From an uncultured Acidobacteriota bacterium (GTDB lineage Bacteria; Acidobacteriota; Vicinamibacteria; Vicinamibacterales; 2-12-FULL-66-21): a DNA stretch of 64,000 bases. Positions within the stretch are counted from its first letter, which is position 1, and the number at the start of each line of letters is the position of its first letter. The notes beneath the pieces are model-generated. The model saw only the letters and a program-made list of their open reading frames with translations. It did no database searches and was not told the origin of the DNA. Position numbers and translations under genes: made by a program. Shown piece after piece: positions 1 through 64,000 of this stretch. The stretch covers positions 33,795 through 97,794 of the forward strand of contig CAWGAS010000023.1 of the NCBI GenBank assembly GCA_963820645.1, given 5' to 3'.

Positions 1-1062
1 GATGGCGTTCTTGAGGATGTTGAGGAGCGCCTGCTCGATCTGCGCCGCGATCGATCGCCACCGCGCACCGCCGGCTGCGTCCAGCTCCCACCGCCAGGCG
101 ATCCCGGCGGCGTCCGGCGCCGGCGCTGAGCAGCCGCACGATGCCGCTCGAGGATCGGCAACCAGGTCGCACGGCTGCGTGGCAGCGGCGCCGGCAGGCG
201 GAAGACGTCGGCGAACCGGCTGCATGAAGCGTGCTCAGCTGCTCGGTGCGCGCGATCACGATGCCGAGCGCCTGCTCGAAGTCGTGGCGGTTCGCCGGCG
301 TCGAGCTCGCCGGCGTAGGTGAGCGACGAGTGCAGCAGCGAGTTCGACGCGGCGACGGTGTTGTTCACCTCGTGCGACATCACGCGAATCAGCTTCTCGT
401 AGGCGGCGCGCTCGAACTGCCGCAGCTCCTCGGTCAGCTCCTCGATCAGCAGGAAGCTGCGCGGGAAGCCGCGATCGACGAACGTGCCGCGGTGGCACTT
501 GCACGCGCCGCGCGCCGAGCAGGCCGACCACGCGCGACTCGCCGGGCGCGAGCGCGGCGAGCGCTCGCGCGAGCGGCGAGTCCGAGCGTCGCGAGGCGCC
601 GGCCGACCACCGTCGGCGCCGGGCCGGTCGAGCAGCCGCTCGGCCGCGGGGTTGAGGCTGCTGACGCGCCGTCGAAGTCGAGGATCGACGACGCCGGACG
701 GCGAGACGTGCAGGACCTGGCTCAGGAACTGGTGCTGCTCGGCGAGCCGCACGCGCTCGTCGCGCAGGTGGTCGACCATCCGGTTGTAGACGCCGATCAG
801 CTCGTCGATCTCGGGCTGGCCGACCGGCAGGAACCGCGACGTGAACTCCTCGTCGCGGATGAGCCGCAGGCCCTCGGCGGCCAGCGCCGAGCTGGCGGTA
901 CATGCTCGCGCGACAGCCGCAGGCCGACGACGAGCGACACGACGAAGACCGCTTCGACCGCCGATCAGCCAGAACGCGGTTGTCGAGGAACAGGTAGACG
1001 GCCAGCGCCGGCGAAGATCAGGTGCAGCACGACGAGGTAGGCGACGGCGCGCCGGCGCAGGC

Positions 1063-1066
<4 letters not shown>
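1..1066 (-). CDS. sensor histidine kinase (TM-HAMP-PAS-HisKA-HATPase, NtrB-like); C-terminus runs off the window start; multiple frameshifts
   Basis: Reverse-strand translation pieced from several frames. GTG start at 1066 overlaps the upstream stop (GTGTGA). N-terminal TM VSLRRRAVAYLVVLHLIFAG, HAMP-like PEIDELIGVYNRMVDHLRDERVRL, H-box IRVMSHEVNNTVAASNSLL, N-box-like QIEQALLNILKNAI at the window edge. No single ORF-track frame spans it. Confidence 0.8.
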
Positions 1067-2444
<1,378 letters not shown>

Positions 2445-2481
2445 GTGGGCAGGCAGCGCGCGACGTGCGTCGGGTCGCTGG

Positions 2482-3747
2482 TCACTCGTAGCGTAGCGCC
2501 TCGGCCGGCTGGATCCGCGTCGCCAGCCGGCTCGGATACCAGCCGCAGGCCAGCGTCAGCAGGTAGATGGCGGCCGCCGAGATGCGCGATGCTGGCGACG
2601 AACACCGGCGCGGGCACGACCTGCAGGTCCGTCGGGCAGCGGCAGCAGCGGCAGCTGCGCGACCAGCAGCACGCCGGCGACGCAGCGCGAGCGACGTCAT
2701 GATCGACCATCTCGGCGAGGACCTGCGCCGCGCACGTTCGCGATCGTCGCGCCCTTGGCGCGGCGCAGGCCGAACTCGCGAATCCGCTGCGTGACGCTCT
2801 GCCAGACCACGCCGGTCAGGCCGAGCGCGACCATCAGCAGCAGGAACGCCGGCGATCGTGCCGACGACCACGAGCGGCATCGTGTATTGCGCGCAGCTTG
2901 TCGCTCGCGCATGACGTCGAGCGGCTGCGACCTCGAACGACCAGGCGTCCGCGACCGCCATGGCGCGCTTGACGAGCGTCTCCTCGAACGCCGCCGTCGT
3001 GCCGGGCCGCAGCCGGACGAACAGCCGCTCGGGCAGCGCCGCCTTCGGGTCCGGGCCGTCGAGCCGCATCCGATAGAACAGGTAGTTGCCGGTCGCCGAC
3101 AGCTCGCCGTTCTGCCGGAACTCCTCGACGACGCCGATGACGCGCTTGATCTCGGGCTTGTCGCTGCGGGTCCGGCGGCGGGCGTTCGGGATCGCGCTCC
3201 TCCGGGATGATCTGGCCGACCGGGTTCGCGTCGCCGAAGATCTCCCGCGCCAGCCGCCGGTTGACGACGACCGGCGTCCACGTCGCCGCGTCGTCCTCGC
3301 GCGAGAACCAGCGTCCCGCGACGATCGGGATGTGCAGCAGCGTCGAGGTAGTCGTCGGTGACGCTGTTCACGCCGTAGTCGACCTCGCGGCCGCCGGCCA
3401 GGCGGATGCCGCTGCCCCAGTTCGAGTTGGCGTAGGGCCCGGTGAAGCCGGCGGCGACGACCTCGACCTCGCGGCATCTCGCCGAGCGCCAGCAGCAGCT
3501 GCCGATAGGTCTCGCCGGTGGCGGCGCCTTGACCGCGGGCTCCGTCGTCCGGCTCCTTGCGGTCGACCGCTGACGTCCCAGACGCGATCGATCTCGAAGC
3601 CGAGCGGCTGGCGCGCGTTGTTGGCGTAGTGCGCCGCCAAGAGCACGACCCCGAACAGCGTCAGGAACGAGAAGAAGATCTCGAGCGGTCAGCAGGAAGT
3701 TCTGGCGCTTGCGGTTCCAGATCAGGCGCAAGCAGGTGGCGGGTCAT
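2482..3747 (-). CDS. ABC transporter permease, FtsX/MacB type (second of two), frameshifted
   Basis: N-terminus MTRHLL/RLIWNRKRQNFLLTA/EIFFSFLTLFGVVLLAAHYANNARQPLGFEIDRVWDVS is spread over three frames. C-terminus ...WYPSRLATRIQPAEALRYE* (ORF 2482..3477). ATGA start/stop overlap with the upstream permease at 3744-3747. Confidence 0.8.
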
Positions 3748-5011
3748 CGGGACACGCCTCCCTTGAGCGCCTCGACGGGATGGAGCCGCGACATCCGCCA
3801 CGCCGGGTAGACGCCGGAGATCAGGCCGAACAGCACGGCCATCGCCATGCCGTAGGCGAACACGCGCGGGTTGAGCGTGAAGTGCGCGTAGCTGGAAGAG
3901 GCCGCTCTGGCTGATCAGCGCGGAGCACGAGGACCGACAGCGACGAACCCGAGGAGCGCCGCCGACCAGCGTCAGCAGGATGTTCTCGACGAGGAACTGC
4001 CCGACCAGCGTGCGCGCCGGCGCGCCGAACGCCTTGCGCACGCCGATCTCCGAGGCCCGCTCCATGATGCGGCTGATGTTGATGTTGACGAGGTTGACGG
4101 TCGGGAATCAGGACGAAGAGCAGGCCGAGCGCCGCCAGCAGCCCGACGAGCTTCCACACCTGGCTCTCGGGATCCTTGCGGTCGCCGGTCGGCATCAGGC
4201 GCGCGAACGCCCTCGAACTTGGTCTCGAACGGGGCGACGATCGCCTGAAACTCCTTCGGATCGGGCAGCTCGACGCGGAGCAGCCGCGAGTTGAACTCCT
4301 CGCGGATGGCGGCCATCGCCGCCTTGTCTTTCGCGAGCGCCATGGCGTTCCAGCCGCCCATGATCTCGCGCTTGTAGGCGTCGGTCTTCGCGGTCGTGTA
4401 GGGCACCCAGATGTCCGCGAACGGCACGGTGCGCAGCTCGGAGACGTTCTCGACGACGCCGACGACGCGGAACCGCTGGCCGTCGGCTTCGAGCGTCTGC
4501 CCGACCGCCGGCCGCCCGCCGAAGAACCGCTCGCGCGTCGCTGGCGTTGATGACCGCGACGAACCGCGCCTCGGCGACGTCGGCGGTTCCGTACGGGCCC
4601 GCCTTCGAGGAACGTGAAGTCGAGGATCCGCCAGAACTCGTCGTCGGTCCGCTTCAGCGATCGAGGAGATCTTCCGGCCGTCGAGGTACGAGTGCACCGT
4701 CCGGTCGTGTTCGAAGAGCGACAGCCGCTCGACGCCCGGCAGGTTGCGCGCGTACTGGTCGAACAGCTTGAAGCCGCCGCTGCTCGACCACGTGGTTGTG
4801 CGGCCCGTACATCACGGCCCGCTCGACATAGAGCGTGCGCTCCTGCCGCGTCTCCGGCGGCACCGGGGCCGAACGAATGGTCGAACAGCGCCGCGACCAC
4901 CGTCAGCACGAGCAGCGTGAAGCTGATGCCGAACAGGCTGATGAAGGTGAAGAACTTGCGCCGCAGCAGGACCTTCACGGCGAGCAGGAGGTAGTGATTC
5001 AGCATCGGCAT
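3744..5011 (-). CDS. ABC transporter permease, FtsX/MacB type (first of two), frameshifted
   Basis: MPMLNHYLLLAVKVLLRRKFFTFISLFGISFTLLVLTVVAALFDH (ORF 3821..5011). Periplasmic-domain pieces RFRVVGVVENVSELRTVPFADIWVPYTTAK (ORF 3972..4697). FtsX end FGAPARTLVGQFLVENILLTLVGG ... SGVYPAWRMSRLHPVEALKGGVSR*. Confidence 0.8.
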
Positions 5012-5039
5012 CCAGTGCGCACGCGTCCGCGCAGCCTCG

Positions 5040-5708
<669 letters not shown>

Positions 5709-5757
5709 GCGAATACCTTGACTCCTCGTCTGTCGCCGGTCGCGTCGAGCCCGCGCG

Positions 5758-7002
5758 CTATCGGATCTTGACTGCGCTCAGGTGCAGGTAGTCCTTCATG
5801 TCCGAGATGATCACTTCGTCACCCTCCGCGACGCCCGACAGCACCTCGACGTCGTCGACGCCGGAGAGGCCGAGCTCGAGCGGCACGCGGACGGCGCGGT
5901 CGCCGCGGACCACGAACGCCTGACGGGCGGCATTGTCGGCAAACGGCCCGCGCTCGACGCGCAGGGCGCGCGGCTTGCGGTCGGTGATGACCAGGACGTC
6001 GACGCGCAGGCTGGGCCGCAGGCCGGCGTGCGACGGCTCCGCCAGCGCCACCGTGAAGCGGATGCACGCCGTTCTCGACCGTCGGGAAGACGTCGGTGAC
6101 CGTGCCCTGGCAGATCCAGGTCGTTCACGCGGACCACGGCGGACATGCCGGTGCGCAGCCGGCCGGCGTGGACGTCCGAGACGGTGGCGTCGACGCGGAA
6201 CGAGGTGAGGTCGGCGATGCGCGCGATGACGTCGCCCCGGCGGACGAGCGCGCCCTCCTGCGACAGCACCCAGGTCAGCACGCCGTCGCGATCCGACTTG
6301 GTCGTCGAGAGATCGAGGAGACGGCGCGCCTGCGCGGCTTCCTTGTCGAGCGAGCCGCGCTCGAGCGACGAGCCCCTCGAGCTGCATCGTGGTGGTCCGC
6401 TCGGCGTTCTTGCGCTGGTCGCGGAGCTGCGCCAGCTCGATGTGCGCCTGCTTCACGCCGAGCTCCGAGCGGCGGAGCGCGTCGCGCGAGAGCAGCCCCT
6501 CCTTGAAGAGCTGCGCCTCGCCTTCGAGCCGCGCCTCCGCGGACTCGAGCTCGAGCGCCTTGAGCTCCAGGCGGCCGTCGAGATCGACCAGCGACCGCTC
6601 GAGCGTCAGCCGTGTCTGCGCCTGCTGGTTGTCCTTGATCTTGAGGTCCTTCACGACCTTGTCGAGCGCCAGCACCGACTCGCTGATGTCGAGCTCGACG
6701 ACCGGGTCGCCCCGCTTCAGGTGAGCGCCCGGCCGCTGGAGGATCCGGAGCACGCGTGCGTCGAGCGGGCTCGAGAGCACGCGCTCGACCTCGGGGGTGA
6801 CCGTGCCGGACGCCATGATGACCGCCTCGACGGGCCCCGTCGTGACCAGGGCCGTGCGGATCCGGGCGCGGTTGACCGACGGGCGCATCCAGCCCGGAAG
6901 CCAGACGACGACCAGCGCCAGGACCAGAACCGGCATCGCGATCTGGAGCACCCGCCGGCGGCGATCCTGTCGTCGAACTTCTGGAGCGAGCGCGCGGTCC
7001 AT
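5758..7002 (-). CDS. HlyD-family efflux adaptor (membrane fusion protein); internal compensating frameshifts
   Basis: ORF 5758..7002 has an N-terminal TM (MPVLVLALVVVWLPGW), barrel-sandwich and coiled-coil regions (LKRGDPVVELDISESVLALDKVVKDLKIKDNQQAQTRL...) and the end VLSGVAEGDEVIISDM. The middle of that frame is Arg/Pro junk, while the real segment (LTWVLSQEGALVRRGDVIARIADLTSFRVDATVSDVHAGRLRTGMSAVVRVNDL) lies in ORF 5811..6281. Confidence 0.85.
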   Translation of the reverse strand: MDRALAPEVRRQDRRRRVLQIAMPVLVLALVVVWLPGWMRPSVNRARIRTALVTTGPVEAVIMASGTVTPEVERVLSSPLDARVLRILQRPGAHLKRGDPVVELDISESVLALDKVVKDLKIKDNQQAQTRLTLERSLVDLDGRLELKALELESAEARLEGEAQLFKEGLLSRDALRRSELGVKQAHIELAQLRDQRKNAERTTTMQLEGLVARARLARQGSRAGAPSPRSLDDQVGSRRRADLGAVAGGRARPPGRRHRAHRRPHLVPRRRHRLGRPRRPAAHRHVRRGPRERPGSARARSPTSSRRSRTACIRFTVALAEPSHAGLRPSLRVDVLVITDRKPRALRVERGPFADNAARQAFVVRGDRAVRVPLELGLSGVDDVEVLSGVAEGDEVIISDMKDYLHLSAVKIR

Positions 7003-7014
7003 ACCATCGCACTC

Positions 7015-7030
7015 ATCAATGGCCGTGCCG
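7015..7030 (-). promoter_or_regulatory. candidate sigma-54 (-24/-12) promoter for the adaptor-ABC-regulator-kinase operon
   Basis: The minus strand reads CGGCACGGCCATTGAT against the consensus TGGCACG-N4-TTGCW. GG and spacing are conserved and the -12 is GA instead of GC. It lies only about 13 nt upstream of the ATG at 7002. The operon encodes its own sigma-54 activator. Confidence 0.25.
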
Positions 7031-7542
7031 TGGCGGGCCTGGAGTTACAACGACTTAGGGGTCGCGCCGTGATGGCCGTCGTTCGGGATCGCACGAAAGG
7101 CTGTTCAGAAGCGGACAGCGGTGCGATCTCGGGGCCAAAGTATGCGACTCTGGAGCGCGCAGATGCGCGACGTTGGGCGACGCGCACGGGAGAGTTGAGC
7201 GGACGCCGAGGCGGTTGCCGGACTTCGCTCGAACGCGTGCTCGGCTGCGTCGGACGACGACCTGCTGCCGCATGCACGTGCCGAAGAGCTGACGCGAACG
7301 CGACATCGAGGTGCGCAGCGACGGTGGCGAGTCGTGAGGTCCTTCGACTCGCCGTGAACATTGCGCTCGCTCAGGACACCATTCGACTCGCTCGCTGGCG
7401 CTCGCGAGTCGAATGAGCGCCTGCGGCCGCAAGCGAGGGCCGGAGGGAAGTGCCGCGCAGCGTCACTCTGCAGTGCGGAGCGGCACCCCGAGCGCGCAGC
7501 GAGGTGGGGAACGCAAAGGGGCCCACCGAGCGAAGTAATAAA

Positions 7543-7891
7543 TGGAGGCGCGGGGATTCGCACCCCGGTCCGAAAATATGTCCCCGCAGGAATCTACGAT
7601 GCGTATCCGCCTCTGTAGTGTCGCGCCCGGCGTGGAGAGGCGGAAAAACCGCCGGGCACCAACCCCGAAAAGTCTCGCCGCTGACGTCCAGGGCGGCCGT
7701 CAGCAACCAGCCTGCTTAAATGACATCCAGTTCCGGCCCGCAGGCTGACCGGAGTGGACGCTCACAGGGGTTTAGGCTGCGAGAGCGAGCTGCGTGTTTG
7801 CAGTTAGTTTTTTTCCATCAGTTTAACGAGGGTGATGGTCCTCGGCACGCATCCTGCGAAACCGTATCTCCGTCGAATCTAGGTCGCCCCC
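7543..7891 (-). ncRNA. ssrA: tmRNA (SsrA)
   Basis: The minus strand starts GGGGGCGACCTAGATTCGACGG and ends GGACCGGGGTGCGAATCCCCGCGCCTCCA. The 7-bp acceptor stem has a G3:U pair. Tag reading frame GCA AAC ACG CAG CTC GCT CTC GCA GCC TAA = ANTQLALAA* (7772-7801). The T-loop reads TGCGAAT rather than TTCGAAT. Confidence 0.9.
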
Positions 7892-7938
7892 TCAGGCGCG
7901 TGCCCCAGCGGGCGGCACGGACGCACGAACGAACCTCC

Positions 7939-7968
7939 ATTGTACGCGGTCGGACGAATGCACGTCAA
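7939..7968 (-). promoter_or_regulatory. putative sigma-70-type promoter of ssrA
   Basis: Minus strand: TTGACG (7963-7968), an 18-nt spacer, then TACAAT (7939-7944), about 45 nt upstream of the mature tmRNA 5' end. Confidence 0.45.
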
Positions 7969-8005
7969 GTTGCTGTCGTGCTTGGATTTGCGGCATTTTC
8001 CGCGC

Positions 8006-8034
8006 TTGACTTGCCGGATCCGGCTTCGGATAAT
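8006..8034 (+). promoter_or_regulatory. putative sigma-70-type promoter of the coiled-coil gene
   Basis: TTGACT (8006-8011), a 17-nt spacer containing the palindrome CCGGATCCGG, then GATAAT (8029-8034). Only 8 nt separate it from the ATG at 8043. Confidence 0.45.
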
Positions 8035-8042
8035 GCCTGAGG

Positions 8043-9742
8043 ATGGCTGAGGACCAGCTTCGCACGACGATCGACGGACTTCGGGCGCGAATCCAGGCTG
8101 AGCTGGATGCGCAGCTCGATGCCGTCGCGCAGAACTACGAGCAGACGCTCGAGCAGCACGCGCGGCGCCGCGGATGCCGACGCGGAGCAGCGCTGGACGT
8201 CGAAGATCGAAGCGGAGCGCGCCGAGTGGACCGCGCGGCTGCAGTCCGAGGTCGCGGCGGTGCGGTCGGAAGTCGAGCGGGCCATGGCCGGCGAGCTGAC
8301 GCGCGTCCGGGTCGAAGTCGCGCAGGCGGCGGCCGAATCCGTCGAGCACGCGCGCGCCGCCGCGGAAGCCGACGCGGAGCAGCGATGGGCCTCGAAGGTG
8401 GAAGCGCTGCGCACCGAGTCGACGGCGCGGCTTCAGTCTGACATCGCGACGGCGCGTGCGGAGGCGGAAGCCGACGCGGAGCAGCGATGGGTCTCGAAGG
8501 TGGAAGCGCTGCGCGCCGAGTGGACGGCACGGCTTCAGTCTGAAATCGCGATGACGCGTTCGGAAGTCGAGCGCACCATGGTGGCCGAAACGATGCGCGT
8601 GCGGGTGGAAGCGGAGCAGGCGGCCGCCGAGTCGGCCGCCCACGCGCGCCGCGAGGTCGAGCAGGCGCTGCTGCTGGAGCGCGAGCGCGGCCAGGGCGAT
8701 TTCGAGGCGGAGCGCGAACGCGCGCAGGCGGAGCTCGAGTCGGAGCGCCGGCAGTCGCAGGCGGAAATCGAAGCGGAGCGCCAGCGTGCGCAGGCGGAAG
8801 TCGAGGCGGAACGCCATCGGGGCGCAGGCGCAGCTCGCGACCGAACGTCAGCGCGCGGAGAGTGAGCTGACGCGGGCCCGCGCCGCGTTCGACGTCGAGC
8901 GCGAACGCACCGCAGGTTTGATCGAGGACGCGCGCCGTTCCGCCGTGCCGGCGATGAACACGTCGGGCCTGCTGGAAGCGATTCGCGCGATAGACGATGC
9001 GGCATCGTTGTCGGATGCGCTCGCCGCCTCCGTCCGTGGCGCGGCTCTCGAGGCCCCGCGCGCCGCGCTCTTCATCGTCAACGGCGGGGAGCTCCAGGAA
9101 TGGTCCGTGCCCGGCGTTCCCACCGTGAACGCCGGCCGTTTCAGAGCGGACGGACCGGAAGCGGGCTTGCTCAGTGATGCCCTCCGCCTTCAGGAGGTCG
9201 TGACGACGGACAACAACGGAGGACCGGCCGCGCCGGCGCTTTGCCTCGCTGCCCTCCGGGCGTCTCGCGCTCGCGGTGCCGTTCGTGCTTGACGGACAGT
9301 CCGTTGCCGTCCTCTACGCGGACGAGGGAGCAGACGGGAAGGCCCCCTCGTCGTGGCCGGAGGTGGTCCAGATTCTCGGCCACCATGCATCCGCGTGCGT
9401 CGCGTATCTGACGGCCGTGCGCACGGCGCAGGCGATGCAGATGATGACCGGCGCGGATGTCCCCGCGGCTGAACCGGGGCAGCGAGCCGGAGCCCGACGA
9501 GGCGCAGGGCGCTCGCCGGTACGCGCGGCTGCTCGTCTCTGAAATCAAGCTGTACAACGAGGCGCCAGGTGCGGATGGGACGCGAACGGCGCGATCTGAT
9601 GACGCGCCTGAAGCCGGAAATCGATCGCGCCCGCCGTCTTTACGATGAGCGGATCGCCCCGTCGATTCACTCGCGCGACGTCTATTTCCAGCAGGAGCTC
9701 GTGCAGACGCTCGCCGACGGCGATCAGTCGCTGCTCGGATAA
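8043..9742 (+). CDS. hypothetical coiled-coil repeat protein with a GAF-like C-terminal region, frameshifted
   Basis: Joined from ORFs 8043..8441, 8107..8865, 8786..9292, 9276..9542, 9457..9648 and 9645... It has Glu/Ala/Arg-rich heptad-like repeats, then LLEAIRAIDDAASLSDALAASVRGAALEAPRAALFIVNGGELQEW...VPFVLDGQSVAVLYADEG, then ARRYARLLVSEIKLYNEA...RLKPEIDRARRLYDERI...LADGDQSLLG* (stop 9740-9742). Confidence 0.6.
8175..8662 (+). repeat. intragenic direct repeats, A-B-A-A-B architecture (A about 102 bp)
   Basis: GCCGACGCGGAGCAGCG(C/A)TGG... starts at 8175, 8368 and 8470. Copies 2 and 3 are tandem (102 bp apart) and encode ADAEQRWxSKxEAxRxExTARLQSxxA. A B unit (RSEVERxMxxExxRVRVExxQAAAESxxHAR) follows copies 1 and 3. 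Confidence 0.8.
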
Positions 9743-9762
9743 TCCAGGTTCCAGGCCATACC

Positions 9763-12082
9763 GTGATATTCGACGGCCTCTGTGTTCGCCCCGCTCTTCT
9801 TCTCGCCGCTCTGTTGGCTGGTGGACCGCAGACGGTCCCCCTGCTGGCCGGCGCAGGACCCCAGTCCGCTCCCCCGATAACCGCCGGCAGTTCGCAGCTG
9901 GCGCCGACGGTGCACCCCGCCCTTCCGCCCAATGCCAGCGACCTGTGGCTCGTGCCGTCGGAACGCGACCGCGCCGCGCGCTCGATCGCGACCTACGAGG
10001 CGCTGGCGGCCGGGGTGAAGCGGTACAAGGACGGCGACTATGCCGGGGCGCTGGCGCTCGTCACGCGTCCCGCGCTCGCGGGCACGGCGCTGGCGGCTCA
10101 CGCCGCGTATTACGCGGGTCTCTGCCAGCTCCGGCTCGGTCAGGTCGCCGCGGCGCGCCGCACGTTCGACGAGTTGCTCGATCGCAAGCCGCCCGGGTAC
10201 GTCGCGATCGCGGCCGCGCTGGCATCGGGCGAGGCGGCGGAGGCGGCCGGTGACTTCGACGCCGCGGTCCGGATCTACGAACGGATCGCCGTGCAGAAGG
10301 CCGCCGTCACCGACGACGTGTTGTCGCGGCTCGGACGCGCGGCGCTCGCGTCTGGAGACCGGTCGAAGGCCGCCTCGGCCTACGTGCGCGTCTACTACGA
10401 GTTCCCGCTGACCGAGGGAGCGACGCTGGCCGGGGACGCAGCTCGACGGGCTGCAGGACCAGATCAAGCACACCGGCTACAAGCTCGATCTCGGCCGCGC
10501 GCAGCTCCTGTTCGGGGCGCGGCGCTACGCCGAGGCGCGCACGGCGTTCGAGGATCTGCAGCGCGTGGCCGAGGGCGACGACAAGGAGCTCGTCGATCTG
10601 CGCGTCGCGGAGTGCGATTTCCAGTTGAAGCGCTACGCGGCGGCGCGCGACGGCGTGCTGCCGTACCTGGAACGGGCGTCGCGCAAGGCCGAAGCGCGGT
10701 TCTTCCATCTCAGCAGCCTCCGCGAGCTCGGCGATCACGCGGAGTTCATCGCGCAGACGGCCGCGCTCGTCGCCGATTTTCCGGACAGCTCGTGGGCCGA
10801 GGAAGCGCTGAACAATCTCGGCACGCACTACATCGTGACCGACGACGACGCGCTCGCGGCGCGGACCTTCAAGGAGCTGTACGACAAGTTCCCGACGGGC
10901 ACGCGTTCGGAGCGCGCGGCGTGGAAGTACGGATGGTGGAGCTACACGAACGGAGACTATCCGGAGACGGTGCGGGTGTTCGAGAGCGCCGCGCTCGCCT
11001 TTCCCCGGTCCGACTATCGGCCGTCGTTCCTGTATTGGGCCGCCCGCTCGCACGCCAGGCTCGGGGCCGCCACGCAGGCGGACGCCCGGCTGCGGCTCGT
11101 CCACGCCGACTACGCCAACTCGTACTACGGCCGCCTCGCCGACCGCCAGCTCGCGCGGCGCGGCGGCGCCCGGCCGCCGGCATCCGGCTCGCGTCGCGCG
11201 CGGAGTCACCGGCGCCGGCCGCGCCGCCGATTCCGACCGACAGCCTGATCCGGCTGCTGCTCGCCAACGGCTTGTACGACGATGCGCTCGGCGAGCTGCG
11301 GTACGCGCAGCGCGCGTGGGGCAGCTCGACCCGGATCGACGCGACCATCGCCTGGACGTACCACCAGATGGGCGAGCTGCGCCGGGCCATCACGTTGATG
11401 CGGCGCGCGTATCCCCAGCATCTGACGGCCGGAGGCGAGCAGCTGCCGGCGGAGATCCTCCAGGTCATCTTTCCGCTGACGTACTGGGAGTCGATCCGCA
11501 AGCAGTCGGCGCTGCGCGGGCTCGATCCGTACCTCATCGCCGCCCTCATCGCGCAGGAGTCCACCTTCGATCCGCAGATCAGGTCCGTCGCGAATGCCTG
11601 GGGACTGATGCAGATCGTGCCGGCGACCGGCCGGCGCCTCGCGCGGTCGCTCGGCATCAGGAGGTTCACGACCGCGACGCTGACCAATCCCGAGATCAAC
11701 ATCAGAATGGGGACGTTGCATTTCTCGCAGCTGGTCGAGCAGTACGGCGGGACCTACTACGCCCTCGCGAGCTACAACGCCGGCGGAAGCCGCGTCGTCC
11801 GCTGGAAGGCGGAGGCGCCGGGGCTCGATGAAGAGGAGTTCATCGACAACATCCCGTTTCCCGAGACGCAGAACTACGTGAAGCGCATCCTGGGCACGGC
11901 CGAGGACTACCGGATGTTGTACGCACCGCGGAGAGGGCACGCCGCGGGTCGCCCCGCCGGCGTCGAAGCCCACGGTGAAGGCGCCCGCGAAAAAGCCGGC
12001 CACCAAGAAGCCGACCGTCAAGAAGAAGGCCCCGCCGAAGAAGGCGCCCGCCAGGCCGTCCTCGACAACGCGCCGCAAATAG
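9763..12082 (+). CDS. soluble lytic murein transglycosylase (Slt family; TPR/superhelical N-domain plus SLT domain), frameshifted
   Basis: SLT catalytic region LIAALIAQESTFDPQIRSVANAWGLMQIVPATGRRLA...YALASYNAGGSRVVRW (ORF 9763..12129). The middle part lies in ORF 10565..11248. The likely true tail is the Lys-rich frame APAKKPATKKPTVKKKAPPKKAPARPSSTTRRK* ending at 12082. The uncorrected ORF ends at 12129. Confidence 0.85.
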
Positions 12083-12126
12083 CGGGCGCCGAGATCGCAA
12101 CGGCGACACCAACAATCGCTCGTGGC

Positions 12127-12220
12127 TAGTCGCCGAATCGCGTAATCCGCGCAATCACTCGAATCAGCTGAATCCTGAGCCCGATTCGAGGATTCGAGGA
12201 TTCGGCGATTAGTCGATTCC
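12127..12220. repeat. word array / imperfect hairpin (word GAATC, then GATTC)
   Basis: Left half TAGTCGCCGAATCGCGTAATCCGCGCAATCACTCGAATCAGCTGAATC. Right half GATTCGAGGATTCGAGGATTCGGCGATTAGTCGATTC is its approximate reverse complement. It sits between the convergent Slt gene and a membrane-protein gene. Confidence 0.6.
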
Positions 12221-12275
12221 GGGACGTCGGTCACGATCGTGACTCCGGTCAACTCCGTACTGGAGTCCGTGTCCG

Positions 12276-13954
12276 CTACGGGAACGACATGATCTCGTAC
12301 AGCGTCATCGTCTCGTCGCTGGCGAGCAATCGGAGGTGGCGCGCGAAAGGCACGAGCCGGGTGCGGATTTCCTCCGCCCGCGGCCCATACATGTCCCAGT
12401 GGACGCCGACGTAGCGCGCGCGATGTTTCTGCAGCACCGCGAAGGCGTCGTTCGAGGGAAACGAGTCGAGCACGAACGCCGCCTCCCGGAAATCGCCCGG
12501 GATGTGGTCGCTGTAGCCGTTGATGAGCGGCATCCAGTGCGCCGTCGAGAACACCATGTACTGGGCGTGCAGGGGATACGCGATGCGCTCGCCGTAGAAC
12601 GGGAACTCCGCCAGGGGCGCGCGCGGCATCCCGGCGAGCAGCGCGTAGTTGCGCGAGATCGGCATCGCACGCTCCCACGGAAACGGCAGGACGTTGAGCT
12701 CGGCCACGGCCGCGAGCGCGAGGCCGGTTGCCGCGAGGCCGCGCCAGCGCCCGGCCCGCGACAGCAGGCGCCGGAAGGCGATCGCCGACAACACCGCGAG
12801 CACGAAGACGACGACCAGGCCGAACCGCGACGGCGCCCGAAGAAACGTGAACAGCGGGATGGCGCGAAACATCACGGTGTAGAGTCCCGCGGCGGGCCCG
12901 AAGGACGCCCAGAGCGCGACCAGCCCGATCGAGCCGTACATCCACACGGTTTCCCGATCCCGGCGCTCCCCAGCGTGCCGCCCCGCGCGCAGGCCCATCG
13001 CGGCGCCGGCCGCGCCGAAGGCGAGCGCCAGGATGCCGGGGAACATCACCTCGCCGATTCTCCAGCCCAGGCGCCGCGCCAACGCGAGCACGGGACCGTG
13101 CGCGTGCGCCGGCGTCGCCAGATAGCTCGGCCACGTCGCCGAATACCGCCGCGCGTCGTCGAGCGATCGCGAGAAACCCGCGTCGCGCTGCAGCTCCACG
13201 TACGGCAGGAAGAACGGAAGGACGAGGACGAGCGAGACGGCGGCGGCAATCGCGACGGCGCTCCAGTAGCGCGGGGCGCGCCACAGGCCGCGGCTGACGG
13301 CGAGAAACAGCACGCCGTAGCCGACCATCATCCCGGCGAAGATCCCGTAGTAGGCACAGGCCAGCGCCTGCGCCGCCAGCGCGAGGCCGAGCGCGATGCC
13401 CCGGCGCGGCGACGGCGCGTCCGCGAGGCGGTGCAGCGCGAGCAGTGCGATCGGGATGCCGCCCGCCATCAGCAGCTGGATGTGGGGACTGTGGGACAGG
13501 AAATACGGACAGAACGCGAACACGATGGCGGCGACGCCGGCCGCGGCCGAATCGCCGGACAGCCGCCGCGCGAGCAGCCACATGCCCAGGGCCGTGGATG
13601 CGAACGCAAAGAGCAGGGCGGTGTTGTGCGCCGTGAACGGGTTCCGTGTGAGCCACCAGGCTGGCGCGGCCGCCAGCCCCGGCCACGATGTTGGCTTCGG
13701 AAAAGGCCAGCGCGCGGCGATGCGGATAGAAGATGTTGGCGTTATAGAGATTGACCGGGTCGGCGACGATCGTGCGTGCCACCCAGGTGGTGCTCCAGAT
13801 GCTCCACTGGCCGTCCATCGTCGGTGATGCGCCCGAGCCGTCCGAGCCCGGCCGCGAGCGGCCACGTCATGAGGACCGCGATGGCCGCCGCCGCCGCGCA
13901 CGCGCCCGCCATCCGCAGCGCACGCGTCATCGTGGTGTCCGCGCGTGGCTCCAT
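12276..13954 (-). CDS. polytopic membrane protein, possibly a GT-C-type glycosyltransferase (ArnT/PMT-like), frameshifted
   Basis: ORF 12276..14408 supplies about 450 aa with many TM segments and a C-terminal soluble part (...HWMPLINGYSDHIPGDFREAAFVLDSFP...YEIMSFP*). N-terminal pieces MEPRADTTMTRALRMAGACAAAAAIAVLMTWPLAAG (ORF 13742..13981) and QWSIWSTTWVARTIVADPVNLYNANIFYPHRRALAFSEANIVAG (ORF 11206..13818). The functional call rests on fold-level resemblance only. Confidence 0.55.
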
Positions 13955-13955
13955 G

Positions 13956-13974
13956 TAGAATGCGGGACATTCTA
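13956..13974. promoter_or_regulatory. perfect 7-bp inverted repeat TAGAATG-N5-CATTCTA in a divergent promoter region
   Basis: TAGAATGCGGGACATTCTA lies between divergent start codons (13954 minus, 14002 plus). Each arm reads TAGAAT (-10-like) on its own strand. Confidence 0.35.
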
Positions 13975-14001
13975 ACGTCAATTCCCCCGAGCCAAACTGC
14001 T

Positions 14002-16647
14002 ATGTCCCGCCCGATCCTCGTCTGCGCGCTCGTGTGTACGGCCGCGGCCGCGTGGCTGTCGCAGGGGACGATCGCGTTCACGGGCGAAGGAGACGCGCGC
14101 ATCGCGCTGCTGCCGCTTTCCGTCAAGGCCGTGGTTGGCCGTCGCCATCGCGCCGGCGGCCGTCTTTGCGGCCTGGCGCCGCGGCGCATCGCTCGCGCCT
14201 TTATGGCTCCTCGCGCTGCTGGGTCTGCCATGGCTCCCGCCGTCGCTGCCGGCGGCGTTTTTCGTCTGGTCCGGTCCGCTGGCTTGGATCGTGTGGGCGG
14301 CGATCGCGCTCTCGCTCGCGGCGTCGATGCGGCTGCCCGTCCCCGCGATCCGGCGCGGGCCGCTGACGGCGGGCGTCCTCGCCGGGGCAGTCTACGCGGT
14401 CGCCGCATCGCAGATGACGCCGCCGTCCGTGCCGAGCGGCGACGAGCCGCACTACCTGATCATCACCCAGAGCCTCCTGAACGATGGCGATCTGCGGATC
14501 GAGAACAACCATCAGAGCGGCGACTACCGGGCCTACTTCCCGGGGGAGCTGCCGAAGCCGGATTTCCGCCGCCTCGGGCGCGACCGCCAGATCTACTCGA
14601 TTCACGCCCCGGGGCTGCCGGTGCTCGTGGCCCCGGCGTTCGCAATCGCGGGCTACCGCGGCGTGCAGGTGTTTCTGATCCTCCTCGCCGCGGCCGGCTC
14701 GGCGCTCGCGTGGCATCTGTGCCTGGGTCGTGACCCGGCGCGCGGACGCGGCGTGGTTCGGCTGGGCCGCCGTGACCCTCTCGACGAGCAGCATCTTTCA
14801 CAGCTTCATGGTGTACCCGGACGGCCCGGGGGCCGTGATCGCGCTGACCGGCGTCTGGGCGCTCCTGCGCGCGCAACAGGAGGCCGAAAGCGGGGCCGAA
14901 CGAACCGGTCCCTGGTGGCTGCACGGCGCGGCATTGGCCGTGCTGCCGTGGCTGCACACGCGGTTTGCGCTCGTCGCGGGGTGCCTTGGGGCGCTGGTGT
15001 TGCTCCGCCTGGGCGCCACGCGCAATGCCGCGGGAAAGGCGGTCGCGTTCCTGAGCGTGCCGGCGGCCAGCGCGATCGGCTGGATCGGGTTCTTCATCGC
15101 GATTTACGGGACACCAGATCCTCTGGCGCCGTACGCGAACGAGGCGGGATCGATGGCGTTCATCCCGGGCGGCCTCGCCGGGTTGCTCTTCGACCAGCGG
15201 TTCGGCCTGCTCGCCTACGCGCCGGCGCTCGCCTGCGCGTTTGCCGGGCTGGGCGTGATGGTCAGGAATCGCGAGACGCGCCGCGTCGGCCTCGAGCTGC
15301 TGTTCGTCCTCGTCCCGTATCTTCTCGCCGTCACGCATTTCGCGATGTGGTGGGGAGGCCGAAGCGCCCCCGCGCGCTTCTTCGTGCCGATGCTCTTCAC
15401 GCTGGCGATCCCGTCGGCAGCCGCGTGGGCGGCGATGCGCCATCGGGCCACGCGAGCCACGGCGCTCGGCGCGCTGCTCGTGACGGCGTTCGCCTCGTGC
15501 GCGCTGGTGTTCGTCGGCGGCGGCCGTCTGGCCTTCAACGATCGCGACGGCTACGCCGCCTGGCTGGAATGGCTCGGACGCGCAACCGATCTCGCGCGGG
15601 GGCTGCCGGCCTGGTGGCGCGGCAGCGAAGGGACGCTGTTCCGCGACGTCGCGATCTGGGCGTGCGCGATCGCCGCGGCATGGGGCCTCCTGCGTGCCGC
15701 GCAAGGGACGCGATGGCTGCGGACGCGCGGCGCGCTCTGCGCCGCGACGGCGGGCGTCTACGCGGGTGCAGCCATGTGCGCGATCACGTTCGTCTGGACG
15801 CTGTCGGGCGCCGGCGCCGTGAACCCGACAGCCGCCCAGCTCGCCCTGTTGCATCGTCTCGGCGCCGAGCGCCGCGTCCTGACGTTCGAGCTCCCGTCAT
15901 GGCGTCGCCTGGCGTCGGACACGGTGCCGGCCGCGCTCCGCATCGAGCCTCTCCCCTCGACGACCCTCGGCGGCGCCGGGGCCACCGATCGGCCGTTGTA
16001 TCAGGTCCCCTCGATTCCTGCGGGACAGTATCGGCTGCGGCTGCGCAGCTCAGGGGCTTCAGGGTGGCTGATGGTCGGCGTCGGGCGGGACCAGTTCTCG
16101 ATCCGCAGCGGACCGCTGGCCGCTCCGCCGGCCCCGATCCTTCTCGATTTCCCCGTCGACGTCCGCGCCATCGTCGTGCGCGGCGACGAGCAGGCGCGCC
16201 GCATCCATTCGCGGGCTGACCATCGAGCCGATCGCCATCGTGCCGCGCGGCGCGCGCCTGTCCGGCGAGGTGGCGCAGCGCGCGGTGCGCTACGGCACCT
16301 CGACGCTGTACTTTCTGGACGACCGCAGCTTTCCGGAACCGGAAGCTTTCTGGATGGGCGGAGCGCGGAGCTCCTCGATCGTCCTGCAGCCCGACGCGCC
16401 GCGCGCGATCGCGGTGCTGCATCTCCGCAACGCGCCGGTCGCCAATCGCGTCCGGATTCAGGCCGGGAGCTGGCGGGAGGAGCTGCCGCTCGGCCCGGGC
16501 GAAGAACGGCTCGTCCAGCTGCCGCTCGACATTCAGCGCGGCGCGACGCTCGTCACCGTCACGGCCTCGACCGGCTTCCGTCCCTCGGCCGTCGATTCGA
16601 AGAGCCGCGACCATCGCTTCCTGGGGGTGTGGATCAAGGTGGAATAG
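14002..16647 (+). CDS. large polytopic membrane protein (GT-C-like N-terminal region plus C-terminal beta-rich domain), frameshifted
   Basis: Joined from ORFs 13945.., 14135..16219, 14730..16706 and 16240..16647. Motifs GDEPHYLIITQSLLNDGDLRIENNH and IYSIHAPGLPVLVAPAF, more than 10 TM segments, end ...SKSRDHRFLGVWIKVE*. Confidence 0.55.
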
Positions 16648-16654
16648 CGAGTGC

Positions 16655-16761
16655 GAGATCAAAAGATGAACAGGAGATCAGAAGATCAGGAGAATCAGGA
16701 AAATGAGAAAGAAACGCCTGGTCTCCTAATCTCCTGATCTCCTGTGCAAGCTCTTGATCTC
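16655..16761. repeat. word array / long imperfect hairpin (word GGAGATC/GATCTCC)
   Basis: The left arm GAGATCAAAAGATGAACAGGAGATCAGAAGATCAGGAGAATCAGG (about 42% GC by count) matches the reverse complement of the right arm CCTGGTCTCCTAATCTCCTGATCTCCTGTGCAAGCTCTTGATCTC. It fills the gap between the convergent stop codons at 16645-16647 and 16766-16768. Confidence 0.7.
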
Positions 16762-16765
16762 CGAA

Positions 16766-17578
16766 TCAGAACCGCGCGACGCCGCCGAAGTAGAATCCAT
16801 TGAGATTGAGCTCGCCTTCGTCGCCTTTCACTTTGTAGAACACCACGAGCGATCGGTATCCCACCTGGGCGCCGAAGTTGTTCGTGAAATTGACGGTGCC
16901 GTAGAGATCGAAGTCGTAGTACTTGGCGCGGTAGTCTTCGTGGATGCGCTCCGGCAGCTTGATGCCGCCGAACTCGCCGGTGATGGAGATGTTCGGGACG
17001 ACATAGACGCGGCCGATGACGCCGATGGCCGGAATCGGCGCGCGGGCCCTGGCGAACTCCGTGGCGAGGACGTTCCTCAGCTCCGCTTCGACGTCCGTGT
17101 ACTTCGCCTCGAGCACCACGCCGACGAACCCGCGGTCGCGGTAGACGAAGTCCCACTCGTAGCCGAATCGGTACGCCTTCCACTCCAGGTTCGTCTCGAC
17201 GGGGAACGTCACCGGGAACCGGATGCCGTTGAACACGATGTCCGCGGTGAGCGACCCGACGGCCTCGTAGGAGATGGGCGTGTACTCGAAGCGGAACTTG
17301 TGCTTCGTCGCCGGGCGCAGGACGAGCTTGAGCTGCCTGAATCTCGTCTGCTCGATCCCGAGGTCGCTGACGAAATCGATCCGCGATCCGGGGATGCCGG
17401 GCAGCGACTCGCTGGTGATGGCGATGTCGGGCGTCGGGCTCCAGAAGTATCCGCCCACCTCGACGTGGTAGGTCTCGCCTGTGGCCCGATCGGAGGTGCC
17501 GGACTGCGCGCGGGCGGGTGCGGCCGGCAGACCGAAGAGCAGGCAGAGTACGGATATCGTAGCGACACGTGTGCGCAT
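16766..17578 (-). CDS. outer-membrane beta-barrel protein (hypothetical)
   Basis: Intact ORF. Signal peptide MRTRVATISVLCLLFGLPAAPARAQ, alternating beta-strand pattern and C-terminal ...GFYFGGVARF*. Start taken at the Met at 17578; the ORF track extends to 17605. Confidence 0.7.
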   Translation of the reverse strand: MRTRVATISVLCLLFGLPAAPARAQSGTSDRATGETYHVEVGGYFWSPTPDIAITSESLPGIPGSRIDFVSDLGIEQTRFRQLKLVLRPATKHKFRFEYTPISYEAVGSLTADIVFNGIRFPVTFPVETNLEWKAYRFGYEWDFVYRDRGFVGVVLEAKYTDVEAELRNVLATEFARARAPIPAIGVIGRVYVVPNISITGEFGGIKLPERIHEDYRAKYYDFDLYGTVNFTNNFGAQVGYRSLVVFYKVKGDEGELNLNGFYFGGVARF

Positions 17579-17935
17579 TTTTTCTTCTCGCCCCGGATTG
17601 GACAAGGGAACAAACCCTCTTCAGGAGAGGGCCAGGCAGCCTGCTGGGAAAGGCTTGCTCAGAATAGCACAGCCCACTCGGCAATAGGCGCATTCCGGCA
17701 TCCCTCTTGCTGAGGTCGAATAGCCGGGTCGCTCCCACCCCGCGTTTACTGGCTGTTAGCGGCGTTCTTGCACGCACCAGTGCTGGAGATCCAAGATCCC
17801 GGCGGTCGCATCCAGATTTCTGCAGCCGCCCTTGGGAAGCGAGACGATCTCCTGATACCGAGCCGTGCCGGAGTGCTTACCGCGCCGGTAAGACCCTTTC
17901 GCTGAACGTAATCGGTACTTAGAGGGGAACATCGT

Positions 17936-20870
17936 ATGAAATCACGTGTAATGAGCCTGGTGCTGCTGGCGATGCTCGTGGCCACGGCCGCGGCCGCTCA
18001 GCAGGGAACGACGGAAGTGCGCGGCCAGCGTTCTCGATCCGCAGGGGGCCGTCCTGCCCGGCGTGACGGTCACCGTGCGCAATCAGGACAACGGCATGTT
18101 CCGCGAAGCGATCAGCGCCGGCGAGGGCATCTATTTCATCAGCGGCCTCGTGCCGGGCGTGTACGAGATCACCGCCGAGCTGCCAGGGGTTCAAGAAATA
18201 CGCGCGCCAGGACGTGCGGCTCGAGATCGGGAAGACCGCCACGGTGGACGTGCCGCTGCAGGTCGGGTCGGTCGCGGAGACCGTCACGGTGACGGCCGAA
18301 GCGCCGCTCGTCGACGTCACCTCGAAGGAGGTCGGCGGCAACATCGGCACGAACGAGATCATCGAGCTGCCGTCGATCAACCGCAACTTCATCGGGTTCA
18401 TCGGCCTGCTGCCCGGGATCGTCCCGAGCATCAGCACCGAGTCGTTCGGCTCCGACTCGATCAGCGTCAACGGCTCCGACCCGCGGAACAACAACTACCT
18501 GCTCGACGGCGGCAACAACAACGACGACGTCATCGGGCAGCGCGCGGGCACGCAGGCGCGGACCGCGCTCGAGTCGGTGCAGGAGTTCCAGGTCATCACC
18601 AACCAGTTCGACGCGCAGTTCGGCCGGACGACCGGCGCGATCATCAACGCGGTGACCAAGTCGGGCACGAACCGCTTCCGCGGCAGCGCGTTCGCGTTCG
18701 CCCAGGACGCCGCCTGGACCGACGAGGATTACTTCGTCAAGAACTACGCCGACTCGCGGAACCTCAAGAAGCCCGACACCAAGCGCCAGGAGTTCGGCGG
18801 CACGATTGGCGGGCCGATCATCAGGGACCGGATGCACTTCTTCGGCAGCCTCGAGCGCGTGATGATCGATCGCGGCGTCGGCGTCGTCTTCCCGAGCCGC
18901 CCGGACCTGAACTGGAGCCCGACGACGCAGGACCGCGTGTGGAACACGCTGGCGCGCGTGGACAACCAGTTCAGCGCGAACCATACCTGGGGGGTCCGCT
19001 ACCTGCGCGAAGTGTCGCCCCAGCGCAACCAGGCGATCGGCCAGGTCACCCCGGGTGCGATTCGCGAGGAAGACGACAAGGACCAGACGGTCCAGGCCAG
19101 CCTGTCGTCGGTGTTCGGCAACACGAAGCTGAACACGTTCCGCGCCGTCTGGACGCAGGAGGACGTGGCGTTCGCGAACCCGTGCTTCAACACGAACGGC
19201 CGCGACCAGGCCGCGTGCGATCCGACGCTGGCGTTCCAGACGTTCACGGACCAGCAGGCGAACACCGCGCAGGCGCGCGTCAACGACGCCTACCAGCTCG
19301 AGGACACGTTCTCGTGGTTCGTGCCGGGCAAGCGCGGCGACCACGACATCAAGGTCGGCGTCCAGTACCAGTACGTCAAGGCCGACAACTTCGCGCAGGA
19401 CAACCTGAACGGCACGTTCAGCTTCGGCCAGAACAATCTTCCGTTCGACGCCAACAATCCGCGGACGTATCCCGACCGCCTCACGATCCGCGTGCCGGGT
19501 GAGGGGATCGTGCTCCAGAAGGCGCACTACGTCACCGGGTTCGTGCAGGACAAGTGGAAGATTGGCAACCGCCTGACGGCGACGATCGGGCTGCGCTACG
19601 ACGTCGAGGTCATCCCCGTCAAGGAGCTCGACAACCCGAGCTTCTCGGACGTGGACGACTATCCGATCGACAAGAACAACATCCAGCCGCGCGTCGGGTT
19701 CTCGTATGCGCTCGACGATGGCGCACGCTCCGTGCTGCGCGGCGGCTACGGCCGGTTCTACGAGAAGACGCACTTCGAGGTCATCGGCGGGATCTTCAAC
19801 GGCGGCGTGTTCTCCGACTCCTTCACGGTGAACTTCCCGACCGCCAACGCCGACCCCGGCCCGCGCAACGGCCAGCTGCCGACGAACGAGTTCCTGGTCA
19901 ACGGTCCGACGCTGAACCGCGCCCGGCTCGCGGAGCTCTTCCCGGCGGGATCGCGGCTGCGCAACACCGGCAACGTCAGCCTCGACAATCCCGATCGCAT
20001 CATCCCGCGCTCGGACCAGGTGTCGATCGGCTTCGAGCGCCAGATCGGCTCGTCGTTCTCGGCGGGCGCCGACTACGTGCACGTGTGGGGCCGCGAGATG
20101 TTCATGACGCGGGACCTCAACAAGGGCAGCCGCGCGACGACCGTGTCGACCGACCCGATCGTCCGGCCGAATCCGGCCTTCCTCAACGCCGTGAATACGC
20201 CGATCAACACCGGCGAGACGGAGTACGACGCGCTGCTCGCGATGGTCGAGCGGCGCTTCGCCAACAACTTCAGCGTGCGCGCCTCGTACACGCTGTCGCA
20301 CGCGCGCGGCAACACGAGCCGGCGGCGGGCAGGCGGCCGCCAACTTCCAGGTCGGGCAGGATCTCAACCTGGCTCTGAACGAAGGGCCGACGGACTTCGA
20401 TCGCCGTCACAACTTCGTCCTCAGCGGCCGGACGGTCGTGCCGTACACGCACGGCCTGACGTTCAGCTGGGTGGCGCGCGCGCTGAGCGGCCTGCCGTTC
20501 ACGCTGACCAACAACACGATCGACCTGGACCGCAACGGCACGCTGTTCGATCCGATCGCGCCCGGCACGTATACGGGCGCCGGAACGGCCCCTGCGGACA
20601 ATTACACGGTGGAAGACTACGACGGCACGCGCAACGGCGCGCGCGGCCCCGGGTTCTTCCAGCTCGACGCGCGGCTCGGGTACCGCTTCGGCCTCGGCGA
20701 AGGGCGGACGATTGACGTCATGGGCGAGGTCTACAACCTGACCAACCGCGCGAACTTCGCGGTTCCCTCGGGCAATCAGGGCGCGCCGGCGACGTTCCTC
20801 GTGATCAACGCGCTGGGTCGCCGGCGCCCCGCCGCGTACCGCGCAGTTCGGCGTGCGTCTCGGCTTCTAG
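17936..20870 (+). CDS. TonB-dependent receptor with carboxypeptidase-regulatory-like N-domain, frameshifted near both ends
   Basis: Signal peptide MKSRVMSLVLLAMLVATAAAAQQ. CarboxypepD_reg-like GVTVTVRNQDNGMFREAISAGEGIYFISGLVPGVYEITAEL. Plug and barrel in ORF 18214..20715 (833 aa). Tail in ORF 20438.. and, after a shift, QFGVRLGF* (stop 20868-20870). Confidence 0.9.
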
Positions 20871-20891
20871 CGACAGCCGTTTGCTTGTCGC

Positions 20892-20925
20892 AAGGGCGGG
20901 CGCTTCGTGCGCCCGCCCTTTTTTC
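20892..20925 (+). terminator. rho-independent terminator
   Basis: AAGGGCGGGCGC-TTCGT-GCGCCCGCCCTT is a perfect 12-bp stem followed by a T6 run, 22 nt after the receptor stop. Confidence 0.75.
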
Positions 20926-21023
20926 TCGTGGGCCACGCCACTCGCTCGGCTCGACTCGCTCCGCTCGCTCGCGGCCGCACGCTGCAGCCGAGCTGACTTC
21001 CCTGAACGGGCCGCCGCGACGGC

Positions 21024-21032
21024 TGCTATACT
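21024..21032 (+). promoter_or_regulatory. extended -10-like element TGCTATACT
   Basis: TGnTATACT lies 9 nt upstream of the ATG at 21042, with no SD-like sequence in between. Confidence 0.35.
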
Positions 21033-21041
21033 CAACCTCAG

Positions 21042-22815
21042 ATGGGGCCCGCCTTTCGACGTCTTCTTCCCTACGTCCTCCGCTACCGCCGCCAGTTCCT
21101 CCTCGGGCTCGTGTGCGTCGTCCTCTCGTCCACGTTCCAGCTGCTGGGGCCGTGGGTGCTGAAGTTCGCGATCGACGATCTGTCGCGCGCGGTGACGCGG
21201 CAGAAGCTCGCGACCTACGCCGCGCTGATCCTCGGCGTGGCGTCGCGTGCGCGCCGTCTTCCTGTTCCTGATGCGGCGGATCATCATCGGCGCATCGCGT
21301 GACATCGAGTACGACCTCAGGAACGCCTTCTTCGCCCGCCTGCAGCAGATGCCGCTCGGCTACTACCAGGCGCGCCGGACCGGCGACCTGATGTCGCGCG
21401 CGACCAACGACCTCAACGCCGTCCGGACGATGATCGGTCCGGCGATCATGTATTCGGCCAGCACGATCCTGGTGTTTGCCGTGGCCATCATCCTGATGGT
21501 GTCGATCGACGGACGGCTGACCCTCATCGCGCTCCTCCCGCTGCCGCTCGTGTCGATCAGCGTCAAGTACTTCGGCAGCGCGATTCACCGCCGCTTCGAG
21601 GCGATCCAGGCGCAGCTCTCCGACCTGAGCGCGGTCGTCCAGGAAACGCTGTCGGGCGTGCGCGTGGTGCGGGCGTACAATCAGGAGCCGTACGAGGTCA
21701 AGCGCTTCGCCGCCGCGAACGACGAGTACGTCCGCCGCAACCGTGTCCTGATCCGCCTGCAGGGCCTCTTCTATCCGAGCATGACGCTCTTCCTCGGGCT
21801 CGGGTCGCTGCTCGTGCTCTGGGCCGGCAGCCGGGAAGTGATCCGCGGGCGCATCACGCTCGGCGAGTTCGTGGCGTTCAACTCCTACCTCGTCATGCTG
21901 AGCTGGCCGATGATTGCGTTCGGCTGGGTCACCAACATGCTCCAGCGCGGGATGGCCTCGTGGAAGCGGATGCTCGAGATCCTCGACGCGACGCCCGACA
22001 TCAGCGACGCGCACGTCACGCCCGCGGGCCGCTCTGTCGCGATCGCCGGGGCCATCGAGATCCGCGATCTCGTCTTCATCTACCCGGGATCCGACCGACC
22101 GGCGCTCGATGGCATCTCGCTCCGCATCGAACCGGGCCAGACGGTCGCGTTCGTCGGCGCGACCGGGTCCGGCAAGTCCACGCTCGTCAGCCTGCTGCCG
22201 CGCCTGCACGAGCCGCCCCCGGGCACGGTGTTCCTCGACGGCGTCGACGTCCGCGAGATTCCGCTCGCCACGCTGCGCGGCGCGATCGGCGTGGTCCCGC
22301 AGGAGCCGTTCCTGTTCTCGGACGCCATCGCGGAGAACATCGCGTTCGGCGTCCAGGTCCCGGGCGCGGACGGGAACGCCGACCTCGAGCGCCGCGTGCA
22401 GGAAGCGGCCGCCGTGGCGCGTCTCGACAAGGACGTCGGGTCGTTTCCCAACGGATACAAGACGGCGGTCGGCGAGCGCGGCATCACGCTCTCCGGCGGG
22501 CAGAAACAGCGCACCGCCCTCGCGCGCGCGCTGATGGTGGATCCCCGCGTCCTCATCCTGGACGACGCGCTGTCGGCCGTGGATACGTACACGGAAGAGG
22601 AGATCCTGATGCGCCTCGAGGCCGTGATGCGCCAGCGGACGTCCATCATCGTGGCGCACCGGATCTCGACCGTGCGCGGCGCCGATCAGATCTTCGTGCT
22701 CGACCACGGCCGGCTGGCCGAGCGCGGATCGCACGATGCGCTCGTCGCCCACGGCGGTCTGTACGCCACCCTGTACAGGCGGCAACTGCTCGAAGAGGAG
22801 CTGGCGGCAAGCTGA
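21042..22815 (+). CDS. ABC exporter, fused permease/ATPase (MsbA-like), one early frameshift
   Basis: ORF 21042..21302 (MGPAFRRLLPYVLRYRRQFLLGLVCVVLSSTFQLLGPWVLKFAIDDL) joins ORF 21247..22815. Walker A GATGSGKSTL, signature LSGGQKQRTALARAL, Walker B VLILDDALSAVD. Confidence 0.9.
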
Positions 22816-22821
22816 AGCGGA

Positions 22822-22937
22822 CAGCTTGCCAGCTCACCAGCTTCCAGTCAGCCAGTTCGGTCACTGAGAACTGGAACCGAACTGCCAACTGGCAACTGGC
22901 TACTGGCAGCTGGGAAGCTGGCTAAGCTGGCAACTGG
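22822..22937. repeat. word array / imperfect hairpin (CCAGCT/CCAGTT, then AACTGG/AGCTGG)
   Basis: CAGCTTGCCAGCTCACCAGCTTCCAGTCAGCCAGTTCGG ... GAACTGGAACCGAACTGCCAACTGGCAACTGGCTACTGGCAGCTGGGAAGCTGGCTAAGCTGGCAACTGG. It fills the 127-bp spacer between the two co-directional ABC exporter genes. Confidence 0.65.
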
Positions 22938-22942
22938 AGCCC

Positions 22943-24920
22943 ATGTCTTTCCACGAAGAAGAAATCCTCGGCAAGGCCTACGACGCACGCCTGATGCGCC
23001 GGCTGCTCCAGTACCTGCGGCCGTACAAGCCGCAGGTGGCGCTGGCGCTCGCCGCGATCATCTCGGCCTCGGTCCTGCAGCTCGCGCAGCCGTACCTGAT
23101 GAAGCTGGCGATCGATCGCTACATCGCCAACGGCGATCTGCAGGGCGTCGATCGGATTGCGCTGGCCTTCCTCGCGATCCTGATCGGCTCGTTCGTGCTC
23201 GAGTTCGTCCAGACGTGGACGCTCCAGATGACCGGCCAGCGGATCATGTACGACATGCGCATGCAGATCTACCGGCACCTGCAGCGCATCGACCTCCAGT
23301 TCTACGACCGCAACCCCGTCGGCCGGCTCATGACCCGCGTGACGACCGACGTGGACGTGCTCAACGACATGTTCACGGCCGGCGTGGTCTCCATCTTCGG
23401 GGACATCTTCACGCTCGCGGGCATCATGATCGTGCTCGTCACGATGGACTGGCGGCTCGCGCTCGTGACCTTTGCCGTCCTCCCGCTCATCGTCCTCGTC
23501 ACGCAGTGGTTCCGCCGCAACGTCCGGGAGTCGTACCGGACCGTGCGCGCCTGGGTGGCGCGAATCAACGCGTTCCTGCAGGAGCACATCACCGGCATGC
23601 CGACGGTGCAGCTCTTCCGCCGCGAGCGCCGCACCTTCGAGCGGTTCGACGAGATCAACCGGAAGCACCGGGACGCCAACATCGATTCGATCCTCTTCTA
23701 CGCCGTGTTCTACCCGGCCATCGAGGTGATCGGGGCCCTCGCGTCGGCGCTGATCATCTGGTTCGGCGGCGGATGGACGCTGCAGGGAACGCTCACCATC
23801 GGATCGCTGGTCGCGTTCCTGCTCTATTCGGGCCGCTTCTTCCGCCCGATCAGCGACATGTCGGAGAAGTTCAACGTCCTCCAGGCCGCGATGGCGTCCT
23901 CCGAGCGCATCTTCAAGCTCCTCGATACGCCGATCACGATCGAGTCGCCTGTGGGTGCGATCGAGTCGGGATCCGGGATCCGGGATCCGGGATCCGACAT
24001 GCCTGCGATCGCGTCGGATCCGAGATCCGGAGTGCGGGATCCGATTTGGCTGAGAACCTTTCCGGATCCCGGATCCCGAATCCCGAATCCCGGCAGCGGG
24101 GTCCGGGCCCGCCTCCGGACCCCGCACCGAAGGCCACATCATCTTCGACCGCGTGTCCTTCGCCTACGACGGCGAGAACGAGGTCCTGCGCGACGTCTCC
24201 TTCGAGGTCCGGCCGGGCGAGCGCGTGGGCATCGTCGGCGCGACCGGCGCCGGGAAGTCGACGCTCATCAACCTCCTGCTGCGGTTCTACGACGTGACGC
24301 GCGGCCGGATCCTCGTCGACGGCGTCGACGTGCGCGACATGGATCTCACGCGCCTGCGGCGGCTGTTCAGCCTCGTCCTGCAGGACGTGCACCTGTTCTC
24401 GGGCACGATCGCCGCCAACATCCGGCTGGGCGAGGCCGCGATTGACGACGCGGCGGTGAAGCGCGCCGCCGAGGCGGTGCACGCGGACCGGTTCATCGAC
24501 TGGCTTCCGGGCGGGTACGCGGGCGCGGTTGCGGAGCGCGGGGCCACGCTCTCGGTCGGTCAGAAGCAGCTGCTCTCGTTCGCGCGCGCGCTGGCGTTCA
24601 ACCCGCGGATTCTCGTCCTCGACGAGGCGACGTCGAGCGTCGACACGAAGACGGAGCTGCTGATTCGCGACGCGCTGCACGTGCTGATGGCCGGCCGCAC
24701 GACGATCGCCATCGCGCACCGGCTCTCGACGATTCAGGACATGGACAAGATCCTGGTCCTGCACAAGGGACAGCTGCGCGAGTCCGGCCGCCACCAGGAT
24801 CTGCTGGCGCAGCGGGGGATCTACTACAAGCTCTATCAGCTGCAGTACCGGGATCAGGAGAGAGCGGAGGGGACGGAGGCAACGAAGGCTACGGAGCCAG
24901 ATCTATTCAACATCGGCTGA
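22943..24920 (+). CDS. ABC exporter, fused permease/ATPase (MsbA-like), carrying a repeat insertion and a frameshift in the TMD-NBD linker
   Basis: The TMD in ORF 22943..24445 runs up to ...[17 protein letters not shown]. The NBD lies in ORF 24153..24920 ([73 protein letters not shown]). Confidence 0.9.
23956..24124. repeat. intragenic GGATCC word array plus terminal 9-bp hairpin
   Basis: GGGATCC x4 (23968-23995), then CGGATCCG, AGATCCGG, GGGATCCG, CGGATCCC, GGATCCCG, AATCCCG, AATCCCGG. It ends with GGGGTCCGG-GCCCGCC-TCCGGACCCC. It lies in the linker of the ABC exporter. Confidence 0.7.
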
Positions 24921-25050
24921 GCACGGAGGAACGGAGTAACGGAGACCAGAAAATCAAAACTTTGTTTTCTCCGTTTCTCCGTTCTCCGTTGCTCCGTGTT
25001 TGCGATGTTGAATAGATTGGCTCCGCTGACTCCGTCTCCTCCGTTCTCTC
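24858..25050. repeat. 193-bp imperfect palindrome (word ACGGAG/CTCCGT) spanning two convergent gene ends
   Basis: The left arm GAGAGAGCGGAGGGGACGGAGGCAACGAAGGCTACGGAGCCAGATCTATTCAACATCGGCTGAGCACGGAGGAACGGAGTAACGGAGACCAGAAAA matches the reverse complement of the right arm TTTTCTCCGTTTCTCCGTTCTCCGTTGCTCCGTGTTTGCGATGTTGAATAGATTGGCTCCGCTGACTCCGTCTCCTCCGTTCTCTC, about 80% by eye. Confidence 0.8.
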
Positions 25051-25597
25051 ACCCGCCCGTTTCCTTCACGACGGGCGTGACGCGAGGCGCCGGCGGCGGC
25101 TGCGCGGCCTCGCGCTGCCGGAACAGCCGATCGACCAGCGTCGGCGTGCTGGCCTTGGGGTTCCATCCGAGCCGCAGGACCGTGATGCCCGCCGGCCGCC
25201 GTCCGAGCGCGAGCGCCTCGTGACAGCTCCACATGTAAATATCGATGTGGCGCCCCTGGACGGCCGGTCCCGTGTCCATCACCGTGTAGATGCCGTTGTA
25301 GCGCTCGCCCAGCCGCTCGACCTGGATGACCGACCCGACCGGGAGTAGATCCGGGTCCGCGGCGGCGATTCCCGTCCGCACGTTCACCCCGGACGCCGTC
25401 GTCGTCCCCTTGCAGTACGCCGTGGCCGTGAACCTCAGCCGGGCGCCGGGCGCGGGGGTGGCGGTCGCCTCACGCAGCTCCGCCTGGCGCGCCGCATAGC
25501 GCGAATCCAGGATCGTCACCTCGTACAGGAAGGCAAAGGCCACGGCGGCTACTCCTGTTGCGACGATCTTCCGGCCGAGGGATCGGGACAGCAGCAT
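25049..25597 (-). CDS. 3D-domain (MltA/RlpA-like fold) cell-wall protein
   Basis: ORF 25049..25687. TM segment IVATGVAAVAFAFLYEV, then FTATAYCKGTTTASGVNVRTGIAAADPDLLPVGSVIQVERLGERYNGIYTVMDTGPAVQGRHIDIYMWSCHEALALG. Start taken at the Met at 25597. Confidence 0.7.
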   Translation of the reverse strand: MLLSRSLGRKIVATGVAAVAFAFLYEVTILDSRYAARQAELREATATPAPGARLRFTATAYCKGTTTASGVNVRTGIAAADPDLLPVGSVIQVERLGERYNGIYTVMDTGPAVQGRHIDIYMWSCHEALALGRRPAGITVLRLGWNPKASTPTLVDRLFRQREAAQPPPAPRVTPVVKETGG

Positions 25598-25738
25598 AAG
25601 TGCGGACTGAACGACGAAACTACAGGAGAGCTTCGCGAGCCGCCGGGGAAGAACTCCACTATAGACGTCCGGCAGGGGCCGCGTCAAAGAGGAAAGCCCG
25701 GTATTTCGGACCCTCTCGACGACACAAAGCCTTATTTA

Positions 25739-26236
25739 TCAGTATGTTGACGATCCTGTTGGGCTGCCGCGAGGCGCCGGTGGGCCACGATCATCGCGAG
25801 AGAGGCGCGGTACGCGACCACGCGAGAGCCCGACTGCCCCGATCGTCGAGCCCAGGCCGTAGGCCCAGAGCAGGGGGGTCAGGCTCCGGGCGAGGGTCCT
25901 GAACTCACCCCAGGAGGCGGCCGTCAGCGATTCCCGGAAGTCCTTCAGCAAGCCGGGAGGGACGTCGACGCCCAGGAGCGTCGCGCCGAGCAGGGTGACG
26001 ACCGAGTAGTAGGCGGGCATGATCCATGGGAGGTTCGTGCACACCCCGAGCAGTACCGCAACCCGGTTGAGGCGGAACGCGAACGCGACGACCAGGCCGA
26101 GGACGATGTGCAACCCCAGAAACGGGGAGAAGCCGAAGAACACCCCCACCGCGAAGGCGGCCGCGGTCCGGCGCGGCGTGTCGTGCGTGTGAAGCAGGCG
26201 ATCGAGCCAGCGGCGGACGCGCGGGGATCGCAGCAT
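25739..26236 (-). CDS. DUF2062-family membrane protein
   Basis: RRWLDRLLHTHDTPRRTAAAFAVGVFFGFSPFLGLHIVLGLVVAFAFRLNRVAVLLGVCTNLPWIMPAYY. The last roughly 30 codons look out of frame, so there may be a C-terminal frameshift. Confidence 0.7.
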   Translation of the reverse strand: MLRSPRVRRWLDRLLHTHDTPRRTAAAFAVGVFFGFSPFLGLHIVLGLVVAFAFRLNRVAVLLGVCTNLPWIMPAYYSVVTLLGATLLGVDVPPGLLKDFRESLTAASWGEFRTLARSLTPLLWAYGLGSTIGAVGLSRGRVPRLSRDDRGPPAPRGSPTGSSTY

Positions 26237-26243
26237 GTGCCGG

Positions 26244-27317
26244 TCAGAAGTGGACGAAGCCGGCCGGCAGCGGCTCGAGCGTCCCGTCGCGCAGCAGTCC
26301 GACGGAGCGGTCCGCCGTCACCTCGCCGATGCGCGTCACCGCCACTCCGCGCGCTTCGCGGATGGACGCGCGCAGCCGCCCGCGGGCGCGCCGCGGCACG
26401 GTGAACAACAGCTCGTAGTCGTCGCCCCCGGCCGCGCACGCGCTGACCGGGTCGCGGCCGGCCGCGGCGAACCAGGCCCGCGCGCCCGGGTGCAGCGGCA
26501 GCAGAGCCGGGTCGATCGCAACGCCGGTTCCGCTCGCGCCGGCGATCTGCGCGACGGCGTCGGCGAGGCCGTCGCTCAGGTCCATGCACGCGCTGGCCGC
26601 CCGGTTCCGTCCGAGCAGCGCGCCGATGCGGGCCCGAGGCTCCGGCCGGCAATGCCGCGCAACGCACTCCGCGAGGCCGGGGTCCTCGGGCCGGCCGACC
26701 AGCTCCGGCTCGCGCGTGCCCGGCGGGGCGCAGACGATCGGCCCGGCGTTCGCGCGCAGCCATTCGAGGCCGGCGGCCGCCGCGCCGAGCTGCCCGGTGA
26801 CGTAGACCGCGTCGCCCGGCTTCGCGCCGTCCCGCTTGAGGATCTTCCGCGGCTTGACGCTGCCGACGAGCGTGACGTCGAGGATGAGCGGCCCCGGGGA
26901 CCGTGTGATGTTGCCCCCGGCCAGCGCGATGCGCGACGCCGCGGCGAGATCCATCAGGCCGTCGAGCAGCCCGTCGACGTCCGCGACGGCCGCGTCCGGC
27001 GGCAGCATGAGCGAGAGCAGCGCGAACCGCGCGGCGCCGCCCATCGACGCCACGTCGCTGACGTTGACGGCGAGCGCCTTGTAGCCGATGTCGGATGGGG
27101 AGGAGAAGCGCCGATCGAAGTGGACGCCTTCGACGAGCGCGTCCGTCGTGAGCACCATCAGCGCGCCGCGATCCGGCGCCGCCACGGCGGCATCGTCGCC
27201 GATGCCGACGAGGAGCCCGGGTGGAGCGGGAGGCAGGCGGCCGCGGATCCGTTCGATCAGTGCCCGCTCGCCGGTGTCGGAGACGCGTGGGCGTCCGCCG
27301 CTACCGGGCAAACTCAA
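26244..27317 (-). CDS. thiL: thiamine-monophosphate kinase
   Basis: Intact 357-aa ORF: GERALIERI...IGDDAAV...LTTDALVEGVHF...IGYKALAVNVSDVASMGG...DLSDGLADA...GGDDYELLFTV. Confidence 0.9.
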   Translation of the reverse strand: MSLPGSGGRPRVSDTGERALIERIRGRLPPAPPGLLVGIGDDAAVAAPDRGALMVLTTDALVEGVHFDRRFSSPSDIGYKALAVNVSDVASMGGAARFALLSLMLPPDAAVADVDGLLDGLMDLAAASRIALAGGNITRSPGPLILDVTLVGSVKPRKILKRDGAKPGDAVYVTGQLGAAAAGLEWLRANAGPIVCAPPGTREPELVGRPEDPGLAECVARHCRPEPRARIGALLGRNRAASACMDLSDGLADAVAQIAGASGTGVAIDPALLPLHPGARAWFAAAGRDPVSACAAGGDDYELLFTVPRRARGRLRASIREARGVAVTRIGEVTADRSVGLLRDGTLEPLPAGFVHF

Positions 27318-28880
27318 CGGCGCGGGTCTCCCTGATGACGGTGACCTTGATCTGGCCCGGGTACTCGAGCTCGTTCTCGATCCGCTTGGCGATGTCCTTC
27401 GAGAGCCACACGGTCGCCTCGTCCGAGATCCGTTCGCTTTCGACGACGATGCGGATCTCGCGGCCGGCCTGGAGGGCGAACGACTTCGAGACGCCTTCGA
27501 ACGAATCGGCGATGCCTTCGAGCTTCTCGAGCCGCTTCACGTACGACTCGAGGATGTCGCGGCGGGCGCCGGGGCGCGCGGCGGAGATCGCGTCGGCCGC
27601 CTGCACGATCATCGCCTCGAGCGACGGCCAGTCGATGTCCATGTGGTGGGCCGCGACCGCCATCAGGACCGGCTCGCTCTCGCCGTGCTTGCGGAGGAAC
27701 TCGAGGCCGAGCTCGAGGTGCGTGCCCTGGAGATCGCGGTCGATGGCCTTGCCGATGTCGTGCAGGAACGCGGCGCGCGCCGCCACGTGTCCGTTCAGCC
27801 CGAGCTCCTTCGCCATGATGCCGGCGAGGAACGCGACCTCCTTGGAGTGATTGAGGACGTTCTGCCCGTAGCTGGTGCGGAACTTCAGCCGTCCCATGAG
27901 GCGGAGCACTTCGGGATGGAGATCGAAGAGCCCGAGCTCGAAGGCCGCGGCTTCGCCTTCCTTGCGGACGGTCTCCTGCATGTCGGTCTTGACCTTCTCG
28001 ACGATCTCCTCGATGCGGGCCGGGTGGATGCGGCCGTCGGCGATGAGCCGCTCGATGGCCTGGCGCGCCACTTCGCGGCGGAACGGATCGAAGCTCGACA
28101 GGATGATCGCGCCCGGCGTGTCGTCGACGATCAGCTCGACGCCGGTGGCGGTCTCGAGCGCGCGGATGTTCCGTCCCTCGCGGCCGATGATCCGGCCCTT
28201 GAGGTCGTCGCTCGGCAGATCGACGACCGAGACGGTGGTCTCGATCGCGTGCTCGGCGGCGCTGCGCTGGATGGCGTCGGTGATGATCTGCTGCGCGCGG
28301 GCGGCGGCGGTCTCGCGCGCCTCGGTCTCGAGCCGCTTGACCATGTTGGCGGCGTCGCGGCGGGCGTCGCCTTCGATCTGCTTGAGCAGCAGCTCGCGCG
28401 CCTCGTCGGCGCTCAGCCCGGCGACGCGCTGCAGCTCGCGCTGGCGATCGGCGGCGAGCTGTTCGACGCGCGCGGCGGCCGCGGCGGCGCGCTGCTCGTG
28501 CGCCGCGAGCGGCCTTCTCGCGCCCGCGGAGGTCCTGTTCCAGCCGGTCGGTCGCGGCGAGGCGATCGGCGAGCGCGCGGGTCTTGTCGGCGAGCCCCTC
28601 TTCGAGCCCGACAATCTGCTGGCGGCGCTCGCGCGCCTGCCGTTCGCTCTCGGCGGCGAGCTCGTGCGCCTTCTCGCGGGCTTCGAGGGCCGCTTCCTTG
28701 CGGAGGCTCTCGGCGTCGCGCTCGGCTTGCTTGAGCACGCGCTGGCGATTCGTCGTGGGCTTGCTTGAGGACGCCGGCGGCTGCGCGGCGTCGGGTCGCG
28801 GCCCCCCAGAGGAGGGCACCTGCCGCAAGCACGCCGGCCACGATGGCGGCGAGGGCGGCCAGGCCATATGGTGTCCCCAT
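27301..28880 (-). CDS. rny: ribonuclease Y, frameshifted in the N-terminal coiled coil
   Basis: KH and HD domains in ORF 27301..29061 (DDLKGRIIGREGRNIRALETATGVELIVDDTPGAIILS...HSKEVAFLAGIMAKELG...AAFLHDIGKA...VAAHH). N-terminal TM MGTPYGLAALAAIVAGVLAAGALLWG lies in ORF 28413..29030, with the ATG at 28880. Confidence 0.9.
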
Positions 28881-28939
28881 AGGAAGATCCCCGAAACCTG
28901 ACCCTTCCGGGCCAGGGGGTGAGTCTCGTCTGGCGTTCA

Positions 28940-29165
28940 GAATTGAGAAAGATGAGGAAAGGCCCCGCTTTGCCGTGTGGGGAGGTCGGATGAACCTGCG
29001 TAGAGCAGGTGGAACCGCTGCACAAGCCACGCTTCAGGCTTCCTCTTACAGAGGCATGCACACCACGCGGCGTCGCGATTCTCTTAGGTGAAACGTTGGC
29101 TCAAACGAGCCTCCGAGCCATCACGCGCAAAGCAGGGAGCTCAAACTCCTCCGCGATCTTACTTC
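28940..29165 (-). ncRNA. candidate structured non-coding RNA, or the structured 5' leader of rny (unassigned)
   Basis: Nested long-range complementarity: 28963-28979 with 29122-29137, GGAGG 28981-28985 with CCTCC 29110-29114, and TGAACC 28991-28996 with GGCTCA 29098-29103. The mismatches become G:U pairs only on the minus-strand transcript. No plausible ORF. It lies directly downstream of zapA. Confidence 0.25.
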
Positions 29166-29319
29166 AGTCGGGAGCGGGAGTCGAGGAGCGCGTTGAGAGG
29201 GGTGACTTTGGTCCGGGTCGTGGCCAACGGGGTCCCCGATCAAGCGCCCGAGCGGCTCGAGCTCCGTAGGCGGGATCGGGCGACCGGCTTCGCGTCGCGG
29301 AGCATGGGCAGGCGGTGGG

Positions 29320-29637
29320 CTACTGCGCGACGGCCTGCGGCGGTTCGAGTCCCAGGGCGAGATCGAGCATGCGCTCGAGCGCTTCCGCCCGCTCGGCGAC
29401 GCTGTCCTGCTGGCGGCGCCCCTCGTCGCGCGACCGGAAGTACTCGTCGGCGATATTGAGCGCGGCGAGGACCGAGAGCTTCAGGGTGTCGCCGGCCGGC
29501 GATTCGACGGCCGCCAGGCGCATCTTCTCGTCCACATACGCCGCCAGCTCGGCCACGTAGACCGGATCGAGACCGCTCCGGATCGGGTACTCCTGCCCGT
29601 GGATCTGGACGCTGACGACGCGGGAGGGATCGGACAT
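29320..29637 (-). CDS. zapA: cell division protein ZapA
   Basis: MSDPSRVVSVQIHGQEYPIRSGLDPVYVAELAAYVDEKMRLAAVESPAGDTLKLSVLAALNIADEYFRSRDE... (inside ORF 29320..29718). Start taken at the Met at 29637. Confidence 0.85.
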   Translation of the reverse strand: MSDPSRVVSVQIHGQEYPIRSGLDPVYVAELAAYVDEKMRLAAVESPAGDTLKLSVLAALNIADEYFRSRDEGRRQQDSVAERAEALERMLDLALGLEPPQAVAQ

Positions 29638-29644
29638 TCTGTAA

Positions 29645-29790
29645 GGGTTCCGCCGGGTTCCACTGGGTTCCACAAGGTTCCGCGGGGTTCGGTTCCGCTG
29701 GGTTCCGCAGTGGTTCAAGGTTCGCGCCGGGACGACGAACGAGAACGAGAACGAACGAAACCAAGAACCAAGAACAAGAACAGGAACGCG
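29645..29790. repeat. word array / hairpin (GGTTCC array, then GAAC/AAGAACC array); GGAACC family
   Basis: GGGTTCCGCC GGGTTCCACT GGGTTCCACAA GGTTCCGCGG GGTTCGGTTCCGCT GGGTTCCGCAGT GGTTCAA GGTTCGCG ... GAACGAGAACGAGAACGAACGAAACCAAGAACCAAGAACAAGAACAGGAAC. The right half resembles the right half of the element at 46030-46115. Confidence 0.7.
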
Positions 29791-29791
29791 T

Positions 29792-30052
29792 CAGGTTCAA
29801 ACTCTCAATCTGCGCCAGCATGTCCCCGACCCGTGAACGAATCAGCTCGCGTTCCTCGCGGAGGGCGGCGATCTCGACGCCGGTGCCTTCGGCTTCCGCG
29901 ACGCGCGCCCTCATCGCGTCGAGCTCGCGCGTCAACCGCGCGTTCTCGTCCGACACCCGGCTGTGATCGCCCCGCAGCCGATCGATCATGCCGACGAGCA
30001 GTTTGACTTTCTCCTCGAGCCGATCGATGGGCTCGAGATCCACCCGCGTCAT
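29792..30052 (-). CDS. small coiled-coil protein (ZapB-like / DUF904-like), 3' end uncertain
   Basis: MTRVDLEPIDRLEEKVKLLVGMIDRLRGDHSRVSDENARLTRELDAMRARVAEAEGTGVEIAALREERELIRSRVGDMLAQIESLNL. The frame then runs on through the repeat with no stop until 29240. It lies upstream of zapA. Confidence 0.45.
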
Positions 30053-30149
30053 CACAGCCTTCGCCACGTCGTGCTCCTTGAGTTCCTGCTCCGACTTCTT
30101 CCGCCTGAAGGCGGAAGCCACGAGCTTCAGCGTCGTGCTCAGCTCTGGG

Positions 30150-30169
30150 CTTCCGCCTTCAGGCGGAAG
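30150..30169 (-). terminator. stem-loop 3 nt downstream of the pheT stop (no U tract)
   Basis: CTTCCGCC-TTCA-GGCGGAAG is a perfect 8-bp stem. Its exact reverse complement recurs at 30098-30117. Confidence 0.4.
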
Positions 30170-30171
30170 AC

Positions 30172-33743
<3,572 letters not shown>

Positions 33744-33809
33744 CTTTTACTGATCCTCTTCGCTTCGCCGCTTCCCTCGCTTCCGCGCTTGCTGCAAGCT
33801 GCTGCGCGC

Positions 33810-34007
33810 TTACGCGTACGGCAACATCTTGCGCAGCGACGCCTGGTCGGCCTTCGACACGACGACCGTGCCCTTGAGGCCGCGCTTCCGGCTGCGGGTC
33901 TTGCTCGTCAGGATGTGCTGCTTGAACGCCTTGCTCCGGACGAACTTCCCCTTCGCCGTCTTCTTGAAGCGCTTCGCGGCGCCCCGGTGTGTCTTCAACT
34001 TCGGCAT
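33810..34007 (-). CDS. rpmI: 50S ribosomal protein L35
   Basis: [65 protein letters not shown]. Confidence 0.95.
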
Positions 34008-34026
34008 GATCTCGCTCTTCTCTTCC

Positions 34027-34637
34027 TTATTCACTGCTCGGCTCTATCCTGTGAGAGGGTTCCGGCTCTTTCGCTTCCGCCTCTTTCTTGGCGGCCGGCT
34101 TCTTTCCCGCTTTCCCGGACAGAATCGTGTGCATCTGGTTGCCCTCCTGCCGGGGCGACGTTTCCGCGATCGCCACCTCCGTCAGGTCGTCGATGAGACG
34201 CTCCAGGATCCGCCGGCCAATCTCCGGGTGCGCCATCTCGCGCCCGCGGAAGAAGATCGTCGCCTTGACCTTGTCGCCGTCAGCCAGGAAGCGCTCGATG
34301 TGCTTCTTCTTGAACTGATAGTCGTGCTCGTCGACCTTCGGCCGGAACTTGATCTCCTTGACCTCGATGATCTTCTGGTGCTTCTTGGCCTGCCGGGCGC
34401 GCTTCTGCTCCTGGTACTGATAGCGCCCGAAGTCCATGATGCGGCAGACCGGCGGCGTGGCGGTCGCGGCGATCTCGACGAGGTCGAGCCCTTTCCCCTT
34501 CGCGATGGTGAGGGCCTGCTGGGGGGGCATGATCCCCAGCTGCAGTCCTGTGTCGTCGATGACGCGCACCTCGCGCACCCTGATCCGTTCGTTCACCCGG
34601 GTGCGGTCATCCCGCCGCGGGCTTCGGTCGTATGCGA
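34027..34637 (-). CDS. infC: translation initiation factor IF-3, probable non-canonical ATC start
   Basis: ORF 34027..34596 ([22 protein letters not shown]...[20 protein letters not shown]...). The frame stays open upstream as far as an in-frame TAG nine codons before an ATC at 34635-34637, which follows GGGGAGG by 5 nt. This gives (M)[19 protein letters not shown]. Confidence 0.85.
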
Positions 34638-34661
34638 TAAAAACCTCCCCGAACTCTTGTT

Positions 34662-36590
34662 GCTACGCCGCCCGCTGCCGGACTTCCTCGGACACCGCAG
34701 CGCAGGAACTCGTCGACGCTCCGGGCTCCCTGGTCCCCGCCCGCTCGCGTCCGGACCGCCACCGTCCCATCGGCGGCCTCCCGATCCCCCACTACCAGCA
34801 TATAGGGAATCTTCTGCAGCTGGGACTCGCGGATTTTATATCCAATCTTTTCCGGCCGCTCGTCGAGCTCCACCCGCAGCCCGGCCGCGGCCAGCACGGT
34901 CCCGCACCGACCGGGCGTACTCCCCCTGGCGGTCCGTAATCGGCAGGACAGTGACCTGCACCGGCGCCAGCCAGAGCGGAAACGCCCCCGCGTAGTGCTC
35001 GATGAGCAGCGCGACGAACCGCTCGAAGCTCCCGAAAATCGCCCGGTGGATGACGACCGGCCGGTGCTCGGCGTTGTCGGCGCCGATGTACTTCAGGTCG
35101 AAGCGCTCCGGCATCTGGTAGTCGAGCTGAATCGTGGCGCACTGCCACTTGCGCCCGATCGCGTCGGTCACGTCGAAATCGATCTTCGGACCGTAGAAGG
35201 CGCCGTCGCCCTCGTCGATCCTGTAGGGCTGGCCGACGGCCTCGAGCGCGCGCTTCAGCTCGCGTTCCGCGTGGTCCCACGTCTCGATCGTGCCGAGGAA
35301 CTCCGGCGGCCGCGTCGACAGCTTCATCTCGGGCGTCATCCCGAAGTCGCTGTACACGCGCTGAACGAGCCGCAGGAGCCGCTCGACCTCCTCGCCGATC
35401 TGCGATTCCATCACGAAGCAGTGCCCATCGTCCTGGCTGAATTGCCGGACGCGGGTCAGCCCGGACAGCACGCCGGACGCCTCGTTGCGATGGAGCGGCG
35501 TCTGCTCGTGATAGCGAATCGGCAGATCCCGGTAGCTCCGGATCTCGTTCGCGTACATGAGGAAGTGCCCCGGGCAGTTCATCGACTTGAGCCCCATCTG
35601 CTCGTTGTCGGACTCGACGAGGAACATGTTCTGCCGGTAGTGCTGCCAGTGCCCCGAGGTCTCCCACAGCGCCTTGTTGAAGACGATCGGCGCCTTCACC
35701 TCGACGTAGCCGGCCGGAATCAGGATCCCCCGCATGTAGTCGGCGAGGATGTTCCACAGAATCGTGCCCTTCCCCAGCCAGAACGTGGCGCCCGGCGCCC
35801 ACGGGTGAAACATGAACAGGCCGAGATCCTTCCCGAGCTTGCGATGGTCGCGCTTCTTCGCCTCCTCGGCGCGCTGCAGGTGCGCCTTCAGGTCGGCGTC
35901 GTTGAGAAACGCGGTCCCGTAGACGCGCTGCATCGGCTGGTTGCGCGCGTCGCCTTTCCAGTACGCGTTGGACGTGCTCAGCAGCTTGAACGCCTTCAAC
36001 CGTCCGGAGGACGGCACGTGCGGCCCGACGCAGAAGTCCACGAACGTCTCGCGATCCTTGATCGTGTAGCACGAGACCTCGGCCTGCCCCTCGGTCTTCT
36101 CCTCGATCAACTGGACCTTGAGCGGCTCACCCTTCTCCGAGAAGAACGCGATCGCCTCGGCGCGCGGCCACATCTGCCGCTCGTAGGGGAGATCCTGCGC
36201 CGCGAGCTCCTTCATCTTCTTCTCGATCGCCTCGAGGTCCTCCGGCACGAACGGCCGTTCGACGACGAAGTCGTAGAAGAAGCCCTCGTCGGTCGCCGGC
36301 CCGATCCCGCACTGCGTGCCGGGAAAGAGCTTCGTGACCGCCGCAGCCATCAAGTGCGCGGTGCTGTGCCGGTACAACCCCAGCGCCTCGGGACTCTCCG
36401 TGGTGACGATGCGGACCGCGGCGTCCTGCTTCAACGGGTACGTCACATCGACCAGCCGCCCATCGACGACCGCGGCCAGCGCAGCCTTCGCGAGCCGCGG
36501 AGAGATCTGTCCCGCCACGTCGCCAGGCGTAGACCCGGCGGGCATGCGACGGCTCGAGCCGTCGGGCAGTGTGACGGATATCTCTGACAT
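34662..36590 (-). CDS. thrS: threonine--tRNA ligase, C-terminal frameshifts
   Basis: ORF 34836..36683 from [12 protein letters not shown] (36590): TGS, second additional domain, class II core (...[24 protein letters not shown]...). The anticodon-binding domain continues in ORF 34607..34897 ([39 protein letters not shown]). The likely true end is ...[12 protein letters not shown] at 34662-34664. Confidence 0.95.
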
Positions 36591-36726
36591 TGAAGAATAC
36601 GGACAGGCTGGCGAGTCGACTCTCGGATGGCGACGCTTCGACCCGCCGTGACCAGGGACTCGCTCAGCGGCTTCGACTCGCATTACGGGCGTGCCACGAG
36701 CGAGGCCGCGATCCGGCCGCGTCGAG

Positions 36727-36803
36727 TGGTAGGCACGAGCGGACTCGAACCGCTGACCTCCTGCGTGTCAAGCAGGCGCTCTAACCAACTGAGCTACGCG
36801 CCT
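36727..36803 (-). tRNA. tRNA-Val (anticodon GAC), CCA encoded
   Basis: Minus strand AGGCGCGTAGCTCAGTTGGTTAGAGCGCCTGCTTGACACGCAGGAGGTCAGCGGTTCGAGTCCGCTCGTGCCTACCA. It forms a cloverleaf with a 7-bp acceptor stem, the anticodon loop TTGACAC and the T-loop TTCGAGT. Confidence 0.92.
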
Positions 36804-36900
36804 ATGTCTTGAAAACACTGGCCTTACCGAACGGACAGTTTAGCAGAGGGGGTCCGAGCTGGTCAACGACCGGAAAACCGGACGCGATCTATTTGACCGG

Positions 36901-38242
36901 CTATTTGACCAGGCCTTTTTTCAGGCGGTCGAGGGCCGCGTCGAGGATCGGATCCTTGTCGGACGTCGCCGCGCCGAACTCGACGACGTCGGCGTCGTCC
37001 ACGTCCACGTCGGGGTCGAGTCCCTTGCCCTGGATCGGGGCCTCGCGGACCATCGACGCGACCGGCTTTTCCGGGGGCGGGATCGAGCTCGCCCGGCCTG
37101 CGCGCCGGGCTCTCGGCCGGCTTCGCCGCCTGGACGGCCACGCTGCCCGGCCGGTAGTAGCTGGCGTAGGTCAACCAGAGGGCGCGGCCTTCCGGCAGCT
37201 TCACCAGCTTCTGCACCGCGGCGCGTCCGATCGTGTGCTCGCCGACGAGCTCCGCGCGCTTGTTGCCGCTGAGCGCCGCGGCGAACACCTCGGCGGCCCC
37301 GGCGGTGCCGCTCGTGATCAGGATCTGGACGGGGAGCGTGACCGCGCCGTCGCCGGCGCGCGCCTCGACGGTTTCCTTCGCCTCGCCCTTGCGCCCCGCC
37401 TTGATTGCGAGCGTGCCGGACTTGACGAAGAGGCGGGCCGCCGCGATGCCGTTCTCGATGGGCCCCTCGGCCGTTCGGCGGACGTCGATGATGAGCGATT
37501 TCGCGCCCGACTTCGAGACGTCGGCGATCTGCTTGCGCAGGTCCTCGACGACGCCGGCCCGGAAGCTGGTGATGCGGACGTAGCCTGCCTCGGGCGAGAG
37601 CAGCGGCAGATCCACCATGTTCGAGCTCTTCGCGGCCGGAGCGTCGCGGCCGGCGAGGCTGATAAGACGCCCGGTCACCAACGGCCCGGCCGCCTTTTCG
37701 CGCACCAGGGACACCTCGTGCGGATCCGCCGCGTTACCGCGGATGACCGTCAGCGTGACTTTCGAGCCGGGCTGGCCGCGAAGCAGGCGCATCCCTTCGA
37801 ACACCGACATGTCCCGCGCCGGCTTGCCGTCGATCGCCCGCACGTAGTCGCCGGTCTGCAGGCCCGCCTTGGCGGCGGGAGATCCGTCGCGCGCCGCGAT
37901 CACTCGAAGGTAGAACTGGCGCGTCAGCTCGAGGCCGATTTCCCCTTCCGGAATCGCGCTTCCGGATTCGACGTCCGCCAACAGTTTGGCGTTGAGGTAG
38001 GCGCTGTCGGGATCCAGCCCGTCGGCCAGGCCCTTCATCGCCCCTTCCATGACCTTGTCGACCTTGACCTCTTCGACGTACGTGCTCATGACGTGCTGCA
38101 GCACATCGTCGAACACCCGCAGGTGCTGGAAGGTGTCGTCTCCGCCGCGGGCCGACGCGTTACCCATCAGCCCACCGACGACGACAAAGACGAGCACGGG
38201 CGTCGACAGCAGGAGTACGGAGATTCGTGATTTCAAGGTCAT
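36901..38242 (-). CDS. carboxyl-terminal processing protease (S41 family, PDZ domain), C-terminal frameshift
   Basis: ORF 36863..38242: ...GEIGLELTRQFYLRVIAARDGSPAAKAGLQTGDYVRAIDGKP...GAKSLIIDVRRTAEGPIENGIAAARLF...LITSGTAGAAEVFAAALSGNKRAELVGEHTIGRA. The corrected tail ends ...DAALDRLKKGLVK* at 36901-36903. Confidence 0.85.
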
Positions 38243-38255
38243 GAATGTCTACCAG

Positions 38256-38273
38256 GCAGGCCTGAAGGCCTGC
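38256..38273. other. intercistronic stem-loop GCAGGCC-TGAA-GGCCTGC
   Basis: A perfect 7-bp stem between the M23 peptidase stop (38300) and the S41 protease start (38242). It has the same stem-plus-TGAA/TTCA-loop design as the hairpins at 30098 and 30150. Confidence 0.35.
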
Positions 38274-38299
38274 GCTACGTCTGTTCTAGCGCTACGACC

Positions 38300-39452
38300 T
38301 CAGCGCTTCAACCATTGTAAGGGATCGACCGGCTTGCCGTCGACGCGTAACTCGAAGTACAGCGCCGGGTTGCCGCTGGGGCTGCGGCCCGAGGTACCGA
38401 TGGGCTCGCTGGCCTCGATCCGGTCCCCGACGGCCACGTACATGGAGGCCAGATAGCCGTAGAGCGTGTACTCGCCTTCCCCGTGGTCGAGGATGACCAG
38501 GTTGCCGTAACCCGTGAACGGCTCGGCATAGGCGATCGTGCCTTCGTGCACCGCTCGGACGACCTGACCTTCGCGCCAGGGAAATCTCGATGCCGTTGCG
38601 GGAGATGGCCGTGCCGAACCGGCCGACACTCTGCCGGCCGAAGCGCCCGGTGACGATGCCGGTGGCCGGCCAGGAGAGCGCCCCTCGGAACGGCCTCAGC
38701 GGGAGGTTCACCGCGGGGCTCCCGGGGCCGAGCTGTGTGACGGCGCTCTGCAGCCGCTGCTGCGCCGCTTCGAGCTCTCCGATGAGCTGCGCGTTCAGAT
38801 CGCGCCGCACGTCGATGGACTCGACCAGCGCCGTCCTGGCGGCAACGGCCCGGTCGATCGCCGCGCGGGCGCCGACGGCGCGGTCCTGCAGCCGCGAGAT
38901 CTCCTTGGCCTGGGCTTCGAGCGCCTTGCGCTCGGCGGCGAGCGCGGTCAGCGTCCGCTCGTGTTGCTGCACGCGCTCCCGATCGAGCCGAGTCATCGCG
39001 GACGCCGTGCGGTAGGCACGGCCGATCGACTGCAGGTTGTCGAGATCGAGCAGCAGCCGCCAGTAGCCGGCGCGTCCCAGCTTGTACAACTGGACGAGGC
39101 GGGCCTCGACATCCGGACGTTCGGTGTCCGCGGCGTTTCGAAGCGCCGCCGCACGGGCGATCGTCGAGGCCAGCTTCGTCTGCGTCCCGCGCAAGGTGAC
39201 CTCGACCGCCGCGAGATCCTCGGTCTTCAGCTGGCGCTCGACCTCGAGCTTGCGGAGCTCGACGAGCAGTGTCTTCTCCTGCGAGGCCAGCGCCTCGGCT
39301 TCGCGCTGCAACGCGCGGATCCGGTCGGCGACGCGCTGGGAGACCGCGTCGGCTCGCGCGCGATCGGACGGCGGCGTCTGCGCCGGGAGCGCAAGGCTCG
39401 CCACCGTCATCAGGACGGCGAGAACGGCGCGGTCAAAAAAGCGGCTTGCCAT
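38300..39452 (-). CDS. M23 peptidase with N-terminal coiled coil (EnvC-like murein hydrolase activator), one frameshift
   Basis: The coiled coil lies in ORF 38292..39452. The LytM domain lies in ORF 38300..38629 (GQVVRAVHEGTIAYAEPFTGYGNLVILDHGEGEYTLYGYLASMYVAVGDRIEASEPIGTSG...ALYFELRVDGKPVDPLQWLKR*). Confidence 0.85.
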
Positions 39453-41526
39453 CGATGTCGCCTGGAATCGGAAGGCCGAAATACTTCAGCACCGTCGGCG
39501 CGATGTCCATGATGGACAGGCCGGCCGCCCCGCGCGGCGCGATCGGACGGTTGGAGATCAACACGCCTGCGGTCGTGGCGGCGTCGTAGCCGCCGTGATC
39601 GCCGCTCCATTTCTTCATGTTCGGATACACGATGCCCTGCGGCGATCCGCCGAGCGTCGTCTGCCAGGAGACCCGGTAACCGTCCTCCATGCCGACCTGC
39701 AGCTCCGGTGCGCTCGACAGGTACTCGCCCGAGTAGATGTCGTCGCGCTTGTACACCGCGCGGACGATCGACGCGCCGTCTTCGGGGTCCTTCAGCGTCA
39801 ACAGCTTCTCGCTCAGCTCACGGGCGAGCTCGGTGGCTTCGGCGCCCGGGCTGACGATGCCCTTGCCTTCCCGGCCGCGCAGGTTGAAATAGATCTGGCC
39901 GATCCCCATCGCGTAGGCGCGGGTCCGGCTCCAATCGACGTTCTCCCAGAATTCCCCGCCGCCGAACAGGTCGTCCAGCTTTTTCTCTCCCGGCTGTTGT
40001 CCCTGGACGGCCATGTACCCCTGCTGGACGAGCCAGGTGTTGAGGTTGACGGCCTTGCGCCAGGAATGGAACCCGTGATCCGAGACGATCAGGATGGGCG
40101 TGCCGGGCTCGAGGTGCTCGATCACCTCGCCGACGAACTGATCGGCGCGGCGGTAGACCCGCTCGATCGAGTCTCCGAACTGCGCGGCGAGCGACGCGTC
40201 GTGCATGGGGTGCTGTGGATCCATGAACCGCCACATCATGTGCTGGACGCGGTCGGTGGACTCGATCACGCCGACGAGCACGTCCCAGTCGCGCGAGTCG
40301 ATGCGGCTCAGGATGACCTGCGCGCGATCGTCGAACGCCTTGTACAAGTCGTCCATGAACGTCTTCTCGTCCATGCGGCCTTCGTTCAACGGCCACGTGG
40401 CCTCGGCCCACCCGAGCGTCCGGTAGTAGCCCAGGCGCTCGAAGAGCTCGCCTGAGAACTCCGGCGGCGACGAGATCGGCGCCGGCGCGTTGTCCGGCTT
40501 CCAGTTCACCGGCGAGATGTAGAGCTGCAGCTCGTTGTCGGCGTTCATCAACAGCATCTGCGCCATGCCGTGCACGCGCACGAGGAGGTTCACCCGGAAA
40601 TCCAGATCGATCCAGCGGCTCGTCTTGCCGCGCTCCAGCAGGATGGACTCGCCGGCGATCTCGACCGTGGCGGTTTTCGCCGGCCGGTTCCAGCGGATGG
40701 TCACCGGCAGGCGCACGTCCTCGCGGGCCTGGAGCTCGGTCAGCTTCGCGCGGTCGCGGTCGTCGAGCGGCTGCGGCTTCGAGCGCAACGCGCGGATCTG
40801 CTGCCGGACGATCGGGTTCGGCGGCCCGACGAGCTCCGTGCGGGCGACGTCGTTTTCGACGACGAGCCGTTTCAGGATGCCGCCGAACTCGGTGTTGCCC
40901 TCTTCGTATCGGCTCAAGTCGGTCGCGAAATAGTAAAAGGTCCCCATCGTGCCGCGGATGTCCGGCAGCGGCAGGCCGGCCAGCAGCTCGCCATTCGGCA
41001 CTTCTTCGGGCGGGAACGTCACCGGAACCGTGAGCACACTCGATCGCACGCCCGCCTTCCCGGCGGTGACCCAGAAGGACGTGCCGCCGCGAATCGAGGA
41101 CAGCCTGGGCTTCGCGTACGGCACGTAGTTGAAGAGGAAGCGCGCCGGCTCGCGGTGAATCATGCCGAGGTCGGGCAGATACGTCGCCGTGTCGCGCACG
41201 AGGAAGTCGTAGATATTGTGCTTCCCCGGATTGACGCCGGTCGCAAACGACGCCCACGCCGTGGGTGACTCGGCCGAGTGCGTGGTCCCGAGCGGATACA
41301 TCCCGCCTTGCTCGGCCAGCCGCTTCATGTGGGGAAGCTTCCCCTGCCGGATCCACGTGGCGGTCAGCGTGGGATCCATGCCGTCGAAGCCGAGGATCAC
41401 GAGGCGCTGCGAGAACTGGCTCGGCGGGCGGCGCGTGCGGCAGGCCGAAGGTTGCGTCAAGGCCACGCCAAGCGCGATCGCCAGCACCGCAGCGAACACC
41501 GCGACGCGCGTGGATCGTGTCCGCAT
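39433..41526 (-). CDS. alkaline-phosphatase-superfamily protein (type I phosphodiesterase / nucleotide pyrophosphatase family)
   Basis: Intact 697-aa ORF. Signal peptide, RLVILGFDGMDP, TTHSAESPTAWASFATGVNPGKHNIYDF, ILIVSDHGF and SGDHGG metal-site-like motifs. Confidence 0.8.
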   Translation of the reverse strand: MRTRSTRVAVFAAVLAIALGVALTQPSACRTRRPPSQFSQRLVILGFDGMDPTLTATWIRQGKLPHMKRLAEQGGMYPLGTTHSAESPTAWASFATGVNPGKHNIYDFLVRDTATYLPDLGMIHREPARFLFNYVPYAKPRLSSIRGGTSFWVTAGKAGVRSSVLTVPVTFPPEEVPNGELLAGLPLPDIRGTMGTFYYFATDLSRYEEGNTEFGGILKRLVVENDVARTELVGPPNPIVRQQIRALRSKPQPLDDRDRAKLTELQAREDVRLPVTIRWNRPAKTATVEIAGESILLERGKTSRWIDLDFRVNLLVRVHGMAQMLLMNADNELQLYISPVNWKPDNAPAPISSPPEFSGELFERLGYYRTLGWAEATWPLNEGRMDEKTFMDDLYKAFDDRAQVILSRIDSRDWDVLVGVIESTDRVQHMMWRFMDPQHPMHDASLAAQFGDSIERVYRRADQFVGEVIEHLEPGTPILIVSDHGFHSWRKAVNLNTWLVQQGYMAVQGQQPGEKKLDDLFGGGEFWENVDWSRTRAYAMGIGQIYFNLRGREGKGIVSPGAEATELARELSEKLLTLKDPEDGASIVRAVYKRDDIYSGEYLSSAPELQVGMEDGYRVSWQTTLGGSPQGIVYPNMKKWSGDHGGYDAATTAGVLISNRPIAPRGAAGLSIMDIAPTVLKYFGLPIPGDIDGKPLF

Positions 41527-41560
41527 GGCGTGGAGCGATTATAGCAACGGGTTTCAAAAC

Positions 41561-41600
41561 CGAGGGTGGCATCCGGCTTTAGCCGGACCTCGCGGGTTTT
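41561..41600. other. terminator-like hairpin flanked by an A-run and a T-run, inside a divergent intergenic region
   Basis: CGAGG-GTGGCA-TCCGGC-TTTA-GCCGGA-CCTCG (41561-41592) is preceded by AAAAC and followed by CGGGTTTT. Confidence 0.3.
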
Positions 41601-41684
41601 GACACCACTTCTAGTGAAGGTCCGGCACTGGCCCATCAAATGCAGCCGGACTTCGCCACCGGTTGCTTGGTGTACGCTTTGTGC

Positions 41685-42149
41685 GTGCGGGTTCTCGGGA
41701 TCGACTATGGCCGCCGCCGCATCGGGCTCGCGCTGTCGGACGCGACGGGCCTGCTGGCACGGCCGTGGAAGACGATCGCGTGCGCTGGAGGCGCCGCACG
41801 GGTCGCGGCCTCGCTCGCGGCCGAGATTGCCATCCTCGTGTCGGAGGACGACGGACTGTCGGCCGTGGCGATCGGCTATCCGCGCCGGCTCAGCGGTGAG
41901 CCGAACGGGCAGACCGCGGCGGTCGAAGCGATCGTCACGGAACTTCGATCGCTCGTCGATCTTCCGGTCGTGCTCCAGGACGAGCGTCTGACCAGCCGCG
42001 AAGCGGAAAGCCTGCTTGCGCAGCGTGAGAAGGACTGGCGCAAGCGCAAGCCGCTGCTCGATGCGGCGTCGGCCGCCGTCATCCTGCAGGACTACCTCGA
42101 CGGGCAGCCGCGCCCGCCGCAAACGAATCTCGATATCGAGGGTCTGTGA
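41685..42149 (+). CDS. ruvX: Holliday junction resolvase-like protein RuvX/YqgF
   Basis: VRVLGIDYGRRRIGLALSDATGLLARPWKTI...IGYPRRLSGEPNGQTAAVEAIVTEL...VVLQDERLTSREAE. GTG start at 41685 preferred over the ORF-track start at 41640. Confidence 0.85.
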   Translation: MRVLGIDYGRRRIGLALSDATGLLARPWKTIACAGGAARVAASLAAEIAILVSEDDGLSAVAIGYPRRLSGEPNGQTAAVEAIVTELRSLVDLPVVLQDERLTSREAESLLAQREKDWRKRKPLLDAASAAVILQDYLDGQPRPPQTNLDIEGL

Positions 42150-43165
42150 AACGTGTTCTCGGCAGGTTGTTCGTCCTCCTCCTCCTCGCGTGTGCCGGGT
42201 TCGGGGCCTGGTTGTACTTCGGGCTCCAGCGGCCGTACAAGGGCTACCAGGGGGAAGAGCTGTTCGTCGAGATCCCGCAAGGCGCAGGGACCGTCTCGAT
42301 CGGGACGCGGCTGGCGGAGGCGGGGGTCATCCGCGACACGCTGAGTTTCCGGTTCGAGCTCGCGCGCACCGGCACAGCACGGCGGCTGCAGGCGGGAGAG
42401 TACCGGTTCGATCGGCCGATGAGCGTCGGGGAAGTCGTCGCCAAGATTGCCCGCGGTGACGTCTACCTGCGGCCGATTACGTTCCGCGAAGGGCTCACCA
42501 TCCGGCAGATGAGCGAGCTGTTCGAAAGCAAGGGCTTCGGTCCCGCGTCGGAGTTCGTGGCCGCCGCCGCGGACGCCGAGCCGATTCGCCGCTTCGATCC
42601 GGACGCGCGCGATCTCGAAGGCTACCTGTTTCCGGACACCTATGCGCTGCCTCGCCGCTCGACCGCCGCGGAGCTCGTCGCGCGCATGGTCGAGGGCTTC
42701 GAGAAAGTGCTGACGCCGGAGCTCCTCGCGCAGGCCGCGGCGCGCGGCCTGAGCGTCCGCGAGCTCGTCACGCTCGCCTCGATCGTCGAGAAGGAAACCG
42801 GCAACCCGGACGAGCGGCCCCTCGTGTCGGCCGTCTGCTGGAACCGGATGAAGATCGGCATGCGGCTGCAGGTCGATCCCACGGTCATCTACGCGCTCGA
42901 GCGCGCGCGGCGGTACGACGGAAACATCACGCGCGACGGTCTTCAAATCGACTCGCCCTACAACACCTACCTGTACGCCGGACTGCCTCCCGGCCCCATC
43001 GCCGCCCCCGGCCGCGCGTCCCTGGAAGCCGCCGCCAATCCCGCGAACGTGCCCTACCTCTACTTCGTCAGCCGCAACGACGGCTCACACGCCTTCGCCT
43101 CCTCGCTCGACGAGCACAACCGCAACGTCGTCGAATTCCAGAGGAACCCGAATCGAACGCGGTAG
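42146..43165 (+). CDS. mltG: endolytic murein transglycosylase MltG (YceG-like)
   Basis: Intact ORF: TM RLFVLLLLACAGFGAWLYF, ...DLEGYLFPDTYALP...LASIVEKETGNPDERPLVSAVCWNRMKIGMRLQVDPTVIY...YNTYLYAGLPPGPIAAPG. The start overlaps the ruvX stop. Confidence 0.9.
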   Translation: MKRVLGRLFVLLLLACAGFGAWLYFGLQRPYKGYQGEELFVEIPQGAGTVSIGTRLAEAGVIRDTLSFRFELARTGTARRLQAGEYRFDRPMSVGEVVAKIARGDVYLRPITFREGLTIRQMSELFESKGFGPASEFVAAAADAEPIRRFDPDARDLEGYLFPDTYALPRRSTAAELVARMVEGFEKVLTPELLAQAAARGLSVRELVTLASIVEKETGNPDERPLVSAVCWNRMKIGMRLQVDPTVIYALERARRYDGNITRDGLQIDSPYNTYLYAGLPPGPIAAPGRASLEAAANPANVPYLYFVSRNDGSHAFASSLDEHNRNVVEFQRNPNRTR

Positions 43166-43266
43166 AACCCAGAACCCGCGGAACCCAGAACCCAGAACCC
43201 AGCGGAACCCAGTAGAACAGAACCCTGCGGAACCCGGTAGAACCCCGTAGAACCAAGTGGAACCCT
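43143..43266. repeat. direct array of about 13 GAACCC words (GGAACC family), no obvious inverted half
   Basis: GGAACCCGAATCGAACGCGGTAGAACCCAGAACCCGCGGAACCCAGAACCCAGAACCCAGCGGAACCCAGTAGAACAGAACCCTGCGGAACCCGGTAGAACCCCGTAGAACCAAGTGGAACCCT. It begins inside the last codons of mltG and ends about 50 nt before the next start codon. Confidence 0.7.
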
Positions 43267-43317
43267 GTATTTACGACACCTGGTAGTAGTAGTGGTTGGG
43301 CTGCTAGGGTGGATCAC

Positions 43318-46037
43318 ATGCAAGTGTGCGTGCTCGGCATGTTCATCATGGCTCTCGTGATGGCCTGTCGCCGGCGCCGCTCGCCGCCGCGATCGACGTC
43401 TCCGGCGTCGTGCGCGACAGCTCGGGCGCGCCGGTGCGCGCCGCGGAAGTCGGCTTGCAGACGCCGGAGCTGACGGGCATCGCGCGGACGAAGACCGACG
43501 CCGAGGGAAGGTTCAGCCTGCCGGTGCCGGCGCCCGGCACCTACCTTCTGATCGTGCGGGCGGAAGCCTTCGGCGAGTCGCATCACGCGCTGACGGTCGG
43601 GGCCGAGGCTCCGCCGCCGCTCGCGATCGTCATCCATCCGGCCGGCCTTCGCGAAGAAGTCACGGTCACGGCGTCGCGCGGGACCGTCGAGGACATCCGC
43701 CTGGCCGGCCAGCCGGTCAACGTCATCGACGAGAGCGAGATCGCCGCCCGCGTCAAGACCGTCGTCGCGCAGGCGCTCGAAGGGGAGGCCGGCGTCCATC
43801 TTCAGCGGACGAGCCCGACGATGGCGGGCATCTTCGTGCGCGGGCTGACCGGCAACAAGGTCAACATCTTCGTCGACGGCGTGCGCTATTCGAACGGCGC
43901 GCAGCGCGGCGGCGTGAACACCTTCCTCGATCTCATCGAGCCGGAATGGCTCGAGACGATCGAGGTCCTTCGCGGTCCGTCGAGCGCGCAGTACGGAAGC
44001 GATGCGCTGGGCGGGAGCGTGCAGTTTCTCTCGCGCGCACCCGCGCTCGGGGTCGTGGGCGGACCGCAGTGGCGCGGGTCTTTGGGTGTCGACGCCGGCA
44101 CCGCGCATCACACCGGCGGAGGCAACGCGTTCGTGGCCTACATGGGCAAAGCCGTGGGCCTGACGGCCAGCATCGGCGGACGCAAGGCCGGCCAGTTCCG
44201 TCCGGGGGATGGGATCGACTCGCACGCGGCGGTCACGCGCTTCTTCGGCATCGCGTCGAGCGAGCTCATGGACGCGCGCCTGCCGGACACCGAGTTCGAG
44301 CAGTACGGCGGGGCGGTGCGATCGAACTGGGTCCCGAATGCGAGGACGCACATCTCCGCCAGCTACATGCGGACAAATCAGGACCGCGGAAAGCGCTACG
44401 ACCAGCTCCTCGGCGGCGACGGCAACCTGATCTCCGATCTGAACGATCTGTCGCTCGATCTCTTTTCCGCACGGATGGAACGGCTGGGCGCGGGCTGGTT
44501 CGACGACGCGTCGGTGATTTACTCGCTGAACAGCCAGCGCGAGGAGCGCGTGAACCAGGGGGGCAACGGCAACCCGACGGCGACGATCGGTCACGAGCCC
44601 GAGCGGACCACGGTCCACGGCCTCCAGGCGGCGTTTGCGAAGGCGATCTCCACACGGCACTCCGTGCGGTTTGGCGCCGACGTGAACTTCGAACGGCTGA
44701 CGTCGGACGCGTTCAACGTCAACCCGGTCAGCGGCGCGACCTCGCCTCGCCGCCCGCGGGTCCCCGACAACGCGCACTTTACGCAGGGGGGCGTGTACGC
44801 GCAGACCACGTTCGACGTCCGGCCGGATCGCCTGCGGCTCGCCGGCGCGCTGCGCTACGGCGGCGCGCGGTATACCGCGAAGGCCGCGGACAGCCCCGTC
44901 GTGAACGGTCAGCCGCTCTGGCCGGACGACTCGCTGACGACATCGAGCGTGACGTTCCGGGCGAGCGCCGTGGCGACGCCGTCCGATCCGTGGGCGGTGC
45001 TGGTGTCGGTGAGCCGTGGATTCCGCGCGCCGCACATGACCGACCTCGGCACGCTTGGCCTGACCGGCTCCGGCTTCGAAGTCGCGGCTCCGGACGTCGC
45101 CGGTCTCGGCGGCTTCGTCGGGACGACGGCGGATGCGGCGGCCGTGTCAACCGGCGATCCCGTCACGCAGGTCGGCCCGGAGACGTCGCTGCAGTATGAG
45201 GGATCGATACGGTACCGCCGTCCGCGTTTCCGCACGGAGCTGTCGCTCTTCACCAACAACGTGTACGACAACATCCAGAAACAGGCGCTGATCCTGCCGC
45301 AGGGCGCCGTCGGCACGAGCCTCGGCGGCACGCCGATCACGGCGCAGACCGCCAACGGCACCGTGTTCGTGGCCGCGACGACCGTGCCGGTGCTGGTCCG
45401 CGCGAACTTCGACAACGCGCGCGTCTGGGGCATCGAGCACAGCGCCGAGGCGCGCGTCGCGAACACCGTCACCGTCACGACGGCCTTCACGTACCTGCGT
45501 GCGAAGGACACGGGGACCGGGCTGCCCCCCAACATCGAAGGGGGCACTCCCGCGCCCGACGCCTGGTTCGCCGTCCGCTGGATGCGGCCGGACGGGCGCG
45601 TGTGGGTCGAACCCTACCTGCACGTCGGCTGGGAGCAGACCCACCTGTCGTCGCTCGACCTCGGCGACCGGCGCACCGGCTCCGGCCGGACGCGGACGAG
45701 CATCCGTGCGTTCTTCCTGAACGGCGCGCGCGCCAGAGGCTGGATCGGCCCCGGCACCGACAACGTCTTTGGCACCGCCGATGATCTGCTGACGGCCACG
45801 GGGGAAACGCTGGCGCAGATTCAGGATCGTGTGCTCGGCGTGGGGGTCAATTCGTCGTCGCTCTTCCCGACGATTCCCGGGTACGCGACGTTCGGCGTGC
45901 GCGCGTCATTCCGCGCCGGCCGCCATCAGGTGACGATCGACGCCGAAAACCTCGGCGACGAGAACTACCGGGGACTCAGCTGGGGCCTGGACGCCCCGGG
46001 CCGCGGGATGTCGGTGAAGTATTCCACGAGGTTCTGG
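43318..46037 (+). CDS. TonB-dependent receptor; N-terminal frameshift; no stop codon at the expected C-terminus
   Basis: ATG at 43318 gives the signal-like MQVCVLGMFIMALVMAC, which shifts into ORF 43326..46241. CarboxypepD_reg-like IDVSGVVRDSSGAPVRAAEV, plug LEGEAGVHLQRTSPTMAGIFVRGLTGNKVNIFVDGVRY, barrel, end ...GRGMSVKYSTRFW at 46037. The frame then stays open to 46241. Confidence 0.85.
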
Positions 46038-46115
46038 GGTTCCGGTTCTCGTTCGGTCCCATCTCGGCCGAACTCGAACGAACCAAGAACGAAGAACCAA
46101 GAACCAAGCGGTTCC
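46030..46115. repeat. word array / hairpin (GGTTC, then GAACC/AAGAACC); GGAACC family
   Basis: GGTTCTGGGGTTCCGGTTCTCGTTCGGTCC-CATCTCGGCC-GAACTCGAACGAACCAAGAACGAAGAACCAAGAACCAAGCGGTTCC. It lies between the receptor C-terminus (46037) and the convergent nadK stop (46115-46117). Confidence 0.7.
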
Positions 46116-46996
46116 TATCGTTCACTCCACTTCAGCTTCTGTCTCAGCACGTCGAAATACGTCCGCGTCGACGCACGTACGAGTCGCAGCGGCTTGTACG
46201 CGCGCCGGACGCTGATCACGTCGTCGGGTTGCAGGGCGTGACCCGACTGGCCGTCGAACGTCACGAAGACCTCGTCGTTGGACCCGTTGAACGCCGGCCG
46301 CACGCGGACCTCCGATGCGGCGGGGATGACGATCGGGCGGTTCGTGAGCATGTGCGGCGCGATCGGCGTCAGCAGCATCGCGTCCACTTCCGGATGCAGG
46401 ATCGGTCCGCCGGCCGCGAGGTTGTAGGCGGTCGATCCGGTCGGGCTCGCGATGATCAGGCCGTCGGCGCGAACGCGCATCACCGGCTGCTCGCCGATCG
46501 CGACGGAGAGGTCGATGATCCGCGACAGCGCGCCTTTCGTGATCACGACGTCGTTCAGCGCCAGGCGGTCGGCGTAGATGCCCCCGGCGCGCAGGGTGCG
46601 CGACTGCAGCATCATCCGCTCCTCGATCTCGGCGGTGCCGTCGAGCACCGACTCGAGCGAGGGATAGAGCTCGGGGAGCGTGATCTCGGTCAGAAACCCC
46701 AGGCTGCCGAAGTTGACGCCGACGATCGGGACGTCGGCGCCCGCCTGCGCGATGCGGTCGGCCATCCCGATGAGCGTGCCGTCGCCGCCGAGGACCACCA
46801 TCAGGTCGCACGCGTTGGGAAGATCGTCGCGGTGGACCGTCTCCCGCTCGGACGGCAGCCCGGCGAGCTTCGCGGTCTCGGTCTCGAACACCGGCTCGAT
46901 GTTGCGCGCCTCGAGCCATCCGGCGAGCTCCGCCAGGACGCCTGCCGCCGCATCGAGGCCGCTCTTGGCCACGAGACCTACGCGTGTGATCGGCAT
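46115..46996 (-). CDS. nadK: NAD kinase
   Basis: Intact 293-aa ORF: ...DLMVVLGGDGTLIGMADRI...VPIVGVNFGSLGFLTE...ALNDVVI...DGLIIASPTGSTAYNLAAGGPI. Confidence 0.9.
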   Translation of the reverse strand: MPITRVGLVAKSGLDAAAGVLAELAGWLEARNIEPVFETETAKLAGLPSERETVHRDDLPNACDLMVVLGGDGTLIGMADRIAQAGADVPIVGVNFGSLGFLTEITLPELYPSLESVLDGTAEIEERMMLQSRTLRAGGIYADRLALNDVVITKGALSRIIDLSVAIGEQPVMRVRADGLIIASPTGSTAYNLAAGGPILHPEVDAMLLTPIAPHMLTNRPIVIPAASEVRVRPAFNGSNDEVFVTFDGQSGHALQPDDVISVRRAYKPLRLVRASTRTYFDVLRQKLKWSER

Positions 46997-47007
46997 GGCT
47001 GGCGGCT

Positions 47008-47111
47008 GGTCTCCGGTCTCAGGTCTCTGGTCTCGAGCGTCTCGGGTCTCAGGTCTCCGGTCTCTGGTCTCCGGTGTCTCAGGTGGTCTCTCGTCGTCGG
47101 TGAGTCTCTGG
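47008..47111. repeat. array of about 12 GGTCTC words (GAGACC family)
   Basis: GGTCTCCGGTCTCAGGTCTCTGGTCTCGAGCGTCTCGGGTCTCAGGTCTCCGGTCTCTGGTCTCCGGTGTCTCAGGTGGTCTCTCGTCGTCGGTGAGTCTCTGG. Two inverse words (AGACCTGAGACC) occur at 47190-47203. On the minus strand it reads as a GAGACC array ending 11 nt before the nadK ATG. Confidence 0.75.
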
Positions 47112-47199
47112 CGTGGTACGCTAGGTCATCGGTCAGATCTCTGCTTGGCGTAGTGACGAAGGACTCAAGACGCGCGTCCAGGACGCGGCAAGACCTGAG

Positions 47200-47948
47200 A
47201 CCGACACGTAGCTGCCGCAGGTGCAGCAGGAATTCGCGGTTGCCTTCCATGCCGGCAATCGGCGACTCGGTCATCCCCACGCGCCCCAATCCTAGCGCAT
47301 CCGCCGCGGCCGCGATCTCTTCGACGACGCGCGCCTGGACCGCGGCGTCGCGGACGATCCCCCCTTTGCCCACTTCGTCCCGCCCCGCCTCGAACTGCGG
47401 TTTGACGAGCACGATCACGTCCGCGGCCGGCGCGCAGCAGGGGGGCACGTCGGGCAGGATGTGGCGCAGCGAGATGAACGACACGTCGATGGTGACGATG
47501 TCGAACGCGGCGAGCGCCGGCGGCAGATCGCCGGGCGTGAGCGTCCGGGCGTTGATGCGCTCGAGCACGACGACGCGCGGATCGCTGCGGATCTTCCAAT
47601 CGAGCTGGCCGTGGCCGACGTCGAGCGCCACGACGCGCGCCGCGCCGCGCTGCAGGAGCACGTCGGTGAACCCGCCGGTCGAGGCGCCGATGTCGAGCGC
47701 GAGGCGTCCCGTTGACGTCGACCGCGAACACGTCGAGCGCGTGCGCGAGCTTGAGGCCGCCGCGTCCGACGTACGGGTGATCCGGGGTCGCGACGGTGAT
47801 CTCGGCGTCCCGCGGGACCGCCGTGCCCGCCTTGGTGACGGCTGGCCGTTGACGCGCACGTCGCCGGCGAGGATCAGCGCGCGCGCCCGTTCGCGCGAGG
47901 CGGCGAGCCCGCGCTCCACGACCAGCGCATCGAGACGGATGCCGTTCT

Positions 47949-47952
<4 letters not shown>
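47200..47952 (-). CDS. tlyA: TlyA-family rRNA 2'-O-methyltransferase (hemolysin A-like), frameshifted; the frame stays open to 46978
   Basis: TTG start at 47952 overlaps the ispA stop. S4 domain KNGIRLDALVVERGLAASRERARALILAGDVRVNGQ. FtsJ domain LALDIGASTGGFTDVLLQRGAARVVALDVGHGQLDWKIRSDPRVVVLERINAR...DVSFISLRHILP...LVKPQFEAGRDEVGKGGIVRD...GMEGNREFLLHLR. A further 78 codons of repeat-derived sequence follow without a stop. Confidence 0.8.
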
Positions 47953-50662
<2,710 letters not shown>

Positions 50663-50668
50663 CGGCCG

Positions 50669-51495
50669 TCAGCGCGGAGGGACCGGCAACGCCGGCGAGC
50701 GCGTCGACGTCCTGCGGCGGACAGATTCAGGCGCTCGATCGCCGTCGCCTTGCCCGTGCGCCGGATCCGCCGTGACGATGACCGCGTTCAGCCGGCCCGG
50801 GCCGGTCGCCGCCTCGAACTTCGCCGGCATGCCCGTGACGAAACCGTGCGAGCGCCGTCTCGATCGTGACGCCGATGATCGAGTCGTGCGGCCCGGTCAT
50901 GCCGACGTCGGTCAGGTAGGCGGTGCCCTTCGGCAGGATCCGCTCGTCGGCGGTCTGCACGTGCGTGTGCGTGCCGAAGACCGCCGTGACGCGGCCGTCG
51001 AGGTGCCAGCCCATCGCGACCTTCTCCGACGTCGCTTCGGCGTGGAAGTCGACGATGATGACGCGCGCCTTGGCGCGCAGCGCGTCGATCTCTTCGAGCA
51101 CGACCGCGAACGGATCGTCGAGCGGCGGCATGAAGATCCGTCCCATGACGTTGATCACGCCGACGCGGCTCGCCGGTCCGCGTCTGCCCGACGTAGCTGC
51201 CGCGGCCCGGGACGCCGGCGGGGAAGTTCGCCGGGCGCAGCAGCTTCGGCTGCCGCGGGATGTAGTCGAGGACTTCCTTCTTGTCCCAGACGTGATTGCC
51301 GGTCGTCATCACGTCGACGCCGTAGCCGAGGATCGTGTCGGCGATGTCGCCGGTGACGCCGAAGCCGGCGGCGGAGTTCTCGACGTTGGCGATCACGAAG
51401 TCGACGTCGCGCTGCTCGACGAGCGCGGGGATGGCGCGCTGCGCGATCTCGCGTCCCGGCTTGCCGAAGATGTCGCCGATGAAGAGGATGCGCAC
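50669..51495 (-). CDS. YmdB-like metallophosphoesterase (TIGR00282 family), frameshifted
   Basis: GTG at 51495: [79 protein letters not shown] (in ORF 50788..51948). [16 protein letters not shown]...[64 protein letters not shown] (ORF 50727..51158). The 3' end is uncertain. Confidence 0.8.
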
Positions 51496-51496
51496 G

Positions 51497-51929
51497 TCAG
51501 TCGGCCCGCATCGCGAATCCGAAGCTCGCCGCCGCGCCGCTCCTCGATGCGCGGCAGGACGACGCGCAGCTCGCCGGCGTTGAGCGTGGCGTCGGCGCGT
51601 CCGGCGTCGAACGCGCCCGCGAGCCGCACGCCGCGCGCGAACCGGCCGAACGAGCGCTCGGCGAGGTGAAACGCGGCGCGCCGGGCCTCGCAGGTGGCAG
51701 GGCGTTTCTGCCCGACGATGACGAGCGTGTTGCGCACGAACAGGACTTTCACGGACTCCGGCGTGACCCCCGCGATGTCCATGATCACCAGGATGCCCTC
51801 GGCCGTTTCGACGACATCGAGCGGCGGCGTGCACTCCGCCCCGGCTGCCTCCCGTCCATCGTCCAGCCGATCGAACAAGCGGCGCAGGTCGTCGTCCATG
51901 TCGCGCCGTTCGAGAAAGATGCGAGCCAC
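51497..51929 (-). CDS. Hsp20/alpha-crystallin family small heat-shock protein; probable frameshift at the extreme C-terminus
   Basis: ORF 51393..51929: ...TPPLDVVETAEGILVIMDIAGVTPESVKVLFVRNTLVIVGQKR...ERSFGRFARGVRLAGAFDAGRADATLNAGELRVVLPRIEERR. A stop in the neighbouring frame (GAC TGA at 51497-51499) sits 1 nt before the ymdB-like GTG. Confidence 0.75.
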
Positions 51930-51938
51930 TGGCTTCGT

Positions 51939-51947
51939 ATTCTAGCA
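51939..51947 (-). promoter_or_regulatory. extended -10-like element TGCTAGAAT
   Basis: The minus strand reads TGCTAGAAT, then 9 nt (ACGAAGCCA), then the GTG at 51929. No SD-like sequence is present. Confidence 0.35.
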
Positions 51948-52074
51948 AGCTCGCACGGTCCCGGCGGCGAAGCTGCCGGCTGTCTCGAAAAACACCGGCC
52001 GCTGCGTGAACCCAAGAAAGAGGATCATTGAGGACTGATTCATTATATTAGTGTTTATACATCATGTTTAATGC

Positions 52075-52103
52075 TTGACATATACTAAGATAATTCGTAT
52101 ATT
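52075..52103 (+). promoter_or_regulatory. sigma-70-type promoter of the plus-strand hsp20
   Basis: TTGACA (52075-52080), a 17-nt spacer, then TATATT (52098-52103). It is embedded in a 90-bp stretch of 27% GC (52021-52110, counted directly). AGGAGG lies 8 nt before the ATG at 52158. Confidence 0.55.
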
Positions 52104-52157
52104 CATCAAACGGGCGATTTGAAAGGACCCGCGAGGTTTCTTCAGGAGGTAGGCAAA

Positions 52158-52592
52158 ATGGCTTTGGTTCGTTGGGAGAATCCGCTTCGGGAGCTGGCGA
52201 CGATGGAAGTGGACCGGCTCAACCATATGTTCTCGAATCTCTACGGCGAGGGCCTGTCACGGGCCTGGATGCCGCCGGTCGATATCTACGAGACCGCGCA
52301 GCACGAGGTCGTGATCAAGGCCGAGCTGCCGGACGTGAGGCGTGAAGACATCAGCGTGACGTTCGAAAACAACGTCCTGACGCTGAAAGGGGAGCGCCGC
52401 TTCGAGAGCGACGTGCCGCGCGAGCAGTTTCAGCGGTCCGAGCGCTTCTACGGCAGCTTCAGCCGCTCCTTCACGATTCCGGCGACAATCGACGCTGCGA
52501 AGATCGTCGCGGCCTACAAGGACGGCGTGTTGACGGTCCGGCTTCCGCAGCGCGAAGAGGCGAAACCGAAGCAGATCACGGTCAGCGAGTAA
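52158..52592 (+). CDS. Hsp20/alpha-crystallin family small heat-shock protein
   Basis: MALVRWENPLRELATMEVDRLNHMF...WMPPVDIYETAQHEVVIKAELPDVRREDISVTFENNVLTLKGERRFE...ERFYGSFSRSFTIPATIDAAKIVAAYKDGVLTVRLPQ. ATG at 52158 preferred over the TTG at 52119. Confidence 0.9.
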   Translation: MALVRWENPLRELATMEVDRLNHMFSNLYGEGLSRAWMPPVDIYETAQHEVVIKAELPDVRREDISVTFENNVLTLKGERRFESDVPREQFQRSERFYGSFSRSFTIPATIDAAKIVAAYKDGVLTVRLPQREEAKPKQITVSE

Positions 52593-52618
52593 CGCGCACG
52601 CCAGAGGCGCGGGCGGAG

Positions 52619-52645
52619 CGCATGGGCCGGCCCCTGGCCCATGCG
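52619..52645 (+). terminator. stem-loop after hsp20 (10-bp perfect stem, no T tract)
   Basis: CGCATGGGCC-GGCCCCT-GGCCCATGCG, 27 nt after the stop. Confidence 0.4.
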
Positions 52646-52758
52646 GCCCCCAAGGGTCGAGTCGAGGGCCCGTCCTGAGCGAGGCCCCCAGGCCGAGTCG
52701 AAGGGGCCTCCGTCACCACGCTATCTATCCTGCTGACTTTCAGGTACCCTTGAAGGTT

Positions 52759-53031
52759 ATGGCAGTGCACGATCCGAAGGACGAGACCCCCGCGACCCCC
52801 AGCGACGCGGGATTGGCCGAGCCGATTACCAGCCGGTTCCTGTTCGTTGACGTCGCGGCCCAGCGCGCGAAGCAGCTGCGCCGCGGCGCGTTGCCGCGCC
52901 TCGAGCGCGGGACTATCACGACGGGTCATCACAAGCTCGAGCGTGTCGCGATGGAGGAAGTCCGGACGGGCGTCATCCATTACACGCTACCGACCAACTA
53001 CGAGGGATCGCCGCGCGGCGGGAAAGAGTGA
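52759..53031 (+). CDS. rpoZ: DNA-directed RNA polymerase subunit omega
   Basis: ITSRFLFVDVAAQRAKQLRRGALPRLE...HKLERVAMEEVRTGVIHY matches the omega core pattern (NRFxLVxxAAxRAxQL ... AxxEI). Confidence 0.7.
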   Translation: MAVHDPKDETPATPSDAGLAEPITSRFLFVDVAAQRAKQLRRGALPRLERGTITTGHHKLERVAMEEVRTGVIHYTLPTNYEGSPRGGKE

Positions 53032-53306
53032 GCGATGCGCTGACGGCGATCGCCCCCGGCGCGCTCGGCGCGGCTCAGGGGCTGCTCGTCAGCACCGGCG
53101 CGCTCCTCGCGCTCTTCATCGGTTTCTGTCTGCTCTTCAATCTCCCCAAGCTGCGGGCGAGTGGCCGCCACTCGCGCGTCGTCCGCGGGCTCGACGAGCT
53201 CGTCGGCGTGCCGCAGATCTATCTCTCGCCGGACGCGCCGCACGGAACGGTCGATCAGCTGCACACCCCGGAACTTCTCGAAGCACAGCCGCGTAAGTTC
53301 GCTTAG
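53028..53306 (+). CDS. hypothetical small membrane protein
   Basis: ORF with one hydrophobic segment (LLVSTGALLALFIGFCLLF). GTGA overlap with the rpoZ stop. I recognise no family. Confidence 0.4.
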   Translation: MSDALTAIAPGALGAAQGLLVSTGALLALFIGFCLLFNLPKLRASGRHSRVVRGLDELVGVPQIYLSPDAPHGTVDQLHTPELLEAQPRKFA

Positions 53307-53341
53307 GTAAAGGCCTTTGTGGGGCCGGCGGGGAGCGAACA

Positions 53342-53680
53342 ATGATTGAGCTGGCTGCGCTGGCCCTTCTGGCCGTCGTCGCATGGGTTGTGTTGTCGCT
53401 CGCGCTGGCGCTCGTCAAAGTCGTGCTCTGGGTGCTCCTCCTCCCGCTCCGCCTCCTCTTCGGCTTGCTCCTGCTTCCATTCCTGTTGCTGAAGGTCGTC
53501 GGCATGGCGATCGGGGGCCTGGTGTTGCTGATTGCCGCGCCCATCCTCGCGATCGCGCTGGTGGCGGGGATCGTCGCGGTCGCGGTCGCCGTCGTGGCGC
53601 CGCTGCTCCCGCTCCTCTTCATCGCGTTCGTCGTGTGGTTCGTGCTCCGCGCGTCGAGCCCTCAGGCGATCGCCCGCTGA
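53342..53680 (+). CDS. hypothetical polytopic membrane protein
   Basis: A 112-aa ORF that is almost entirely hydrophobic (Leu/Val/Ala), with codon usage consistent with its neighbours. Confidence 0.5.
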   Translation: MIELAALALLAVVAWVVLSLALALVKVVLWVLLLPLRLLFGLLLLPFLLLKVVGMAIGGLVLLIAAPILAIALVAGIVAVAVAVVAPLLPLLFIAFVVWFVLRASSPQAIAR

Positions 53681-53707
53681 GCGTCTTTCGAGATCGTCGT
53701 TATCGAT

Positions 53708-53929
53708 TCAGCGCTTGCGGCCGCCCGCGATGACCAGCGCGACACCGGCGACAACCGCCACAATCCCCACGATCGGCGGAAGCGGCACCGTCTTCTGACG
53801 CTCGGCCGTTGCCTGAAGCGGCCCGAGGTCCAGAACTTTCTCGCGGGTCGTGTAGGTGAAGCCCTGATACACGAGGGCCCCGATTCCCAGGACGATCAGC
53901 ACGATGCCGAGAATGGCGACAGGTTTCAT
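53708..53929 (-). CDS. hypothetical small two-TM membrane protein
   Basis: MKPVAILGIVLIVLGIGALVYQGFTYTTREKVLDLGPLQATAERQKTVPLPPIVGIVAVVAGVALVIAGGRKR*. Met at 53929 within ORF 53708..54013. Confidence 0.55.
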   Translation of the reverse strand: MKPVAILGIVLIVLGIGALVYQGFTYTTREKVLDLGPLQATAERQKTVPLPPIVGIVAVVAGVALVIAGGRKR

Positions 53930-54067
53930 GTGATCCCTCCGGCTGTGGTTGACGGGAGTCCGGTGCTCATGCGCCAAGAATGCACGTGACCAGCCTCCGG
54001 CACGTGTGCACAAGTGAACAGTCCGAGATCCCGGTGGCGTCCGGCTTCAGCCGGACCAATCCCTGTC

Positions 54068-54887
54068 CTACCGCGCGGCAAAGACGGCGATCCCGCCCGC
54101 TTCGAGGAACCCGAGGCGCGCAGCCAGCGCTCTCGACGCCGAGTTGCTCTCGAGCGCGCCCCAGACCGGCGCGCGCCCCATTCCGCGCATGTGCCTGATC
54201 AGCGTTCGCGCCGCGCGCGCGCCGAGACCGCGGCGGCGGTACGGCGCGAGGGTGTCGATCGACACATCCCAGTGCGTTTCCGTCTGCCACACCGGATAGC
54301 AGAACGCCACGGGCCGTCCATCGGCCCAGACGGCCGCCATCGGCACCGTCACGCCGCCGACGAACCTGACGTGCACCGGGAGCTCACCCGGCACGAATCG
54401 CGCAACCGTCCGCCCCTTCAGCGCATCGTGCAGCTCGAGCCGCAGCGCCTCCGGCAGGTGACTGAAGCTCGGCGCGTTCTGCCGCGTGAACACGCGCGCC
54501 TGCGGATCGGCCTCCCGCTCCCACGGCATCAGACCCGGGAGCACGTGGAGGATCGCGGTGCGGCGCTGCCAGCCGTCCAGCGCGCGCGCGACGTAGTCGG
54601 CGTCCTCCATCTGCGCCAGCACGTTGACGTCGCCCGACAGCGAGGCGACGACCGCCGCGATGGCGGCGGCCGGCGGACGGCCGGCGATTGACGCGAGGGC
54701 GGCGTCGCGGACGACGACGATCGCGCCCGCGGCCGCCCCGTCGCGGCGGCGTCCGCGCCCGCCGGGGCGAAGACCTCTGCCCGGCCCGACAGCAGCATGC
54801 CGCGCGTATCGACCCACCGCGGCAGGTCCGGCGCGCGCGTCAGCGCGAAGCTGACGAGGGAGCCATCGACGGGCGTTCGCTCGACCA
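54068..54887 (-). CDS. GNAT-family N-acetyltransferase, frameshifted
   Basis: C-terminal acetyltransferase core [68 protein letters not shown] (ORF 54068..55153). N-terminus [33 protein letters not shown] lies in the frame of ORF 54529..56085. Confidence 0.75.
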
Positions 54888-56321
54888 TGATGTGACGCGC
54901 TCGAAGGCGTCCGCGACCCGCAGCACGTCCGCGTCCCCCAGCGCGCGGCCCGTGAACTGGAGGCCGACGGGCAGGCGTTCCGCGGTGAAGCCGCAGGGGA
55001 CCGTGATGGCCGGGAGTCCCGCCAGGTTGGCGCCGACCGTGAAGACATCCGACAGATACATCTGGACCGGATCCTCGATGCGCTCGCCCAGCGGAAAGGC
55101 CGCCGTCGGGCTGGTCGGCATCGCGACGACGTCCACCCCGGCGAGGGCCGCATCGTAGTCGCGGCGGATCAGCGTGCGCACCTGCTGCGCCTTCAGGTAG
55201 TAAGCATCGTAGTAGCCCGCGCTGAGCACGTACGTGCCGAGGATGATCCGCCGCTTGACTTCGCGGCCGAACCCGGCGCCCCGCGTCCGTTCGTACATCT
55301 CGGCGAGCGTCCGCGCGTCGGCGTCCCGGAACCCGTAGCGGACGCCGTCGTACCGCGCCAGGTTCGAGCTCGCTTCGGCGGTGGCGATGATGTAGTAGAC
55401 CGGGATGGCGTGGACGCTGTGAGGCAGCGCGACCTCGCTGATCTGCGCGCCGCGATCGCGCACCACGTCGAGCGCCGTCTCGAACGCGCTCAGCACGTCG
55501 CGATCGACGCCCTCTTTCAGGAGGCCCCACGGCACGCCGATTCGGACGCCGCGCAGATCGCCCCCGGCCTCGTGGAGCGTGCGGGCGTACGGCGGCGGCG
55601 GGACGCGGCAGGCCGTCGAATCGCGCGGATCGTGACCGGCGATCACGTCCATCGCGAGCGCCGCGTCGGCCGCCGATGTCGCGAAGGGGCCGATCTGATC
55701 GAGCGAGGAGGCGAACGCAATGAGGCCGTAGCGCGACACGCGCCCGTACGACGGCTTGAAACCGATGACGCCGCAGAGCGCGGCGGGCTGACGGATCGAT
55801 CCGCCGGTATCGGAGCCGAACGCCAGCGGCACCAGCCGGGCCGCGACCGCTGCCGCCGATCCGCCGCTGGATCCGCCGGGCGTTCGATCGAGCGCCCACG
55901 GGTTCCGGGTCGGCCCGAACGCGGAGTTCTCCGTCGAGGAGCCCATGGCGAACTCGTCGCAATTCGTTTTCCCGACGATGACGGCGCCGGCCGATTCGAG
56001 ACGGGCGACGACGGTCGCATCGTACGGCGGGATGTACCCGGCGAGAATCCGCGAGCTGGCCGTGGTGACGACCCCGCGGGTGCACATGTTGTCCTTGAGG
56101 GCGATCGGGACACCGAGGAGCGGGAGGCCGGCGCGATCGGAGCGGGCATCCAGCTCGGCCGCTCGCGCCAGCGCCCGATCGGCCGTCACCGTACGGAACG
56201 CGTTGAGCGCGCCATCAGCGGCCGCAATACGCTCGAGCGCCGCGCGGCAGACCTCGACCGCGGACGTCCGGCCCGACGCGACGGCCTGGCGCACGTCCGT
56301 CGCGGTGAACAGCGGCTCCAT
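54840..56321 (-). CDS. gatA: Asp/Glu-tRNA(Asn/Gln) amidotransferase subunit A
   Basis: Intact 493-aa ORF with the amidase signature [51 protein letters not shown]. Confidence 0.95.
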
Positions 56322-56620
56322 CAGCCCATCACCCGTGGTACTTTGAACAGGCCGGCCTTGACGTCGGCATCGGGGGCCGCCGCGAGCGAGGCCTCGCGCG
56401 GAAGCGAGGGCACCACGACGTCGTCTCGCATCGACGCGCCGCTGCCCGGTGCGTGCGAGGTCGGCTCGATCCCGGCGGTGTCGACACGCTGGATCTGTTC
56501 GGCGTAGGCCAGAATCCCGGCGAGCTGCCGCGCGAAGAGATCCTTCTCGTGAGCATCGAGCTCGAGACGTGCCAGGCGCGCCACGCGCTCCACGTCCTCG
56601 CGTGAGAATCGATCGGACAT
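56321..56620 (-). CDS. gatC: Asp/Glu-tRNA(Asn/Gln) amidotransferase subunit C
   Basis: [56 protein letters not shown]... ATGA overlap with gatA. Confidence 0.9.
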
Positions 56621-56672
56621 TTGCGGGATGCTATCACCGACCGGCGACGGGATGTAGAGCCAGCATCACAAA

Positions 56673-56774
56673 GGACCAGAGACCGAAGACCGAAGACACG
56701 AAAGACCCGAGACCTGAGACCCAGTCGAGTCCCGAGCCCCGAGTCCCGAGTCCCGAGCCCCGAGTCCCGAGATC
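56673..56774. repeat. two-part word array: GA(A/G)GACC words, then seven CGAG(T/C)CC heptamers; GAGACC family
   Basis: GGACCAGAGACCGAAGACCGAAGACACGAAAGACCCGAGACCTGAGACCCAGT, then CGAGTCC CGAGCCC CGAGTCC CGAGTCC CGAGCCC CGAGTCC CGAGATC. It ends 3 nt before the amrB ATG and is the reverse complement of the words at 47008 and 49156. Confidence 0.75.
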
Positions 56775-56777
56775 ACC

Positions 56778-57620
56778 ATGATCAGACCCACAGCCGTGGC
56801 GGGCACCTGGTATCCGGCCAGCGCGGGGGCGCTGACCCTCGAGGTCGATGCGTACCTGAACGCCGCCGCCGAGGGGCCGGCCGGGCGCCTGCAGGCGATC
56901 GTGGCGCCCCACGCGGGGCTGATGTTCTCCGGGCCGGTCGGCGCGTACGCGTACAAAGCGGCGGCGGCCGGCGACTTCGACGTCGCCGTGCTGGTCGGCC
57001 CGTCGCACTTCGTCGGATTCGAGGGCGCGGCCGTGTGGCCCGGCGGCGCGTTCGCCTCCCCGCTCGGGCCGGCTGTCGTCGACGAGGCGGGCGCCCGGGC
57101 CCTGGCGGCCTCTCCGGTGGTCCACCCGTCAACGTCTGCGCACGCGCGTGAGCACTCGCTCGAAATGCAGCTGCCGTTCCTGCGGCGGGTGCTGCCGGAC
57201 GTGCCGATTGTCCCGGTGCTGATCGGGTTCCAGCGTCGCGCGACGATCGAGGCCCTGGCGGCCGCGCTCGTCCGCGCCTTCGCCGGCCGCCGCGCGCTGC
57301 TCGTCGCCAGCACGGATTTGTCGCACTACTTCGACGCCGCCACCGCCGCAACGCTCGACGCGCGCGTCCAGCGGTGCGTCGAGGCCTTCGATCCCGAAGC
57401 GCTGCTCGAGTTGTTCGAGCAGTACCCGGACGCCGAGCGTGGCCGCTACGTGGCCTGCGGCGGCGGCGCCGCGATCGCCGTCATGATGGCGGCGCGGGAT
57501 CTCGGCGCACGCCACGGCCGCGTCCTGAAGTACGCGCACTCCGGCGACGTCTCCGGCGACAACGACGGTGTGGTCGGCTACCTGGCCGCCGCGTTCGGAG
57601 CGTTCACCGATGCTCAGTGA
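56778..57620 (+). CDS. amrB: AmmeMemoRadiSam system protein B (Memo-like)
   Basis: Intact ORF: MIRPTAVAGTWYPASAGALTLEVDAYL...AIVAPHAGLMFSGPVGAYAYK...VLVGPSH...EHSLEMQLPFL...STDLSHY...ACGGGAAIAVM...YAHSGDVSGD. Confidence 0.85.
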   Translation: MIRPTAVAGTWYPASAGALTLEVDAYLNAAAEGPAGRLQAIVAPHAGLMFSGPVGAYAYKAAAAGDFDVAVLVGPSHFVGFEGAAVWPGGAFASPLGPAVVDEAGARALAASPVVHPSTSAHAREHSLEMQLPFLRRVLPDVPIVPVLIGFQRRATIEALAAALVRAFAGRRALLVASTDLSHYFDAATAATLDARVQRCVEAFDPEALLELFEQYPDAERGRYVACGGGAAIAVMMAARDLGARHGRVLKYAHSGDVSGDNDGVVGYLAAAFGAFTDAQ

Positions 57621-58147
57621 TTCGCAGAAGCACGCGCTCGTCGATTCTCGCGCGGCGCGCCGTCGTGGCGCAAGTCGCCGGAACCGCGGCGCCGGTGCCC
57701 GTGGCGATTGGCTTGCCCGAAGCCTCGGGCGCATTCGTGACCCTCAAGCGGCTCGGGGCGTTGCGCGGCTGCCTGGGAACGCTGCAGTGCAGCCGCGGCC
57801 TCGCGGCCGAAGTCGCGCGCTGCGCCGCCGAAGCGGCGAGCGAAGATCCACGCTTTCCTCCGGTGCGGTCCGACGAGCTCGCTGACGTGTCCGTCGAAGT
57901 GTCGGTTCTCGGCCCGCTCGAACCGATCGACCCGGCCGATTCGTCGGTCATCACCCTCGGCCGTCACGGGCTCGTCGCCGAACAGGGAGAGCGGCGCGGC
58001 CTGCTGCTGCCGCAGGTCGCGACCGAATGGGGCTGGACCACCGAGCAGTTTCTCCGCCAGACGTGCGTGAAGGCGGGCCTCCCGGGCGACGCGTGGCAGC
58101 GCGGCGCGCGGATCTTCCGCTTCGATGCGGAAGTGTTTGGGGAATGA
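57610..58147 (+). CDS. amrA: AmmeMemoRadiSam system protein A (AMMECR1 domain), early frameshift
   Basis: ATG at 57610 (MLSDSQKHALVD) shifts into the frame of ORF 57374..58147: ARRAVVAQVAG...ASGAFVTLKRLGALRGCLGTLQCSRGLAAEVARCAAEAASEDPRFPPV...VSVLGPLEPI...GRHGLVAEQGERRGLLLPQVATEWGW. Confidence 0.8.
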
Positions 58148-58168
58148 ACTTGTAGAACCCGTTTCCCG

Positions 58169-59050
58169 ATGCCCCGTCTTGGTGCCCATCTTTCGATCGC
58201 CGGCGGCCTTCCGCGAGCCGTGGATCGCGCGAAGGCGTCGCGCTGCGAGGCGCTCCAGATCTTCACGAAGTCGGTGGGGCAGTGGCGGGCCCGCGCGCTG
58301 CCTTCCGAAGAGATCGCGCTGTTTCGAAAGCGGGTGGACGACACCGGCATACGCCCGGTGGTCGCTCACAACAGTTACCTGATCAACCTCGCCGCCGCGG
58401 ATCCGGCGCTGCGCGCGCGTTCGAGTGCGGCGCTCGGCGAGGAGCTCGATCGCGCCGAGTCACTGGGGCTCGACGGCCTCGTGATGCACCCCGGCTCGTA
58501 CACGACCGGCACCGAGGAAGAAGGTCTGCGGCTCATCGGCGACGCGATCGTCGCGCTCCTGGCCGAGCGGCCGAAGGCGGGAACGATGGTGCTGCTCGAG
58601 CACACGGCCGGGCAGGGCACCAACCTGGGACACCGCTTCGAGCACCTCGCCGCGATTCTCGAACGCGCCGGCGGGTCGCCGCGGATCGGCGTCTGCCTCG
58701 ACACGTGTCATCTGCTCACCGCCGGTTACGATCTCTGCTCGCAGGCGGGATACGACGAGACGTTCCGCGAATTCGATCGGATCGTGGGGCTCGACCGCAT
58801 CAAGGTGTTCCACCTGAACGACTCCAAGAAGCCGTGCGGCAGCCGCGTCGATCGCCACGAGCACATCGGCAAAGGCTGTCTCGGCCTGGAGCCGTTCCGC
58901 CGGCTGCTGAACGATCCGCGGTTCGCGTCGCTGCCGATGCTGCTCGAAACGCCCAAGCTCGATACTCCCGCGAGCCGACGGCGAAGCGATGTCGATCCGT
59001 GGGACGCGCGAAACCTGCGCGCGCTCAGAAAGCTGATCCAGGCGGTATAG
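58169..59050 (+). CDS. nfo: deoxyribonuclease IV (endonuclease IV)
   Basis: Intact ORF: MPRLGAHLSIAGGL...ALQIFTKS...VAHNSYLINLA...LVMHPGS...LLEHTAGQGTNLG...CLDTCHLLTAGYD...FHLNDSK...GSRVDRHEHIGKG. Confidence 0.9.
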   Translation: MPRLGAHLSIAGGLPRAVDRAKASRCEALQIFTKSVGQWRARALPSEEIALFRKRVDDTGIRPVVAHNSYLINLAAADPALRARSSAALGEELDRAESLGLDGLVMHPGSYTTGTEEEGLRLIGDAIVALLAERPKAGTMVLLEHTAGQGTNLGHRFEHLAAILERAGGSPRIGVCLDTCHLLTAGYDLCSQAGYDETFREFDRIVGLDRIKVFHLNDSKKPCGSRVDRHEHIGKGCLGLEPFRRLLNDPRFASLPMLLETPKLDTPASRRRSDVDPWDARNLRALRKLIQAV

Positions 59051-59058
59051 TGAAGATC

Positions 59059-59932
59059 ATGCGCCGAGTCATCGTCCTGCCGCTGATCCTCGCCATCATC
59101 GCGGCCCCGAGCCCCGCGTCCGCCTGGGGCTTCGAGGCGCACAAGTTCATCATGGCGCGCGCCATCGCGCTGCTGCCCGTGGAGATTCGTCCGTTCTTCG
59201 AGCAAGTTCGAGACGTCGATCGTCGAGCACAGCATCGATCCGGACCTCTGGCGCACGGTCGGATGGCTCGAAGAGAGCACGCGCCACTTCGTCGACATGG
59301 ACGCCTACGGCCCGTATCCGTTCACGGATCTCCCGCGGCGGTACGACGACGCGGTCAAGCGGTACGGCGCCGAATTCGTCGCGAAGAACGGGACGCTGCC
59401 CTGGCGCACCGAGGAGATGTACCAGAAGCTCGTCGAGGCGTTCACCCAGAAGGGCCCGTACTCCCGCGAGAACATCAAGTTGTTCTCGTCGGTCATCGCC
59501 CACTACACCGCGGACGGGCACGTGCCGTTCCACGCGACGCTCAACCACGACGGGCAGCTGACCGGGCAGTCGGGCATTCACTCCCGCTTCGAAAGCGAGC
59601 TGTTCGAGCGGTACCGCTCGAAGCTCAATCTCGCGCCACGGCCGCCGGCCACCGTCGGCAATCCGCGCGACTTCATGTTCGACACGCTCGTCACCAGCTT
59701 CTCCCTCGTCCAGCCGATTCTGGACGCCGACAAATCGGCCGTCGAGGGACGCCAGCTCTACGACGACGTCTATTTCACGCGGTTCTTCGAAAAGGCCAGG
59801 CCGATCCTCGAGAGGCGCGTCTCGGATTCCATCGGCGGCGTGGCCGCGATCATCACGGCCGCGTGGATTGACGCCGGACGGCCGGCGCTGCCGCTCGAGG
59901 CGTCGAAACCGCCGCGGAAGGTCGGGCGCTAG
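59059..59932 (+). CDS. S1/P1-nuclease-like (zinc-dependent phospholipase C / nuclease fold) secreted protein, one frameshift
   Basis: MRRVIVLPLILAIIAAPSPASAWGFEAHKFIMARAIALLP (tail of ORF 58282..59871), then ORF 59297..59932 with VIAHYTADGHVPFHATLNHDGQ. Confidence 0.65.
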
Positions 59933-60007
59933 CTGGTAGGCCGCCGGCCATGGCACCCTGCTTGCACCGCTGAGGCTGGCTAGCACGGCGTAGCGGGAGG
60001 ATTGCTC

Positions 60008-60151
60008 ATGCTTTGGACCATCGTCTTCGTGCTGTTGATCCTGTGGGTTCTTGGTTTCGCCATGAAAGTGGCTGGGGGGTTGATTCATGCCCTGCTCGTC
60101 ATCGCCGTGGTCGTCGTGATCTTCAAGATGCTGAGCGGCCGGCGCATCTGA
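60008..60151 (+). CDS. lmo0937-family small membrane protein (47 aa; below the ORF-track cutoff)
   Basis: Manual translation: MLWTIVFVLLILWVLGFAMKVAGGLIHALLVIAVVVVIFKMLSGRRI*. GGAGG lies 8 nt upstream. Confidence 0.7.
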   Translation: MLWTIVFVLLILWVLGFAMKVAGGLIHALLVIAVVVVIFKMLSGRRI

Positions 60152-60261
60152 ACGGAACCGGGCGTTGCCCCGGCCCGGGGATTCCGGGCGGGGATACGTC
60201 CGCTGCGTACGAAGCGCCAGAAAAGACGCGCGCATGCGGGGATATGATCGTAGTGACAGTC

Positions 60262-60946
60262 ATGGACGTCTATCTGGTGCCGGTCGGCGGCGAGCGCTAC
60301 GAGTTGTATTGCGAGGTGCCTGACGAACCGCAGGAATCCTCCGCCGAGACGTCGGCGGGGTTCTTCCAGCGGATGAAACACCGCTTCAGCACGATGCTCG
60401 CTGAAGCGGAGCACCAGCGCCGTCACGGCCAGACGGAGCACGAGCACCTCGGATGGCTCGGCCGCGCGAAAGCGCGATCGATGCGCTGGGTCGCCGAGAG
60501 CATCGCCGAGCAGCGCCTCTTGTGGCATCTCCGGCGACAGGAGCGCGCGTGCCTGTTCTATCCCGACGATATGGACGAGCCCCGCGCCGTGGCCTGCCTG
60601 CGCCGTCAATTGGGGCGCGATTTCGACAAGCACCGGTTCTGGCTGATCATCGATTCGATTGGCTTCATCGTCGTCGGGCGTGCTGTTCTTCGTGCCCGGG
60701 CCCAACGTGCTCGCCTACTATTTCGCCTTCCGGATGGTCGGCCACTATTTCTCGCTGCGGGGCGCGCGGAACGGCCTCAGCGGCGTCGCCTGGACGAACG
60801 AGCGCAGTGCGCCGTTGTCGGATCTGCGCCGCGCCATGGCGCTCGACGGGGACGAGCGCGATCGGCGCGTCCACGACGTGGCCGACGCGCTGAACCTCGA
60901 GCACCTGGTCAAGTTCTTCGAGCGCATGACGGTTCGGACGGCCTGA
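60262..60946 (+). CDS. hypothetical conserved membrane-associated protein, one frameshift
   Basis: MDVYLVPVGGERYELYCEVPDEP...KHRFWLIIDSIGFI (ORF 60013..61137 frame) continues as SGVLFFVPGPNVLAYYFAFRMVGHYFSLRGARNGL... (ORF 60659..60946). Confidence 0.5.
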
Positions 60947-60947
60947 C

Positions 60948-61066
60948 GGGAACTCCCAAGAAAGCCAACTCCCAACTCCCAAACAGCCTGGGAGTGAAAG
61001 TCGCAGCGACTTCGCCCAGCTGGTGCGAACCCAAGTCCTTTGGGAGTTGGTCTCTTTGGAGTTCGT
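60948..61066. repeat. word array / hairpin (ACTCCCA x3, then TGGGAGT-like x3)
   Basis: The left part GGGAACTCCCAAGAAAGCCAACTCCCAACTCCCAAACAGCC matches the reverse complement of the right part TGGGAGTTGGTCTCTTTGGAGTTCG. Inner hairpins are CTCCCA-AACAGCC-TGGGAG and AAGTCG-CAG-CGACTT. It starts 2 nt after the upstream stop. Confidence 0.7.
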
Positions 61067-61093
61067 GGTTGACCCTGTCGTATACTCCCGTTC

Positions 61094-62119
61094 TTGAAGC
61101 TGCGCGACCTATCGGAGCGCCTCGGCTGTCGTCTTGAAGGGGACGGCGACATCGAGATCCACCGCGTCGCCGGGATCGAGGATGCCGGCGCCGGCGACCT
61201 GACCTTTTTCAGCAATCCCAAGTACGCGGCGGCGCTGAAGCAGACGGGAGCGTCGGCCGTCATCGCCGGCGATCGCGCCGAAGGCGCCCCGTGCGCGGTC
61301 CTGCGCGCCCGCCATCCCTACCTCACGTTCGCCAAGGCCGTCGAGCTCTTCGCGGATGCGTGGCGGCCGTCGCCCGGCATTCACCGCCTTGCCGATGTCT
61401 CGGCCAGCGCCACGATCGGCGAGGACGCCTCGGTCGGCGCGTTTGCCGTCGTCGGCGACGGCGCGTGGATCGGGGCGCGCACGGTGCTGTATCCGCACGT
61501 GACCGTCGGCCGCGAGGCGCAGATCGGCGACGACTGCGTGATCCATGCCCGCGTGTCGATTCGGGAGCGTGTGCGGATCGGAAACCGCGTCGTCGTCCAG
61601 GACGGCGCCGTCATCGGCAGCGACGGGTTCGGGTTCGCGCGGACGCCCGAAGGCGCGCACTACAAGATCCCGCAGATCGGCGGCGTGTCGATCGGGGACG
61701 ACGTGGAGATCGGCGCGAATGCGACGATCGATCGGCCGGCTGTGGGGGAGACGCGGATCGGGGCGGGCAGCAAGATCGACAACCTGGTGCAGATCGCGCA
61801 CGGCGTGACCGTCGGCCGCGACGTGCTGCTCGCCGCCCAGGTCGGCATCGCCGGCAGCACGACGATCGAGGATGCCGTCACGCTCGCCGGCCAGGTCGGG
61901 GTGTCGGGCCACATCACGATTGGCAAGGGCACGATCGCGACGGCGCAGACCGGCGTGCCGAATTCCGTGGAGCCCGGATCCTTCATCTCCGGCTACCCTG
62001 CCATCGACAACCGCGCGTGGCTGAAGTCGTCGGCCGTGTTCCGGCGGCTGCCGGAGCTGCGCAAGACCATCGCCGACCTCGCGGCGCGCCTGGCCCGGCT
62101 GGAGTCACGCCTCAAGTAG
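61094..62119 (+). CDS. lpxD: UDP-3-O-acylglucosamine N-acyltransferase
   Basis: Intact 341-aa ORF (TTG start) with left-handed beta-helix hexapeptide repeats, ...GSDGFGFA...[26 protein letters not shown] and a C-terminal helix. Confidence 0.9.
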
Positions 62120-62242
62120 CGCGCCCGGCGCCATTTTTTACCTCTGCTTGCTGTGCTGTCTGGTCAGAAAACAGATTGGACAGTTGCCGTGTTCGCCCTG
62201 TACCACCAATTCAATCAACGGACCTCGCTGTCAAACAGGCTT

Positions 62243-62597
62243 CGCTGTTCTTCCAACACGGGGGTCACGGAGGCCACGGAGACTCTAACTTCACCCTCCC
62301 GCACGCACTCGAGCCGCGCGAGCGCGGCGGGGTCAGGCGAGACCGAGGAGACAAGCAGCCCAGTCTCGGATCGCTGCTTGCCTCCTCGATCTCGTCTGAC
62401 CCTGCAACGCCGGCCTCCGGCAACACGAGGCCGGCGCTCGAGTGCGTTCCCCCTAGACTTCTGTCGTCAGTGTCCTTGTTTTGTTCGAACTGGCTGTCAA
62501 GTGAGCGATCGTGTCGAAATACGAACTCCAACCCAGTCGCTTCGGTCCTTGAGCCTTCTCCGTGACCCCCGTGGCCTCCGTGTTGGGAAGACAGGCG
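62243..62597. repeat. about 355-bp nested imperfect palindrome / structured element in a 675-bp non-coding gap
   Basis: Outer arms 62243-62283 (CGCTGTTCTTCCAACACGGGGGTCACGGAGGCCACGGAGAC) and 62558-62597 (CTCCGTGACCCCCGTGGCCTCCGTGTTGGGAAGACAGGCG). Inner stem GCACTCGAG (62305-62313) with CTCGAGTGC (62437-62445). A 30-bp hairpin at 62330-62402 and a 9-bp perfect hairpin at 62409-62435. Confidence 0.7.
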
Positions 62598-62793
62598 CAG
62601 CCGGGCGTGACCGCTGATCGGGCGTTCACAACTACGAGTTTCATTCATCGGGGTGAACGCAGCTCATGGGCCACTCTGTGGTGAATGCCGTTCGTCCCGC
62701 ACCTGGTTTGTGCAGCTCGGGTTGCGCAAAAGCTCCGCTGCTGCTTCCCGTGCCATAATCGGATCGGGCCCTTTGATTCCTTCTGGACAACCC

Positions 62794-64000
62794 ATGTCAT
62801 ATTCGATCTCCCGGCCGTTTGCCGCCGTGCTGGTGGCGCTCGCCGCGCTCGTGGCGGCGGACCCGGGCGCGCGCGCGTCGACGCGGCCGCCCAAGCTCAA
62901 TTACACGATGACGACCCTGCCGAACGGGTTGAAGGTGGTGTTCCTCGAGGACCACTCCACGCCGATCGTGCACACCGAAATGTGGTACCACGTCGGGTCC
63001 AAGAACGAGCGTCCCGGCCGCACCGGCTTCGCGCACCTGTTCGAGCACATGATGTTCAAGGGCTCGAAGAACGTCGAGCCCGAGGGACATCCGTCGTTGA
63101 TCTCGAGCATCGGCGGGCAGAGCAACGCCTACACCGACGAAGACGCGACGGTCTTCTGGCAGACGACGCCGGCGCAATACCTCCCGCTGGTGCTGTGGCT
63201 CGAAGCCGATCGCCTCGCGTCGCTGCGCATCGAAGAGGACGTGTTCAAGAACGAGCGGCAGGTGGTCAAGGAAGAGCGCCGGATGCGCGTCGACAATCAG
63301 CCGTACGGGCGGCTGAACGAGCTCATCTACAACCAGGCGTTCACGGTCCACCCCTACAAGCACCCGACGATCGGCAGCCTGGAGGATCTCGAGGCCGCGT
63401 CCATTTCCGACGTCCGCGATTTCTTCCGGACCTACTACGTGCCCAACAACGCGACGCTGGTGCTCGTCGGAGATTTCGAGACGAAGGAGGCGCAGGAACT
63501 GGTGACGCGGTATCTCGGGCGCGTGCCGGGATCGGACCGCCCGGTTCCGCGCGATATTCCGAAGGAGCCTCCACAGACGAAGGAGCGGCGCGTCAAGCTG
63601 GAGGAGAACTGGCCGTTGCCCGCGGTGGTCGTGGCCCATCACATCACCTTCGACGGCGATCCGGATTCGTACCCGCTCCACATCACGTCGAAGGTGCTCT
63701 CGGACGGACAGAGCTCGCGGATCTACCGGAAGCTCGTCTACGAGAAGCAGCTCGCGCTCGCGGCCTTCGGCGGCGGCCGAATCATCGAGGACCCGAACCT
63801 CTTTTATGCCGTGGCGATCGTGCAGCCCGGCAAGACGACCGAGGAAACCATCGCGGCCCTCATCGCGGAGCTCGATCGGCTGCGGAACGAGCCGATCAGC
63901 GCCGCGGAGCTCCAGCAGGCGAAGAACCAGTTCGCGCGGGACTACATCTTCAGCCGCGAGTCGAACAAGGACAAGGCCCAGCACCTCGGGCACGCGGCGG
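62794..64000 (+). CDS. M16-family (insulinase/pitrilysin-like) zinc peptidase, 3' end beyond the window
   Basis: Manual plus-strand translation from the ATG at 62794: MSYSISRPFAAVLVALAALVAADPGARA...GLKVVFLEDHSTPIVHTEMWYHVGSKNERPGRTGFAHLFEHMMFKGS (HxxEH motif) ...NAYTDEDATVFW...ERQVVKEERRMRVDN. It is not in the ORF track because no stop falls in the window. The listed ORF 62797..63993(-) is its antisense shadow. Confidence 0.85.
   Translation, partial: MSYSISRPFAAVLVALAALVAADPGARASTRPPKLNYTMTTLPNGLKVVFLEDHSTPIVHTEMWYHVGSKNERPGRTGFAHLFEHMMFKGSKNVEPEGHPSLISSIGGQSNAYTDEDATVFWQTTPAQYLPLVLWLEADRLASLRIEEDVFKNERQVVKEERRMRVDNQPYGRLNELIYNQAFTVHPYKHPTIGSLEDLEAASISDVRDFFRTYYVPNNATLVLVGDFETKEAQELVTRYLGRVPGSDRPVPRDIPKEPPQTKERRVKLEENWPLPAVVVAHHITFDGDPDSYPLHITSKVLSDGQSSRIYRKLVYEKQLALAAFGGGRIIEDPNLFYAVAIVQPGKTTEETIAALIAELDRLRNEPISAAELQQAKNQFARDYIFSRESNKDKAQHLGHAA

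Follow-up and report, generated by a model that had tools for sequence, protein, structure and literature searches.

A 64,000-nt stretch of DNA (the window), which is core chromosome of a soil acidobacterium of the order Vicinamibacterales, carries in about a third of its true spacers (~12 of ~30-35) arrays of a short tandem word, either single or paired with an array of the reverse-complement word. These SSR arrays and inverted pairs have a preferred unit of 7 nt and were probably generated by slippage and inverted copying and then filtered by selection; they resemble the outcome of copying more closely than a dedicated RNA element. They extend to many words the heptamer repeats already described in Xanthomonas and cyanobacteria, and they characterise the order Vicinamibacterales (Acidobacteriota) as a whole. 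The source assembly is apparently a long-read metagenome-assembled genome.

Arrays were detected as one 5-mer, on either strand, occurring at least 6 times per 80 nt. The window gave 14 such regions, whereas 40 second-order Markov simulations averaged 1.15 with at most 4, and 11 of the 14 coincide with loci listed in the original prediction, which had described a class of spacer-filling arrays whose word varies by locus. The class is real: all 13 predicted loci show the expected words in the expected places by sequence inspection and TRF (Table 1), including 16655, 60948 and 62243, which lie under the detector threshold and are visible by eye, TRF or folding. A weak array at 33761-33790 was absent from that list. 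Detector regions 516-595, 30152-30220 and 36939-37012 consist of GC-only words and were taken as chance. The true period of the window arrays is mostly 7-8 nt, made up of a 5-6 nt core and 1-3 variable bases. Convergent, co-directional and divergent placements were as predicted (gene map, Pfam), and the arrays abut or overlap start and stop codons (e.g. 22816-22942, 46025-46114 and 49152-49253).

Table 1. Word arrays in the window, with locus labels of the original prediction, setting and evidence (z, fold energy relative to dinucleotide shuffles).
Locus	Position	Strand	Array	Setting	Evidence
12127	12130-12222		GAATC(N3-5) array then GATTC(N3) array, hairpin	Convergent; SLT/TPR protein gene (stop 12129; Pfam) and minus-strand gene (stop 12276)	Sequence; TRF period 8; z -3.4
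16655	16648-16765		CAGGAGAT array then CCTGATCT array, long imperfect hairpin	Fills whole convergent spacer between stop codons 16647 and 16766	Sequence, TRF, folding (MFE -52.8/-62.9 kcal/mol); z -8.0
22822	22816-22942		CCAGCT/CCAGTT array then AACTGG/AGCTGG array; variants roughly mirror-imaged between arms	Entire spacer, ABC exporter 1 (stop 22815) to ABC exporter 2 (ATG 22943)	Sequence, TRF; z -6.0
23956	23960-24100	+	CGGGATC x4 then GGATCCC/GAATCCC x4	Intragenic in ABC exporter 2	Sequence, TRF; z -2.8
24858	24858-25048		ACGGAG array then CTCCGT array, hairpin	Final ~60 nt of ABC exporter 2 (stop 24920) and whole convergent spacer, to 3D-domain gene (stop 25049)	Sequence, TRF; z -4.7
29645	29640-29800		GGGTTCCRCN array (period ~10) then GAAC(N2-3) array (period 6-7)	pheT (stop 30172) and zapA on either side	Sequence, TRF; z +1.5
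	33761-33790		Weak CGCTTCC(C) array (sense GGAAGCG)	rpmI-rplT (rplT by Pfam)	TRF, sequence
43143	43140-43270		(A/G)GAACCC one-arm array, periods 7 and 10	Onset within final codons of mltG/YceG (stop 43165); upstream of TonB-dependent receptor gene	Sequence, TRF; z +1.0
46030	46025-46114		GGTTC array then GAACC array, hairpin	Full convergent spacer, TonB-dependent receptor stop codon to nadK stop	Sequence; z -2.5
47008	46997-47205		GGTCTCN x ~10 (GAGACCN on nadK sense strand); two reverse-complement copies at 47189-47205	Adjoins nadK start codon (46996)	Sequence, TRF; z -1.2
49156	49152-49253		GGTCTC/GGTCTT array and two GAGACC copies	Full xseA-xseB spacer, adjoining xseB start codon (49151)	Sequence, TRF; z -1.4
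56673	56673-56772		GAGACC(N) array then GAGTCCC/GAGCCCC array; no reverse-complement arm	Divergent gatC/Memo-like spacer, 5 nt short of Memo-like ATG (56778)	Sequence, TRF; z -1.1; Pfam
60948	60947-61065		AACTCCC x3 then GGGAGTT x3, hairpin	1 nt past stop codon (60946), upstream of lpxD (Pfam)	Sequence, TRF; z -4.4
62243	62245-62594		Composite locus	lpxD to M16 peptidase gene	Inverted repeats; z -10.1

Fold energies were compared with dinucleotide shuffles to give a z-score per locus. The claim that each locus forms a 40-95 bp hairpin held for about 8 of the 13 loci, with supportive scores at 12127, 16655, 22822, 24858, 60948 and 62243 and weak ones at 23956 and 46030. The shuffle test gave no hairpin support at 29645, 43143, 47008, 49156 and 56673, which are essentially one-arm arrays; at 29645 the words are complementary but their periods are unequal, and therefore no significant hairpin forms. 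Three small word families had also been proposed. BLAST recovered GGAACC (29645, which resembles both 43143 and 46030) and GAGACC (47008, 49156 and 56673, with 49156 matching 47008) at 80-90% identity over 30-80 nt in the array parts only, and the supposed ACGGAG pair (24858 and 62243) has nothing in common beyond that 6-mer. The array at 23956 is a translated insertion of ~45-50 codons in the linker joining the membrane domain of ABC exporter 2 to its ATPase domain; the insertion is missing from the paralogue, and its right arm has a one-base frame change.

The comparison set comprised 57 relatives and 75 independent metagenome loci, with coding and non-coding sequence assigned by a codon-periodicity heuristic, not curated gene calls. 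Arrays occur in this set at ~1 per 5 kb and almost only in non-coding DNA; arrays of A/T-containing words fall in stretches of low codon periodicity. Every identity bin of the order has 1.6-2.6 arrays per 10 kb, compared to 1 array in 98 kb of outgroup DNA. The period of non-coding arrays (window and 63 loci) is 7 in 149 of 236 (63%), 8 in 45 and 9 in 29; period 7 accounts for 101 of 138 arrays (73%) in an independent metagenome set, and coding-like arrays tend towards periods of 9, 12 and 6. Words are essentially locus-specific: 86 distinct heptamers were counted among 149 arrays, and sharing is 5.6% between sites in different genomes (about chance level) and 14.6% between sites within one genome, or 27% if these are <3 kb apart. 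The GTAGAACC / GGAACC family recurs at non-orthologous spacers in many genomes. Of the arrays, 55% have reverse-complement words within 150 nt; with reversed words as a control the share is 14%. The most variable position of the unit takes 51% of mismatches (40% expected), and a 4-6 nt core is more conserved.

Close relatives carry arrays in the same spacers, among them a different genome (L048) that is 93-97% identical to the window. Between L048 and the window, array identity is 88.3%, with 65 gap events per kb; outside the arrays the figures are 95.9% and 4.3 gap events per kb, so that arrays change by indels ~15 times faster than the rest. Most array differences are whole-unit indels, as at 43143; at 46030, L048 has GGTCTC/GAGAC in both arms, the word having changed jointly with pairing kept. 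The array at 24858 is kept in the closest metagenome relative (L065) and replaced or absent in others. Likewise, many relatives have a short or missing tlyA-nadK, nadK-downstream or ABC exporter 1-2 (ABC1-ABC2) junction, and others have it filled with arrays of other words; the array at 47008 expands the tlyA-nadK junction, which is short or overlapping in most relatives. The spacer after nadK forms a hairpin in many genomes despite a differing word, with stems down to -79 kcal/mol.

The ABC1-ABC2 junction was examined as a series in 40 metagenome loci. In the array-less state the ABC1 gene ends ...GAGCTGGCGGCAAGCTGA-ATG. In some genomes 3-4 AGCTGAN units run onward from the stop region, and L103 has 4-5 direct units after its stop codon. 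In L067 the stop codon lies at a perfect palindrome, GCTGACAGCTGTCAGC, and full CCAGCTN...AGCTGGN hairpins are present in L070, L065, L066, L086 and the window, where the word agrees with the ABC1 gene end GAGCTGG...AGCTGA. This range, from 0 nt through a few stop-codon-derived units to a full hairpin, demonstrates seeding from flanking sequence and directly supports local slippage, one of the candidates originally put forward. The word at 46030 is similar to the receptor's terminal codons, AGG TTC TGA. Expansion also occurs in coding sequence: across relatives the ABC2 linker varies in frame from 19 to 76 residues, with 7-residue peptide repeats equal to three heptamers, and repeat units were also found in C-terminal tails.

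As a mechanism, replication slippage, somehow tuned in these genomes to ~7 nt, would duplicate in tandem a short word that a gene end or spacer already contains, and the resulting array would rapidly gain and lose whole units. In roughly half of cases a template switch onto the complementary strand, or snap-back synthesis, would add an inverted copy, so that the word array and the reverse-complement array after it make up a long imperfect palindrome, and repeated arm-to-arm copying would maintain complementarity as the word drifts or is replaced. Purifying selection would serve as a filter only: growth would stop at start and stop codons, and arrays would persist in spacers, above all those past 3' ends, and, if in frame, in tolerant coding segments (inter-domain linkers and C-terminal tails), and would be rarer in promoter-bearing divergent spacers. 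Any influence on transcripts, whether as a barrier to read-through, as protection of the 3' end or as structure in the 5' UTR, would be secondary and locus-specific, and the arrays would have no dedicated function. Plain slippage leaves unexplained the 7-nt preference and the mostly invariant 4-6 nt core beside a multi-base linker position, and pure local seeding does not predict the recurrence of GTAGAACC / GGAACC at non-orthologous spacers. A hairpin kept while its word changes, and more arrays at convergent than divergent junctions, are also expected under selection on structure.

Such selection, in which hairpin arrays are maintained for a useful stem-loop (a U-tract-free terminator or read-through barrier, or a REP-like 3'-end mRNA stabiliser), is possible but rather doubtful; slippage would then be just an easy route to build and repair long stems, and one-arm arrays at start codons would adjust translation or the structure of the 5' UTR. 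All 4 array-carrying convergent spacers in the window have a hairpin-type array, convergent junctions carry arrays about twice as often (~25 of ~121) as divergent ones do (15 of ~139), the joint word change at 46030 and the persistent hairpin after nadK point the same way, and the type (single or inverted pair) is retained from one Xanthomonas species to another (PMC4692102). However, the structure can be dispensed with at the many orthologous junctions whose spacer measures 0-25 nt and lacks a hairpin; inverted pairs are equally common in co-directional (57%) and convergent (56%) spacers; a hairpin array is also present within a coding linker; and arm-to-arm template switching would preserve complementarity without selection. 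Sense-strand RNA folds no better than antisense (17 vs 21 sites, p = 0.2). The bidirectional terminators suggested in the original prediction fare poorly in their canonical form given this lack of a sense-strand advantage and the many spacer-less junctions, and a T-run follows the stem in just 7 of 93 hairpin sites, whereas the genome has textbook terminators (e.g. 20893-20925). An Rfam search returned only sub-threshold matches, to eukaryotic microRNA-precursor models.

Regulatory protein-binding sites or non-B DNA/RNA motifs (G-quadruplex, i-motif) would suit the conserved core, the GAACC family, whose period is often ~10-11 nt (about one helical turn), the single-arm arrays adjoining start codons and the precedent of repeat proposals in Beggiatoaceae and Xanthomonas (PMC4679880, PMC4692102). 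Word diversity and chance-level sharing between genomes nevertheless mean that no single binder explains the arrays, which are moreover gained and lost at orthologous sites, and most words lack the G-tracts required for a quadruplex; we consider this reading improbable. Non-autonomous mobile elements (MITE-like, or REP moved by a RAYT transposase), with the arrays as terminal inverted repeats, are brought to mind by the small same-word families inside the genome, by the GAACC family at differing loci in different genomes and by inverted arms around a loop or body. At 62243, outer 38-nt inverted arms (62245-62282 and 62557-62594) built of CACGGAGGC units are separated by 274 nt holding more nested hairpins, with no Pfam match for the internal ORFs and no Rfam match. 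A mobile origin is very improbable all the same, as same-word loci match in array parts only and in several registers, words are mostly unique per locus, and intermediates grow from local gene-end sequence. By BLAST, no unique body, loop or terminus is common to same-word loci and no further copies are present in the window, and the sequences read showed no target-site duplications. The arrays are not REP/BIME, MITE or CRISPR, categories in which the original prediction could not place them: the loci have no body or terminal repeat in common and match no Rfam family. As for an assembly or sequencing artefact of the long-read genome, 67 of the 85 window-L048 gaps outside arrays are 1 nt and the reading frames of ABC2, ispA and xseA are broken, but single-base errors cannot produce periodic arrays of 50-150 nt. 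The same architecture is present in L048 and in dozens of independent MEGAHIT, SPAdes and JGI metagenome contigs, whose names suggest short-read assembly, so an artefact has next to no probability.

Among known systems, REP/BIME elements and MITEs are, like the present arrays, intergenic, palindromic and often located past 3' ends, but they are sequence families that transposases spread and whose consensus or terminal repeats are conserved, whereas the loci described here share architecture only. Tandem repeats of Borgs are summarised as forming and evolving rapidly, with an independent origin per locus, and those in coding sequence as selected to make intrinsically disordered regions (bioRxiv 10.1101/2022.05.18.492195). 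The 7-residue repeats of the ABC2 linker would parallel the latter; Borgs, however, are archaeal extrachromosomal elements with direct repeats, and that summary mentions neither a heptamer preference nor inverted partners. Direct repeats of the heptamer TAACTGA in marine Beggiatoaceae and some cyanobacteria have 2-6 copies, with one inverted case in 170 sets, and a translational role and cold-shock-type heptamer binders have been suggested for them (PMC4679880); cyanobacterial tandem heptanucleotides are mentioned for Calothrix PCC 7601 (PMC4692102). Both resemble the present arrays in being tandem heptamers, mostly intergenic and in many cases ending a few nt from a start codon, and differ in having one or very few words per genome and in being almost never inverted. 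The cyanobacterial tandem heptanucleotides are called STRR.

Heptamers are the over-represented class of long SSRs in bacteria according to a 2007 survey as cited in PMC4692102. As summarised there and in PMC4679880, the survey found heptanucleotides to be the most abundant of prokaryotic long SSRs (5-11 nt units), and placed long-unit SSRs in non-coding DNA with enrichment in large, high-G+C genomes; slippage tied to how long a stretch of DNA the polymerase holds was proposed. So far as these summaries go, the present arrays belong to this class with its heptamer excess, their density (~1 per 5 kb, about a third of window spacers) appears high, and Vicinamibacterales, paired inverted arrays and flank seeding are not mentioned. 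The survey is reportedly that of Mrázek et al.

The original prediction held that the arrays fit no described category, but heptanucleotide SSR arrays have been described for Xanthomonas (GGGAATC) and Nostoc (GGGGA(C/T)T) by Rehm et al. 2015 (PMC4692102). These are 89-93% intergenic, near ORF ends and of unknown function; they are flanked by the same genes in related species with varying length and sequence, are rarer in divergent than in convergent spacers, and occur singly or as two convergent, stem-loop-capable arrays (~70 such cases per Xanthomonas genome). One G-rich word dominates the genome, and a G-quadruplex was proposed (PMC4692102), as was polymerase slippage (PMC4692102; also PMC4679880). 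For GGGNATC repeats, G-quadruplex or i-motif structures have been proposed. The present arrays share the 7-nt unit, the intergenic, gene-end position, the single or inverted-pair form, the use of the same spacers and the scarcity in divergent spacers. In contrast to the Xanthomonas and Nostoc repeats, they are many-worded (86 heptamers in 149 arrays), mostly incapable of forming quadruplexes and found in another phylum, and they demonstrably grow from flanking gene-end sequence and into coding linkers.

The array feature is real, and its description in the original prediction was right in part. The named words were located at 13 of the 13 listed loci by TRF and by direct reading of the sequence, and at all of them TRF resolved head-to-tail tandem units. 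A detector that required one 5-mer, on either strand, at least 6 times within 80 nt returned 14 regions in the window, where Markov simulations averaged 1.15 and never exceeded 4. The 13 loci carry 8 different words; the small GGAACC and GAGACC families proposed among them were upheld by BLAST, with matches confined to the array parts. The proposed gene arrangements agreed with a codon-periodicity map, and the arrays do reach, or enter, start and stop codons. A hairpin had been predicted at every locus; folding against dinucleotide shuffles bore this out clearly at some loci, weakly at others and not at the rest (Table). Of the true spacers in the window, roughly 30-35 in number, about 12 contain an array, these counts being approximate because spacers, coding status and gene orientation were taken from a frame-agnostic GC3 codon-periodicity track, a noisy heuristic. 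The other spacers hold ordinary features, including one textbook terminator.

The window (G+C ~69%) carries housekeeping genes: tmRNA, an SLT/TPR protein, an outer-membrane barrel protein, two adjacent ABC exporters (ABC1 and ABC2), RNase Y, 6S RNA, zapA, pheT, rplT, tRNA-Val, mltG/YceG, a TonB-dependent receptor, nadK, tlyA, ispA, xseAB, gatCA, a Memo-like gene, lpxD and an M16 peptidase. In one-genome-per-species GTDB contigs, relatives of its NAD kinase came almost without exception from Acidobacteriota MAGs of the order Vicinamibacterales (subdivision 6, to which Luteitalea belongs); the top match, locus L048, is a separate genome at 93-97% nucleotide identity to the window. Single-base gaps made up 67 of the 85 alignment gaps outside arrays between window positions 36000-57000 and L048, mostly in coding sequence. 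Together with frame changes in ABC2, ispA and xseA these look like residual homopolymer/indel error of long-read MAG assemblies rather than pseudogenes, and the one-base frame change within the ABC2 array is more likely assembly error than real disruption. The existence of the arrays is unaffected by such error.

Several features outside the arrays were recorded in passing. The tmRNA gene encodes the tag peptide ANTQLALAA and lies in a ~950-nt stretch lacking codon periodicity. The 6S RNA gene is directly downstream of zapA and is followed on the same strand by RNase Y; the zapA-6S linkage is the zapA-ssrS arrangement of E. coli. One array-free spacer between divergent genes looks like a promoter region. 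A coding-like ORF holds 102-nt and 33-nt repeats, a separate, in-frame repeat class distinct from the heptamer arrays, and a small perfect hairpin found in two unrelated spacers may represent a separate short palindromic repeat family.

Period, placement and vocabulary were surveyed by TRF in the window plus 63 nadK loci (~1.3 Mb) and, independently, in 75 non-redundant metagenome loci surrounding the ABC operon, for a total sample of ~1.7 Mb around two operons. The arrays are biased to heptamers: among 236 arrays in non-coding-like sequence of the first set, the period was 7 in 149 (63%), 8 in 45 and 9 in 29, and in the metagenome set it was 7 in 101 of 138 (73%). Arrays in coding-like sequence, as judged by the codon-periodicity heuristic, had leading periods of 9, 12 and 6 in both sets, and by the same heuristic arrays with A/T-containing words were situated in stretches of low codon periodicity. 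Whatever their identity bin, loci of the order Vicinamibacterales had 1.6-2.6 arrays per 10 kb; outgroup loci yielded 1 array in 98 kb, two of these loci being at 66% G+C.

Words are specific to the locus. The 149 period-7 arrays used 86 distinct heptamers, most without G3 tracts, although GGGAYTC-type words occur in some genomes (L001, L019 and window locus 56673). A cyclic 6-mer was held in common by 5.6% of site pairs from different genomes, roughly chance by our own estimate (~4.7%), by 14.6% of pairs from the same genome, and by 27% if the sites were less than 3 kb apart. Reverse-complement words occurred within 150 nt of ~55% of arrays vs 14% in a reversed-word control. Mismatches were moderately concentrated by unit position, the most variable position taking 51% vs 40% expected, which fits the visible pattern of a core and a variable linker. 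A palindromic core as nucleus of the inverted arm was considered and set aside, since 4-nt palindromes were not enriched in paired arrays (39% vs 43% expected); their depletion in single arrays is partly an outcome of the classification scheme used.

At orthologous spacers the arrays change quickly in length and are gained and lost. Five arrays common to the window and L048 occupy the same spacers, and identity falls from 97-99% in their flanks to 88% within the arrays. Gap events number 65/kb in the arrays vs 4.3/kb elsewhere, where identity is 96%, and the array differences are mostly indels of whole units. A 12-nt unit polymorphism was seen between near-identical contigs, whose indel rates are indicative only because the pairs are dominated by one population. 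In the convergent spacer between the TonB-dependent receptor and nadK (46030), both arms have switched word jointly (GGTTC/GAACC in the window, GGTCTC/GAGAC in L048): the two arms evolve in concert. The spacer 3' of the nadK stop holds an array and an inverted array in many genomes, the word differing by genome, and is only 0-25 nt long in others. The tlyA-nadK junction is likewise short or overlapping in most relatives and array-expanded only in some. In the window the tlyA frame stays open through the entire GAGACC array and overlaps the nadK start; TlyA of relatives ends shortly after ...EFLLHLR, and either the window protein is extended at its C-terminus or its stop codon has been lost. 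The receptor has TGG in the window where L048 has a TGA stop (after a terminal ...T-R-F), and this represents either sequencing error or array-associated stop-codon loss.

The origin of arrays at gene ends could be followed at the ABC1-ABC2 junction, which was compared in 40 metagenome loci. ABC1 ends in ...GAGCTGGCGGCAAGCTGA, and the ABC2 ATG directly adjoins or overlaps it in many genomes. Other genomes carry direct units running on from the stop codon, a palindrome at the stop codon, or full hairpins of one word or of its one-base variant in both arms (Table); in the window array the two word variants are roughly mirror-imaged across the arms. The series, from a 0-nt junction to a full hairpin, shows seeding from flanking sequence plus homogenisation across units and arms, and it sustains slippage seeded by flanking sequence, one of the origins offered in the original prediction. 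It also reveals a route by which gene-end sequence can give rise to intergenic palindromes and to new disordered protein segments. Five loci hold another family at this junction, GGTTCYAC...GTAGAACC, the word of window loci 29645 and 43143, and the recurrence of this family is unexplained by local seeding alone. In one genome (L089), ~170 nt past the ABC2 stop, at least 7 tandem copies of a 23-nt unit, CCACCGGGGTCTGACCCCRCAGT, were observed, each with its own small hairpin (GGGGTC-TGA-CCCC), an architecture unlike that of the heptamer arrays.

Arrays have also spread into coding sequence, within the limits of tolerance. The array in the ABC2 linker, between membrane and ATPase domains, is absent from the upstream paralogue. 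Among orthologues the stretch from LLDTP to GHIxFDHVxFAY varies from 19-22 up to 76 residues, the longer linkers being in frame with 7-residue repeats, e.g. TPDPGSL and SRIPDPG, which are three heptamers translated. The ABC2 C-terminal tail past LYQLQY(R/K)DQE is also hypervariable and repeat-derived; arrays therefore arise wherever they are tolerated. In L075 a second repeat-derived insertion was noted in the ATPase domain just past FAYD, with the same GGATCCC-derived peptide as the linker array.

Features and array types by location (window positions unless an L-number, denoting a locus of a relative or metagenome contig, is given)
Feature	Location	Strand	Description
Array loci, hairpin clear	12127, 16655, 22822, 24858, 60948, 62243		fold vs dinucleotide shuffles
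Array loci, hairpin weak	23956, 46030		fold vs dinucleotide shuffles
Array loci, hairpin not upheld	29645, 43143, 47008, 49156, 56673		fold vs dinucleotide shuffles
Weak array	33761-33790		not among the 13 listed loci
ABC2 linker array	23960-24100		insertion of ~45-50 codons
ABC1-ABC2 junction	L103		4-5 direct AGCTGAN units from stop codon
ABC1-ABC2 junction	L067		perfect palindrome GCTGACAGCTGTCAGC at stop codon
ABC1-ABC2 junction	L070, L065, L066, L086, window (22816-22942)		full CCAGCTN...AGCTGGN hairpins
ABC1-ABC2 junction	L064, L068, L075, L078		CCAGTTN...AACTGGN, both arms
ABC1-ABC2 junction	L069, L074, L084, L087, L092		GGTTCYAC family, period ~10-11
nadK-downstream array	L017		TCCCAAC/GTTGGGA, -79 kcal/mol
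nadK-downstream array	L054		CAGGAGRT
nadK-downstream array	L025, L063		GGAATTNG
nadK-downstream array	L026		ATTTACA
nadK-downstream array	L032, L058		AAGTCTS
tlyA open frame	46978-47214	-	frame open through the array up to 46978
Receptor stop position	46035-46037		TGG; ORF continues through array to 46241
Frame changes	24050-24120, 48500-48900, 49250-50300		ABC2, ispA, xseA
Textbook terminator	20893-20925		GGGCGGGCGC-TTCG-GCGCCCGCCC then TTTTTT; after outer-membrane barrel gene
tmRNA gene	7540-7891	-	
6S RNA gene	28958-29141	-	Rfam, 79 bits
zapA	~29320-29636	-	
Array-free divergent spacer	51997-52155		160 nt, 41% G+C in 69% G+C genome
102-nt repeat	8362-8564		two units, 92% match; ORF 8107-8865
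33-nt repeats	8676-8816		same ORF
Small perfect hairpin	~41567-41585, ~54033-54050		TCCGGCTT(T/C)AGCCGGA

The original placement of the arrays outside REP/BIME, MITE and CRISPR categories held. REP/BIME elements (~20-40 nt palindromic consensus, hundreds per genome, RAYT-associated) were rejected, as the loci have locus-specific vocabularies and no common consensus beyond the word. Loci with the same word match in arrays only, in several registers, and share neither a body nor termini; arrays grow from local sequence, and with no common element body they are not MITE- or REP-like. CRISPRs have identical 24-48 nt direct repeats with unique spacers of similar length, and array units are 7-10 nt and contiguous. 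With Rfam 15 at gathering thresholds only tmRNA, 6S RNA and tRNA passed in the window and no family was found at the arrays, which at E<=1 matched only eukaryotic microRNA-precursor models (24-35 bits vs thresholds of 62-184 bits).

A terminator role, also put forward originally, is weak in its canonical form. A T-run past the stem, on either strand, was present at only 7 of 93 hairpin sites (1.9% at random positions), and the stems, of 40-95 bp in spacers of 46-66% G+C, are not the short GC-rich stem-loops with a U-run of Rho-independent terminators; the genome also employs canonical terminators, as the one downstream of the outer-membrane barrel gene attests. Selection on the stems as such, whether as barriers that need no U-tract or as 3' stabilisers, is unlikely, if by no means negligible. 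Arrays are about twice as frequent per convergent as per divergent junction. The inverted-pair fraction is equal in co-directional and convergent spacers, so the window pattern in which all convergent spacers are hairpins is not general. Among 38 hairpins between co-directional genes the sense strand had no folding advantage on the array cores (17 vs 21, p = 0.2) and folded worse with flanks included (p = 0.025), giving no sign of selection on mRNA fold. A purine-rich, T-poor or Shine-Dalgarno-like bias of start-proximal arrays on the sense strand was also dismissed, the bias being weak (55% purines) and L001 having G/T-rich words there.

The arrays are probably products of a mutational process, with a secondary function at most. 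The inverted arm would be made, and kept matched, by snap-back synthesis or by a switch of template to the complementary strand, as is established in E. coli for quasi-palindrome mutagenesis, and purifying selection on coding sequence and promoters would set the array boundaries. Replication slippage may create and resize the arrays in steps whose length depends on the replication machinery; for the heptamer step, polymerase contact has already been proposed (as summarised in PMC4679880, PMC4692102). A bolder version strikes us as quite improbable: that the Vicinamibacterales have their own lineage-specific, active "writing" process (some oddity of polymerase or repair, or an enzyme of its own) that copies in steps of ~7 nt and transfers the product to the opposite strand, continuously turning gene ends into evolvable palindromes in roughly one third of spacers and into disordered peptide repeats in linkers, the hairpins being co-opted genome-wide as sequence-independent transcription insulators. 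If true, the free word would detach the mechanism from any one motif, weaken the case for G-quadruplexes in the repeats of Xanthomonas and Nostoc, and open the long-standing heptamer puzzle to experiment. The arrays also matter in practice: spacers become inflated, start and stop calls less sharp, an array can pass for a structured RNA or a terminator, and problems of assembly and alignment in Acidobacteriota MAGs are likely to cluster at them.

The arrays are best filed as a new many-word form of bacterial heptanucleotide SSR arrays and inverted pairs. They share tandem 5-11 nt units, non-coding bias (by the heuristic) and copy-number instability with the general class of prokaryotic long-unit SSRs, where heptamers outnumber the other unit lengths, and a 2007 survey, cited in both PMC4692102 and PMC4679880, reported heptanucleotide repeats to be over-represented in bacteria. 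Beggiatoaceae TAACTGA repeats (PMC4679880) and cyanobacterial tandem heptanucleotides are related, and Borg tandem repeats, described as arising independently at each locus, parallel the in-frame disordered-peptide outcome (bioRxiv 10.1101/2022.05.18.492195). No paper on such repeats in Vicinamibacteria or Acidobacteria was found in the literature searched, which covered a portion of the journals. The nearest described system is the intergenic GGGAATC (Xanthomonas) and GGGGAYT (Nostoc) heptamer repeats, which have a 7-nt unit, are 89-93% intergenic and adjoin ORF ends, occur singly or as convergent inverted pairs in ~70 cases per Xanthomonas genome, are conserved in position and variable in length between species, and are rarer in divergent spacers (PMC4692102). 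The arrays described here likewise lie near ORF ends, singly or as convergent inverted pairs, and keep their position between relatives, but they lack one genome-wide G-tract word able to form G-quadruplexes; their word is free, which argues against motif-specific explanations of that kind. They are further set apart as a trait across an entire Acidobacteriota order at high density, and by array birth from flanking sequence that is traceable stepwise. Studies of heptamer repeats have so far been confined to cases with a single dominant word (GGGAATC, GGGGAYT, TAACTGA), and this encouraged explanations tied to the word, G-quadruplexes or a binding protein among them. That the same architecture (a period of 7, a place beside ORF ends, arrays alone or in inverted pairs, rapid change in length) occurs with words that are essentially arbitrary, throughout an order of soil bacteria that are abundant, suggests that a general mutational mechanism is at work and not a motif.
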